Shown: one piece after another, positions 1 through 41,857 of the stretch
How the letters are laid out: the number at the start of each line of letters is the position of its first letter
Position numbering within the stretch: the stretch's first letter is position 1
Source of the DNA: a virus
Lineage: Duplodnaviria > Caudoviricetes
Strand: one strand, 5' to 3'
DNA length: 41,857 nucleotides
Virus record (IMG/VR): IMGVR_UViG_3300009678_000032
Span: 1 to 41,857 of that record
The notes under the pieces: generated by a model
What the model was told of the DNA's origin: nothing
Databases searched by the model: none
The model's input: only the letters and a program-made list of their open reading frames with translations
Made by a program: the position numbers and the translations under genes

Positions 1-123
1 CCGCGGTCGCCTGGCCGGTGCGCCAGTCGCCGAGCTTGGCTCCGTGGCTCTGCCACAGGCCGCCCTGGCCGACATCGATGCCGGACTGTGCGCCAGCCAC
101 CGTGTTGGCCTGCTGCAGCCACG
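1..123. repeat. 123-bp direct terminal repeat, copy 1 (circular contig overlap)
   Basis: Identical to 41735-41857; joining the ends restores a continuous minus-strand ORF. Confidence 0.95.
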
Positions 124-559
124 GCATCAGGTTGTTGGCGTAGGTGAAGTAGCCCTTCTGCATCAGGTCGGCGGTGTTGTCGGAGACCGCCTGCAGATTG
201 TTCGACGAGGCGCTGAGCCCCATCGACGCCATGCGACGTTGGATTTCGTCGTTCGACCGGGTGAGACCGGTGCCGTAGGCGCCCGAGCTCTCGTAGGCCG
301 CGCGCGCCCGCGCCAGGCCTTCAGGACCGTTGGCGCCAGAGGCATCGGCGGCGGCGTCGTAGCCGCTCTTGGCGGTCGCCACCAGCGGCTCCCAGCGACC
401 GGTCGCAGTGTTGAAATACTGCGACGCCTTCTCGGTGCCCTCGGTGAGATATTTCGAGGCCTCGCCAAAGCCGGCGGCACGGGCGGCGCGCGCGTTGGCC
501 TCGGCCTCGAGTGCCGGCTCGCCAGTAAACAGTCCGGTCAGGTTGTCCCAAATACCCAT
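1..559 (-). CDS. DNA ejection/pilot protein (P22 gp7-like), 5' part; gene wraps the origin and ends at 41556 (245 aa in total)
   Basis: ATG at 559 (TGATG overlap with the upstream gene); MGIWDNLTGLFTGEPALEAEANARAARAAG... is Gly/Ala-rich; open across the join (559+179=738 nt); follows the tail hub and precedes two larger internal virion genes. Confidence 0.7.
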   Translation of the reverse strand, partial: MGIWDNLTGLFTGEPALEAEANARAARAAGFGEASKYLTEGTEKASQYFNTATGRWEPLVATAKSGYDAAADASGANGPEGLARARAAYESSGAYGTGLTRSNDEIQRRMASMGLSASSNNLQAVSDNTADLMQKGYFTYANNLMPWLQQANTVAGAQSGIDVGQGGLWQSHGAKLGDWRTGQATA

Positions 560-717
560 CACGGCACCTGTGCAAGTACGATGCGGAGGAGCGTCTCCAC
601 ACCCTTGAGGTAGCTGTACCACTCGGTCGTGAATGTGCCGTTCGGCCGCAGCACCGGCATCTCCGGCGGCGGGATCGGCGGCAGCTGCGGCGAAGTGATC
701 GGAAATTGCAGCGCCAT
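559..717 (-). CDS. small hypothetical virion-module protein (52 aa)
   Basis: MALQFPITSPQLPPIPPPEMPVLRPNGTFTTEWYSYLK...; TGATG coupling on both sides. Confidence 0.7.
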   Translation of the reverse strand: MALQFPITSPQLPPIPPPEMPVLRPNGTFTTEWYSYLKGVETLLRIVLAQVP

Positions 718-2192
718 CAGGCGGCATCCCTCTGCTTGATGCGGGGCATGTCGCCGTTCATCAGCGACACGTAGACCGGATCGGAGCAACGCAGACGCCA
801 GACCCGACCGTACGGCCCTAGTGATCCGGTCAAAAATACCCGGATGAGCTGTTTGGAATTGCGCTGCCCTCCGAGCTCACGGAGTTCTGGATAGGTAAAA
901 TTCTCGCCACCGTCATCCGACCACGAGATCTCGACCCGCGGATTGACGCGGGTGCTGTCGTCGATCGTCGACACGATCGCGGTGCCTTCCACGATGTCGA
1001 TCTCGCCGACGCCGACGACGAACTCAAAGTGGACCGGGCCGACCACCGCGCGGTTGGGGAAGCCCTTCGTTGGCACCGCATCGACCTGCCAGATCAGCGG
1101 CCGCTCGAACTCACGCCGGCGATCGGCGCGGATCCAGCCGATCACCGCGCTGTCGGCATCGCCTACCAGCCATCGCGTGCCGGTGTAGATCGCTTGCAGC
1201 AGCCGTGACGTGGTCGACAGATAGCTCTGCCGCTCGGCCCAGGTCTGCGTGGTGAAATCGTAGACCCAGCACCACTCGTTGGTGCGCACCTTCAGGTAGG
1301 CGTGGTTGTCGCCGAAATACGACGTACACTCGATCCTGGTCTTGTCGATCGTCGCCTCGATCGAGCGCTCGACGTCGGACGTTGAGATCCGCTCCGGCAG
1401 GTAGCCGTTGAGCCGGCAGACCTGGTGATTGTTGCCGACAAAACAGACCCCGAGGTCGACGCCATTCTCAAACCCGCTGCAGGCCTTGTTGGAGATCATG
1501 CCGCGCGGGATCGTGGTGATCTTGTTGAGCACGAACTGGCCGGCCGCAGTGTTGATCGGCTTGCCCCAGACCTCGATGCTCTCCTTGCCCATGATGTAGA
1601 GCTGGTCGCCAAAATAGATCAGCCGCAGTGCGCCGTCGGGCTTGCTCTCGGCAGTCGCAAACGCCACCGCGTCGGGAGTGTTGGGCAGGCTCGAGCAGTA
1701 CACCCGGCCATTCGGCAGGAGGTAGAAGAAGAACCCGGTGCCGTACACGACGTCGATCGCGGTGCCGGCATTGGTGATCGGCGAGGTGGTGATGCCGGCC
1801 GCGGTGTATTCGTAGGCGCCGCCGGCCGACGCCGGCACCAGGATCTGATGCGGCGGCTGCGCCTGGTCGCGAGCGAAGAACACCGGCCCGCCGCCCGCCA
1901 TGATGATCGCCCCGGGCCCGATGTCGCCGTAGGTTGGCGTCCCCTCATTAAAGCTGACCAGGTGATTGTCGAACGCCACGTAGACCGTGCCCTCGACAAA
2001 CGTCATGCCGCGAAAATTCTCGAGCTCGAGCGCGCCCGGATTGCCGTAGCTCTCGACGCCTGGCTGGCGGATGATCTTGAACGGCACCGAGGCGCCCTCC
2101 CCGATCGGCTCCGCCACCGCGTTGATCAGCCGGCCGGCGCTCTCCTGCGGACGCCGGCCAGGCGATGAGCTCTTCGGGAATTGAATGCGGAT
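717..2192 (-). CDS. tail hub / packaged DNA stabilisation protein (P22 gp10-like); start uncertain
   Basis: Beta-propeller-like sequence (FATAESKPD, SIEVW, WVYDFTTQTWAER, ISWSDDGGENF, GRVWRLRCSDPV); frame stays open upstream of GTG 2117 (IRIQFPKSSSPGRRPQESAGRLINA). Confidence 0.85.
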   Translation of the reverse strand: MRIQFPKSSSPGRRPQESAGRLINAVAEPIGEGASVPFKIIRQPGVESYGNPGALELENFRGMTFVEGTVYVAFDNHLVSFNEGTPTYGDIGPGAIIMAGGGPVFFARDQAQPPHQILVPASAGGAYEYTAAGITTSPITNAGTAIDVVYGTGFFFYLLPNGRVYCSSLPNTPDAVAFATAESKPDGALRLIYFGDQLYIMGKESIEVWGKPINTAAGQFVLNKITTIPRGMISNKACSGFENGVDLGVCFVGNNHQVCRLNGYLPERISTSDVERSIEATIDKTRIECTSYFGDNHAYLKVRTNEWCWVYDFTTQTWAERQSYLSTTSRLLQAIYTGTRWLVGDADSAVIGWIRADRRREFERPLIWQVDAVPTKGFPNRAVVGPVHFEFVVGVGEIDIVEGTAIVSTIDDSTRVNPRVEISWSDDGGENFTYPELRELGGQRNSKQLIRVFLTGSLGPYGRVWRLRCSDPVYVSLMNGDMPRIKQRDAA

Positions 2193-2204
2193 CTCATCCT
2201 CCCC

Positions 2205-2573
2205 TCAGAAATAATCCGGCACCTGCGGCACGTAGGCCGGGCCGGAGTTTTTTATCGCGCGCAGCCGGTTCTCCGGCGAGAACGGGCTATCCTCCTTGGC
2301 GAACATCGCCTCGGTCTCCTCATTGGAGATCGAGAACTTGTTCGCCATCATCCGCGCCAATGCCTGGCTGAGCGCAGTGAGATACTCAGCCGGAATGGCA
2401 TCGGCATCGGCGATCGGCACGATGTGGCGCGCCGCCAGCTCCTTCAGCGCGCTGTCGAGGCTCTTGTCGACCGTATCGATCTCGGAGGCGGCGGCGGGCT
2501 GGCCGGCAGCCGTCACCTTGAGCTCCTCGAGGATCTCGAGCACCAGGCGGTTGCGATCGACATAGGCCTCCAT
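2205..2573 (-). CDS. head-to-tail adaptor (P22 gp4-like)
   Basis: 122-aa helical protein (ILEELKVTAAGQP..., ends VPDYF) between the capsid genes and the hub. Confidence 0.7.
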   Translation of the reverse strand: MEAYVDRNRLVLEILEELKVTAAGQPAAASEIDTVDKSLDSALKELAARHIVPIADADAIPAEYLTALSQALARMMANKFSISNEETEAMFAKEDSPFSPENRLRAIKNSGPAYVPQVPDYF

Positions 2574-2576
2574 GGC

Positions 2577-2975
2577 TTATCGCCTCCGCTTGGGGATGGC
2601 TTGGATCTTGGGTTTGCGCTTGGCGTGCTTGTCCTCGTCGTCGCCAATCTCCTCGCCATCCTCTTCGCTGGTGTCGTACTCCTCGACGTCGCCGACCTTG
2701 AACGACGTCGGCATGTTGGGAGCCTTCTTGAGGATGTGCTCGTAGACCAGCTTGAGATCAGGCGACGGCGCCTGGTCAGGGTCGATCAGCACCGGCTTGT
2801 CTTTGTCAAACCGCACCCGCGCCCAGTACATGAAGGACGGGCCGGCAGCTGGCTGCCGCTCCATGTCGCCGTCCTCGCCCTCCTGGAGCGTGTAGTGTTG
2901 ATCCTCCTCACCAAGCCAGGTCACCAGCTTGGGAACCGGTTTTTCAACCGGCTTTGGCGTCGTTGCGTCGGCCAT
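2577..2975 (-). CDS. hypothetical protein, head module
   Basis: GGGAGG RBS; acidic/basic C-terminus; operon context. Confidence 0.7.
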   Translation of the reverse strand: MADATTPKPVEKPVPKLVTWLGEEDQHYTLQEGEDGDMERQPAAGPSFMYWARVRFDKDKPVLIDPDQAPSPDLKLVYEHILKKAPNMPTSFKVGDVEEYDTSEEDGEEIGDDEDKHAKRKPKIQAIPKRRR

Positions 2976-3007
2976 CGAGACCTCCCGTTCGTGACGGCGG
3001 AATGCCG

Positions 3008-3388
3008 TCAGGTGGTGAAAGGTATCGTAACCTCGAGCTCGCCGGCAGTCGCGCCCGTAAGAACGGCCCGCGCGTAGATCGGTGTCGCCACGGTGAAGGC
3101 GAGTGCCACACCGGTATCGACCGGCACGACGGTCGCGCCAGCCTCGGTGATGTCAGCGGCGCCGAGGATGTTGTCCTGCGAGCCATTGGTACCGACCGTC
3201 ACGCTTGGTGTGGTGCCGTTGAAGGGCGTGATCACGCGAGCTGTTGCCGGCATCAATTGCATGCCGGGCTGCACGGTTGACTTCCAGATACCGAGGGCGG
3301 CGTTCGGTTCGTCAAACCTCAGGCGGAACTTGATGACGCCGACATAGCCCTTGGCGTCCGGGGCTGGAATGATTGTGTTCGGTCGCAT
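3008..3388 (-). CDS. putative capsid decoration/cement protein
   Basis: AAGGAG RBS; 126-aa beta-rich protein (VITPFNGTTPSVTVGT...GATAGELEVTIPF) directly after the major capsid gene. Confidence 0.6.
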   Translation of the reverse strand: MRPNTIIPAPDAKGYVGVIKFRLRFDEPNAALGIWKSTVQPGMQLMPATARVITPFNGTTPSVTVGTNGSQDNILGAADITEAGATVVPVDTGVALAFTVATPIYARAVLTGATAGELEVTIPFTT

Positions 3389-3415
3389 CTGCGATCTCCT
3401 TGCGATGTGAGGGGT

Positions 3416-3437
3416 CGGGGCCGCATGCGCGGCCCCG
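3416..3437 (-). terminator. GC hairpin after the major capsid gene (terminator or mRNA stabiliser)
   Basis: CGGGGCCGC-atgc-GCGGCCCCG; no U-tract, so function is uncertain. Confidence 0.4.
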
Positions 3438-3445
3438 TAGAGATC

Positions 3446-4600
3446 TTAGATCGCGGACGCGGCGAAGAACCCGGTGACCACGCCCCACTGCTTGAGGACG
3501 GAGGTGGTCTTGGGGTGCTTCTTGAACACCTTGCCGACGCCGTAGCACATCTCGATGCCCGAGCCGGTGACGAACTGGTAGTCGTCCTCCTTCAGGAACG
3601 TCGGACGCGCCATCTGGCCCCAGCCCATCGCGACGGCTGACTGGCCGCACAGGAACACCGGGTGCGCAAGCACGGCGCTGCCGTTGGTGAGGTTGGCGTT
3701 CCAGGGGCCACCGGCCGTGACGTACGGGTCGATGTCCGGGATCTCCCTCGCGATCACGCCGTCGTACACCAAATCTCCGTCCTGGAAGATCGGGTTGTCG
3801 TTCATGCCGCGGCCTTCGCGGGGCCGGGCATCCTTGTTGACGAGCTTGAGATCCTCCTTGAGATCGCGGAAGCACAAGCCGTCGACGAAGGCCACGAAAT
3901 ACTCGCGGCCGTCCTCGATCTTGAATGGACGGATGCGCGGGTTGGCCTGCTTGGCGATGTACTTCATCAACGACAGCGCCTTGCCACTCAGCAGATCGGT
4001 GGTGGTGTCGAGCGTGTTGATGGCGGTCAGGAACGTGGTCGAGTAGTTCGCCTTGGTGGCGCCAAACAACACGCGATCGGCGTTGTCGGTCACCCAGGTG
4101 TTGCGCTGCGCGGCGCTCCCGGCCTCCCACAACAGGCCGTTGACGCGCTGACCGTTGTCACTGGCCAGGCCGGCGGGTGCCGCCTCGACCGGGATTGCCA
4201 TCAGCGCCTCGATGATCTCGTCGCGCTGCAGCTCCTTGCCCCAGTCGCTCAGGAGAGGCTTGGCCTCGCCAAAACTGTCGGCGCTGTCGATCTGCTGCTG
4301 GTACTTGTTGGTCTTGACCGCGTTGCGGGCGAAATCGACGTAGAGCCGATAGCCGTAGTCGTCGATCGCCTCTTCGTTGTCGACCAGTTTGCCGGTTGAC
4401 CGCCCGACCGCACGCAGGCGGCTGACGAGCGGGATGTTCATCTGCTCGCCGCCCTTCTTGAGCTCGTTGCGGACGCGGATGATCGCCGTGATGCTCTCGC
4501 CCATGTACGGGCTGAACAGGTTCTCGCGAACGTATTCGCGATTGATCTGCTGGGTGTAGAGCGTGAGCTTATTGTTATTTTGAACTTCAGAGAGCGCCAT
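3446..4600 (-). CDS. major capsid protein (DUF4043 / N4-gp56-like, HK97 fold)
   Basis: 384 aa; REYVRENLFSPYMG, LVDNEEAID, NPIFQDGDLVYDGVI, FLCGQSAVAMGWG, EDDYQF; follows the scaffold gene. Confidence 0.9.
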   Translation of the reverse strand: MALSEVQNNNKLTLYTQQINREYVRENLFSPYMGESITAIIRVRNELKKGGEQMNIPLVSRLRAVGRSTGKLVDNEEAIDDYGYRLYVDFARNAVKTNKYQQQIDSADSFGEAKPLLSDWGKELQRDEIIEALMAIPVEAAPAGLASDNGQRVNGLLWEAGSAAQRNTWVTDNADRVLFGATKANYSTTFLTAINTLDTTTDLLSGKALSLMKYIAKQANPRIRPFKIEDGREYFVAFVDGLCFRDLKEDLKLVNKDARPREGRGMNDNPIFQDGDLVYDGVIAREIPDIDPYVTAGGPWNANLTNGSAVLAHPVFLCGQSAVAMGWGQMARPTFLKEDDYQFVTGSGIEMCYGVGKVFKKHPKTTSVLKQWGVVTGFFAASAI

Positions 4601-4770
4601 GATTGACCCCTGTGGTCAGGCGCGCGTGCGCACAGCATGATGGGGCGCGCGAGCGCCAATGTTGCGGGATGGACATCACACGGTGCGAGGCTCTCGCGCT
4701 CTCGCGGCGCTACACCGATCTCGCTCGGTGCCAGCGTGTGCCAGGATCTCGCTCCTGGCCGGCGAGCTCA
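4601..4770 (-). ncRNA. structured 5' leader of the capsid gene with three GCGAGA-loop hairpins
   Basis: GCCAGGA-GCGAGA-TCCTGGC; GCACCGA-GCGAGA-TCGGTGT; GCGAG(A)GC-GCGAGA-GCCTCGC; plus a TGACC/GGTCA hairpin over the RBS. Confidence 0.55.
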
Positions 4771-4772
4771 CA

Positions 4773-4800
4773 GCTATAACCAGAGTTCACATCAGATCAA
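4773..4800 (-). promoter_or_regulatory. putative sigma70 promoter for the capsid gene
   Basis: TTGATC-N16-TATAGC just upstream of the structured leader. Confidence 0.45.
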
Positions 4801-5939
4801 CGGCGCTGCCCTGATGCCGGCGGCGCCATTGCACCGCGGAAGAGATCGTTGTCGGAGAGCGAGACGCCGTGGCCGTAGTCGACCGTGCCACCGTTGGCGC
4901 CGCCGTCACCTGATGCGCCGCGCATGTTCGACAGCGACGGTGGCAGCACGACCTCGTGCCTGGCCTGCGATCGCGGCTGTTGCGGCTGCTGGCGGCCATT
5001 TGGTTGCTGCGGTGGCGGAGATCCTGCGGGAGGCAAGCCGCGCGCCTGGTTCTGCGCCGCCTCTACCGCGCGCGCCAGGAATTGTGGGTTGGCCAGCGCC
5101 GCCTCGAGCTGCCGCGCCATCCACTGCTGCGGATTGCCGCCGATCTCCTGCAAGACGCGCTGGTTGTTGTACCAGTTCATGATCCGCTCGCCGGGGTCGG
5201 GATCGTTGACCACCGATCGCGCGAAGTCCGGCGCCTGCCGGCCGGCCTCGAGGAAGGCATCGTAGGCCGCCTGGAAGTTGGCCTTGCCGACCTCGATCGC
5301 GGTCATGCGGAGATTGTTCTCCAGCATGACCGCGCGCAGTCCCTGGCTGAACTGCTCCTCCATGCCGCGTTGATAGCCCACCGGGTCAATCACGGGATCC
5401 GGCAGCTGTGGAGCCTGCTGCTGCGGCGCCTGCCGCTGCGGCGGCTGCGTCATCCGCTCGACCATCTGCAGCATGCGATCGTACTGTTGCTGCATGTTGG
5501 CGAGCTGCGCCTGGTGGCGCTCGGTCTGCTCCCGCATCCGCCAGGTGGGCACCATCGGCGGCTCTTGGCCGTCGGGGCCGAGGAGTTGCGGACCCCCCTG
5601 ATGACTTTGCCGGGGGTCTGCAACCCCTGCCTGGCCTTGGCGGGCGTTGTGGTCCGCGACCTGCTGCGGCGAGGCGAACTGGCCGCGCGAATTGCGCAGG
5701 CGGCCCTCAGCGTCGAGCTGCAGCTCGTCGGGGGGTGTCCCAGGCTCCGCGGCCGGTGGGACACCCTGCGGAGCGGACGGCAGACCGCCGGGTAGGGTGG
5801 GGTCGCCGCCCGCCTCCGCGGGGTCGGACGATGGCGCGGGAGCCTCCGGCGCCATCGCACCGCGGAACAATTCCTCGCTGGTTAGACCAACGTCCTCGGC
5901 CTCGCCCATTGGGGGGCCTCCGGCTGCTGCCATGTCCAC
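4797..5939 (-). CDS. capsid scaffolding protein
   Basis: Pro/Gln-rich; RNSRGQFA, MVPTWRMREQTER, PDPVIDPVGY, DPGERIMNWY, LPPSLSN; upstream of the capsid gene; GGAGAA RBS (start 5939 or 5933). Confidence 0.8.
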   Translation of the reverse strand: MDMAAAGGPPMGEAEDVGLTSEELFRGAMAPEAPAPSSDPAEAGGDPTLPGGLPSAPQGVPPAAEPGTPPDELQLDAEGRLRNSRGQFASPQQVADHNARQGQAGVADPRQSHQGGPQLLGPDGQEPPMVPTWRMREQTERHQAQLANMQQQYDRMLQMVERMTQPPQRQAPQQQAPQLPDPVIDPVGYQRGMEEQFSQGLRAVMLENNLRMTAIEVGKANFQAAYDAFLEAGRQAPDFARSVVNDPDPGERIMNWYNNQRVLQEIGGNPQQWMARQLEAALANPQFLARAVEAAQNQARGLPPAGSPPPQQPNGRQQPQQPRSQARHEVVLPPSLSNMRGASGDGGANGGTVDYGHGVSLSDNDLFRGAMAPPASGQRR

Positions 5940-5947
5940 GTTCTCCG

Positions 5948-5967
5948 GTGATTTGCCGGCAAATTAC
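5948..5967. promoter_or_regulatory. palindrome just upstream of the scaffold RBS (candidate operator or hairpin)
   Basis: Perfect 14-bp ATTTGCCGGCAAAT at 5951-5964 within a near-perfect 20-mer. Confidence 0.4.
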
Positions 5968-6006
5968 TCCTGGAATGATTTGTTCACCATAGCCCTCAAT
6001 GAATGC

Positions 6007-6035
6007 TTGACAGGTCTCAACGTATCGTGTACATC
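6007..6035 (+). promoter_or_regulatory. sigma70 early promoter with operator-like spacer
   Basis: TTGACA-N17-TACATC; the spacer carries AACGTATCGTG, shared with other promoters. Confidence 0.75.
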
Positions 6036-6072
6036 AGCATTCATGTTGATGACGACAACAGGAGAGACCGAG

Positions 6073-6276
6073 ATGACCAGCCCGATCGATCGCATCTACA
6101 TCTTCGCCCTCGACGTCGAGCACAACGAGAGCACCCGCGTCGAGATCGTCGGGGCCGGCGGCCTCAGCGACGTCCGCTACAGCGACTTTGAGACCCGCGA
6201 CGAGGCCATCGCCTACGCCGAGCGCGTCGGCGGCTACTACGGCGCCCAAGTGGTCGAGCTGGAGCCAGCACAATGA
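6073..6276 (+). CDS. small early hypothetical protein (67 aa)
   Basis: AGGAGAG RBS; MTSPIDRIYIF...FETRDEAIAYAE. Confidence 0.75.
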   Translation: MTSPIDRIYIFALDVEHNESTRVEIVGAGGLSDVRYSDFETRDEAIAYAERVGGYYGAQVVELEPAQ

Positions 6277-6280
6277 CCGA

Positions 6281-6330
6281 CGGCACCGGCCGGGCAAACC
6301 CGCTCTTGAGCGGCGCATCCGGCCGGGCCG
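6281..6330 (+). other. intergenic stem-loop (possible RNA processing or stability element)
   Basis: CGGC-A-CCGGCCGG/CCGGCCGG-GCCG outer stem; inner CCGCT-CTTG-AGCGG. Confidence 0.45.
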
Positions 6331-6355
6331 CCACCACCCACGGAGGACCACGAGA

Positions 6356-6529
6356 ATGATCAAGGTAACCGTAGCCGGCCACGCCATCCTGACTGGCAAG
6401 GGCGGCGAGCTCGATCGCGAGCCGATCTATCGCGACGACGAGCACGCCATCCGGGAGGCCGTGCAGACCCTTGCCGCGCGCTGCACCATCGAGTTTGGCG
6501 ACGTCATCACCATCGACGTCGCGTTCTGA
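6356..6529 (+). CDS. small early hypothetical protein (57 aa)
   Basis: GGAGG RBS; MIKVTVAGHAILTGKGG... Confidence 0.7.
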   Translation: MIKVTVAGHAILTGKGGELDREPIYRDDEHAIREAVQTLAARCTIEFGDVITIDVAF

Positions 6530-6562
6530 CCACCCACCACCCACTAACCTGGAGGCCACACC

Positions 6563-6877
6563 ATGCGTGCCGTCAAGACCAAGCCCCGCGCCCTGCCGTT
6601 CTCGGTCGCGGCTACCGTCGACGCCCTTGGCGTCGTCAAGAGCGAGATCGCCTCGCTCGAGGCCGATGAGCAGCGCCTGCGGGCCCTGCTGATCTCGGCC
6701 GGCCCGGGCTCCTACAACGGAGACCTGTACGATGCCTCGGTCGCGATCGCCGAGCGCAACACCCTGGACATGGAGGCGGTGCGTGCCAAGCTAAGCCCCC
6801 AGTTCATCGCCGCGCACACGCGCACCAAGACCGTCGACATCGTCAAGGTGACGGCGCGCAAGGGAGGCGGCAAGTGA
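6563..6877 (+). CDS. early hypothetical protein (104 aa)
   Basis: GGAGG RBS; VDALGVVKSEIASLEADE coiled coil; LDMEAVRAKLSPQFIAAHT. Confidence 0.8.
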   Translation: MRAVKTKPRALPFSVAATVDALGVVKSEIASLEADEQRLRALLISAGPGSYNGDLYDASVAIAERNTLDMEAVRAKLSPQFIAAHTRTKTVDIVKVTARKGGGK

Positions 6878-6972
6878 TCAATCACTCGTTCGCCGAGGAC
6901 GTGGGGGCGGTCGTCGCCCTCACGCTCTTCCTAGCCACGATCGCCGTCTGGGCGATCATCCTGGGAGGCTGA
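6874..6972 (+). CDS. 32-aa single-TM membrane peptide
   Basis: GGGAGG RBS, GTGA overlap; MINHSFAEDVGAVVALTLFLATIAVWAIILGG; absent from the ORF track. Confidence 0.65.
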   Translation: MINHSFAEDVGAVVALTLFLATIAVWAIILGG

Positions 6973-6974
6973 CC

Positions 6975-7187
6975 ATGGAGTTCCTGTTCATCATCGTCGT
7001 CCTGGGCGCTGTCCTCTGGGCCTGGGGTCGATCCAGCGGTATCTCGATCAAGAGCTTTCATCCAATCCGACCGTGGCGGCCCCTGACGCCACCATCAATC
7101 CCGCCTGACAGCCTACTCGAGCGGCTGGCGCCGATCGGCTTTGTCCTCATCGCTGGTCTCGCCTGGGCGATCGGGGTGCTGCCGTGA
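6975..7187 (+). CDS. small membrane protein, two hydrophobic segments (70 aa)
   Basis: GGAGG RBS; hydrophobic N- and C-termini. Confidence 0.7.
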   Translation: MEFLFIIVVLGAVLWAWGRSSGISIKSFHPIRPWRPLTPPSIPPDSLLERLAPIGFVLIAGLAWAIGVLP

Positions 7188-7327
7188 CCACCGTCACGAT
7201 CACGCTGGTCGTCATCAGCGGCATCCTGCTGCTGATCGGCGCCGGCGTGTTCGTCCTGATCTGCTGGCTCGAGCACGACCAGAACAACCGCGACTACCCA
7301 CCACGCAAAGACCCACCACCAAAGTAG
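7184..7327 (+). CDS. 47-aa single-TM membrane protein
   Basis: GTGA overlap; MTTVTITLVVISGILLLIGAGVFVLICWLEHDQNNRDYPPRKDPPPK; absent from the ORF track. Confidence 0.65.
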   Translation: MTTVTITLVVISGILLLIGAGVFVLICWLEHDQNNRDYPPRKDPPPK

Positions 7328-7336
7328 GAGGCCACA

Positions 7337-7519
7337 GTGCAACGCTACATCGTTGAGATCCTGCCCCGCGGCGAGCACGCTTGGTGCCGCAACGGGCTCA
7401 CCTTTGACAGCCAGAAGGCGGCCGAGGAGTATGCCACCGAGCTCATGGCTCGCTGGTTTGGTGCCAGCCGCTTTCGGATCGTGCCGGCGCCGGGAGGTTG
7501 CGATGGCTGTGCTGGCTAG
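7337..7519 (+). CDS. small early hypothetical protein (60 aa)
   Basis: AGGAGG RBS; WCRNGLTFDSQKAAEEYATELMARW. Confidence 0.75.
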   Translation: MQRYIVEILPRGEHAWCRNGLTFDSQKAAEEYATELMARWFGASRFRIVPAPGGCDGCAG

Positions 7520-7733
7520 TATCACCCCGCTCGGCGGTCTCACCAGCGCAGAGCCTGTGCTCTCCGCTGAGGACATCCGCCGGATCAGGCTCGAGCTGCA
7601 GGATCTCGTCGAGGCGATCGGTCCCCGTGACGCCATGGGGATCGTCAACCTCGACTACCAGCAGCGCCACCGGATCGAGGCCTTCATCGAGTGGCTCGAG
7701 GATGCCTTCGGGCCAAACGAGATGGATGAATAA
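7503..7733 (+). CDS. small early hypothetical protein (76 aa)
   Basis: GGGAGG RBS before ATG 7503. Confidence 0.7.
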   Translation: MAVLASITPLGGLTSAEPVLSAEDIRRIRLELQDLVEAIGPRDAMGIVNLDYQQRHRIEAFIEWLEDAFGPNEMDE

Positions 7734-7738
7734 CGGGT

Positions 7739-7767
7739 TTGCGCCGGCAGTCCGTCAATGGTAGATT
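7739..7767 (+). promoter_or_regulatory. putative sigma70 promoter inside an inverted repeat (7743-7783)
   Basis: TTGCGC-N17-TAGATT with extended -10 TG; no ORF follows on this strand. Confidence 0.5.
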
Positions 7768-7790
7768 GAACGGACTGTCCGGCTACGCAG

Positions 7791-7898
7791 GCGCTGGTCC
7801 CGCCCACGGTCGAAGGCAATGCCCTAGGGGGACGCCGTCCCTGCACTGGGTGTGAGCAACGGGCCGTCCTTCAGTGGGTCAACGGGCGGGATCAGCGC
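7791..7898 (+). ncRNA. candidate structured small RNA
   Basis: 15-bp closing helix GCGCTGGTCCCGCCC (7791-7805)/GGGCGGGATCAGCGC (7884-7898) with a G-U on the + strand; internal stems ACGGTC/GGCCGT, GGGAC/GTCCC, GAAGG/CCTTC. Confidence 0.5.
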
Positions 7899-9727
7899 TC
7901 CTGGTACTCCAGGAGAGGCCCGGCCAGGCCGCCGGCGGCGATCGGGATCCCGAAATATCCAAACCCCGACGGATTGGGCCGCTTCTTGGTCGGCCGCAGG
8001 AACGCGCCCGGCACGTCCTCGCCCTCGGCGACCTTCTTGATCTTGTTCCCCTCCTTGTCGACCTTGGTGTAGTCCATGTGGCCGGAGGCGCGGTGCTCGC
8101 CCGCCACCTCGCGCAGCTGCTCCCGCGACATCGCCGGCATGCGCTCGAGCCCGGGGAACATGTTCTCGTGCGGCTCGTAGCGGCGCCGGATCCGGTCCCA
8201 GGTCATGTGCTGGCCGGCGAACACCCCGAGCCCATGCTCGGCCGCCCGCCGCCCGGTAGCATCGAGCGCCGCCTTGTAGTTGGGCCCCATCACCGAGACC
8301 GTCGCTGGCTCCTGCACCCAGTTGGCCTCGCGGAGATGCTCCGGCACCTTCGGGTTGAGGATACCCTCGCCGGAGTTGCTGCCCTTCTTGGGCGCCAGGC
8401 GGAGCTTGGGGTTGCGGGCATCGTTGACCAGGCCGAGCACCGCGTCGACGATGGCGCTCTCGGTGCCTGGCGTACGCTGCAGCTCGCCGAATGAACCGAC
8501 CGGCCGATCCGGGTTGTTCTTGTTCCAGAGCGCGATCAGGCGACCTTCCCAATCGGCTTGCTGGCCAGGCGAGGTGAACAGCGTGCCCTCGCGCAGCGCG
8601 TCCATGCCCATGTGCCGATCGATCGCCGACGTCATGGCCTTGGCCGGGTTCTCCCAGACCACGCCGAATGAGCCGGTTTTCATCGACAGCCCTGGCACCT
8701 GGGAGGCGATGCGCTCGGTCAGCTGCTGCCAGGTCTCGTCGCCCTGGCGCATGAAAAACGACGGATCCTGCTGGAACATCTTGGCGAGGTCGCTGATGCG
8801 GGTGTAGTCGCCCGAGCCTCTCACCCCCAGGCCGCCCTTGCCGGCCGCGTCCAGGCCGTAGCGCTGCGCGATCTTGGCGCTCTCCTCGAGCCGGCCGCCG
8901 GGGCCCTTCTGCGGGGCGATCGTGCCGAGCGGGATCGGCGACTGTGCCGCGAGATCCTGGATCAGTGCGGGATCTCGCGCCCGCAACCGCGAGGCTGCGA
9001 GCTGGTTGGGGAACAGCGGATTGTTGGGCGACGTCATGCCAAACGTCAGGCCGGACCAGGCGCGCTCCGGCGTCATCTGGTCGGGCGTCAGCGACGCCGA
9101 GAGCTTGCGCTGGATGTCAGCGTGCAGCGACGGGTCGACCCGCGACGGATCGATCGGGTTGGCCTTGTTGTGCAGCATGTCGAAGTAGGTGAACTTGCCC
9201 TCGGTCCCGCCCGGCACCTGGAACTCGCCGCCACCCTGCGCATACGGGTAGGTCTTGGGCTTGGTCAGCGGCCCCAGATTGGGCACGCCGGCGATGTCAC
9301 CCACGTCCGCGAATTCACCCGGCGTCCACTCCTTCGGCTGCTTGCCCTTGTAGGTGGTCGGGATGTCCTCGAGCGGGTTCATCGACCCGCGCAGGTTGGG
9401 ATTGCCATAGAGCATCGGCCCTTCGGTCGCCTTGCCGACGATCGCCGGCGCGTCAACAGAGCTCGCCGACTTGCCGACTTGCCGCGCCGACTTGCCGGCG
9501 CCCTTGGCCGCCGCCTTCGCGCCCTTGACCGCGGCACCGCCAGGCAGCACGCCGACGGCAGCATCCCACAGGAAGTCCTGGATCTCACGCTCGGTCAGCC
9601 GGCCGCGCAGCGCCTGCACCGCCTGCTGCAGCGGGTCGGTCACCACGCTCGAGATCCCGCGGCCGATCGTCTCGACGCCGCTCTGCGTCGGGTTAGGTGG
9701 CCTCAACGCGCTCCACGGATCAGCCAT
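7892..9727 (-). CDS. head-module protein with a putative HhH-GPD (Ogg2-like) DNA glycosylase/AP lyase domain (611 aa)
   Basis: HhH hairpin VPGLSMKTGSF followed by AIDRHM (Lys/Asp pair); GLTFGMTSPN and NYKAALDATGRRAAEHGLGVFAGQHMTW resemble Ogg2 N- and C-terminal helices. Confidence 0.7.
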   Translation of the reverse strand: MADPWSALRPPNPTQSGVETIGRGISSVVTDPLQQAVQALRGRLTEREIQDFLWDAAVGVLPGGAAVKGAKAAAKGAGKSARQVGKSASSVDAPAIVGKATEGPMLYGNPNLRGSMNPLEDIPTTYKGKQPKEWTPGEFADVGDIAGVPNLGPLTKPKTYPYAQGGGEFQVPGGTEGKFTYFDMLHNKANPIDPSRVDPSLHADIQRKLSASLTPDQMTPERAWSGLTFGMTSPNNPLFPNQLAASRLRARDPALIQDLAAQSPIPLGTIAPQKGPGGRLEESAKIAQRYGLDAAGKGGLGVRGSGDYTRISDLAKMFQQDPSFFMRQGDETWQQLTERIASQVPGLSMKTGSFGVVWENPAKAMTSAIDRHMGMDALREGTLFTSPGQQADWEGRLIALWNKNNPDRPVGSFGELQRTPGTESAIVDAVLGLVNDARNPKLRLAPKKGSNSGEGILNPKVPEHLREANWVQEPATVSVMGPNYKAALDATGRRAAEHGLGVFAGQHMTWDRIRRRYEPHENMFPGLERMPAMSREQLREVAGEHRASGHMDYTKVDKEGNKIKKVAEGEDVPGAFLRPTKKRPNPSGFGYFGIPIAAGGLAGPLLEYQER

Positions 9728-9731
9728 CGCG

Positions 9732-9899
9732 TCACCCGTGGATCGGAGCGCCGAACACTCTCCAGCCGAGCAGCAGGAACAGCACGAACAGCAGCAGCAT
9801 GCTGCCGATCGGGCCGTAGCCGGTGGGCGACCGCCAGTCCCAGAGGCCAAACAGCAGCCACAGCAGCATCAGGATCCAGAAAACCAGTCCGAATGTCAT
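9732..9899 (-). CDS. 55-aa two-TM membrane protein
   Basis: AAGGAGG RBS; MTFGLVFWILMLLWLLFGLW...LLLFVLFLLLGWRVFGAPIHG. Confidence 0.8.
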   Translation of the reverse strand: MTFGLVFWILMLLWLLFGLWDWRSPTGYGPIGSMLLLFVLFLLLGWRVFGAPIHG

Positions 9900-9910
9900 G
9901 GCGTCCTCCT

Positions 9911-10282
9911 TCAACCCATCATCGCGGGCGGTGCGCCAGTCGTCATGCCGGGAGGCTGGCCCGGCGCACCGCCGCCACCCATCAGCGCCGCGAGGGCTGC
10001 TTGCAGCTGCTGCGGGGTGGGCGGCTGGCCAGTCTGCGCCTGGATCACCATGGCGAGCTGGCCGATGAGCTGTCCGATGTCAGGCCCTTCCTGGCCGGGA
10101 GGTGCCATGCCCTGCGGCATCGCACCCTCGCCGGGCAGCGGCATCGCGGTGGCGTCGAACCCTCCACCACCATCCGGGGTCTCGATCGCGCCAGGTGACG
10201 TCGGTGGCGTGTTGGAGGCGGCGCTGGCCTTCATCGACTGCGGCGATGGCGGCACGCGCATCTGCGGGTGGTTCTGCATCAT
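9911..10282 (-). CDS. low-complexity Pro/Gly/Gln/Met-rich protein
   Basis: ATGA coupling in the portal operon. Confidence 0.65.
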   Translation of the reverse strand: MMQNHPQMRVPPSPQSMKASAASNTPPTSPGAIETPDGGGGFDATAMPLPGEGAMPQGMAPPGQEGPDIGQLIGQLAMVIQAQTGQPPTPQQLQAALAALMGGGGAPGQPPGMTTGAPPAMMG

Positions 10283-10821
10283 CCAATCCCTGTCGGCTGC
10301 TGTTGGGCGCCGCGCGGCCAGCCATACCTGGACGGCATCGTGTCGAACGCATTACCCGGCGCAACGGACGGCAGCGGCACGCCAGCATCTGGCAGACCGC
10401 CGCCGGCGACCGGAGGCATCTGAGCGCCGGCAGCGGGGGGACTACCGGCTCGACCTCCACCGATCAGCATTTGGAACATGCTCGCCAGGCTGGATGGCGG
10501 CCATGGCGGCAGCGTCGGGGCGGGCAGCACCGGCTCGCCGGGCGGCTGCGTCTGCGGACCCTGGCCGCCGCCGCTCTGGTCAATGCCGGCGCCCGGCATC
10601 GGCGACAGGAACTCCGGTTTGGACCAGCCCGTGCTCGAGCGCTGGGGCACGCCTGGCGCCGCGGGAGCACGCTGCGGCTGTCCGGCGCCTGGTTGGCCGA
10701 ATGGCATCGGCGCCGAGGGCCGATCGAACAGGCCCTGTTGCCCCTGCCGCGGCTGGCGCGTCGCCTGGCCACCCTCGCCGGTCGCGATCAGATCCCGTGC
10801 CATGTCGGCAAAACTGGCCAT
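10279..10821 (-). CDS. low-complexity Pro/Gly/Gln-rich protein
   Basis: GGGAG RBS right after the portal stop; MASFADMARDL... Confidence 0.65.
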   Translation of the reverse strand: MASFADMARDLIATGEGGQATRQPRQGQQGLFDRPSAPMPFGQPGAGQPQRAPAAPGVPQRSSTGWSKPEFLSPMPGAGIDQSGGGQGPQTQPPGEPVLPAPTLPPWPPSSLASMFQMLIGGGRAGSPPAAGAQMPPVAGGGLPDAGVPLPSVAPGNAFDTMPSRYGWPRGAQQQPTGIG

Positions 10822-10833
10822 GGGTGAGCTCCC

Positions 10834-12960
10834 TTAGAACGGCGGCCGTGGCGGCTGGGGGCCGCCTGGCAGCGACGTCGGTGGTGGTCCTGGAGGCGGC
10901 CCTGGAGGTCGTGAAGGCCCTCCACCCGGTGGGCCTGACCCCATTGTCCCGGGTGGAGGCCCGGCGGGCCCGCCTGCGCCAATGGGAGGAGGCCCGCCGG
11001 GAGTTGGTAGTACACCGCCCGGGAGGCCACTCTCAGTCGGCAGACCACCAAATTGCTGCTCGTTCTCGAGATAGTCGCCCAGGCCGAGCGTTGCCTGGTC
11101 GAGCTGCGGCGCCAACGGGTGCCAGGCCATCGGGGCCTTGGTGAGGGCGTCGATCGCGTCCTTGATCGCCTTCGCCTTCTTGCCGGCAACCTCGGCCTCG
11201 GCATCCTCGATCGCAAGCTTTTTCAGCTCTTCCTTCTGCGGATCTGGCGCGTTCTCCTGCGCCAGTTTTTCCATCCACTTTTTCTTGATCTGTGGCGGCA
11301 GCTGCGAGAGCTCGATCATGAGCTCCGGCGGAATGTTGGCGCCCTTGCCGGCCAACGCCACCAGCTGGTCGAACGTGTCGATCTGCGTGGTGATGGTGTC
11401 GGCGCCTTCGTCGATGATGATGTTGACGTCGAGCTGCGCCACGTTGTTGACCATCATCGGACCCCGCATCGGGTCGACGCGCAGGCCGTTGATCTGCACC
11501 AGCTGGTCGTTGCCGTCGGGATCCGTCACCTTGATCCAGCGCTCCATCGTCCACCACTTCTTGAGCGCCAGGAACGTGTTGCGGTAAACCCGTAATTTCC
11601 AGTCCTTGAGGTCGATGATGTAGCTGCCGAGCTCGGCAATGCCGGCCTCCTGCAAGAGCTTGATGGCGCGGCCCGACTGCTCGCCGACCGTCTGGCCGAG
11701 GAGCTGCGGGTTGGGGCCAAAGTTGTCGATCTCCTTCTTGGCGTCCTCGAGGAATAGGAGCTGCCCCTGCATGTCAGCGAGCTGCCGGGCGTCGTCGAAC
11801 TCAGGCTTCTCGCTGTCCCACTCGATCACGCCGTCGGCTTTGATGCTCTCGCGCCTGACCTTCTCGACGTCGATCGAACCGCGGCGCGCCATCAGGCGCC
11901 GAGTGTTGAGGAGGTGCAGCGCCTTCGAATAGCGGTGGTTGATCTCGTCCTGGGTATCCTTCATGTCGCGGAAGAACCCGTAGCGATCACCATCGTGGTC
12001 GACGTACGCCGAGACCATGTGGAATTTGCTGATGGTCTTGTCGTCCTCGTCGACGAACGGGCTCACGCCCTCCATCAGCTTGACGCCGTACGTGTGCAGG
12101 CACCAGCGCCACTCGCCGTCCTTGAAGTACCATTGGTCGACCAGCCGGATCCTCTTCTGGTCGCTCGAGATCCACTTGACGCTGCGATCGTTGTCCTCGG
12201 CCAGCGCGGTGCCGGCCTCCATCGACATCGACCCCTGCAGCTCTTCGCTCTTCTCCGGCACGATCATCTTCGCGATCTCGAGGTCGACCCACTTTGAGGT
12301 GCCCTCGAACATCGCGTCGCCGAAATCAGGATCGAACGATCGCGGGTCGTAGAAGAACGTGTCGGTGTGAACCCGCGTCAGCGTGACGTCGTAGTCGTTG
12401 TTGCGCATCACCTTCAGGCCGAGCTCGATCCCGCCGATGCCCTCGCGCGCGGCGTCATTGGCAACCTTGGAACTGAGTGCCTCCCATCGGGAGTTGTCCA
12501 GCACGTAGCGGATGCACATGGTCGCGAGATCTGCATGCCCCTCGAACCGCGGCGTGCGAGCGTAGGCCTTGGGATCTTGGCGCATCCGCTCGACCAGACC
12601 GACCACGCCGTTGATCTTCTTCTTGACGCGGTTCTTGGTGACCTTGAGTTGATTGCGGGCCTTGAGCTTGCGCAGCTCGTCCGCGGTCCACTGGTCGCCG
12701 TGGTAGTAGTGGCGGCTCAGCCTCTTCTCGGCGACCTCCCAGTGCTTGACGTAGAGATACATCTCGTACTGCTTGCGCAGCTCGCCGATCGGCAGGAACC
12801 CATCCTCGCTGTCGGTGGCGGTCGGGTCGGTCTTGGTAGCTGCGAACGGCTCGCGTTGGCTCTGCAGCGTCGGCGGCATGCGCAGCGCCGAGGGGGCGAG
12901 GAATGGCATCTGGGAGCCGCCGGCGCCGACGTAACCGTACGCGCCCGGGCTGTCCATCAT
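10834..12960 (-). CDS. portal protein (P22-like) with a Pro/Gly-rich C-terminal tail
   Basis: YYHGDQWT, NRVKKKINGVVG, FFYDPRS, RYGFFRDMKDTQDEINHRYSK, QSGRAI; directly after TerL. Confidence 0.92.
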   Translation of the reverse strand: MMDSPGAYGYVGAGGSQMPFLAPSALRMPPTLQSQREPFAATKTDPTATDSEDGFLPIGELRKQYEMYLYVKHWEVAEKRLSRHYYHGDQWTADELRKLKARNQLKVTKNRVKKKINGVVGLVERMRQDPKAYARTPRFEGHADLATMCIRYVLDNSRWEALSSKVANDAAREGIGGIELGLKVMRNNDYDVTLTRVHTDTFFYDPRSFDPDFGDAMFEGTSKWVDLEIAKMIVPEKSEELQGSMSMEAGTALAEDNDRSVKWISSDQKRIRLVDQWYFKDGEWRWCLHTYGVKLMEGVSPFVDEDDKTISKFHMVSAYVDHDGDRYGFFRDMKDTQDEINHRYSKALHLLNTRRLMARRGSIDVEKVRRESIKADGVIEWDSEKPEFDDARQLADMQGQLLFLEDAKKEIDNFGPNPQLLGQTVGEQSGRAIKLLQEAGIAELGSYIIDLKDWKLRVYRNTFLALKKWWTMERWIKVTDPDGNDQLVQINGLRVDPMRGPMMVNNVAQLDVNIIIDEGADTITTQIDTFDQLVALAGKGANIPPELMIELSQLPPQIKKKWMEKLAQENAPDPQKEELKKLAIEDAEAEVAGKKAKAIKDAIDALTKAPMAWHPLAPQLDQATLGLGDYLENEQQFGGLPTESGLPGGVLPTPGGPPPIGAGGPAGPPPGTMGSGPPGGGPSRPPGPPPGPPPTSLPGGPQPPRPPF

Positions 12961-12971
12961 GTCACCGCTCC

Positions 12972-14480
12972 CTAAAAGGCCTTGTCGAACCCGCGCTGAT
13001 CGGGCTCATCGTGCCTGGCGTAGTCCGAGAATTTACCCTTGCCTTCCGCTGTCGTCGGCTTGCGTCCAGGCGCGACAATATCCAGCAGCTGGCCCACAAG
13101 CCCCAACGCATCGACCTGGTCATCGTGCTTGCCATTCGGGAATGCCAAGAGCTCAGACCGCAGCGCCGCATAATAGGGAGCGTTCATATCGACGTATAGA
13201 CCGTCCATCGCCATGCGGCCCTGCATCGATCGGGCGCGGATCGCCTTCTCGCCGCGCGTCGGGAATTTGTGGATCTTGACCCAGGCGCGCTCGGCCATCA
13301 TGCGCTGCTCGAGGAACGGCCCGACGCCGCTGTCGATCTGGCCGAGCTCGGTGGCGAAGTCCAGCGGCTTGTATTTCTTGACCATGGAGGTGACCTGGCG
13401 CACCCAGCGATCGGCCGAGGCCTGCTGGCGCCAGACGTCGAGCAGGTAGAGCCGGTTTTGCGGATCGAACCCCACGATCACGATCGCGGTGTAGTCGCCC
13501 TTGCCCTCGGTCACCGCGAAGTCCGCACCGCCGTAGCAGGTGAGCGTGTCCAGCGCCGGCAGCTTGCGGATCGGGCGCAGCCAGCCCTCCTCGAAATAGG
13601 TGCCCGTCGGTGGCGACGGCCGGCCCTGGTAGAGCGCAGACCACACTGCCGGCAGCTGCGTCGCCTTCTCGCGTTTGAGCACGTCGGCATAGCCGTAGTC
13701 GTCGTCATCCCAGAGCATCTCGCCCTGGTTGCGACCGAGTGGATCGTTGGCGCTGTCGCACTCCGCGGGGATGTGCAGCAGCCGCCACCGGCTCGACCCC
13801 TTCTCGTTCAAGATCCTGCCGGCCAGGTCGTCCTCGTTCCACCGGGTCTGGATGAGCGCGATGCGGCCGCCTGGTCGCATGCGTGGCATCAGGTCCATCT
13901 TGTACCATTGCCACACGCTCTCGCGCTTGACCTCGGAGGCGGCGTCGAGGTGCGAGCGGATCGGATCGTCGATCAGCGCAATGTCGGCACGAAAACCGGC
14001 GATGCCGGTGTCGACGCCGGCGGCGTAGTATTCCGCACCGTTGTCCACAGCCCACCGCCCCGCCGCCTTGTTGTCACCGACCAGCGCCATCTTCAGCACC
14101 GCGGATTGGGTCGCGACCAGGTTGCGCGCACGCCGGCCAAACCTCTCCGCCAGCTGTACCGTGTGCGACGCCGCCAGGATCGCCGAGCCCGACACGCTCT
14201 GCATCAGCCAGGGTGGGAACAGCACGGAGGTGTAGGTGCTCTTGGCCGATCCTGGCGGCATGACCACCATCAGCCGATCGGTGTCGTTGCGGGCAAGCGC
14301 CTCGAGCTCGGCGATCAGCAGCTTGTGGTGGGCGGCCGGCTCGTAGCCGCAGTTGATCGCCCACTCAGTGAGCGATTTTCGGATCACCCGGCGACGGTAC
14401 TGCTCTTCCACCTGCTCGAGTTCGTCGTAGCCGGTTGATGTCGGCGAGGAGCTCCTCGTCGCTGATGCTGTCCAACTCAC
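12972..14480 (-). CDS. terL: terminase large subunit (start approximate)
   Basis: Walker A MPPGSAKST, Walker B LIDDP, IQTRWNEDDLAG, nuclease motifs GADFA and HDDQVDAL. Confidence 0.95.
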   Translation of the reverse strand: MSWTASATRSSSPTSTGYDELEQVEEQYRRRVIRKSLTEWAINCGYEPAAHHKLLIAELEALARNDTDRLMVVMPPGSAKSTYTSVLFPPWLMQSVSGSAILAASHTVQLAERFGRRARNLVATQSAVLKMALVGDNKAAGRWAVDNGAEYYAAGVDTGIAGFRADIALIDDPIRSHLDAASEVKRESVWQWYKMDLMPRMRPGGRIALIQTRWNEDDLAGRILNEKGSSRWRLLHIPAECDSANDPLGRNQGEMLWDDDDYGYADVLKREKATQLPAVWSALYQGRPSPPTGTYFEEGWLRPIRKLPALDTLTCYGGADFAVTEGKGDYTAIVIVGFDPQNRLYLLDVWRQQASADRWVRQVTSMVKKYKPLDFATELGQIDSGVGPFLEQRMMAERAWVKIHKFPTRGEKAIRARSMQGRMAMDGLYVDMNAPYYAALRSELLAFPNGKHDDQVDALGLVGQLLDIVAPGRKPTTAEGKGKFSDYARHDEPDQRGFDKAF

Positions 14481-14733
14481 GGCGGTTGCGATCCTCCTCC
14501 GCGTTGTAGCTCACCGGGGCGCCCCAGGCGCGCTCGAGCAGGCCTTTGGCGGCGACGACACGGGCCGTGGGGCTGTTCTTCTTGTCCCGCATGATCGTGC
14601 GCAGCACCTGCAGGGCCTCGATCGAGAACGTCTTGGCGAGTTCCAATACCTCTTCAAGGGTGGCAGGCGCTAAGGCCTTGCCGCCCTTTGGCACTCCGCC
14701 TGGGTTACCGCTCTGGCCCTTCTTGAATGCCAC
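14365..14733 (-). CDS. terS: terminase small subunit (DUF5681-like N-terminus)
   Basis: FKKGQSGNPGG motif, ARVVAAKGLLERAWG, SISDEEL; immediately upstream of TerL. Confidence 0.85.
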   Translation of the reverse strand: MAFKKGQSGNPGGVPKGGKALAPATLEEVLELAKTFSIEALQVLRTIMRDKKNSPTARVVAAKGLLERAWGAPVSYNAEEDRNRRELDSISDEELLADINRLRRTRAGGRAVPSPGDPKIAH

Positions 14734-15055
14734 TGAGCTCTCGCTGAGCCGGCGCTTGAGGTGGTGACTGAGCCGGCACTGAGCCGCTCATAGCACTGTT
14801 CGCATCCCTTGGGGATCTCGCTGTGCTCCAGCCACGCTCGTGGACGATGTCGAGCACCGCCTCGAGCTCCCCTGGCCTGGGCCTGACCATGGCGGTGGCC
14901 TTGCCGGTCAGCACCCACCAGGCGGCCCTGAGGCGCTCCCAGGGGTAGGGCGCGTAGGGCTCGGATACCGCCCAGACCCAGCCCTGCCCTGTGGTCTCCT
15001 GCATGACGCCGGGGCTGTAGATGTCCTGCAGCTGCTCGATCGAGTACGGGATCAC
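14705..15055 (-). CDS. hypothetical protein
   Basis: GTGA overlap; WERLRAAWWVLTGKATA motif. Confidence 0.6.
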   Translation of the reverse strand: MIPYSIEQLQDIYSPGVMQETTGQGWVWAVSEPYAPYPWERLRAAWWVLTGKATAMVRPRPGELEAVLDIVHERGWSTARSPRDANSAMSGSVPAQSPPQAPAQRELSGIQEGPER

Positions 15056-15315
15056 GCCCTGCCTCCTACGGTCCCGTCTCTGATCGGCACCCCGCCCTCC
15101 ACCGCCTTGTCCTGGTCGCTGGCGATGTCATTGAGCATGGCGATACCGAATGCCTCCAGGCGGGCCATGCGCTCGTCCCGGGCCTCCTCGGGGCCACCAA
15201 ACGCCCAGGCAGCGCTCACCGCTATGATGACGGTGCGATCCCTACCATCCTGCTCGACGAACACCTGCACCTGATCTTGCTGGATGAAGATGCCGAGCCT
15301 GACCTCGACGCTCAT
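15052..15315 (-). CDS. hypothetical protein, tandem paralogue A
   Basis: GAGGAGG RBS; MSVEVRLG...AVSAAW...DGTVGGRA. Confidence 0.7.
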   Translation of the reverse strand: MSVEVRLGIFIQQDQVQVFVEQDGRDRTVIIAVSAAWAFGGPEEARDERMARLEAFGIAMLNDIASDQDKAVEGGVPIRDGTVGGRA

Positions 15316-15331
15316 GAAGGCCTCCTCAGCA

Positions 15332-15607
15332 TCATCCTCTCCCCCCGATGATCGTGCCGTCGGCACTGGTGGGTAGCATCGGGCCGAGATTGGCGCCCTG
15401 ATCCTCGCCGATGGCGAGCACCACCTTGATCACGAAGTCCACAAAGAGCGCCTCGCGCTCCTGCGCCTTCTCGGGGTTGCCGCGCATCCAATGGCCGGAC
15501 ACCGCGGCAATGATCTCCTCGTCGATGGTCTCACCGTCGTTCTGCTCGATGAACGCCAGCACAATGCTCTTGTATTGCCTGAGGCCAATCTTGAGGTCGA
15601 CGCTCAT
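15332..15607 (-). CDS. hypothetical protein, tandem paralogue B
   Basis: MSVDLKIG...AVSGHW...DGTIIGGRG. Confidence 0.7.
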   Translation of the reverse strand: MSVDLKIGLRQYKSIVLAFIEQNDGETIDEEIIAAVSGHWMRGNPEKAQEREALFVDFVIKVVLAIGEDQGANLGPMLPTSADGTIIGGRG

Positions 15608-15608
15608 G

Positions 15609-15851
15609 TCAGCACCACGTCGCGCCGCGCTCGCAGGTCGGCTGCTTGATCTTGACCGTGCCATTGACGATGCCCTCGGCTACCATGTCGGTGCCGACGC
15701 GGGCCGTCCACATCCAGATCGCAGCACGCGGCGCCGCCATCTGCCACGAGTAGCCGATCGTCACCAGGAAGTGGAACAGCATCACGGCGCCGATGATGTA
15801 ACAGAACGCAAAGCCCGCGAGGGCCGCCGTCAGTGGGTGGATTGTCGTCAA
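15609..15851 (-). CDS. small membrane protein (start approximate)
   Basis: Hydrophobic LTAALAGFAFCYIIGAVMLFHFLVTIGY; fills the gap between its neighbours. Confidence 0.55.
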   Translation of the reverse strand: MTTIHPLTAALAGFAFCYIIGAVMLFHFLVTIGYSWQMAAPRAAIWMWTARVGTDMVAEGIVNGTVKIKQPTCERGATWC

Positions 15852-15895
15852 CTCTACCTGCCACCATTGGCGGCGACGTCTCGCGGGCCAAGGCA

Positions 15896-16519
15896 TTACG
15901 CAGTCTCCGCTGCTTGCTGCCTCTTACGCCGACGCCACGACAACGCGCCGAGGCCAGCGAGGCCTGACGCAAACAACAGCACCGCCGGTGGGATCGGCAC
16001 CGCGGTCACGAATGGCGTGATGCCGTTGGTGACGCTGAGCGACTGCGAGATCAGGTCGTAGTTGTTCTTGAGACCAAGCCAGAACACCTTGAAGTGACTG
16101 TCGTAGTCATCCAGGGTGAACCCGCTCAGCAGCGAGATCGTGAACGCCAGCTGCAGCTGACTGTCAGCAGGTAGTGGTGGCGCCGTTGGATCGACGTCCT
16201 TGTTAAAGCAGAAGAAGTTGCCGCTGCCGTTGCAGCCACTGGAGTTCAAGCCGCCCAGCTCCAGGGTGTAGCCCGGAGCCGTTGCAGTCGAGAACCCCTG
16301 TGGTAGCGCCCACGCAAAACTCTCAACACCAAACCGACCACCCTCCAGATCGCCGGCACCGTTGATGCCGCTGATGGTTAGAAGGAATGACGCCTCACTG
16401 TGCTCGGCGTTGGTATAGGCGCCGGTCAGAACGTAATTGACGCCCTGGAACGTCGCAGCTTGCGCCGGCAACGCCGCCAGTAAACCAAGCCCCGCCAGGG
16501 CTCCTAAACACTTGCGCAT
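15896..16519 (-). CDS. secreted VPLPA/PEP-CTERM sorting-domain protein (207 aa)
   Basis: Signal peptide MRKCLGALAGLGLLAALPAQA; C-terminal AVPIPPAVLLFASGLAGLGALSWRRRK (motif, TM helix, basic cluster); GAGAGGAG RBS. Confidence 0.88.
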   Translation of the reverse strand: MRKCLGALAGLGLLAALPAQAATFQGVNYVLTGAYTNAEHSEASFLLTISGINGAGDLEGGRFGVESFAWALPQGFSTATAPGYTLELGGLNSSGCNGSGNFFCFNKDVDPTAPPLPADSQLQLAFTISLLSGFTLDDYDSHFKVFWLGLKNNYDLISQSLSVTNGITPFVTAVPIPPAVLLFASGLAGLGALSWRRRKRQQAAETA

Positions 16520-16609
16520 TGAACGTAGTCTCCTCTCGTGGTGCCATCCACCAGGGGCGACCACAGCAGATCACGGCACCGCTGGCAATCAATATTTGAT
16601 GGATTAGAT

Positions 16610-16708
16610 CCGTGCGCCGACAGCCTTGGACGCTAATATCAGCCAGCCATAATGAGGCCGGCCGGAGGGGACGCAGGCTGTCTTTCTGGGAGCAACCGAC
16701 CCGCACGG
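16610..16708 (-). ncRNA. candidate structured leader RNA upstream of the PEP-CTERM gene
   Basis: Nested stems CCGTGCG/CGCACGG, GACAGCCT/AGGCTGTC, CGGCCGGCC/GGCTGGCTG (G-U pairs only on the minus strand). Confidence 0.5.
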
Positions 16709-16733
16709 TAGCCGACTGGATGACCCCCTCCTC

Positions 16734-17159
16734 CTAGCGGGTGACGTGTTTAACCGCCCACATGACCGCTTCCTCGATCTTGGTCTTGGCCAGCGACATC
16801 TCGCGTGAGCTGCCGACCGTGTCGCAATACTCCAGGAGCTCCAGGCCCATGTCCTTGATCGATTGCATCTGAGTTTTCTCAGCGTCGGTCAACACCCGGT
16901 ACTGGTGCCGCATCGTGTTGTTGACTGTGCGCTCGTCGCTCGTTGACGGGACGCTCTTGCTCTGCTCGCTCATAGATCTCTCCTCTTGCAGCTGCTGCTT
17001 GCGATACCTGCGATAGGCCCCGCTGATAGCACTCTCGGTGTAGGGCACGCGACGCCGATCGAGCTCGGCGAGGTGGACGCCGATCTTGGCATACCCCCAG
17101 GTCGGGTTGAGCGCCTTACAGATCGCGATCCGCTCGCCGCTGATCTTCCCCTGCGCCAT
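16734..17159 (-). CDS. HTH-like domain fused to an Acb2/Tad1-like sponge domain; internal start at 16973 gives a 79-aa sponge-only form
   Basis: C-terminal HQYRVLTDAEKTQMQSIKDMG...SREMSLAKTKIEEAVMWAVKHVT; RBS GAGGA before 17159 and GAGGAG before 16973. Confidence 0.75.
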   Translation of the reverse strand: MAQGKISGERIAICKALNPTWGYAKIGVHLAELDRRRVPYTESAISGAYRRYRKQQLQEERSMSEQSKSVPSTSDERTVNNTMRHQYRVLTDAEKTQMQSIKDMGLELLEYCDTVGSSREMSLAKTKIEEAVMWAVKHVTR

Positions 17160-17168
17160 CGTGCGTCC

Positions 17169-17429
17169 TCAGATGATGTGCTTGCGCAAATCCCGCAGCG
17201 CCTGGGCGGGCGTGCGGCCGTCCTCCATCTTGTCGAGCGCCTTCTTTAAGCCCACCGCCTTCACCACCGCGCGCCAGTCCGGCGACAGCTGGTCGACCAG
17301 ATGCATCTTCCAGGCGCAGTCAGGATCCGGCGGCAGCCACTCCCCCGGCTCACCTGTCGCTATCTGCCGGCGGGGCCGGTACCTCCGCGACGAAGAACCC
17401 CGAGCCATCTGGGAGCCTCCTGGGCGCAT
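17169..17429 (-). CDS. hypothetical protein (start uncertain)
   Basis: Protein-like C-terminal half (VDQLSPDWRAVVKAVG); fills the gap between genes. Confidence 0.45.
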   Translation of the reverse strand: MRPGGSQMARGSSSRRYRPRRQIATGEPGEWLPPDPDCAWKMHLVDQLSPDWRAVVKAVGLKKALDKMEDGRTPAQALRDLRKHII

Positions 17430-17643
17430 CCTCAGGCCTCAGGTGATCGTGCATCGCCATCATGGCGTTGGCGAACCAGCTCACCATCCAGCCCTCGTCG
17501 ATCGGCAGGCCTTCGGGGCCCTTGTAGCCCAGCTTGGTGGCGATCTGACAGAACGCCGCGGCCCACTTGGCGGCGTCGACGCCGAGCAGGGCCGGGAGGT
17601 CGGGGCCAGGCATCGAGGTGTAGTCGGGATCGCTCACTTCCAT
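17350..17643 (-). CDS. conserved-looking phage hypothetical protein
   Basis: GGAGGAG RBS; DAAKWAAAF...IDEGWMVSWFANAM. Confidence 0.7.
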   Translation of the reverse strand: MEVSDPDYTSMPGPDLPALLGVDAAKWAAAFCQIATKLGYKGPEGLPIDEGWMVSWFANAMMAMHDHLRPEDAPRRLPDGSGFFVAEVPAPPADSDR

Positions 17644-17786
17644 CAGCGGTTCTCCTCCATGATCTTCTCGATCGCCAGCCACAGGTGTTCAAGGTCGGCC
17701 TCGCACGCCGCTCGGTAGTCACGCTCCTCCCGCAGCTCCTTGCGCAACCGCTCGACCTCGATCAGGCATTCAGCGAGATCAGTCAT
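17643..17786 (-). CDS. 47-aa coiled-coil hypothetical protein
   Basis: MTDLAECLIEVERLRKELREERDYRAACEADLEHLWLAIEKIMEENR; TGATG coupling; absent from the ORF track. Confidence 0.6.
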   Translation of the reverse strand: MTDLAECLIEVERLRKELREERDYRAACEADLEHLWLAIEKIMEENR

Positions 17787-18120
17787 CACGCTCTCGCAGC
17801 AAGCCATTCTCGTCGAGCTGCAGGTGATAGAACTTGCGCTCGATCAGCCGCTCGATGTCGGAGTTGAACTCCTCCTCGGTATAGGTCCACACCAGCTCCC
17901 AGTGCGGCAGCACCTGATTGCTCCAGTACCAGCACTTGCGGCCGTCGACGTTGCGCCAGCGCCAGCGCCGATCGCTGTTGCCTTCGATCGTGCGCTTGCC
18001 CGCGGCGCGGCCGTCGTCGGGATCCTTGCTGCATGGCACCGCATGAGCGTTGCCGGTCGTCATCAACACCACCAACAACGCGATGCAGGCGACCGCGGCG
18101 ACAACCATCATCCACGCCAC
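17779..18120 (-). CDS. putative exported protein with WRWRNVDGRKCWY motif (start approximate)
   Basis: Hydrophobic leader ending in AHA, then Cys...WRWRNVDGRKCWYW. Confidence 0.6.
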   Translation of the reverse strand: MAWMMVVAAVACIALLVVLMTTGNAHAVPCSKDPDDGRAAGKRTIEGNSDRRWRWRNVDGRKCWYWSNQVLPHWELVWTYTEEEFNSDIERLIERKFYHLQLDENGLLRERDD

Positions 18121-18133
18121 CGAGCGGACCAGC

Positions 18134-18583
18134 TCATCCCTGTGGCGGTTGAGCCGGAGCGGCGGCAGGCGTGATTTCGTTTTCGAGATTGTTGAGGGCC
18201 TCTTCGATGCGCGCATTGCTTTCCCCGTTGTTGTCCCTGGCTCGTGCGGGGGCGTCCATGCAGCGGACCAGGATAGCCCCGGCATTCTGCAGTGAATTGT
18301 AGATGTGGGTGTAGTGATGCTTGTAGTCATCGCGCTCGAGCGTGAGCTCGTGGTTCGCTCTCTTGAGATCATTGGCTTGGGCCTCCAGCAACGCCACACG
18401 GTTCTGCAGCACAGAAAACTGCTGCCGCAGCTGATCGTTCTCATCCTCTAGGTTGATGACGTGTTGAGCTGCCTGCGCTGCAGCCTCGCTGATGCGTTGC
18501 TGCTTGCGCTGCGGCGCCATCGGCATGAGCACTGGGTCCGACACGGGCGCCTCCTTCATCTGTTTGGTGTTATTAAAGATCAC
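18134..18583 (-). CDS. coiled-coil hypothetical protein
   Basis: GAGGAGG RBS; heptads LEDENDQLRQQFSVLQNRVALLEAQANDLKRANHEL. Confidence 0.7.
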   Translation of the reverse strand: MIFNNTKQMKEAPVSDPVLMPMAPQRKQQRISEAAAQAAQHVINLEDENDQLRQQFSVLQNRVALLEAQANDLKRANHELTLERDDYKHHYTHIYNSLQNAGAILVRCMDAPARARDNNGESNARIEEALNNLENEITPAAAPAQPPQG

Positions 18584-18598
18584 GCTGGCCTCCTCTGG

Positions 18599-18997
18599 TT
18601 ATTTCAGGATGTCGCAAAGGTTGATCAGCACAACGTCGCTGAGCTCACCGTCACCAGCGCTTGAGGCAACCTGGTCGGCGAGATAGGCGTCGCGCGCCAG
18701 CTTCTTGAGGCGGTCGATCGGGAACATCAGCCAGCACAAGGTCTCACCGTCGCGCCGGAGCTCATGCACCCACATATCGGCCTCGGTGACCGCAATGCCG
18801 GACGGTTGATCGTTCCACCTGTACTCGATGCAGATCCGACCGGTCTGCTCCCACTGCCAGGTCTCGCTCTTGAGTTCGATCTTCTCGAGCTTGGCGCCCT
18901 CAAAGATCGCACCGAGCGCGCGCTCGCGCTTGAGGCCTTCACTGAGTTGAAGGTCGAACTTTTTGCCGCCGTTGTAGGTGATCTTGTCTGCCATCAT
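18599..18997 (-). CDS. putative PD-(D/E)XK nuclease-fold protein
   Basis: KFDLQLSEG...KIELKSE...TGRICIEY...PSGIAVTEADMW; ExK motif; GAGG RBS. Confidence 0.55.
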   Translation of the reverse strand: MMADKITYNGGKKFDLQLSEGLKRERALGAIFEGAKLEKIELKSETWQWEQTGRICIEYRWNDQPSGIAVTEADMWVHELRRDGETLCWLMFPIDRLKKLARDAYLADQVASSAGDGELSDVVLINLCDILK

Positions 18998-19001
18998 GGC
19001 C

Positions 19002-19946
19002 TCACTGTCGCGGGTTTTGCTCAGCGCCGAGCATGGCGCCACGCAGCAGGTCGTTCCAGTCCACCTCGAGCGGCGGCATCCGCACCGTGACCTTGATCTT
19101 GCGGCCGGCGAGGTGGTTGACCAGCTGCTCGGCCGCGTGCTGGCCGGCTCCACTGTCGTCACAATCCGCAAACACCTCGAGATTGTCAACGTATTCTGGA
19201 GGGTCGAACTTGGCCAGCCGGCCGGCGGTGAGGGCCGCCCAGACCGGTACCTGGAACATGGTCGCGGCCGACAGCGCGGTCTCGATGCCCTCGGCGACCC
19301 CCATGTGGCTGCGGCCCTCGTAGAGCTGCACCGCGGAGCCGGCCGGGTGGCGGCCCGGCATGAACTTCCGCACCATGTCGTTCAGGCTGGTGCGATGCAG
19401 CTGCACCGGCCGCCCGTCCGGCATCTGCACCCGCGCCAGCATCTCGACGATGCGGCCGTGATCCAGCACCAGGGTGCGGAGGTTTTGCACCCTGGGCGAC
19501 AACCCGATCGAGCGGCTCGCCAGGTATTGACCGGCCGCGTCACCGACCACCGTCGGGGTGCCCATCCGCCACCGCTTGACCATCGCCCGGTATTGCTCCG
19601 GCGTGGTGTCCATCGGCGCCGGCGGCTGCCACTGCGCCCTGGGGGTGTCCTGAGACGACGCCGGGATCCCGTTGGCGATCTCCTCGATATGGCGGAACGC
19701 CTCGCGGAACGACCAGCCGCGGTATTTGCACAGCAGTGTGATGCCGTCGCCGGCGCCGCACTGCCGGCAGATGTAGTCGCCACAACCGCGGCGGTTGTCG
19801 TAGGTGAACCGATCCTTCCCCCCACACATCGGGCAGGGGCCCGGTTTGCGCTCCAGGCAAGCCGGGGGTAGCCCGGCCGCCATCAAAATCACTGTCCAGC
19901 GTCCCTGGGCCTGCTGGAGGGCCTTCTCGATATGGTTGTCGCTCAT
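19002..19946 (-). CDS. DNA primase (P4 alpha-type Zn ribbon plus Toprim)
   Basis: GPCPMCGGKDRF...ICRQCGAGDG; Toprim VAEGIETALSA and VFADCD. Confidence 0.9.
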   Translation of the reverse strand: MSDNHIEKALQQAQGRWTVILMAAGLPPACLERKPGPCPMCGGKDRFTYDNRRGCGDYICRQCGAGDGITLLCKYRGWSFREAFRHIEEIANGIPASSQDTPRAQWQPPAPMDTTPEQYRAMVKRWRMGTPTVVGDAAGQYLASRSIGLSPRVQNLRTLVLDHGRIVEMLARVQMPDGRPVQLHRTSLNDMVRKFMPGRHPAGSAVQLYEGRSHMGVAEGIETALSAATMFQVPVWAALTAGRLAKFDPPEYVDNLEVFADCDDSGAGQHAAEQLVNHLAGRKIKVTVRMPPLEVDWNDLLRGAMLGAEQNPRQ

Positions 19947-21460
19947 GGGTTGGCCTCCTGGTGTTTAGCTTTGCCTTTGGCGTATGCGATGTCCTTGCTC
20001 TTGACCCAGTCGAGCATCTCGACCGTCGGGGGAACGTGCTCGGCGTCGCTCAGGCTGTTAGGCCACACGTCGTAGATTTCGCGATACTTCCAGGACGCCC
20101 AGCCGCGCTGCCGGCCACGACGGGCGGCGATCGCCAGCAGCATGCCAAACGTGCGCCGCTTGTCGTCCATCGTCGTCCCAAATCGCTTGGCCACCGCCTT
20201 GCGCGTGATCTCGACGAGCTCGCCCTCGGCATGCTGGATCTCGGAGGCGATCTCGGCGACGAACCCACAGGCCGGACACTTCGCCGTCCGCGGCGGCTTC
20301 AGGAATTTGCACTGCGGGCACGGCTTCGGCAGAGGCATCGTAGGCGCCTCGGTGTTCTTCGGTTTTTTGCTGCCATCGTCGAGCTCGGTGTGGATAATAT
20401 CGGTGACAAACCCGAGCCGCTGGTGGTTGTCGCTATGGTCAAGGATCAGGCAGTAATCCTTCCCTTTCGCGGTGCGCAGGCCGCGACCAACGATCTGCAC
20501 GAAGAGCATCTCGCTGCGGGTCGGCCGCGCCATGATGATGCAGCGGACGTCCCAGTCGATGCCCTTGGTGAGGGTGCCGACATTGCAGACCACCTGCAGG
20601 CTGCCTTCATGGAACTCGCGCGCGATCCGTCGACGCTGCATGGGTTTTGTATGCATGTCCTGGTAACCGGCGGCGATCCCAGCCTGCTGGAACTTAAGCT
20701 GCATGGCCTTGGCGTGCGCGCGGTCAACGCCGTAGCAGAGCGCCGGCCGCCCTTCACCGAGGGTCTGGTAAGTCTCGACGACGTCGGCCACAAGCTTGGT
20801 TGTATTCATCACCTTGGAGAGGTCGCCCTCGTGATACTCACCGTGCGAGATGCGGACCTCCGAGAGATCTGGTGACGTCGGGCCGTAGACCTTGAAATTG
20901 CACAGCACACCGCGATCGATCAGCGACTGCGTGGTGCCGGCGATCACCAGCTTGGTGTAGAAGGCGCCGAGGCCCTTGGTCCAGGGCGTGGCGGAGAGCC
21001 CGATGAACGGGATCTTGAGCCAGTCCTGGTCGAACATCCAGTCGCCGTAGAATTTGAACCAGGTATGGGCCTCGTCGATGATGACGAGATCGAACTTGCC
21101 CTTGAGGCGCTCGAGGCCGCGGGCGAGTAGCGTCTGCACGCTGCAGACCTGGATCGGCTCATCCCAGTTCGAGCGCTCGTGCGTCGCCTGCTCGACGCCA
21201 ACCTCCTCGATGCCATCCTCGCGCAGCCGCTCGACCGTCTGATCGATCAGGTCGATCGCCGGCACCACGAAGGCGACGCGCTTGTTCTTGGCGCGGGCCA
21301 TCTCGATGATCTTGGCGGCGATCACGGTCTTGCCGGCGCCGGTCGGGGCCGCCACCATGACGCGGCGGTGACCGTCGAGCAGCGCCTCGCGGATCCACTC
21401 GATCGTTGCGGCCTGATCTGGCCGCAACGTCTTGGTCTTGTTTTCGGGGAACATGCTCAT
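19943..21460 (-). CDS. SF2 DEAH helicase (RadD/YejH-like) with C-terminal Zn ribbon
   Basis: APTGAGKT, IIDEAH, GLSATP, QIVGRGLR, CPQC...CPACG. Confidence 0.93.
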   Translation of the reverse strand: MSMFPENKTKTLRPDQAATIEWIREALLDGHRRVMVAAPTGAGKTVIAAKIIEMARAKNKRVAFVVPAIDLIDQTVERLREDGIEEVGVEQATHERSNWDEPIQVCSVQTLLARGLERLKGKFDLVIIDEAHTWFKFYGDWMFDQDWLKIPFIGLSATPWTKGLGAFYTKLVIAGTTQSLIDRGVLCNFKVYGPTSPDLSEVRISHGEYHEGDLSKVMNTTKLVADVVETYQTLGEGRPALCYGVDRAHAKAMQLKFQQAGIAAGYQDMHTKPMQRRRIAREFHEGSLQVVCNVGTLTKGIDWDVRCIIMARPTRSEMLFVQIVGRGLRTAKGKDYCLILDHSDNHQRLGFVTDIIHTELDDGSKKPKNTEAPTMPLPKPCPQCKFLKPPRTAKCPACGFVAEIASEIQHAEGELVEITRKAVAKRFGTTMDDKRRTFGMLLAIAARRGRQRGWASWKYREIYDVWPNSLSDAEHVPPTVEMLDWVKSKDIAYAKGKAKHQEANP

Positions 21461-21798
21461 GACGCGGCCCTCTCCGCCTTCCACGCCTCGAACTTGGCGA
21501 TCGCCTGGTGCCCCATGTCGATTGCCATCGCCAGCACCACCTGACGCGGGAGCGGGATCGCCTCGAGATTTTCGCCGTTGCGTAGGATGTTGCCGTTGAG
21601 GATCTTGGAGACTTCGTGGGCGGGCGCAGCGTGGATCGCCGAGCCGATATACAGCCGACCGGTCTTGTCGATGCAGACCGCGAGGCCGTGCTTGAGGATC
21701 GCGTAGATCACGTCGTCGACCTTGCAGGCCTCGAGCTCAGCAATGCCGCGACGGACCTCGGCAATCGCCTGGTCGCAGACTTTGGTGGATTTCGTCAT
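21457..21798 (-). CDS. hypothetical protein
   Basis: GGGGAG RBS; first gene after the 21865 promoter; ATGA coupling to the helicase. Confidence 0.7.
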   Translation of the reverse strand: MTKSTKVCDQAIAEVRRGIAELEACKVDDVIYAILKHGLAVCIDKTGRLYIGSAIHAAPAHEVSKILNGNILRNGENLEAIPLPRQVVLAMAIDMGHQAIAKFEAWKAERAAS

Positions 21799-21837
21799 CG
21801 GTAAGTCTCCCCTGGCCCCACCAATGGGGCAAGTGGG

Positions 21838-21865
21838 AGAGTACACGATACGTGGACCCTGTCAA
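21838..21865 (-). promoter_or_regulatory. sigma70 promoter of the replication operon with palindromic operator
   Basis: TTGACA-N16-TACTCT; CACG-ATA-CGTG at 21844-21854. Confidence 0.7.
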
Positions 21866-21869
21866 GCTT

Positions 21870-23369
21870 TCATTGATCCAGGCCGGAAAACGCCTGCCGC
21901 ACATCGCCGTGCTTGATGGCTGATTTCAAGCGCCTTCCGAGCTCGACCTCTGTGATCCCATCGGCCCGCTCCCCAGGGTCGAGGTAGACCGACGGAACAT
22001 CAAATTCCAAGGGCATGAAGTGATCGCGGCCCGGCACGCTGATGCACACCCGATAGCCAGCCCAGTCGAACTCGCGCAGCCCACGAAAATGCGCCGGCAC
22101 CACAGCCCCGTCCTTGCGGACATGCGGTCGAACGATGTGGAACATGCGCTTTTTGGCGCCGGCATCGTTCAGGACAATATCGCGGTCTTGGAAGAAGTAG
22201 GACGCCCGCCGCGGGCTCAACCCAAACACCGCGGTGAGATCGCCCTTGCTGACCTCGACGCGCAGCATCGAATACGCTGCGAGCTCGACGTGCTGAACCG
22301 CGCTGCAGAACGTGTGACAGAGGTGCGTTTGTGGGTCTAATCCATACTGCCTCGACCACTCTTCGTATTCGTGCGGGATTTGCCAATCCCACCAAGGACC
22401 AATGTCGCCGTTCTCTTTGGTGCGCGTCTTAAGCACCCGCATGCGCGTGCCGTCATCACTGATCTGGATCGGGAATTCCTGTGGCCGCCCCCATTTCCAA
22501 CGGTTATGATGATCTACGTGATCCCACCAAACCGTCAGCACGTAGAGCTTGCCGCCGCGCGTCGGCTGCACCGTCCAGGGCATCCTTTTGACCCGACGAA
22601 AATACAGGAACTTGGGTTTTTGAACGCGACCCATGCCGGGGATATTTAGGCTCGCGGCCTCGTCGCGCGGGTTGGTGCCGTAAGCACAGCAACCAAACGC
22701 CGGCCAGTGATGTCTAAACCAGGCCGGCAGTACGATCTCTTTTTTCATTTGCTTGATTTCCGCTGCGGTCAGCTTGTGCGGCCTGTGCGGCGTCACGCCC
22801 ATGCTGTTGGTGGCGGCGTACGGGATCAGCGTTGCGCCCAACTGCTTGTAAAAACCGTAGGCCGCGGCATCGTGCTTGCGCATGCGCTCGAGGTAGACCC
22901 AGTAGCGATCCAACTGGTCGAGGATCGTGTCGCGAAAATTGAACTCGCCATAAAATTCAGCCTCCTCGTACAGCACACATTCGCCGTCGCCCTCGAGCCA
23001 TTCCCCCGCGATCGGGCGATCGTTGGGATCCTCGAAAACGTCCTCCACCGCCGGCGCTACAGGGCTCGCCGCGACGATCTTCGGCTGCAGTTTGTCCACA
23101 TGCTCGCGCTCGTGCTTGACCGGCTGCGGACCTTTCGGTTCGACGAACCTGTCATGGCGACGACGCGCACGCTCCAGCACTCGCCGCTGATGGCGATTTA
23201 CCGCCGGCGGTGGCGGTGGAATATCCATCGCCAGTAGCGGCGTGATGTCTGGCACTGGCACCACTTTCGGTGCCACCACCGGCACCACTTTTGGTGGCGG
23301 GGATGGCGGCCGTAGCCGCTCGACCAGCTGACGCCACCACCGGCGGATTGACTGCATAAGCATCGACAT
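21870..23369 (-). CDS. large hypothetical protein (about 499 aa) with His/Arg motif
   Basis: GGAGG RBS and own promoter; FHIVRPHVRKDG...HFRGLREF; Trp-rich. Confidence 0.75.
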   Translation of the reverse strand: MSMLMQSIRRWWRQLVERLRPPSPPPKVVPVVAPKVVPVPDITPLLAMDIPPPPPAVNRHQRRVLERARRRHDRFVEPKGPQPVKHEREHVDKLQPKIVAASPVAPAVEDVFEDPNDRPIAGEWLEGDGECVLYEEAEFYGEFNFRDTILDQLDRYWVYLERMRKHDAAAYGFYKQLGATLIPYAATNSMGVTPHRPHKLTAAEIKQMKKEIVLPAWFRHHWPAFGCCAYGTNPRDEAASLNIPGMGRVQKPKFLYFRRVKRMPWTVQPTRGGKLYVLTVWWDHVDHHNRWKWGRPQEFPIQISDDGTRMRVLKTRTKENGDIGPWWDWQIPHEYEEWSRQYGLDPQTHLCHTFCSAVQHVELAAYSMLRVEVSKGDLTAVFGLSPRRASYFFQDRDIVLNDAGAKKRMFHIVRPHVRKDGAVVPAHFRGLREFDWAGYRVCISVPGRDHFMPLEFDVPSVYLDPGERADGITEVELGRRLKSAIKHGDVRQAFSGLDQ

Positions 23370-23386
23370 GGCCTCCATTCAAGCCC

Positions 23387-23414
23387 ACGATACATTGAGC
23401 GGCGGGGCTGTCAA
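23387..23414 (-). promoter_or_regulatory. sigma70 promoter whose -10 lies inside the operator-like motif
   Basis: TTGACA-N16-TATCGT; CACG-ATA-CATT at 23386-23396. Confidence 0.65.
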
Positions 23415-23419
23415 TCAAT

Positions 23420-23810
23420 CCTCGCGCGCGGCAGAGTGCTTGTGGATAGAGAGGTTTAAGACGACGCCGAGAAGAGCACTGGGAAGGATCCTACCCTTCG
23501 GCGTCGCTTCCTTCCTTGCTTGCTTTCTTACTTGGACGCCGGCATCCGCCAGGGCGCGGCCAAGGGCTCTCGATCCCGCCGGACCCCCTCAAGGTCGCGG
23601 CAGGTTGGAGGTGAGGCACGGCGATCGTCATCGCCGCGGGTCCAAATTTGCTGGAGGGTTTTGCTTGACGCCGGGGCTTGGCTGCGTACTTTGCATCCGA
23701 GCGCATCGGAGTTAAGCGGTTGCCAGCGCACCGGCTGACACTCCAGCGTCTCCGCCGTCATGGGCGACCACCCTAAGACGGCACGGCCCGGGAGCAATCC
23801 CGGGCCGCAT
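23420..23810 (-). ncRNA. long structured non-coding region (candidate ncRNA and/or replication origin)
   Basis: About 400 nt without a credible ORF; stems CGGCCCGGGA/TCCCGGGCCG, GCCGTC/GACGGC, GCTGGAG/CTCCAGC, GGACCC/GGGTCC, CGGCGAT/ATCGCCG, GACGCCGA/TCGGCGTC; upstream TTGACG-N18-GAGAAT (23841-23812). Confidence 0.45.
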
Positions 23811-23837
23811 CATTCTCAGCCCAATGTCATCGATCCG

Positions 23838-24392
23838 TCAAGCCGGCACCCCTTGTGGCTCCACCCCATCGAAGGCACCAGGGTTAGTACGCCAGGTGTG
23901 GTAGCGGCAGTAGGGCGGCATCTTCTGCGAGGTGATCTCGCCGCAGAACAGCGTCAGCGTGCCGTTGTGGCCGGTCGGAAATCGGCACTGGTCGGCGCCG
24001 ATATTCCATAGCGTCCAGCTGCCATGCGGCGTGATCTCGAACGACATGCGGCCGTGGCTGCCGGGCTCGGGATCCTTGGGAGGGGGTGGTAGCGATCGTT
24101 GCATCCGTGGCCTCACGAGTTGTGGCGCGGACGACCCGCGCATGTGCGTCAACTTCTTCGCCGGCGACGGGTTTGCGATCGTCGCCCTCTTCTGATGGAG
24201 CGGCTGGAGCGGCCGCGGTGGTGTCGAGGCCTTGCGCATCACGATGCCGTTGCGGTGCGCGATCCCCATGATCGCGGAGCGCGTCATACCCGGGAAGAAC
24301 GCTGTAGCGATCTGGCCAGCCGACATGGTCGAGGCGTGCTCGCGGATGATGGCAATCCGCTCGTCGCTCCAGAACGGCTTGGGCGCCATCAA
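23838..24392 (-). CDS. gcrA: GcrA-family cell-cycle transcription regulator
   Basis: WSDERI...MSAGQIA...TRSAIMGIAHR N-domain; QCRFPTG...FCG...PYCRYH C-domain. Confidence 0.88.
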   Translation of the reverse strand: MMAPKPFWSDERIAIIREHASTMSAGQIATAFFPGMTRSAIMGIAHRNGIVMRKASTPPRPLQPLHQKRATIANPSPAKKLTHMRGSSAPQLVRPRMQRSLPPPPKDPEPGSHGRMSFEITPHGSWTLWNIGADQCRFPTGHNGTLTLFCGEITSQKMPPYCRYHTWRTNPGAFDGVEPQGVPA

Positions 24393-24640
24393 TTCATCCC
24401 GGCGCGTTTATGGTCAGGCCACATCCCCCACAGCGACGGCGGCGCGGTGCAGCCCTTGGCGAGGAGCCGCATCATCATCGCGTGATACAGCCGCGACGGA
24501 ATGTGCGGCATGTAGTTCACCCAGTTGTGCGGCGCCTGGTAGGCTACGCCGTAGGTCTTGGCGACCACGGAGTACCCACCCAGCGCGTCGATCACTTCGC
24601 CCTTGGTCTTGAGTTCGCGCCTTGGGGCCGGCATTTCCAT
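24389..24640 (-). CDS. Cro-like HTH regulator
   Basis: VIDALGGYSVVAKTYGVAYQAPHNW...IPSR; first gene of the leftward operon at the divergence point. Confidence 0.75.
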   Translation of the reverse strand: MEMPAPRRELKTKGEVIDALGGYSVVAKTYGVAYQAPHNWVNYMPHIPSRLYHAMMMRLLAKGCTAPPSLWGMWPDHKRAGMN

Positions 24641-24646
24641 CTCCCA

Positions 24647-24699
24647 TTGACTTAATCCACGTTACATGGGTAAATATCCGTAATTCATGGATTTTTCAA
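24647..24699. promoter_or_regulatory. overlapping divergent promoters (regulatory switch region)
   Basis: AT-rich; + strand TTGACT..TAAATA, minus strand TTGAAA-N17-TATTTA; both spacers contain AATCCAYG; CACG-TTA-CATG at 24658-24668. Confidence 0.6.
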
Positions 24700-24708
24700 G
24701 GGGTCACC

Positions 24709-25641
24709 ATGTTCGACGTCGTTGCACTCCACCCGCGCTACCAGACCAAGGACTATCAATGGTGGCGCTACGCGCTGATGCGGGATCGCCGCGCGATCCA
24801 CGACAGCGACCCACAGTGCGGCCTCTACCGCTGGCGCGACAAGCCCACCGAGATCTGGATCGATCCTGATCTGCGCGAGATGTGCTGCGTCGCCGGCGGC
24901 GAGCTCGTCGACATGGATCGTTGCCGGCAGGAGTGGATCTCGATCTCGCGAGATCCCGTCACGCCTCAGGCGTTCCGGCAGGCGGTTCAGACTGGGCAAT
25001 GGCCCGGCGGCAACATGCTCGCCGATCGGGTCATTAAAGAGATCGCCCAGGCCGGCCATAATAACCCGACGCCGGAGGGCCCGGAGCAGCTCAAGGTCTG
25101 GCTCGACGAGCTCGAGCGCGACGCCCGGCGCCTGATCGAGGCCGGCCCGGCCAAGAGCCAGGCCGAGGCCGACGAGGCCGCCAAGCTCGCCGACGGCATC
25201 GACAAGGTCGAGAAGGAGGCGGTCAAATTCCACGCCGACCTCAAGGCGCCGCACCTCGCCGCCGGTAAGGCGCTCGACCGGACCTGGTTCCCGATCCGCG
25301 ACCGCGCGAGCGATCTCAAGCGCAGCCTCAAGGCGGTGCGGATCACGCCGTTCCTGGTGGCTGACAAGATCACCCGCGAGGCCGCCACGGCCAGCCTGGT
25401 CGCCCAGGGCGCAGACCCCTTGCATATTACCGACAAAGCGCCCAAGGCTGTCGGCAACACGCGCACGACAGCCCTACGCAGCGTAAAACGGGCTGTGGTC
25501 GACGACTACACGGTCCTAGCGACCCACCTGCTCGAGCATCCCGACGTCAAGGATGCAGTCCTGAGGGTGGCTAATGCATCCGCCCGCGCCGGCGTGACGC
25601 TGCCGGGCATGACCATCGCGACCGACCAGGTCGCTGTTTGA
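24709..25641 (+). CDS. recombination-module hypothetical protein (helical, 310 aa)
   Basis: AAGGGG RBS; WWRYAL...IHDSDPQCGLYR; KAPHLAAGKALDRTW; upstream of the RecT-like gene. Confidence 0.75.
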   Translation: MFDVVALHPRYQTKDYQWWRYALMRDRRAIHDSDPQCGLYRWRDKPTEIWIDPDLREMCCVAGGELVDMDRCRQEWISISRDPVTPQAFRQAVQTGQWPGGNMLADRVIKEIAQAGHNNPTPEGPEQLKVWLDELERDARRLIEAGPAKSQAEADEAAKLADGIDKVEKEAVKFHADLKAPHLAAGKALDRTWFPIRDRASDLKRSLKAVRITPFLVADKITREAATASLVAQGADPLHITDKAPKAVGNTRTTALRSVKRAVVDDYTVLATHLLEHPDVKDAVLRVANASARAGVTLPGMTIATDQVAV

Positions 25642-25653
25642 GGAGGCCGCACC

Positions 25654-26373
25654 ATGAGCATCAGCGGAGACGAGCAGGGCGCCCAAGAGGCCCACAATCA
25701 CGCAGAGGAGGCCGTGGGTGAGCCGGGGCCAGCTCAGGCGCAATCCCTCATCCCACGCACGATCAGCGCCGGGGTGAGCTCCGGCGGCCCGGTGGTGGCC
25801 ATCCGGCCAACGACCCTCGAGGAGACCTGGCGGCTGGCTACCGCGGTGGTGCGGGCTGGCCTGGCACCCTACGGCATGGGGAGCGTCGAGGCCTGCGTGG
25901 TGGCGATGGTCCACGGCTCCGAGGTGGGCCTGCCGGCGATGGCGAGCCTGCAGTCGATCGCCGTCATCAACAACAAGCCGAGCCTCTATGGCGACGGCGC
26001 CCTGGGCGTGATCCGCGCCTCCAACCGGCTCGAGTACATCCGGGAGAGCTACCGCGACAAGGACGAGACCGCGGTCTGCGTCATCAAGCGCCGGGGCGAG
26101 CCCGCCATCACCCGGCGGTTCTCCCGGGCCGACGCCGAGCTCGCCAAGCTGTGGGGCAAGCGCACCAACAAGGGCGACCCCACGCCTTGGGTGACCTATC
26201 CCAAGCGGATGCTGGCCATGCGGGCCCGCGCCTTCGCCATGCGGGACGCCTTCGCCGACGTCCTCAAGGGCATGGCGATCGCCGAGGAGATGATGGACGT
26301 CGAGCCGCGGACGAACGGCGCCGGCGCCAAGGTGGTCTCGCCGGCGATGGTGGAGGAGGACGCGACCGCCTGA
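25654..26373 (+). CDS. recT: RecT/Redbeta-like single-strand annealing protein
   Basis: GSEVGLPAMASLQSIAVINNKPSLYGD, AKLWGK..PWVTYPKRMLAMRARAFAMRDAFADVLKG. Confidence 0.8.
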   Translation: MSISGDEQGAQEAHNHAEEAVGEPGPAQAQSLIPRTISAGVSSGGPVVAIRPTTLEETWRLATAVVRAGLAPYGMGSVEACVVAMVHGSEVGLPAMASLQSIAVINNKPSLYGDGALGVIRASNRLEYIRESYRDKDETAVCVIKRRGEPAITRRFSRADAELAKLWGKRTNKGDPTPWVTYPKRMLAMRARAFAMRDAFADVLKGMAIAEEMMDVEPRTNGAGAKVVSPAMVEEDATA

Positions 26374-26424
26374 GTGGGTGGCCGCCCGATGAAGGAAATT
26401 GTTTTTTTGAACATGGAGGCCACA

Positions 26425-26718
26425 ATGCTTGATACCCCATTCACCCCGCCGCCCGTTCCAGAGCGAGATCGCGAGCTCTCCCCCTCGGAGAAGGCCCAAA
26501 TAACCCTCGATACGCTCGAGCTGGCTCTCGGACAGGCCATCAGAGACCGCAAGCGCGTGATAGAGCTCGAGCAGCTCGTGCTGAGCCTTAAGCCCATCGC
26601 CAATCAGCGCCTCACCTGGATCCGGTCTCCCCGCGTGAAGAGCCGGGTCAGCCGCTACCGGTCCGAGCTGAACTCCTGGGAGGGCCTCCTCGGCAAGATC
26701 TCCAAGGCTGGCCTCTGA
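26425..26718 (+). CDS. hypothetical protein
   Basis: GGAGG RBS before ATG 26425; TGATG coupling. Confidence 0.65.
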   Translation: MLDTPFTPPPVPERDRELSPSEKAQITLDTLELALGQAIRDRKRVIELEQLVLSLKPIANQRLTWIRSPRVKSRVSRYRSELNSWEGLLGKISKAGL

Positions 26719-27257
26719 TGCGATTTCGGGCCCGGTTTGTGTATGACGAGGGCGAGGGTATCCGTCACCTCGAGCTCAACCGCCAGGACACGCTCAAGCT
26801 CGAGCTGCTCGGCGCCAAGAACAACCAGTTCCTGCTGCTGACGTTCGATGAAGAGCGGTCAGCCATCTCGCACGCCCACTACTTTGCGGTGATCGGCAAC
26901 GCCTGGGCAAACCTGCCTGAGGATCTCGCGGCCGACTTTCCGACCGCGGAGCACCTACGCAAGTGGGCGCTGATCAAGGCTGGCTATATCGCCGGCACCC
27001 ACACCACCGTCTGCCGATCGGGCGCCGAGGCGCGACGCTGGGCGATGTTCTCCCGCCAGGTCGACAAGTACGCGATCGCGGTGGTGCAGGACCGCATCGT
27101 GACTGTGCATCAGGCCGCCAGCCAGTCGCTGGAGGCGATGGGTAAGGTCAAATTCCAGAAGTCCAAGGACGCGGTGTTTGGCGTCCTCTCACAGCTGCTC
27201 GGCGTCGACGTGACCGAGCTTGAACGCGCGGAGGTGACCGACGATGGCGGCAGCTAA
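26718..27257 (+). CDS. NinB/DUF1367-like recombination-associated protein
   Basis: ERSAISHAHYFA...FPTAEHLRKWALIKAGY...SQSLEAMGKVKFQKSK; lies between the RecT-like and HNH genes. Confidence 0.55.
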   Translation: MRFRARFVYDEGEGIRHLELNRQDTLKLELLGAKNNQFLLLTFDEERSAISHAHYFAVIGNAWANLPEDLAADFPTAEHLRKWALIKAGYIAGTHTTVCRSGAEARRWAMFSRQVDKYAIAVVQDRIVTVHQAASQSLEAMGKVKFQKSKDAVFGVLSQLLGVDVTELERAEVTDDGGS

Positions 27258-27498
27258 GCTCAGCATCCAGAGCCAGATCGCCGCGGCGGAATACGCCGGC
27301 GAATGTCTCAAAAAGTGGCACAGGCACGCAGTCAACGCGCGGCTGCAAAAACAAGACATCGCCGACCTCCAGGAGGCGCACTTCGCGTATGTGATCAGCA
27401 CGCTGCGGTGGTTCGAGCGCAACTCGGCCACGATCCGGGCGGCGCTCGAGCCGCTCGAGGCCAAGGCGGAGGAGCCCCATGAGCCGGACCCTGCCTGA
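27244..27498 (+). CDS. hypothetical protein
   Basis: GGAGG RBS; LSIQSQIAAAE...VISTLRWFERN. Confidence 0.7.
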   Translation: MAAAKLSIQSQIAAAEYAGECLKKWHRHAVNARLQKQDIADLQEAHFAYVISTLRWFERNSATIRAALEPLEAKAEEPHEPDPA

Positions 27499-27844
27499 AT
27501 GGATCGGTAAGACTGACGACACGCCGGTGCCCGATCGGGTGCGGCTGCGGGTGTTTGTCAAATACAACGGTCGCTGCCCGGCATGCTCCCGCGCGCTCCG
27601 CACTGGCCACTGGCAGCTCGACCACATCCAGCCCTTGATCAACGGCGGCGAGAACCGCGAGCGCAATCTGCAACCACTGTGTGAGGAACCATGCCACAGC
27701 GCAAAGACCGGAAAGGACGTCGCCGAGAAGGCTCGGACGTACTCCGTATTCAGCCGGCACGTCGGAGCAAGGCGCAAGCAGCGTTCGATCACCGGGTGGA
27801 GAAAATTCAACGGCGACTTGATACGCGCTCCCCGAGAGAGATAG
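27479..27844 (+). CDS. HNH endonuclease
   Basis: CPAC...LDHIQPLINGGENRERNLQPLCEEPCH. Confidence 0.9.
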   Translation: MSRTLPEWIGKTDDTPVPDRVRLRVFVKYNGRCPACSRALRTGHWQLDHIQPLINGGENRERNLQPLCEEPCHSAKTGKDVAEKARTYSVFSRHVGARRKQRSITGWRKFNGDLIRAPRER

Positions 27845-27910
27845 CCACCAGGATCGTGTTGATGGAGGACGTGATCACCTCGATGCGTGAGCTGCTGGAG
27901 GAATTAATCC

Positions 27911-28300
27911 ATGCGCAATACCCTCTCTGAGAAGATGGAGTACGGCCGCATTACGGACGGTCGCTACGGCACCAACAAGTCGTTCGGCCCGATCGGCGCG
28001 TTCGAGGTGTTCTGCAACGAGACCGCGTCGCTGCTGGTGATCATGGCGAGCGACGGCATCGACGATGCCGCCATATCACAGGGCTGGGAACACGTCAGCG
28101 TCTCGCTGGCGCGGCGCATCCCGAATTGGCGGGAGATGTGCTGGGTCAAGGGCGAGTTCTGGCACGACGACGAGCAGGTGATGCAATTCCACCCGGCCAA
28201 GGACCAGTACGTCAACCACCACCCGCACTGCCTGCACCTGTGGCGACACCCGCGGCAGATGATCCTGTATCCACCCAAGCGGCTGGTCGGGCCAGGTTAG
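27911..28300 (+). CDS. conserved phage protein with a His-rich putative catalytic motif
   Basis: WEHVSVS..RIPNWREMCWVK..FW..VMQFHP..YVNHHPHCLHLWR. Confidence 0.75.
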   Translation: MRNTLSEKMEYGRITDGRYGTNKSFGPIGAFEVFCNETASLLVIMASDGIDDAAISQGWEHVSVSLARRIPNWREMCWVKGEFWHDDEQVMQFHPAKDQYVNHHPHCLHLWRHPRQMILYPPKRLVGPG

Positions 28301-28578
28301 CGTTCGAGCGGCAGCGGGATCGACCTCCACGCATCGCTGCGGCGTTCTCGCACTGGCACGTCGACGCACTTCAGCAGCAGATCGCGGACGTCCTTCTTGT
28401 CGTCGTACAGCAGCTTGATCTCACGCTCGCGCTGCGCGGCCACCGACATCAGGATGTAGAAGAACACGACCAGCAGCGCCAGGTTCATCACCACCAGCGC
28501 GAGGCTCAGCGGCTCGCGCTTGAGGCTGTCCATGAAATTCGTGGTGACCTGAACGGCGCCGTCGCTGATGCCCATCAC
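28297..28578 (-). CDS. holin-like membrane protein
   Basis: One TM (PLSLALVVMNLALLVVFFYILM) with charged tail; coupled to the endolysin. Confidence 0.55.
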   Translation of the reverse strand: MMGISDGAVQVTTNFMDSLKREPLSLALVVMNLALLVVFFYILMSVAAQREREIKLLYDDKKDVRDLLLKCVDVPVRERRSDAWRSIPLPLER

Positions 28579-29954
28579 ACCACCTTGACGGCGCCGACCC
28601 GGATCAACAGATCGTCGATCGCCGCCGAGATCTCTTCCATGCAGATCTCCTTCGCGGCCGCGACGTCGGTCGACGGCGGCGCCGGCTCGGCACCGTGCCG
28701 GATGAAGGCCTCGACCTGGTCGAGCAGCTCCTCAGCCTCTGGCCGCATCTCGACCTCGTAGCGCTTGATCGGGCCCCAGTGATTGTACAGGCAGCGCAAC
28801 CCGACGCCGCACATCTCGACCGCGAACGCCGGATTGCTCTTGGCGAGCTCCTGGTAGTCGTAGCCATCGCCCGATCCGAGACTGTCGGTGTCCTTCAGCG
28901 TGATGCCGCGCTTGAACACCTGGACATAGCCAGGGCCGCGGCCGCCGTCGCGGTAGGCCTCGAGCAGCCACTCCATCTCGTCGTCGGCACCACTGCTGTT
29001 CCAGCTCTGCTGGAACATCCCAGCCTCGGTCTCGATGCTGGGATCGTCCATGTCGCTGATGGGGACAGTCGTGTCGCGGCCTTCGGTGTAGTTGCCCTTG
29101 CTCTCGCGCATCGCCAGCCCGTACATGAACGTGAACAGCTTGCGCAGCACGTTCTCGCGGCCGGTTGCCTGGATGCCGTAATAGGACAGGGCGTCCTTCT
29201 CGTGCGAGCCGATCGGCTCCGACATCGCCATCGCGACGCTCTCGGTGTCGGTGTCGAGCCGCTTGAGCATCTGAGCGAACATCACGGCGAGGCCCTCGGT
29301 CATGCCGATCGGCGCCTGACCGCGATCCTTCCAGTCGTAGTCCGCGATCGCCGAATTTTGCGCCATCGTCATGATGGCGACCACCTGATCGATCGTCAGC
29401 GCGTCGTCCGATGTTGCCGGCGGCGGGACGGCCTCCTCCCCGGCGATCGCGCCGGCGATGGCGTTGCAGATCTCCAGGAACTTGGCGTGATAGATGTCGA
29501 CGTCGGCCTTGCTGTCGACAAAACAGGTCTCGATCAGGATCGCCGGCTCATCGGTGCCATTGAGGAAGGCGAGGTCGGTGCGCTCCTTCGGCCCGCGATT
29601 GACCAGGCCGGACACACCGCAGATCGCGTCAACCACCAGGTTGGCCCAGTCATGGCCGGTCGACGACACGTACAGCACCTCCGAGCCCATCGGCTTGGTG
29701 GTGGTGTTGTAGGCGTTGAAGTGGACGCTGATGTCGAGATCTCGCGTCTTGGAATTATGGAAGTCTACGATCCGATCGAGGTTCTCGCCCTGCGACTGGC
29801 TGACATCGTCGTGGAACGTGGTGACGCCGACGCCGGACGCGCGCAGCTGCAGCGCCACCTGCTCAACCACCAAACGGGCCTCATCGACCTCGTCGATATA
29901 GCCCGACGCGCCGCGCACATGCTTGCCGTGCCCCGAGCTGATGACAACCTTCAT
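28575..29954 (-). CDS. endolysin: N-acetylmuramoyl-L-alanine amidase (Amidase_3) plus C-terminal lysozyme-like domain
   Basis: ISSGHG, E, ISVHFNA, AILIETCFVDS; C-terminal AMRESKG...EAGMFQQSWN. Confidence 0.88.
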   Translation of the reverse strand: MKVVISSGHGKHVRGASGYIDEVDEARLVVEQVALQLRASGVGVTTFHDDVSQSQGENLDRIVDFHNSKTRDLDISVHFNAYNTTTKPMGSEVLYVSSTGHDWANLVVDAICGVSGLVNRGPKERTDLAFLNGTDEPAILIETCFVDSKADVDIYHAKFLEICNAIAGAIAGEEAVPPPATSDDALTIDQVVAIMTMAQNSAIADYDWKDRGQAPIGMTEGLAVMFAQMLKRLDTDTESVAMAMSEPIGSHEKDALSYYGIQATGRENVLRKLFTFMYGLAMRESKGNYTEGRDTTVPISDMDDPSIETEAGMFQQSWNSSGADDEMEWLLEAYRDGGRGPGYVQVFKRGITLKDTDSLGSGDGYDYQELAKSNPAFAVEMCGVGLRCLYNHWGPIKRYEVEMRPEAEELLDQVEAFIRHGAEPAPPSTDVAAAKEICMEEISAAIDDLLIRVGAVKVV

Positions 29955-30145
29955 GCGACTGGCTCCACGATTTTGCGGTTGATCCGATGGGCCAGGTTGT
30001 CGAGCTGCTCCTGGACGGTGATCATGTTGCCGCCGGCAAAGTAGATCGTGACGTAGGACGGATCCTCATGCGAGCCACCAATGTGGCAGACATGCTGGAC
30101 CGCGATCCACCGCACCTTGCCGTCCTTCATGGTCACCTTGATCAT
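29951..30145 (-). CDS. small FlbD-like protein (64 aa)
   Basis: MIKVTMKDGKVRWI...VTIYFAGGNMITVQEQLDNL fits the FlbD family pattern. Confidence 0.5.
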   Translation of the reverse strand: MIKVTMKDGKVRWIAVQHVCHIGGSHEDPSYVTIYFAGGNMITVQEQLDNLAHRINRKIVEPVA

Positions 30146-30166
30146 GACCCATCTCGAGATCCAAGG

Positions 30167-30682
30167 TCACTTTCGATCGTCGTCGGGATAGTATCCTGTG
30201 CGGTAGTCCTCCGGCGCCGGCCAGCGGTACGCCATCACGTTCGCCAGCGGCACCGCCACAATCGCGATCGCGCCGGCGTCATTGGTGCTGACCATGTAGA
30301 GCTGGTTGTCGGTGCTCTCATAGCACAGCCCGACCTGGTTCTCGGTGCAGGCGACGGCGCCGAGCTCATAGCTCTTGACGTCAAAACCCCAACGCCGCCA
30401 CGCCTCCGGGTCGAGGAATTTGTCCTTAGGCGGCCGCACATGCGCCCTGGTGAACGCCCAGGCGACGGCCAGCGCCGACCAGGGCTGACCGGTGTGCTTG
30501 TAACTCTCGCAATATGGCGCCATGTCCCGCCACACCTCACCGATGAACATGATGGCGTCGGCCGGCTCGACCTGACCCGCGTACATGCCGGTGATCATCT
30601 CACGGATCCACAGCGGGCCGATGCCGACGTTACGCTGCCAGCTCTCGTCGATCTCGTGGTTGTCCTCGATCGGCTGCTGCAT
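30167..30682 (-). CDS. TIGR02594/CHAP-like protein, catalytically degenerate
   Basis: PWSALAVAWAF..., WRRWG, LGAVA, NQVG, VMAYRWP follow the family pattern but lack the Cys and His. Confidence 0.6.
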   Translation of the reverse strand: MQQPIEDNHEIDESWQRNVGIGPLWIREMITGMYAGQVEPADAIMFIGEVWRDMAPYCESYKHTGQPWSALAVAWAFTRAHVRPPKDKFLDPEAWRRWGFDVKSYELGAVACTENQVGLCYESTDNQLYMVSTNDAGAIAIVAVPLANVMAYRWPAPEDYRTGYYPDDDRK

Positions 30683-30691
30683 GACGCACTC

Positions 30692-31177
30692 CTACGTGAT
30701 CACCATTGATGATGGCACCGTATCCCAAATCGCGTCGGCGCGATCCTGCGTCAAGAGACCGTCGTCGATGAAGTGCTGCTTGGCCGCGAGCGCGCCCTGC
30801 GATCGCACATCGATCGAGCCGCGCGCCAGCATGAAGTCCCACATCCGACGGATCATCACGTCGGTCGAGGCATTGACCGCGGCATACTCGCTAGAGGTGA
30901 ACCGCAAAATCCACGGCTCGGCGTCGAACTTGGACTGCACCGGCAACTCGATGTCGTCGATCCACTTGACCAGCCGGCAGAGACTGTCGACGCCGGTGAC
31001 CGGATCGACGCTGTGATAGTCGAGCCCGACCGCAGGATTGAACACGATGTCGCCGTTCGGCAGCGTCATCTGCGTCGGCTGCGGCTCCGGCGGATAGCTT
31101 GGCCCCCACTGCGCAACGATCGTGCTGGCGGTGAGATTGATCAGCTGCCAGCCGACGTGGGTGTTGATCGTGGTCAT
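30692..31177 (-). CDS. tail fibre assembly/chaperone-like protein
   Basis: WILRFTSSEYAAV...DGLLTQDRADAI; follows the fibre genes. Confidence 0.55.
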   Translation of the reverse strand: MTTINTHVGWQLINLTASTIVAQWGPSYPPEPQPTQMTLPNGDIVFNPAVGLDYHSVDPVTGVDSLCRLVKWIDDIELPVQSKFDAEPWILRFTSSEYAAVNASTDVMIRRMWDFMLARGSIDVRSQGALAAKQHFIDDGLLTQDRADAIWDTVPSSMVIT

Positions 31178-31179
31178 GG

Positions 31180-32295
31180 TCAGAGCCCCATCATCGCGAG
31201 ATTTGGGAAGGTCGTGACGCCGCCGCCACCGCCCCCTGTATAGCTCAGGATCAGCACGCCGGCTGAGCCGGCGCCGCCGACGGGGCCGAGACCGCTGGGG
31301 CCGCCGCCGCCACCGCCACTACCGCGATTGGCCGGACTGGCGGGGAGGCCGACGTTACTAGATGTCCCGCCGTTGCCACCGACCCCGGAGCCACCGACGC
31401 CGCTAATGGCGGGGCCACCACCGCCGGAATAAAACAACGCCGAGCCGCTGATCGAGCTGGAGATACCGCTGCCGCCGGTGCCCAGGGCCGCGCCGCCAGT
31501 CCCCACCGATCCGGCGCCGCCGCCACCGCAGGAGAAGGTCTGAAAATCAGCCGTGCTGGCGCCGGCGAAGCCCTGGCCGGCAGTTCCGACGCCACCCGCT
31601 CGCGGAAGGCCTGACGCATTGACTGCAGCGCCACCCCCAGAGCCGTGGGTGCCATTGCCGCCGTTCCCTGTCTCGGTCGTAGTGCTGGAGCCGCCACCAC
31701 CACCCTTGAGCGCAGTGATCGAGTTCCAGACGCTGTTGACGCCGTCAGCGCCCCTGCTGGTCCCGCCGCCGCCGGCGCCACCGGTGCCGATCGTGACGGG
31801 ATAATTAGTACCCGGGGTGACTGCAGCGGTAGCCGTCAACAAGCCGCCGGCGCCGCCCCCTCCACCACCATTGGTTGACCCGCGCCCGCCACCTGCGCCA
31901 CCCGCGACCAGCAGGTAGTCGACCGAGGTAGTACCGACAGGACACTTGGTGCCGCCGGCCGACCAATCCGCGGCCGCGTTGTTGGTGGTGGTGTTGTAGG
32001 TCGTGACGGTCGCGATGTAGTAGGAGAGCTCATCCTCGTGCCAGGGATGCGGCAACACGAACTCGCGATCGCGATACCGCGGCTCGACGCCGGTGAGCCG
32101 CAGGTAGACGCGCTGCGCCTCGATCAGTGTCGCGAACGGCCGGACCCACAGCTCCTCGCCACTCTCGCGCGACTTGATCACCACCTTCCAATGCACGGTG
32201 CTGCCGGTGCGCGGCGTCACCAATGGCGTCGTGATCAGCTCCGGCCCGTGAACGAGGCCGCGCGTCCTGATTTCTAGTCTGCGCTCGTACAGCAT
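31180..32295 (-). CDS. glycine-rich tail fibre/spike protein (371 aa)
   Basis: TGATG start at 32295; VDYLLVAGGAGGG...GGGGAGG, VTPGTNYPVTIGTGGAG, GGAGSAGVLILSY. Confidence 0.8.
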   Translation of the reverse strand: MLYERRLEIRTRGLVHGPELITTPLVTPRTGSTVHWKVVIKSRESGEELWVRPFATLIEAQRVYLRLTGVEPRYRDREFVLPHPWHEDELSYYIATVTTYNTTTNNAAADWSAGGTKCPVGTTSVDYLLVAGGAGGGRGSTNGGGGGGAGGLLTATAAVTPGTNYPVTIGTGGAGGGGTSRGADGVNSVWNSITALKGGGGGSSTTTETGNGGNGTHGSGGGAAVNASGLPRAGGVGTAGQGFAGASTADFQTFSCGGGGAGSVGTGGAALGTGGSGISSSISGSALFYSGGGGPAISGVGGSGVGGNGGTSSNVGLPASPANRGSGGGGGGPSGLGPVGGAGSAGVLILSYTGGGGGGVTTFPNLAMMGL

Positions 32296-35200
32296 CAGGT
32301 GATGGTCTGGATTGAGTAAGTCGACGTGCCGTTGATGCGACGAATTGAGATGATGTATTTCGCGTTGGCTGCAGTTGGCGGCGCCGCAGCTCCCACCGCA
32401 GTCCAGCCACCGGTGAACGTCACTGAGCCGGTGATCGCGGCGCCGTTGGTCATCAGGATGTCCATCGCGCAGTCGGCCGTCGGCACCGCGATGTTGATGT
32501 TCTGGCCGGACGTCGAGCCGTTGGTGGCGTACTGATAATTGTGACTGCCGGGCCATGGCGTGTAGGTCTGGCCGTTGGTGAACGTGCCAGCGTTGAATGG
32601 CGTGAGCGCCCAGCCGCCAGTAACTAGCTGGCCGCCGGCGAGCGCGAGGTAACGCGCACTCAGCTCTGCCTCGACCTGGATGACGCGCTGCCAGGAGGCG
32701 TCCCAGATGCCGTTGCGCTGCTGGCGTCGCCACGTCATCGTGTCGCTGAGCGTGTTGCTGGCGAACGCATGCACGGTCTGCGTCACCCAGTTTGGATTGT
32801 GCACCTCGACGTAGCCGAGGAACCAATCAGCTCCGCCGTTGGGGGTGTTGGCCGCCGTCACCCCCATGTGCCACCCGTTGGTGATGGCAAGGTTCCAGTC
32901 AGTGACGGTGGCGGAGACGGAGCCGAGACGCGCCGGCAGGTCGTAGTCGCCGATCACACCATTGGCGTCGAGGACCGCTAGCTCGCTGGGATTGGGGCCG
33001 GCATTGAACAGCGCCGCGGTGCCGAGGCCGAGGCCAGTGCGCGCCGCTGCCGCTGTTCCACCGCCGGTGCCGCCGGCCGCAACCGCCGAGCCGCCAACCA
33101 CCACCCAATTAGCCGCGCCATCGCTGCGCAAGATCGTGCTCTCACGCGCGATATTCATCGTGACGCTGCCGACACCAGGCTCTGGCGTGATCAGATTGTT
33201 GCCACCCTGCGAGACGATAGCCATGGTCTGCGCAACACCGGCACCGCTCCTGGCGAAATTAACCACCACCTCTGTGCCCTTCGGCACAGTGTTGGCCAGT
33301 GCCAACGTGATAGTGCGGTTAGCCGCCGCGGTGATATTGACGACCACAAACCGATCCACCGCGTTGAGTGTCACGCTGGCATCAGTGATCAGTCGATAGC
33401 CACTGATGCCGAGATTTTCCTGAGCGCCGTTGATATCTGACGCGCCGGTGCCGCCGGCAACCACTGCACTGCCACCAACAATCAACCAATTGCCGCTGCT
33501 GCCCTGGCTCTCAAAGACAATGCTGTTGAGGCTCTCACCGGCGGGGATAACAACGGTCGACGCACCGGTGCCACTTAGCCCAGGAACAATGATCGAGCCG
33601 GTGGCAACCTGGATCGTGAGTGAGAACGCAGTCGCGGCAAAGTGAGATACTGCCGTGATCCTCTGACCGGACGGAAGTGACGACCCAGATGGCAGCGTCC
33701 AAACACGATTAGCAGCCGGAGTGGCAAACTGATAAACCGTACGATCAGTCGGCAGGATCGTATAATTGGCATCCACCACAATATCAGTAATCTTGAAGAG
33801 GCCGAGAGCACCGTATGCAGTGCCGCCTACCGCGACCCAGATGCCTGAGCCGTCACTGCGGATGATCACGCTCTCGCGCGAGTTGCTCAACGCAAAACTG
33901 GTAACAGAGCCGCCGGGGATGACCAGAGCATCGCTGCCACCGCGCGTGATGTTCAGAACACCGGTGCTGGCCTTGGCGAAATCAATCACCACCTCGGTGC
34001 CGGGCGGCACACTGTTGGCGGGCATCAGGGTGATGGTGCGGTTGGTGGCGCCAAGCACCTGATGCACGACGTAGCGGTCAGCCGCCGCCAGCGTATTGTC
34101 GGTGTCGTTGAGGAACCTGTAGCCGCTGATGCCGAGGGCGGCCTGCGCCGCATTGATTGAATTGCCGCCGGTGCCGCCGCCCTGGATCGCCGAGCCACCA
34201 ACCACACACCACGCGGTGCCAGTCGCCACGAAGTGGACGCTCTGGAATGCCGGCGTACCGGGCAGCACAACGGCGGCAACAATGCCACCGACATTGATGA
34301 TGGCATCGCCTGCGCTGGCTGCGATCGTGACGGTGAACGCCGTTGGCACTGACGCAGTGGTGATCTTGATGCGGGTGCCGGCAGGGCACGTTCCGGTCGG
34401 CGGCAGCGTCCAGGTCCGGTTCGCCGTCAACGCAGCGACACCGACGACGTGTTTGATCGTGCCGCTGATCAGGAGATCGGCATCGCCCTGTGCCTGCGAA
34501 TTATAGGCGGTGAGATTGTTCAGCGCCTGATTGACGCTCTGCACGCCGCCCGCGCCCTCCGCGAGGTTTACGGCACCGATCATGTCGCCACCGGCCGCGA
34601 ACGAGCCGCCGATCACGATCCAGCTGCTCCCTTGGCACTTGAGGAGCATCGACGCCGGCTCGGTCATCACGATGTTGCCGGCCACGCCATTAAAGATCAG
34701 GGCGCCGGTCGCCGGCGTAACTGTCAGCGTAAACGCGCCAGGGTCATGCAGGTAGACCGTCAGCAGCTGACCAGGAATGGTGGTGGCAACCGGCGGCAAT
34801 GTCAGCGTCCGATTAGCGGTCAGCGCAGTGCCGAATTGAACATGCCGATTAGCGATCGTCGCGACATGGTTGGCATCACCGACATTGATGACACTCCAGA
34901 CGTTGAGGTTGATCACCGACTGATCAGTGTTGGCAACGCCGCCGGCACCCTGCGCCAGATTGACCGAGCCGAGCATGTCACCGGCGCCGGCACCGTCGGT
35001 GCCCTTGTCACCGGTGCGGTTGAACAGCACCTGCAGCTGCTCATTGAGCGCGAACGTGCCGGCGCTGGCGACATGCGTCACCGGGAACGTCCAGTGCGTG
35101 CCGGCATCGACGCCGGCGCCGTTGATGAAATACTGCGCGAACTTGGTCTGGTCGGTGAGCCCGATCAGCGTCAGCGTGCCGCGGTTGGTGAGATTGGTGC

Positions 35201-36455
35201 TGTCATCGAGCGTCGCGATGAATGCCGCAATGTTCTGCGCCGCTGCGGTGGTCTCGTTCACCTGCAGCTGCGTGATCGATGCCATCGCAGCGTTATTGCC
35301 AGCGATGTGGCCGACACCTGGGTCGCCCGACGTCGTGGTCGCCCAGGCATAGCGCGCGCCGGCGCCGGTGCCGTCGAGGCCGGCTGGGCCCGTCGCGCCA
35401 GGAGCACCTTGGATGCCCTGGGTGCCTTGCGGGCCAGGATCGCCCTGTGGACCCTCTGGACCGGTCGCGCCGGGCGTTCCGGGCACGCCCTGGATGCCTT
35501 GCGGACCCGCAGGCCCTGCTGCGCCATCGGCGCCGGCTGGCCCAGCGACGCCCTGCGGGCCCTGGTCACCGGCACGCAGCACCTCGACGCGGACCGTCGC
35601 AGTCTCCGGGATCGAGGTGCCAACCGGGAGCGAGATCGGGAACGTCGACCACGTCCCATTGTTGACGCGGGCGCCGCTGATCGAGCCGATCAGGAACTTG
35701 GTGGCGTCGTTCTCGTCGTAGATGCGAACCCGCGCCTTGATCGGCGAGGTGCTGTCGTCCCAGGTTGCGATTTCAGCACTGATCGCATTGTTGGAGCGAT
35801 CGTTGTGGCTCACGCTAATCGCAGTAATCGAGGCCGCGACCGCATTGTTAAAGCCGACGCGACCGTTGCCAGGATCGGCTGCCGGCGCATTGGTGTAGAT
35901 GTACGCGAGGCCTGCATCCTCGCCCGCAGTGCCGCCGACCGCGCCGACCAGCGGCGTCGACTTGGTAATGATCCAGCTGTTCGGTGCGCCGGAGCCGTTG
36001 AACGAGCCACCCGGCACGATGACCTGCAGCGTGGTGCCGTCATACTGGTTGACCTGACCGACCAGCCAGTTGCCGAGGTTGGTGGTGTCGATCGCCATCA
36101 CGTAGGAGCCGACCGGCCAGTCCTTGCCCGACTGCGTGGTGAAATTCTTGGTGCCCGCGCTGATGGTCTGCGAGGTGTCCGACGTTCCACTCCACAGCGC
36201 CAGGCCGAGCCCCTGCAGCGTCATCCGATTGTAGACGTTGGTGATCGGATCGCGGGTCCAGATTTCCTTGCTGGCGGGGTCGAGCGCGATGCCCGGCGCG
36301 ATCAGGATGAGATCCTCCCACTGCGGGTGGACCGTCCAGATGCCGTTCTCTTTCTCGATCGCGATACCGCCGGCACCGACCATGGTGGCCGGGATGCGAA
36401 CCTGCGCGCGCACCGTGATATTGGGCCGCGACGATGGGAAGAGCGGAGCGTTCAT
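32295..36455 (-). CDS. long modular tail fibre (collagen segment, five tandem beta modules, knob-like domain)
   Basis: 1386 aa; about 22 Gly-X-Y triplets; repeated xNRTxTLP...WxxxGGS modules. Confidence 0.88.
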
Positions 36456-36467
36456 GTCTCGGTCCTC

Positions 36468-36875
36468 TTAAGCCGGCGTGGCCGCCATATTGATGTAACC
36501 CTCCATCACCGACACCTCGCCGATGATCAGCTGGATCTTGGTGCCATCCTCGGCGACCAATCCGACGCCGAGGTGATAGTCCTGCTGCGGCAGGGCAGCC
36601 ATCAGGCCGGCCGCGATGTGAAATTGAAAAATCCCGGTCTGCACATGCTGGATCGTGCCGCCGGACAGCGATGCTCGAGCTCCGCTCCAGTTATAGCCAG
36701 AGGCGTAGCTGCCATAGCTCGGATTGCCACCACCCATCTGTGGATAGGCCAGCTGCACCACGATCTCCTGCACGGTCGACAGGTCGATCGGCTCGTCGGT
36801 CTCGGTGTCGATCACCGCAATACAATCGATGTAGTCGGCCCGATTGCTGACTGAGTTGAGCCTGCCGATATGCAT
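36468..36875 (-). CDS. tail/fibre adaptor-like protein
   Basis: DTETDEPIDLS...GTIQHVQTGIFQFHI...QLIIGEVSVMEG; between tail genes. Confidence 0.6.
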   Translation of the reverse strand: MHIGRLNSVSNRADYIDCIAVIDTETDEPIDLSTVQEIVVQLAYPQMGGGNPSYGSYASGYNWSGARASLSGGTIQHVQTGIFQFHIAAGLMAALPQQDYHLGVGLVAEDGTKIQLIIGEVSVMEGYINMAATPA

Positions 36876-36881
36876 GGTCCC

Positions 36882-37934
36882 TCACAGTCGGATGTAGAGC
36901 GTAGCCAGCTTGGTGGGCTGGGTGTTGAGATGGACCTGGCCGCCACCGATCGCGGCGGTCTTATTGTCGACGGCGCCACCGGACACGCTCTTGACTGCAA
37001 GACCGATCAGCTTGGCGGCCGTGTTGTAGATGCTGCCGGCGGCGATCGTGATCGATGCAACGAGGAACTGCCCGGAGCCACCCTGGGCTTGGCCGGTGCT
37101 GAACCTGACCTCGTGGCTGTGTGAAGGCTCATCGACGAACGCCGCATGATCATGCACCGGGATTTCGTTGATTGCGAGCTGGTGCCGCTCGGCGCCAGCC
37201 TGGGCGCCAAGCGTGGTTGGAGGCAACCCGGTGAACACTTGGGTCGACAGCACACCGCGCGCGGTGCCGCTCATGTTGTCGAGGAACGCCATCGCGCGGC
37301 CGGACCAGTCCGGCAGCACCAGCTGCTTGCTTGAGCCGCCTTCGTTCCAGTCGGCGGCGGCGTTTGGTCCACGACCACCCACCACCACCAGGTTGGCATC
37401 GGTGTTCCACAGATACTGGAACAGCGCCGAGCAGCTGGCGGAGGCGAGCTCGGTTGCGCCGCTGGTGAGCGAGCCGATCGTCAGACCATTGGCACGCACC
37501 CAGCCAGGGCGAACGCCGATGCCGTAGCGCGCCATCATGTCGCCGGTCAGGGGGATCGCATTGGGATCGACCGGCGACGGAGCTGGCCCACCGCCACCGC
37601 CGGTGCCAGGAACGCCATACAGCAGCACGTCGGGGAAGTCCCACTGCAGCACGCCATTGGCGTCGACCAGGCGCAGCCGCACCGAGGTGTAGGGCTGCAG
37701 CACATCATCGATCGCGGTGATGAAATACATTGCCGGGATGCGGCCGTCGGAGCCGAGCGTGATCGGGTTGGGATGCGGCAGCTGCGCACTCGGATCGCGA
37801 AAGGCGGTGAGCGGCGTTGTCGTTCCCGGCAGGTACGACGTCAGTTGGCCACCGACGGCATACTTGGTCGGATCCTGCCGCAGGAATTGCTGGGTGTAGG
37901 ACAGCTGCGTGGTCCCGGTGACGAATACAGGCAT
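36882..37934 (-). CDS. tail protein with head-binding-like N-terminus and collar-like domain
   Basis: YLPGTTTPL..F.D...PHPNPITLGSDGR; GWVRANGLTIG, LPDWSGR, GAERHQLAINEIPVHDH, HLNTQPT. Confidence 0.8.
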   Translation of the reverse strand: MPVFVTGTTQLSYTQQFLRQDPTKYAVGGQLTSYLPGTTTPLTAFRDPSAQLPHPNPITLGSDGRIPAMYFITAIDDVLQPYTSVRLRLVDANGVLQWDFPDVLLYGVPGTGGGGGPAPSPVDPNAIPLTGDMMARYGIGVRPGWVRANGLTIGSLTSGATELASASCSALFQYLWNTDANLVVVGGRGPNAAADWNEGGSSKQLVLPDWSGRAMAFLDNMSGTARGVLSTQVFTGLPPTTLGAQAGAERHQLAINEIPVHDHAAFVDEPSHSHEVRFSTGQAQGGSGQFLVASITIAAGSIYNTAAKLIGLAVKSVSGGAVDNKTAAIGGGQVHLNTQPTKLATLYIRL

Positions 37935-40237
37935 CAGCGCTGCTCCCCTCTCGATGGTGCCGCGGCGACCTCGCGCTGCGTGCTCTGGCTCAGCGAGTTG
38001 CGCAGGATCCGCAGGGCCTGCATGTATTGCGGATCGCGCGAGAACGCCTGCGAGGCGCGCTGGATCACCGCCGGATCTTTGGTCATCAGTACCTCGGCAA
38101 TGCGCGTCGCCACCCGCTGGTCGACACCGCGCTTGGCCAGCAGCGCGAGCGATGCGGCGCCGAGCTGGCCTGTGGTGTTGAAGTCGCCCTGATCATAACC
38201 GAGGCCGGCGCCGGCCGCAGTGGCGAGCCCCATGTTCTGCAGCTGCCGCGCCGTCGTCGAATTTCCGCGCACGTAGTTGGCGGTGGTCTGCATCGCACGC
38301 TCGAGCGTACCAAACGCCTCGAGGCGATTGAGTTGATCTGGCGGCAGCACGCCCTGCAATTTGTCGCGCAACCCGCCGACGTTGCGATCGTACTTGTTCC
38401 AGAAATTCTGATCGGTGCGCGCGGTCTGCCGCACCCGATCCATCAGGCCATCACGGAACAGCTGTTTTTCAGTGTCGCCCATCTGGCGGAACGCCTGCAG
38501 CGAGGCGGCATGGTTGCGCTTGTCGCCAAAGAACGCCTGGCCGGCCGCGAGTGCGTCGCGCTGACCAAAGAACGACTGCGCCACGCTGCGGGTGGTCTGA
38601 TATTCCGGCACCTGCATGTCGAGCCGCTGCACGATTGCATCGCGCACCCGGCCGAGCCGCATCGCGTCGGTGTTGAGGCCGCGGGTCTCGGCGCGGTTGA
38701 CCTCCTGGTCGAGTTGCCGCTTAACCTGGTCCCAGAACTCAAGGTTGCGGACACCGTCCCAGCGCTCACCACGTCCGGCGTAGAGATCCTGCAGAGCGCC
38801 TTCGGCATCTTGCGTGGCACGCCGCACCGCCGGCGATCGCTCCGCAAGAGCGGTCAGGCCCTGGGCGCCGGTGTTGCCGGCCGCCAGGTCGTAGTCGCCG
38901 AGGACCATGACGCGCCGATAGTTCGGATCGTTGGCGCGCGCGGCCGCCTCGGAGATCGCCTCCTGCTGCGCCAGGGGGTTGGGGTAGTTGGCCTCCTGGT
39001 TGATGAACTGATCGCTACGCGCAGTGCGCTGGCGCGAGCGCTCGCCGAGCTGCTCGGTCAACTCCGCGTTTGCCCGCGGCGAGACGTTCGACGCCGAGCG
39101 GATCAGGGTCTCGCCCGAGGTGCCGAGCGTGTCGGCCAGGACCGCGTCGCTGCCAGGATCAACCGCCTGCGCGCGTGTTGCCACCGGCTCACCCTGACGG
39201 CCCTGAGCTCGAGCGCGCGCCGCTACTGCCTCGCTGTCACGCATGGCCGCCCCCACGGCCCGCTCGGCGCCACCCTGTGGATCCCAGGCGTTGCGCAGAA
39301 AGTTGACCGGTTTGGAAATGCCCATGCCGAGCAGGCGGCCGGCCAGCGGCAGCGTGGTGCCGAGGACGCCACCGACGCCGCCACCGATCAAGGCATCCTT
39401 GGCCGACTTGTCCTTGCTCTCGCCAAGCGCCTGGATCGCGCCGCCGGCCGCACCGATGCCGCCCTGGCGCAATGCTGTCCGCGCTATGGTGGTGCCGACC
39501 CCGCCGGGCAGCGGCACCGCGGCGCCGCCGGCGATCTCCGCCACCGTCGAGGTAACCGGATGCTGCTGTCTGGCTGTCTCGCCGCGAAATCGCTCATTGC
39601 CGACCGTGCGATCGTAGGCCTCGGTGGCATCCTTGTTGCCGGCAAGCATGCGGACGCCGCCGACCGCGGCCCGGCCGAGATCCAGCACCGTGTTGACGCC
39701 TGGCATCGCCACCAGAGGGGCCTTGGGCAGCCCAGAGGCGTCGCCCAGGCCCTTGATCTCGTCGATCCAGCCGAATGAGCCACCCTGCTGTAATCCTCGC
39801 CCCACGGCCTCGCCCTGGCTGATCTGGGGACGCTTGGGGCCGATCGGGTCGGCCTTGGCGCGGGCGAGCCGCTCCTCCTCCCGCCCCTCGATCAGCCAGG
39901 CTGGCTCCGCCTTGGGCTGGCTATTGTCAGGCATCACCTGGTTGCGCGCGGCAGCGACGCCCGCCGGCAGCTGCTGCGGCCGCGCCCTGGGTGTCGGCAT
40001 GTCGATGCGGGTCTCGGCCTCCCAGTCGACGCCGGGATCAGCCGGCGGGTCGTCCCAGTTGACCGGCAGCCCCTCCGGGATGATCTCCCACTGTCCGTTC
40101 GGGCTCGGCCGGAACCCCGACAACTGCTTGAGCCGACGCTGATCGCGCGCCCGCAGCGCCTCGACGACCTGGCGACGGCCTTCCGGGTCATCCTGGCCCG
40201 GGATCTCGACACCAAATCGCTCGGCAAAGCTGGCCAT
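37934..40237 (-). CDS. large internal virion / DNA ejection protein (767 aa)
   Basis: Gly/Ala-rich amphipathic segments, GNSTTARQL; third gene of the ejection cluster; TAATG coupling. Confidence 0.7.
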   Translation of the reverse strand: MASFAERFGVEIPGQDDPEGRRQVVEALRARDQRRLKQLSGFRPSPNGQWEIIPEGLPVNWDDPPADPGVDWEAETRIDMPTPRARPQQLPAGVAAARNQVMPDNSQPKAEPAWLIEGREEERLARAKADPIGPKRPQISQGEAVGRGLQQGGSFGWIDEIKGLGDASGLPKAPLVAMPGVNTVLDLGRAAVGGVRMLAGNKDATEAYDRTVGNERFRGETARQQHPVTSTVAEIAGGAAVPLPGGVGTTIARTALRQGGIGAAGGAIQALGESKDKSAKDALIGGGVGGVLGTTLPLAGRLLGMGISKPVNFLRNAWDPQGGAERAVGAAMRDSEAVAARARAQGRQGEPVATRAQAVDPGSDAVLADTLGTSGETLIRSASNVSPRANAELTEQLGERSRQRTARSDQFINQEANYPNPLAQQEAISEAAARANDPNYRRVMVLGDYDLAAGNTGAQGLTALAERSPAVRRATQDAEGALQDLYAGRGERWDGVRNLEFWDQVKRQLDQEVNRAETRGLNTDAMRLGRVRDAIVQRLDMQVPEYQTTRSVAQSFFGQRDALAAGQAFFGDKRNHAASLQAFRQMGDTEKQLFRDGLMDRVRQTARTDQNFWNKYDRNVGGLRDKLQGVLPPDQLNRLEAFGTLERAMQTTANYVRGNSTTARQLQNMGLATAAGAGLGYDQGDFNTTGQLGAASLALLAKRGVDQRVATRIAEVLMTKDPAVIQRASQAFSRDPQYMQALRILRNSLSQSTQREVAAAPSRGEQR

Positions 40238-41559
40238 TATTGCTGGCCCCCCTGCCGCTTGGCGAGCTCGCCGCGGCGCGCGATCATCTCGAACACCGAC
40301 ATCAATTCCTCGACCCGTTGCAGCGCCTCTTGCGGGTTGGCGGCATCCAGCGACGGCAGCGATTTGCGCAGGATCTCGCGCTCCGGCTCGGTGATCTGGC
40401 CCTGGCCCTTCATCGCCTGGGCCCGCATCAGCTCGAGCTCGGTCAGCGCCGATCGCAGTGGATCGGTAATGAGCGGCGACTGGATCGGGTTGTTGTCGCC
40501 GGCGCCGAGGACGTCGAGCGCGCCGCGAGCGTATTTCAGGCCGGAGGTGACCAGCGGGTTGCCCCAGATTGGATGGATGTTGCCGGTCTTGGCCGCCTCC
40601 CGGAACAGCCGCTGCGCGGTGCGCGCCGCCGGCAGATACGGCTCGATCGCCTTGGCCGCCTCGATGTCCTTGATCTGTGTGTCGGCCTGCTTGCGATAAT
40701 ACTCCTTCTGGCGGGCGACCTCGATCTCGCGCTGCGATTTCATCGGCAGCTGTGGCGCATCCGATCGGGTGGGCGCCAGGTCGACACCGGTGGGCTGAGC
40801 GAACGCCTGGGCGACGTCTGGCGTCAGGTCGCTCTCGGCGCCGGCCACGCGCTGGATGCTGCCGCCCGGCATCGTGGTCGAGGGCTCGACCTCACTGCGC
40901 TTGGCGCCGTTGATCAGCCGCTGCGCGGTGCCGGGTGGCAACCGATAATGCTGCTCGAACTTGCCGGCATATTGCGGATTTTGCCGCAGCGTCTCGATCT
41001 CATCCTCACCCACCGTCACACCCGGCGCGACCTCGACCTGGCCGGCGCCAATGTCAGGCTGCGATGGTTGCGGCGCCGCGGCGGCCACCTGCGGCACCGA
41101 TGCTGGCGCGGATGATTGCGGCCGTGGGGTCGACTGCCCAGGCATCACCCGCGGCATGGGCGGCCCCTGCTCAACCTGGCCGGCTCGCGGACCGGTCAGC
41201 CAGCGCTTTTGGCCGCTCGATGGCCGCACGATGTACTCTTCGCCGGTGTTTGGATCCTCGCGCACCTGCGGCCGATCCTCGGCGCTCTGCTGGATGTCGA
41301 GGCCGCGCTCGCGCAGCCGGACATCGTCGGCATGATGCGACGCCGACTGGCCGAGCGACTGCTGGTGCATCGCCATCCTGGAGAGCTGCTGCGCCGCCGC
41401 CGGATCGATCGACATCAGCGCCAGCGCCGCCTTGCGGTAATCGCCTCCAGCGCCCTGGACGATGCTCTGGACGCGCCGCTTGTGGGCCTCGGCCACCCAT
41501 GGGTCGCCCAGGCCGCTGATAGTATCTGCGCTGATCTGCGGGATTGCTGCCATGGTCAT
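40237..41559 (-). CDS. internal virion / DNA ejection protein (about 440 aa)
   Basis: Start MTMAAIPQ (ATGA overlap); MKGQGQITEPEREIL motif; between the gp7-like and large ejection genes. Confidence 0.7.
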   Translation of the reverse strand: MTMAAIPQISADTISGLGDPWVAEAHKRRVQSIVQGAGGDYRKAALALMSIDPAAAQQLSRMAMHQQSLGQSASHHADDVRLRERGLDIQQSAEDRPQVREDPNTGEEYIVRPSSGQKRWLTGPRAGQVEQGPPMPRVMPGQSTPRPQSSAPASVPQVAAAAPQPSQPDIGAGQVEVAPGVTVGEDEIETLRQNPQYAGKFEQHYRLPPGTAQRLINGAKRSEVEPSTTMPGGSIQRVAGAESDLTPDVAQAFAQPTGVDLAPTRSDAPQLPMKSQREIEVARQKEYYRKQADTQIKDIEAAKAIEPYLPAARTAQRLFREAAKTGNIHPIWGNPLVTSGLKYARGALDVLGAGDNNPIQSPLITDPLRSALTELELMRAQAMKGQGQITEPEREILRKSLPSLDAANPQEALQRVEELMSVFEMIARRGELAKRQGGQQ

Positions 41560-41734
41560 GCGAACCAGTTGGTGCCCTTGCCGACCGCGCCGCCCTTGCT
41601 CGCAAAGTTGGCCAGCTCGCCTGAACCCGGCGCGATGATGTTGCCGGCGAGCTTGAGGCCACCCATGATGCCTTCGAACAGGTTCTTGCCGGCGCCGAGC
41701 TTGATGTCGCCCTCCTTGGAGTACGACGAGGCGT
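41556..41734 (-). CDS. DNA ejection/pilot protein, 3' part (continuation of 559->1)
   Basis: In frame across the circular junction; ends ...GKGTNWFA*; ATGA overlap with the next gene. Confidence 0.7.
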
Positions 41735-41857
41735 CCGCGGTCGCCTGGCCGGTGCGCCAGTCGCCGAGCTTGGCTCCGTGGCTCTGCCACAGGCCGCCCT
41801 GGCCGACATCGATGCCGGACTGTGCGCCAGCCACCGTGTTGGCCTGCTGCAGCCACG
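41735..41857. repeat. 123-bp direct terminal repeat, copy 2
   Basis: ccgcggtcgcc...gcagccacg is identical to 1-123. Confidence 0.95.

Follow-up and report, generated by a model that had tools for sequence, protein, structure and literature searches.

A podophage genome devoid of GANTC sites is a new case of a purge found in many alphaproteobacterial phages

Background

Why would a phage genome that encodes a homolog of GcrA contain not a single copy of GANTC, the site methylated by CcrM in Alphaproteobacteria, and is the cause to be sought among the genes of the phage or in its host? The first-pass annotation attributed the apparent absence of the motif to strong selection and envisaged two sources for it, namely, evasion of a GANTC-directed host defence, or a phage enzyme or phage GcrA that attacks or reads methylated GANTC in host DNA, the phage itself being immune for lack of sites. 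We address the question by word counts, by comparison with other phages and by analysis of the candidate genes.

The window, that is, the whole stretch of DNA analysed, is a 41,857 bp record of a complete phage genome (direct terminal repeats, 100%) with a GC content of 65.1%.

1-41857, no strand: whole genome of a P22-like podophage with zero GANTC sites (word counts, gene searches)
1-123, with a copy at 41735-41857, no strand: terminal repeat of 123 bp (repeat identity)
3446-4600, minus strand: major capsid protein, a marker of lineage and host (capsid relatives, mostly Hyphomicrobiales prophages)
10834-12960, minus strand: P22-like portal, the second lineage marker (Pfam, metagenome portal relatives)

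Searches of the 50 ORFs against Pfam and PHROGs detected a P22-like portal, terminase, capsid, primase, helicase, RecT, amidase, HNH and GcrA, along with an Acb2/Tad1-like protein. Neither a PF01555 methylase, nor a methylase similar to PhiLM21_p027 (profile search), nor a tyrosine integrase was found in the genome, and PADLOC returned weak HNH matches only. No cultured phage matched the genome at the DNA level or showed a match to its glycosylase, locus searches with the single glycosylase or helicase sequence found nothing, and a sequence search of the PDB gave no informative match. The nearest capsid relatives in bacterial assemblies (58-62%) come mostly from Sinorhizobium, Neorhizobium, Mesorhizobium, Bradyrhizobiaceae and Chelatococcus records, so the host is probably a member of the Hyphomicrobiales that possesses CcrM.

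Results and discussion

Absence of GANTC from the genome

The four words GAATC, GACTC, GAGTC and GATTC each occur zero times in the 41,857 bp, which confirms the total absence claimed from a manual read-through. The chance expectation, put at about 130 sites by eye, proved sound, with 135 sites predicted from base composition and 130 from an order-2 Markov model, and synonymous-codon shuffling (300 shuffles of 38 coding sequences, 33.8 kb) yielded 61.5 +/- 6.4 sites. The proposed comparison of word counts with Markov and codon-shuffled nulls thus places the observed zero far below both. Nothing speaks for an origin in chance, in base composition or in codon usage; with a minimum of 44 sites over all the shuffles, such an origin has a negligible probability and can be rejected.

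The neighbouring words are common (GANTG, 129; GANTT, 88; GANTA, 28), and only three 5-mers, counted with their complements, are missing from the genome, namely, GAATC, GACTC and GAAAC. With 0 sites against about 130, GANTC falls within the range that defines elimination (observed/expected ratio, o/e, below 0.1 at an expectation above 15). Several 6 bp palindromes, such as ACGCGT, CACGTG and TCCGGA, are missing as well, and among bipartite, Type I-like motifs, no 3+N+3 word with an expectation of at least 10 is absent.

Loss of GANTC among other phages

As a control panel, we used 24 cultured alphaproteobacterial phages, a hand-picked, non-random sample represented by whole genomes or by at least 40 kb each. 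Eight of the 24 have a GANTC o/e of at most 0.05, and in four of these the analysed DNA holds no site at all: phiM5 (40 of 44 kb), Cd1 (40 of 42 kb), Percy (40 of 45 kb) and P106B (whole genome). The remaining four, HTVC011P (a single site against 95 expected), Scott, KLEP18-1 and Lo5R7ANS, show ratios of 0.01-0.05. The depleted phages come from T7-like and other groups, and the other 16 keep many GANTC sites. CCWGG, a classic restriction site, has an o/e of at most 0.02 in 8 of the 24.

A similar split is seen among relatives of the window. Viral capsid relatives number 28; of these, ten have at least 62% identity, and eight of the ten are GANTC-free (o/e at most 0.06), as against none of the 18 below 62%. 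Among 59 prophage-like capsid loci of at least 10 kb from bacterial assemblies, two have an o/e of at most 0.06 and the median is 0.34, close to the approximately twofold depletion, tracking the methylated motif, that has been published for host chromosomes (PMC8919816; PMC3973325). Among 26 metagenome portal relatives of at least 8 kb, four have ratios of at most 0.04, one has 0.07 and 21 lie at 0.32-0.64. Taken together as an overlapping and redundant set that serves for description only, 320 loci of at least 8 kb include 78 with an o/e below 0.05; the distribution dips at 0.05-0.15 and rises again to another mode at about 0.3-0.4. In several relatives, GAWTC is lost more strongly than GASTC, and the same is reported for Rhizobiales hosts (PMC8919816). 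The purge of GANTC is a trait of many unrelated alphaproteobacterial phages and not special to this phage, whose genome is a new case of an already known trait.

Genes of the phage and the loss of GANTC

Four genes of the window were put forward at the outset as candidate agents.

7892-9727, minus strand: predicted HhH DNA glycosylase/AP lyase of 611 amino acids, from a polyvalent-protein family (structure model, homologs)
18599-18997, minus strand: phrog_13596 protein of 132 amino acids, likely of the PD-(D/E)XK fold, located after the primase (weak neighbours, PHROGs)
23838-24392, minus strand: phage GcrA, with the sigma70-binding C-terminal part kept and the DNA/methyl-reading helix altered (PF07750, alignment)
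27479-27844, plus strand: HNH endonuclease in the recombination module (PF01844)

The product of 7892-9727 is predicted to be a glycosylase/lyase on account of the fold match of its model and of two invariant residues. The model (pLDDT 83.5) has DNA glycosylases as 23 of its top 25 structural matches, the best being T. maritima OGG (Z 12.2, rmsd 3.5, 199 residues); a Foldseek search with it gave a weak result (E 0.47), and there is no Pfam match. Residues K350 and D370, which may be the counterparts of the catalytic Nth K120 and D138, are invariant in 69 homologs. The family has 83 close homologs and 298 representatives at E of at most 0.001; homologs are often embedded in polyvalent proteins of 1,000-5,000 amino acids, some with LPD23 or ART-PolyVal domains, and among the atlas neighbours PF23802 occurs in 22-52% of members. 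A role in hypermodification is not favoured: PaMx11 gp46 matches the model with a Z of only 4.0, and the 50 ORFs include neither a hydroxymethylase nor a kinase.

Our survey of this family started from 79 viral loci, of which 78, the window included, had a usable domain and formed 34 clusters; the counts that follow use 31, since the window itself and two loci below 8 kb were set aside. GANTC-free carriers number 12 of 31 overall and 8 of 18 at 40% identity or more, compared with 8 of 24 among the control phages (p=0.53). On the tree of the family (a quick tree, not a maximum-likelihood one), the GANTC-free state is scattered. One carrier, G018, has a glycosylase 50% identical to that of the window and a p027-like homolog of GANTC-type methylases, and keeps 152 GANTC sites (248 expected). 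On this comparison, the glycosylase was rejected as the cause: carriers are not enriched, and unrelated phages without the family are equally depleted.

Within the capsid lineage, the slot between portal and scaffold is occupied, in five of the eight GANTC-free loci, by a large protein with motifs of the TSP..K..DxH type, recognised by eye; the other three loci do not cover the slot. These slot proteins, which were searched as single sequences, are barely related to one another or to the glycosylase family, and one locus (L025) has such a protein and yet keeps GANTC at an o/e of 0.53-0.59. The GANTC-free capsid lineage is, moreover, one evolutionary event. Neither the glycosylase profile nor the slot proteins found a match in the analysed DNA of any of the 24 cultured phages.

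The nuclease candidates do not follow the trait either. The PD-(D/E)XK label of the 132-residue protein has weak atlas neighbours (0.85-0.89) as its only basis, and GANTC-free loci are 3 of the 16 related ones, two of the three being near-identical; with GANTC kept in the other 13, this protein was dropped as a cause. So was the HNH endonuclease, whose homologs occur on both sides, close ones in the GANTC-retaining phiLM21 and G010, others in the GANTC-free G031 and L031. Among the eight depleted cultured phages, a weak PD-(D/E)XK match was seen in HTVC011P alone, and none has a GcrA or HNH match in the DNA analysed.

The annotation of gcrA is well founded, the ORF matching PF07750 with E 3e-15 and aligning to residues 3-147 of 7ye1, with both the N-terminal HTH and the C-terminal sigma70-binding domain present; the protein scores below the NCBIfam equivalog cut-off (48.9 against 280 bits). 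In Caulobacter numbering, it carries N34S, I37M and K39I and retains R33 and G38, so that the full m6A-pocket set (R33, N34, I37 and G38, with K39 contacting the backbone) is not intact, whereas Asn34 is kept in each of the eight further phage GcrA proteins whose full helix was inspected. The Caulobacter protein reads the methylated adenine and its methyl group through N34 and I37, and is impaired by K39A and by N34A/I37A (PMC5887438); the changes in the phage protein would thus predict weaker rather than stronger reading of methylated GANTC. As for the supposed link of gcrA to GANTC absence, it does not hold: gcrA is present in 4 of the 50 records searched (26 of the 50 at least 90% complete), three of which retain GANTC and one of which is GANTC-free, which also removes GcrA from the list of causes, and four gcrA-bearing PD-(D/E)XK loci have ratios of 0.18-0.36.

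The suggested correlation across related phages was thus carried out, and none of the genes tracks the trait (12 of 31 for the glycosylase, 3 of 16 for the nuclease, 1 of 4 for gcrA). What stands of the first-pass assignments is that the ORFs are real and that 7892-9727 has a predicted HhH fold; what falls is their connection to GANTC loss. The idea of a phage weapon encounters the comparative half of the condition named in advance as fatal to it, in that Cd1, Percy, phiM5 and P106B, with no site in the DNA analysed, are equally depleted without the enzymes. Strong selection is upheld, and of the two sources envisaged for it, host defence is the better supported.

Methylate or purge

Temperate and virulent alphaproteobacterial phages repeatedly encode GANTC-specific methylases (PMC5537653; PMC7139368), PhiLM21_p027 being one with this specificity (PMC5537653). 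With a profile that combines the phiLM21 enzyme with six homologs, for most of which GANTC specificity is assumed from the family, we surveyed 48 genomes, 24 cultured and 24 uncultured (at least 90% complete, window included). A p027-like methylase is present in 9 of the 48; none of these nine is GANTC-free, as against 16 of the 39 without it (Fisher p=0.02, with kinship and lifestyle ignored). By halves, the contrast has p=0.07 in the cultured and p=0.53 in the uncultured set, the latter including probable non-alphaproteobacterial phages. Split by integrase, cultured phages are GANTC-free in 1 of 8 cases with the gene and 7 of 16 without it (p=0.19), and another phage, G031, lacks GANTC altogether while carrying an integrase. 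In non-temperate phages, elimination, as opposed to mere depletion, is described as the typical fate of Type II sites and as fading where other protection exists (PMC6286503). The methylate-or-purge pattern would be expected if the unmethylated site were restricted, and suggests that unmethylated GANTC is under pressure; a phage GANTC methylase is accordingly read here as an alternative answer to the same pressure.

The hunt for an enzyme that could exert this pressure produced no candidate. PF09520, presumably the family that holds HinfI, has no member in 401 genomes of the host order. The CcrM homologs inspected on plasmids, and those checked outside Alphaproteobacteria in two groups (702 genomes; 52-66% identity), are orphans, and no GANTC-type nuclease was found beside them. 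CcrM itself is described as an orphan methylase, and the accessible literature, which excludes most subscription journals and all supplements, names no GANTC-directed anti-phage nuclease in Alphaproteobacteria. CcrM is reportedly dispensable in Caulobacter, which implies that there is no universal resident cutter and that the agent would be accessory.

A second purge

One further feature, absent from the first-pass annotation, is peculiar to this genome.

1-41857, no strand: second purge, with GAAAC/GTTTC at 0 and GAAGC/GCTTC at 11

The order-2 Markov model predicts 36 and 83 occurrences, respectively, and the codon null is violated as well (0 against 27.5 for GAAAC; 9 against 78 for GAAGC). 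Among 316 loci, one has a GAAAC o/e of at most 0.2, and this locus, with a 100% identical portal, is probably the same phage; the next lowest ratio is 0.42, and the median of GANTC-free loci is 0.81. Read on the opposite strand, the purged words GTTTC and GCTTC depart from GATTC at its methylated adenine, the base that Caulobacter GcrA reads through N34 and I37, both changed in the phage protein. This may be a coincidence, roughly one in 20 five-mers being such a neighbour; alternatively, the second purge may reflect a strain-specific GAARC restriction site or a relaxed specificity of a GANTC-directed agent. The phage might also have its own reader or attacker of the host's CcrM mark, either its altered GcrA or the predicted HhH glycosylase/lyase, that hits G(m6A/T/C)TTC in the DNA of the host or of rivals, and the relaxed specificity of this agent would account for the purge of GTTTC and GCTTC beyond GANTC; we rate this as a long shot, which, if true, would mean that the phage tells self from non-self by the epigenetic mark of its host. 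A search for a close relative with the same GcrA, which could link the two oddities, found none.

Explanations for the loss of GANTC

The explanation that we lean towards, with guarded confidence, is escape from an accessory host nuclease, or a similar defence, acting on unmethylated GANTC, with the chromosome shielded by CcrM. In the probable Hyphomicrobiales hosts, such a putative agent would attack unmethylated GANTC, and the host's own CcrM methylation would protect the chromosome. A non-integrating phage would replicate too rapidly, and at times other than the short interval of CcrM activity, for its DNA to become methylated; two exits would then be available, a GANTC methylase of its own or deletion of the sites, and this lineage would have taken the latter. 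The defence would be patchy, present in some strains only. By itself, a nuclease of this kind does not explain the purge of GAAAC and GAAGC. The sites could also have been deleted without any nuclease, if duplex opening by CcrM, or GcrA and other readers on methylated GANTC, hindered lytic transcription or replication, phage methylases serving regulation. Such interference would fit the depletion of hosts along the methylated motif (PMC8919816; PMC3973325), the excess loss of GAWTC shared with Rhizobiales, the spread of the trait, which matches the near universality of CcrM in the class, and the fruitless hunt for a restriction enzyme; however, a bimodal distribution with a distinct class at zero is not among its predictions, the many sites tolerated by 16 of the 24 cultured phages count against it, and the methylases of virulent phages are hard to square with harmful methylation (PMC5537653; PMC7139368), so that we consider it fairly unlikely.

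Conceivably, the attacker of unmethylated GANTC is itself encoded by a prophage or lytic phage, possibly as an HhH glycosylase like that of 7892-9727, and borrows CcrM to spare the host. The invariant Lys/Asp pair, the slot proteins in five of the eight GANTC-free capsid-lineage loci (eight of ten at 62% identity or more) and the methylase of the site-keeping G018 are compatible with this; the lack of enrichment and scatter of the glycosylase carriers, the slight relatedness of the slot proteins, the sites kept in L025 and the single origin of the lineage make it improbable. The weapon scenario, in which the phage attacks or reads methylated host GANTC, draws on the same predicted HhH fold with an intact putative catalytic pair and on the second purge, whose words neighbour GATTC at the very adenine read by N34 and I37, N34 being changed in this phage's GcrA alone among those inspected. 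Against it are the GANTC-free phages of the panel that lack the candidates (the weak match in HTVC011P excepted), the carriers that keep sites, G018 with its glycosylase, methylase homolog and sites together, another phage (G006) whose GcrA has I37M at normal GAAAC, and the weaker reading predicted for the changed residues; we regard it as decidedly improbable. Site loss would also be selected for if a second host, itself without CcrM, applied modification-dependent (Type IV) restriction to phage DNA methylated by CcrM, and Mrr-type enzymes do occur in the class (PMC8432527), but phage-encoded GANTC methylases would then be suicidal and CcrM is present in nearly all candidate hosts, which renders this possibility very improbable.

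Comparison with known systems

The closest precedent is in pelagiphages, about half of 33 of which are GANTC-depleted, with a defence suggested and neither cause nor enzyme found (Seong et al. 2022, PMC9516812). Motif and host type are shared, the host being an alphaproteobacterium with an orphan CcrM, whereas the present case concerns a P22-like podophage of 65% GC with a probable Hyphomicrobiales host, an exact zero and the additional GAAAC/GAAGC purge. The phage CcrM-like methylases (PhiLM21_p027 and others; PMC5537653, PMC7139368) act on the same motif in the same host class and are interpreted in those papers as regulatory mimicry; in contrast to the phages that bear them, this one has no GANTC methylase that we could find. 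In restriction-site elimination (Rusinov et al. 2018, PMC6286503), as here, a palindromic site falls below an o/e of 0.1 with no integrase or methylase found, and the prophage-like relatives of the present genome have mostly host-like ratios, except that the host enzyme is known there and our search found no cognate endonuclease; the main text of that paper does not mention GANTC. The avoidance of GATC by phiX174 and enterobacterial phages (PMC5014478) likewise concerns an orphan regulatory methylase whose target has vanished completely. Cutting of unmethylated sites by MutH has been proposed (PMC5014478, which cites Deschavanne and Radman 1991), and restoring GATC sites to phiX174 had no detectable fitness cost, leaving the cause unsettled (PMC5014478). 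Mismatch repair does not require CcrM (PMC3973325), so that for GANTC no counterpart of a MutH-type explanation is known.

For this genome alone, the loss of GANTC is ordinary, and it is the wider pattern that is useful: about one-third of the sampled cultured alphaproteobacterial phages have rid themselves of the site of a methylase to which a purely regulatory role is ascribed, and others encode such a methylase themselves. This pattern predicts a putative anti-phage activity that uses CcrM as a self mark, and the prediction is directly testable with the laboratory phages Percy, Cd1 and phiM5. The main interest lies in this host agent and in the GAAAC/GcrA oddity peculiar to the phage.

Apart from the question of GANTC, the glycosylase family constitutes an uncharacterised group of predicted phage enzymes. 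In the same literature, we found no description of it. Its predicted fold and putative Lys...Asp pair are those of the HhH-GPD superfamily (OGG2, Nth) and of DUF7178-like phage proteins, but the protein is far larger than the members of that superfamily and its homologs often reside inside polyvalent proteins.

Portal-scaffold slot

The gap between the portal and scaffold genes, which in the window is filled by a predicted HhH glycosylase, is hypervariable, and its occupants are differing proteins of 500-900 aa that display HhH-like motifs, as judged by eye, and adjoin lysozyme-like and LPD23 proteins. It is possible that this slot is a swapped effector cassette. The slot proteins in the fetched loci are:

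L001, 389-1885
L002, 5120-6685
L007, 4026-6023
L008, 4072-6879
L020, 2-1168
L025, 16915-18756

Between the scaffold gene and the glycosylase, the window contains small opposite-strand genes (5932-7733, +), and homologs of 6563-6877 were detected only in genomes with an observed/expected GANTC ratio of <=0.12; these form four independent groups, too small a sample to carry weight.

GcrA and other genes of the window

The window GcrA (23838-24392, -) carries the replacements N34S, I37M and K39I (Caulobacter numbering) within the DNA/methyl-reading helix, whereas the asparagine in position 34 is retained in the other phage GcrAs compared. Three further features of the window are:

21870-23378, -, 502 aa ORF adjoining gcrA
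16734-17159, -, nucleotide sponge domain resembling Acb2/Tad1 (PF24729, E 1e-19)
15896-16564, -, phage-encoded PEP-CTERM-like surface protein (weak NCBIfam matches, below cut-off)

Searches of the 502 aa ORF against Pfam, PHROGs, NCBIfam and PADLOC gave no match, and none of the fetched loci compared contains a homolog. The sponge domain forms the C-terminal end of a longer ORF, a predicted anti-defence gene.

CcrM homologs and other motif losses

Full-length CcrM homologs (52-57%) are encoded in non-alphaproteobacterial genomes (L380, L382, L383), with no nuclease found beside them.

Beyond GANTC, the window lacks GAAAC altogether (1-41857) and retains 11 of the 83 expected GAAGC/GCTTC sites (1059, 3517, 3869, 7981, 11805, 16768, 18700, 20296, 20323, 23506 and 31567); these 11 survivors share no flanking context, and the same combined loss was not found in any other phage examined. 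A further private non-palindromic purge, of CCAAA (0/30) and ACAAA (0/13), is seen in G013 (L025), a relative that possesses a slot protein.

In four other genomes, G018, G021, G025 and G030 (loci L128-L131, L134-L136, L141-L143 and L148-L151), many 6 bp palindromes are almost wholly lost, and so is CCWGG in G018 (0/232), G025 (0/163) and G030 (0/251).

Follow-up and report, generated by a model that had tools for sequence, protein, structure and literature searches.

The window analysed here is a virus record of 41,857 bp, complete and with direct repeats at its termini. Downstream of its portal gene it carries a 611-aa ORF whose product, judged from predicted structure, belongs to a genuine but unannotated family of enlarged HhH-GPD DNA glycosylases from phages. 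The protein very probably has the HhH-GPD fold with a working active site and is probably delivered in the virion. Our leading, still tentative, reading is that it is packed and injected to excise a marked guanine and is aimed at non-self DNA.

The virus is P22-like as judged by its portal and head closure, and no tyrosine integrase was found in the window. The minus-strand order is terminase large subunit, portal, two Pro-rich ORFs, a membrane gene and the 611-aa gene (Table 1), followed downstream by a gap of ~1.9 kb with plus-strand ORFs, then a scaffold-like gene and the major capsid gene. The frame of the 611-aa gene is open, the remaining five frames of the same interval carrying 2-17 stops, and its GC3 of 0.90 resembles that of the structural genes. 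A longer form of the protein initiated from a TTG at 9850 is unlikely, because the ATG at 9727 sits 4 nt after the 55-aa membrane gene, for which NCBIfam gave no match. The motifs quoted in an initial annotation of this DNA are present in the ORF, with VPGLSMKTGSF..AIDRHM encoded at 8698-8609, and its statement that the gene ends the operon agrees with the strand switch after the gene; a search for promoters and terminators returned none exceeding chance. The Pro/Gly/Gln-rich pair that follows the portal (123 and 180 aa, 9911-10821(-)) resembles in style the small slot genes of loci L191 and L198, and it is possible that these ORFs encode disordered head cargo. The interval between the 611-aa gene and the scaffold-like gene, 5940-7891, is variable in a close strain, and its small plus-strand ORFs (6003-6191, 6188-6529, 6563-6877, 6975-7187 and 7353-7733) gave no family match. 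One contig, possibly the source of the window itself, matches 3400-14500 without differences. In an aquifer strain the domain is kept, with 72 differing letters over 1665 bases and 31 over 617, and the leader segment 9452-9652 is exchanged for 216 other letters.

Table 1. Features of the 611-aa gene, its predicted product and neighbouring virion genes
Feature	Position in window	Strand	Remarks
Terminase large subunit	12972..14480	(-)	
P22-like portal	10834..12960	(-)	
Two-helix membrane protein	9732..9899	(-)	55 aa; immediately upstream of the 611-aa gene
Predicted HhH-GPD glycosylase cargo protein gene	7892..9727	(-)	611 aa
Leader, residues 1-99	9431..9727	(-)	Gly/Ala/Lys-rich, variable, low pLDDT
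Enlarged HhH-GPD domain, residues 100-595	7943..9430	(-)	Predicted model; Ogg2-like core at residues 193-520
S233-P-N235..N241 loop	9005..9031	(-)	S233 210/211, N235 201/211
G299-L-G301-x-R303 wedge motif	8819..8833	(-)	G301 215/215, R303 116/215
HhH hairpin V344-F354	8666..8698	(-)	Predicted nucleophile K350 at 8678-8680; from conservation and motif
D370-R-H372-M373	8609..8620	(-)	Predicted catalytic Asp at helix start, and His
Q506-x-x-x-W510-D511..R514..E518-P-H520-E521	8165..8212	(-)	Putative base pocket, and loop at the position of the Ogg2 end
Gly/Ala hydrophobic tail with acidic end	7895..7951	(-)	Similar tails on other slot cargo
Major capsid protein	3446..4600	(-)	Past the cargo slot

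The fold assignment, to the two-lobed helical architecture built around an HhH motif, is carried by predicted structure. A full-length model reached a pLDDT of 84.9 with disordered ends, and a model of residues 100-596 reached a pLDDT of 95.3 and a pTM of 0.93. Structure comparison (VIA) against 48,161 PDB representatives placed HhH-fold proteins in all of the top 26 rows, with the first unrelated row at Z 3.0. The best match is Ogg2 of T. maritima (3n0u; Z 12.7, rmsd 3.4, 198 of 209 residues aligned), human OGG1 (8vx4) and C. acetobutylicum OGG1 (3f10) score Z 8.7 and 8.5, and lower matches include MUTYH, NTHL1, EndoIII and queuine salvage enzyme (Z 8.0 and 7.6). A further structural comparison agrees, with HhH folds in its top 22 rows. 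The proposal of an HhH-GPD fold with Ogg2 as the nearest solved structure is therefore borne out by VIA, but not by Foldseek, which against the PDB gave no match at E <= 0.001 with either model and ranked mostly HhH enzymes at the top, though without significance. The Atlas's own model of the protein also falls on viral Ogg-HhH clusters. A profile built from 16 Ogg1-like proteins of bacteria was also compared with the family: the HhH Lys aligned, as did the wedge Gly (P 0.006; reversed control 0.31), and the Asp fell a few columns out of register. Residue equivalences given below are drawn from motif order, spacing and aligned ranges rather than from atom-level superposition.

Motif conservation in the protein is well past chance. 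In an alignment of 220 homologous domains, K350 (217/217), D370 (216/216), G346 (216/216) and D511 (215/215) are invariant, so that the catalytic Lys and Asp named at the outset are indeed conserved, and nearly the same holds for R514 (215/216), W510 (214/215), H520 (214/215), Q506 (213/215), H372 (211/216) and E518 (208/215); the wedge residue R303 is poorly kept. The hairpin carries the Lys typical of bifunctional HhH-GPD enzymes and reads G-L-x-x-K, not the G-x-G-x-K of the initial annotation. According to the predicted model, helices at 333-343 and 349-359 bracket the hairpin, D370 lies about 20 residues past the HhH Lys at the start of a helix (371-379), and the chain runs ~100 residues beyond W510. 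The leader is likely a packaging or linker region, and used alone as a query it found no relative.

The active site is OGG-like, yet the protein is not an Ogg2. In PMC3397491, the base pocket of human OGG1 is described as Gln315/Phe319 with His270 and that of Ogg2 as Asp194/Trp198, and the 8-oxoG sensor as Gly42 in OGG1 and, in Ogg2, a strictly conserved C-terminal Lys that reads N7-H. The phage protein shares with Ogg2 (T. maritima 3n0u, M. jannaschii 3FHF/3KNT; PF22175) the HhH Lys, the Asp-x-His and, putatively, a stacking Trp four positions after a polar residue. However, the phage domain is ~490 aa long with large insertions, is encoded among virion genes, has a Gln (Q506) where Ogg2 has the Asp ahead of the Trp, the i,i+4 spacing being kept, and lacks the C-terminal Lys, at whose position there is the conserved E518-P-H520-E521 loop. 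Because residue 520 of the model aligns to residue 207 of the 209-residue TmOgg chain, this EPHE loop appears to stand at the sensor site. The Ogg2 identity first proposed is rejected, since the C-terminal Lys is absent and the PF22175 profile, which matched 3 of 14 controls, does not match the phage protein. With OGG1 (human 8vx4, C. acetobutylicum 3f10) there is a common order of Gln-x-x-x-aromatic, Asp-x-His, Asn loop and wedge Gly, and by order and spacing the counterparts of Gln315/Phe319, His270 and the Asn loop are present as Q506, W510, H372 and N235. Judging by motif order and the description in PMC3397491, S233-P-N235..N241 may correspond to the Asn (NNN) loop of OGG enzymes, which occupies the space vacated when the base flips out. 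As to the N-terminal A-domain of OGG1 with its Gly42 sensor, the VIA alignment reaches into the N-terminal part as a range, without residue pairs, and the OGG_N Pfam model has no match in the 611-aa protein. Four residues past the Lys the phage family has Phe/Leu where human OGG1 has Cys253, and the Arg that reads the opposite cytosine is conserved in OGG1 whereas its phage wedge counterpart is present in about half of the homologs.

Searches of Pfam, PHROGs, NCBIfam and PADLOC gave no match for the protein, nor did the PDB searched by sequence and by profile, and there was no carrier among 50,697 cultured-phage records. There are 82 close homologs, and clustering at 50% identity divides the family into 290 clusters, the best 150 of them listed; 57 of 220 homologs are at least 1000 aa long. 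A genome contig search returned only two matches, a 4.3-kb Verrucomicrobiota MAG contig and a C-terminal fragment in a Roseomonas MAG, neither of which points to a host. No publication on a virion-packaged phage HhH glycosylase, or on DUF7178, was found in a literature search whose coverage excludes most subscription journals; for the former, the supplements of PMC5512222 and of the Dag preprint could list the domain. DUF7178 (PF23802) is the nearest named family, its Atlas clusters being closest by features (score 0.91), and some of its members are annotated as glycosylase in Gordonia and Mycobacterium phages. The two families have S-P..N, G..K, I-D and Q..W motifs in equal order and occupy the same cargo slots. 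However, proteins of the glycosylase family described here are over twice the length of DUF7178 and carry the EPHE loop, the PF23802 HMM does not match them, and a profile comparison with one shallow DUF7178 clade of 27 sequences gave P 0.13. At one locus (L098, G329:C12:266710-267198) a DUF7178 domain lies within a 3606-aa open frame, and a distant relative falls inside the portal-annotated gene of Tunturiibacter phage Tunturi_3.

Genomic context argues for delivery in the virion. A set of 79 viral loci was reduced to 25 groups at 70% identity, and 186 neighbour representatives were annotated. Virion genes lie within three genes of the glycosylase gene in 22 of the 25 groups, either as portal or terminase within three co-oriented genes (13 groups) or as other virion or ejection genes (nine); two groups have lysis genes only, one has no annotated neighbour, and none of the 25 has replication neighbours alone. 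A scan of 61 homologs, picked mostly for length and with some domain matches under the Pfam cut-off, found fusions to LPD23 (9), ART-PolyVal (8), tail lysozyme (3), PcfJ (3), SLT (2) and PBECR5 (2), and the glycosylase domain is C-terminal in 23 of the 54 homologs in which it could be placed. Polyvalent proteins are encoded among late genes, and their packaging is inferred (Iyer et al. 2017, PMC5512222); in the main text of that catalogue "glycosylase" occurs 0 times, this domain class being absent from it. The family resembles polyvalent and MuF cargo in its late-gene context and in the fusion of homologs with LPD23, ART-PolyVal, PBECR and lysozymes, whereas the window's copy is stand-alone. 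Given these fusions, the virion-module location and the slot swapping in sister clades, virion delivery is probable, as the initial annotation had supposed; the link that it drew to MuF toxins falls away, the MuF Pfam domain being absent from the window protein and the 61 scanned homologs.

The initial annotation also raised the question of whether relatives swap other effector domains into the slot beside the portal, which is what we see in sister clades but not in the window's own portal lineage. In the lineages of other carriers the slot is variable in cargo, including DUF7178-type cargo behind shared leaders. The first 155-188 residues of one carrier are 53-74% identical to six proteins that have different C-terminal domains, and the leader of a second carrier is common to three more slot proteins. 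Among 94 slot representatives, DUF7178 matched eight (seven above the cut-off) and LPD23 two, and others have HhH-like motifs as judged by eye; the label "HhH-like" for these other slot families denotes motifs and partial DUF7178 matches only, and profile comparisons with them were not significant (P 0.08-0.46). Many slot proteins close with a Gly/Ala hydrophobic tail like that of the window protein. The same slots also hold an unannotated cargo family of ~350 aa (L214:3492-5123, L221:6324-7841, L226, L262, L266, L295) that has a leader in common with a glycosylase carrier and no Pfam match, and a divergent HhH-like subfamily with the pattern TTGG..KR..F..IDEQM..Q..GW (L225:10600-12036, L288:4273-5988, L217:6342-8402, L314:6971-8392) that is frequent downstream of the portal and for the most part escapes Pfam. 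In the window's own portal lineage, with relatives at 43-61% identity, 58 of 80 loci extend to the scaffold or capsid gene and 53 of these 58 are without a gene of at least 150 aa in the slot; three loci have long slot inserts, which look structural. The glycosylase gene is found in 0 of 50 records of this lineage (13 near-complete) and is dispensable there. Effector swapping within the lineage was thus not found, the slot being mostly empty.

How might such a protein act? In the reading that we favour, the protein would be packaged into the head via its variable leader and tail, and the injected enzyme would flip a base while N235 fills the gap; D370 would then drive excision, K350 would form a Schiff base, and the strand would be nicked. 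That the target is a guanine-type base has a slightly better than even chance, because the i,i+4 spacing seen for Gln315/Phe319 and Asp194/Trp198 in OGG enzymes recurs in Q506/W510, and the D370/H372 spacing is kept too. The EPHE loop takes the place of the 8-oxoG sensor, and for this reason the mark may lie on the N7/C8 edge, with 7-deazaguanine derivatives the first candidates and oxidised or alkylated G the next. Granting a guanine-type substrate, the balance tips narrowly toward non-self DNA as the target. QueD is absent from all 50 carrier records (24 near-complete), so the carriers' own DNA is likely without a 7-deazaguanine mark, although this is weak evidence because QueD is uncommon among phages generally. 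Hosts with 7-deazaguanine DNA are a minority, and the pocket residues would be just as suitable for repairing 8-oxoG in the phage's own DNA. Dag1 (K118, D132, D184-x-x-x-W188) degrades 7-deazaguanine phage DNA, as stated in its preprint (10.1101/2025.10.29.685425), and therefore an OGG-like active site can serve another guanine mark. Dag1 and Dag2, as described in that preprint, are likewise divergent HhH enzymes in conflict, with the Lys, the Asp and an i,i+4 acidic/Trp pair; however, they are host-encoded anti-phage defence, whereas here the enzyme is phage-encoded cargo.

An injected enzyme could instead clean up the phage's own incoming DNA by taking off oxidised or host-added guanine adducts. 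The delivery evidence is the same for both readings, the closest solved folds belong to 8-oxoG glycosylases, and the phage protein retains the Gln/Trp/His pocket. Nevertheless, we consider this unlikely. The Ogg2-type 8-oxoG sensor is missing, a Lys lyase would nick the sole genome copy, and Fpg is already present in hosts. In addition, one slot that swaps several divergent HhH families and unrelated cargo resembles an arms race, not housekeeping.

Another reading is a methylation-directed restriction glycosylase that cuts host-methylated sites, for example CcrM G(m6A)NTC, the phage escaping with its own sites purged. The window contains 0 GANTC against 61 expected, and the observed/expected ratio is below 0.2 in 41 of 79 carrier loci versus 15 of 80 portal relatives; every one of the 13 complete portal relatives without cargo lies at 0.42-0.72. 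Among whole or near-whole genomes, those with HhH cargo show the stronger depletion, though many non-carriers share it. A second clade has 11 carriers of HhH cargo, 10 of which do not exceed 0.07 (Mann-Whitney p 0.007, uncorrected; 7/11 partial), and an N6/N4 methylase is found in one of 36 carriers compared to 8 of 25 non-carriers. However, 7 of 12 non-carriers of the second clade likewise have ratios no higher than 0.12. Furthermore, integrases are present in 11 of 13 portal relatives and none in the window, and in 8 of 36 carriers versus 16 of 25 non-carriers, so the comparison is confounded by lifestyle. Sister enzymes with identical key residues occur in genomes at 0.00 and 0.55, or 0.04 and 0.8, the depletion does not follow the enzyme tree, and a clade of giant homologs is without it. 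About half of pelagiphages show unexplained GANTC loss, as reported by Seong et al. (PMC9516812). An m6A-GANTC substrate, listed in the initial annotation, therefore retains its correlate, the absence of GANTC from the genome, but loses its tie to the gene under these controls, and we judge a methylation-directed enzyme improbable. GANTC loss as a gene-specific signature is largely rejected, since its distribution follows lifestyle and clade more closely than it follows the gene. The loss suggests a lytic phage whose host is an alphaproteobacterium, and it is a minor lead to substrate.

It is very improbable that the protein is a late DNA repair or processing enzyme located by chance in a morphogenesis operon and not packaged: the window's copy is stand-alone without a recognised virion domain and the giant-protein clade has replication genes downstream, but homologs are fused to lysozyme, SLT, LPD23 and ART-PolyVal and occupy three separate virion-module slots. 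Equally doubtful is an HhH fold that acts on free guanine nucleotides or RNA, as the queuine salvage enzymes among the fold matches might suggest, or that shields DNA by binding without turnover, since the hairpin, Asn loop, wedge and invariant Lys/Asp are all retained, which fits catalysis on duplex DNA.

The reading of an injected enzyme against marked guanine in non-self DNA can be extended further, to a point that we regard as speculative and on the unlikely side. The injected protein would be a restriction glycosylase that depends on modification and destroys the DNA of hosts or rivals where this bears an epigenetic mark (7-deazaguanine or CcrM-methylated GANTC). Phages would exchange members of several HhH families for one another in virion slots that stay fixed, and would be protected themselves by lacking the mark. 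If true, such an enzyme could help explain GANTC purging in many alphaproteobacterial phages. Bacterial DNA glycosylases have recently been shown to be anti-phage weapons, and a phage-delivered glycosylase would be their mirror image. With its invariant active site, confident model and many clusters, the family is well defined and ready for expression and modified-base screening; a new base specificity would serve the mapping or editing of DNA modifications.

Other motifs are also rare in these genomes. In the window GAAAC occurs 0 times (23 expected) and GAAGC 11 times against 49, counts that together with GANTC suggest that the host is alphaproteobacterial and that a further motif is avoided. 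For the giant-protein clade, a search for other avoided motifs found none specific to it. In one clade of carrier loci (L025-L039, L042, L048, L065), the pooled loci are without GANTC, CCAGG and several 6-bp palindromes.

Follow-up and report, generated by a model that had tools for sequence, protein, structure and literature searches.

A predicted Acb2-type sponge joined in frame to an HTH-like unit in a single phage lineage

Results

Genomic context of the sponge locus

We analysed a complete virus record (Duplodnaviria; Caudoviricetes; IMGVR_UViG_3300009678_000032) of 41,857 bases with direct terminal repeats, which is referred to as the window throughout. The window contains genes for a P22-like portal, terminase, major head protein, helicase, primase, RecT and endolysin, as well as a phage homologue of the cell-cycle regulator GcrA (23838-24389, minus strand; PF07750, E 3e-15), which points to an alphaproteobacterial host. 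The open reading frame (ORF) of interest, in which an HTH-like unit precedes a sponge, lies midway along a tightly packed series of minus-strand genes, with replication genes on one side and terminase genes on the other. A 45-codon gene ends 9 nt upstream of it, and a gap of 214 nt follows downstream. The close relatives of the sponge were found mostly in alphaproteobacterial genomes, and the host of the phage is therefore probably an alphaproteobacterium. Searches with the HTH homologue P0004, the HTH profile, the two upstream genes and the terminase retrieved no close phage relative.

Three other features of the window were recorded. The next gene after the sponge (15896-16519, minus strand) combines a signal-peptide-like start with a PEP-CTERM-like sorting tail, an odd cargo for a phage; the NCBIfam matches for the tail were weak and below cut-off (best E 3e-5). 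The 118 nt right behind the last codon of the sponge (16618-16735) were absent from one contig of run X3 and present in another, and they are able to form long hairpins (z just -1.5). Finally, seven small coding-like ORFs were clustered on the opposite strand within the head-gene region (6073-7733, plus strand), none with a Pfam or PHROG match; they are a possible accessory or anti-defence island.

Domain organisation and start signals

The ORF (16734..17159, minus strand) is stop-free over 141 aa. This long form (P0001) corresponds to a called protein that forms a one-member cluster and was present on 2 contigs. The two RBS-ATG pairs reported for this single ORF in the preliminary description, at 17159 and 16973, were both located. 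The first start, Met1 (ATG 17159), is served by a GAGGA Shine-Dalgarno (SD) sequence (17166..17170, minus strand; -5.6 kcal/mol) that overlaps the TGA (17171-17169) ending the upstream 45-codon gene. The N-terminal 62 aa (16974..17159, minus strand) correspond to a small three-helix HTH-like unit of predicted function, described below from its codon bias, synonymous strain differences, stand-alone homologues (P0004 and P0006) and ESM Atlas look-alikes. Its last codons, the junction codons 58-62 (16974..16988, minus strand), carry an internal SD sequence, GAGGAG (16985-16980), and a 6-nt spacer that leads to the second start, Met63 (ATG 16973). The 79 aa from this start (short form, P0002; 16734..16973, minus strand) make up the predicted Acb2-type sponge, and both motifs quoted for them previously were present. 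Within the sponge, the PF24729 match covers a helical hairpin at residues 87-141 (16737..16901, minus strand) that includes Y87, K102, R119 and T126.

Pairing with the anti-SD was stronger for Met63 (-7.2 kcal/mol) than for Met1, both energies being computed with a generic anti-SD motif. An SD sequence as strong as that of Met63 was found at 9 out of 213 internal in-frame ATGs in the 34 called genes, against 12 out of the 34 called starts. The Met63 start region was also unusually unstructured (MFE z +1.26), with less structure than 184 out of 200 shuffles. We regard both starts as plausible, and the sponge is likely to be made alone from Met63 as well. It could be argued that only the long form is made and that the internal SD sequence is a relic of a once separate sponge gene, since translating ribosomes are able to mask internal starts and 9 of the 213 internal ATGs carry an equally strong signal by chance. 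We consider this very unlikely, given that the Met63 signal outperforms that of Met1, that it lies in an unusually unstructured stretch and that the itemised differences of a sister-strain contig (X4, see below) leave the SD sequence, spacer and ATG of Met63 untouched.

An Acb2-type sponge in the C-terminal part

Residues 63-141 matched PF24729 with 72.5 bits, against a curated cut-off of 27 (E 3.2e-20). In a PDB profile search with a 36-row profile, Acb2_43 (9ptq, E 9e-4), T4 Vs.4 (E 1.3e-3) and PaMx33 Acb2 (E 0.048) came on top, and Tad1 was matched more weakly (E 0.07) through its C-terminal hairpin motif. The model of the short form (pLDDT 82.6) contained helices at 30-53 and 57-78 and no strands. 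When this model was used in Foldseek, ranks 1-9 were all Vs.4 and Acb2 chains (probability 0.93-1.00, with every E at or above 0.09), and the superposition on 8h2j gave an rmsd of 1.3 A over 78 columns. Model and Foldseek thus describe two long antiparallel helices, as in solved Acb2. Judged by sequence and model, the C-terminal part is an Acb2-type sponge and not Tad1, which narrows the Acb2/Tad1 membership proposed earlier. When the single-sequence model of the full-length protein was taken into a wide fold search, generic helical hairpins alone came back (best Z 8.0), and the N-terminal part was barely probed. The sponge also matched positions 207-282 of phrog_717, a PHROG family of 289 positions and unknown function; the match lies near the end of the family, and longer natural proteins ending in the sponge hairpin therefore exist.

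Y87, K102, R119 and T126 align to Y11, K26, R67 and T74 of PaMx33 Acb2, of which the first two bind dinucleotides and the last two trinucleotides, according to the structural report (PMC10312549). The dinucleotide-pocket residues Y87 and K102 were invariant in 36 out of 36 aligned homologues, and the trinucleotide-pocket residues R119 and T126 were conserved in at least 90%, in a second-helix alignment that is weak alone (1.3 bits) and has a shorter kink region. The four published ligand residues are apparently kept in the sponge. The arm before the hairpin (S10-R22) was nearly invariant within the clade and was modelled at low confidence without ligand. The clade itself is very tight and includes relatives that are 60-78% identical, from alphaproteobacterial phages and prophages.

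Compared with PaMx33 Acb2 (p26; PDB 8h2j, 8h2x, 8ixz) and T4 Vs.4 (7uq2), the sponge is alike in that an N-terminal arm leads into two long antiparallel helices, at ~17-24% identity. The loop between the helices is much shorter here, and the cA3-linked kink may therefore differ. Acb2 proteins known so far of this type occur unfused, whereas here a 62-aa HTH-like unit stands in front and a second start is present. Acb2_43, a Thoeris inhibitor of 76 aa, was the best PDB match, over the second helix; extra terminal beta-strands shape its 3'cADPR pocket (10.1101/2025.08.24.671296), whereas the sponge model is strandless and the sponge keeps the PaMx33-type Tyr and Lys. Tad1 (7uav, 8kbe) belongs to the same Pfam family and has the C-terminal hairpin motif in common, with ~42 of 116-131 residues aligned, but its chains are ~125 aa long and their remainder is without counterpart in the 79-aa short form. 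By analogy with Acb2, the sponge likely sequesters bacterial alarm nucleotides. Ligand specificity differs among members of the family and is not readable from sequence: 10 of the 46 Acb2 homologues assayed inhibited Thoeris (10.1101/2025.08.24.671296).

A rare coding unit in the N-terminal part

The N-terminal 62 aa are a real, rare coding unit. Their codon score was +0.52 in frame, against -0.87 and -0.70 in the two other same-strand frames, and was negative in all five other frames; GC3 was 0.82, and the in-frame codon bias was on par with that of the other genes. Contigs of X3 and X4 showed 5 listed differences in this part, 4 of them synonymous (P 0.011-0.023, from small numbers). When 1.84 billion representatives were scanned with phmmer, 3 matches emerged, among which 1 was a true homologue (P0004), and a profile search of proteins of 34-179 aa led us to accept 3 out of 21 candidates, namely P0004, P0001 itself and P0006. 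Fused proteins longer than this range were covered by the phmmer scan only. Two further candidates, P0003 and P0005, were rejected as repeat-driven chance matches. P0004 (102 aa) and P0006 (85 aa) are stand-alone proteins without PF24729 that end ~10-20 residues past the last helix. The alignment of the three proteins had 17 invariant columns out of 62, including W21, G22, G27, G47, R51 and Y52. Word-indexed protein searches retrieved the query alone (77-247 aa) or nothing (34-109 aa), 50,697 phage records contained nothing that matched P0006, and the HTH profile was absent from 401 + 5 bacterial genomes searched with no positive control.

The likeness to HTH proteins put forward in the preliminary description comes from the three-helix model and from ESM Atlas. 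The model placed helices at 8-16, 24-35 and 42 onward, with low confidence (pLDDT 35-55). The ESM Atlas neighbours were mostly HTH_32/homeodomain-like, with HTH_38 and GcrA also represented (TM by query 0.57-0.71; none reached the naming bar). No named HTH family was matched in Pfam, PHROG, NCBIfam or PDB sequences with a profile whose sensitivity is low because the family has 3 members only, and the same small family gave an hhalign probability of 0.8% against the phage's own GcrA. By predicted structure, then, the N-terminal part looks HTH-like. The stretch from the last HTH helix to Y87 of the sponge comprises ~25 residues and is poorly ordered in the models. Prediction of a complex between the HTH and two copies of the sponge gave no answer (score 0.00).

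The join in a sister strain

We detected the join in a contig from a different study (X4 contig 23), which is 97% identical and covers 16802-17569 without gaps and at 22 differences. No stop was found among the 19 out of 22 differences that are itemised. The re-assembly of run X1, the possible source run, was identical across the whole stretch. Among the listed X3 contigs none covered 16973-17017, and none of X2 covered the join. No RNA data set was listed as containing the stretch. Because the frame stays open through the join in this 97%-identical contig of a separate study (19 of 22 differences itemised), the join is probably not an assembly slip.

An artefact, whether from faulty assembly or because the open frame before an ordinary sponge gene is non-coding, is in our judgement highly improbable. 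The identical re-assembly and the gap-free contig argue against the former, and the ordinary codon bias and the two true homologues with their invariant columns against the latter. Such an explanation could appeal to the non-itemised X4 differences and to the lack of a family match for the N-terminal part. It could also appeal to the open frames of at least 60 codons that precede the sponge at 18 out of 138 homologue loci, a frequency that makes an upstream open frame alone mean little.

Codons 61-62 of the junction are the rarest Arg and Ser codons of the genome (AGA, 1.7% of Arg; TCT, 2.5% of Ser), the codon usage to be expected of a sequence shaped as an RBS spacer. Among codons 54-62, 7 are one base from a stop, a weak count because a single step separates TAG from many GC-rich codons (CAG, GAG, AAG). 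A lost ATGA overlap through a one-base indel was considered as the origin of the join: a TGA does overlap the Met63 ATG (ORF 16970-17092), yet this frame scores non-coding, and the candidate was set aside. Loss of such an overlap by an indel and point loss of a stop cannot be told apart.

Distribution of the join among sponge homologues

The homologue survey comprised 138 loci: of 255 viral loci the best 80 were taken, and of the genome loci all 58. L081-L083 were left out; L082 proved, in a scan that covered 14 of 64 parts, to be the sequence of the window itself, carried on a contig of 41,875 bases. The N-terminal HTH was found at none of these 138 loci (best 80 of 255 viral plus 58 genome), fused or adjacent, within flanks of 1.5-2.5 kb (best E 2.3), and tblastn with the N-terminal part at E up to 1 gave no match in the 80 viral loci. 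A start codon lay within 12 codons of the Met63 position at 123 out of 124 assessable loci, 97 of these with an SD sequence. Coding-like extensions upstream of the sponge were detected at 2 out of 133 loci, which carry one sequence twice (L005 and L086). The four phage records found all matched residues 65-140 only. The join was thus found in this phage lineage only.

Three loci were rejected as sponge fusions: L081 and L142 lie within unrelated long ORFs, and L011, with a reported match to residues 6-140, has a stop 7 codons ahead of its sponge start. Other in-frame joins were observed. The extension at L005 (2375-2779) and L086 is a coding-like stretch of 59 codons at the N-terminus, of the same sequence in both and unrelated to the HTH. 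At L009 (2495-3187) and L037 (2495-3223), both on the plus strand, the sponge runs stop-free into a hydrophobic C-terminal domain of 155-167 aa; the tails resemble each other weakly (35% over 75 aa, E 0.028), have no family match and may represent a membrane-anchored sponge at two divergent loci. From these joins at the N-end (L005/L086) and the C-end (L009/L037), it follows that the sponge gains neighbours now and then.

We found no description of an Acb2-HTH fusion or of a two-start sponge in a literature search that included few subscription papers. PF24729 genes have been described as separate cassettes between gp53 and gp52 (10.64898/2026.10.05.756390). We conclude that the sponge is of a known kind, in an arrangement that is undescribed but lineage-confined.

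Discussion

Sponge domains can work while fused. The study of Acb4-Tad2, Tad2-Sequestin and Sequestin-Acb4 (10.1101/2025.07.12.664507) describes functional fusions of this type, and sponge-sponge fusions are recurrent there (60 and 91 instances), whereas the fusion of the window was found in one lineage and with a predicted DNA-binding partner. A closer likeness in design is AcrIIA15, in which an N-terminal DNA-binding domain and a C-terminal anti-defence domain share one chain; autoregulation has been shown for it, and its N-terminal domain binds its own promoter via an HTH motif (PMC10901769).

Following this precedent, the long form could be a selected fusion of regulator and inhibitor that acts independently of ligand: it would repress its own or a neighbouring promoter, the oligomer would present several HTHs, and the output of the sponge would be capped. 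A motive exists, because sponges trigger Panoptes, which is activated by Acb2 sequestration (PMC13712596), and capping would then be useful. The join also appears to be common to the 97%-identical strain, and the HTH looks conserved there. Against this, the stretch 16300-18000 has no convincing operator-like intergenic palindrome and no sigma-70-type promoter, in a scan that alphaproteobacterial phage promoters may escape, and the ORF sits amid closely spaced genes. The HTH did not recur at the sponge loci surveyed; acr and aca genes are linked, unlike the HTH and the sponge here. With no operator, promoter or recurrence, we consider such a regulator unlikely.

The preliminary description suggested that the long isoform could couple immune-signal binding to DNA binding. 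Once a nucleotide occupied the pocket beside it, the N-terminal arm would take on a different order and would thereby switch DNA binding by the HTH, so that transcription would be tuned to the immune signal. The dinucleotide pocket of PaMx33 Acb2 is indeed built from the N-terminal parts of two protomers (PMC10312549), and the near-invariant arm S10-R22 of the sponge, modelled at low confidence without ligand, is in line with such a switch. The same source describes a protein that is rigid on binding, with an RMSD of 0.22-0.30 A between apo and ligand-bound states and with two pocket types that are not allosterically linked (PMC10312549). In the long form, moreover, ~25 residues separate the last HTH helix from Y87, with a poorly ordered linker of ~20 residues, and the join is confined to one lineage, its HTH homologues being stand-alone and the fusion present at none of the 138 loci (best 80 of 255 viral plus 58 genome). 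A ligand-coupled sensor therefore appears most improbable, and the coupling originally proposed is not borne out.

We favour, with somewhat better than even confidence, a lineage-specific join without a stop that yields free sponge and a tolerated HTH-sponge long form. Two neighbouring genes would have lost the intervening stop in this phage lineage, giving the in-frame ORF. Translation from Met63 would produce free sponge, which may assemble as an Acb2-like hexamer and, by analogy, trap CBASS cyclic di- and trinucleotides and possibly the Thoeris signal 3'cADPR. Translation from Met1 would produce the HTH-sponge, here the sole route to an HTH product. The HTH would extend on a flexible linker from a rigid oligomer and keep its former job, probably the binding of phage DNA, with ligand or not; the join would be tolerated rather than serve as a signalling device. 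Our preference for a ligand-independent passenger comes from the published rigidity of Acb2 on ligand binding and from the lack of allosteric coupling between its pockets.

The preliminary description had named the loss of a stop between two genes as its alternative, and it fits best, with one amendment: the join is not a one-off but appears to be common to a strain ~3% divergent, in which the HTH looks conserved. This also counts against the tolerated-passenger reading. The outcome that would have refuted that description is seen in one half: the homologues encode the sponge separately, but the contigs show no stop here. The phage-relative, HTH-profile and bacterial-genome searches turned up no close relative that keeps the two genes apart, and the stop-loss origin and its age are therefore inferred. 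The long form may nevertheless be selected as such, since 4 of the 5 differences in the N-terminal part are synonymous although this part can only be made fused. A selected DNA-binding sponge, in which mixed hexamers of short and HTH-bearing subunits would regulate the sponge or late genes and might be read out by the occupancy of the N-terminal pocket, seems to us quite unlikely.

If this last reading were true, a sponge for immune signals would serve the phage as the scaffold of a transcription factor, and the two starts would set the ratio of its subunits. If the long form were a regulator, it would tie phage counter-defence to the control of transcription, much as happens for anti-CRISPRs through Aca and AcrIIA15, and it would hint at how a phage limits its sponge in the face of sponge-sensing systems such as Panoptes. 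If, on the other hand, the tolerated join that we favour is true, it would matter little: it would add a predicted member to a tight Acb2 clade and indicate that the sponge tolerates N- or C-terminal passengers. It would also be a caution for the discovery of sponges through guilt by fusion, given that a join in one lineage says little about the partner.
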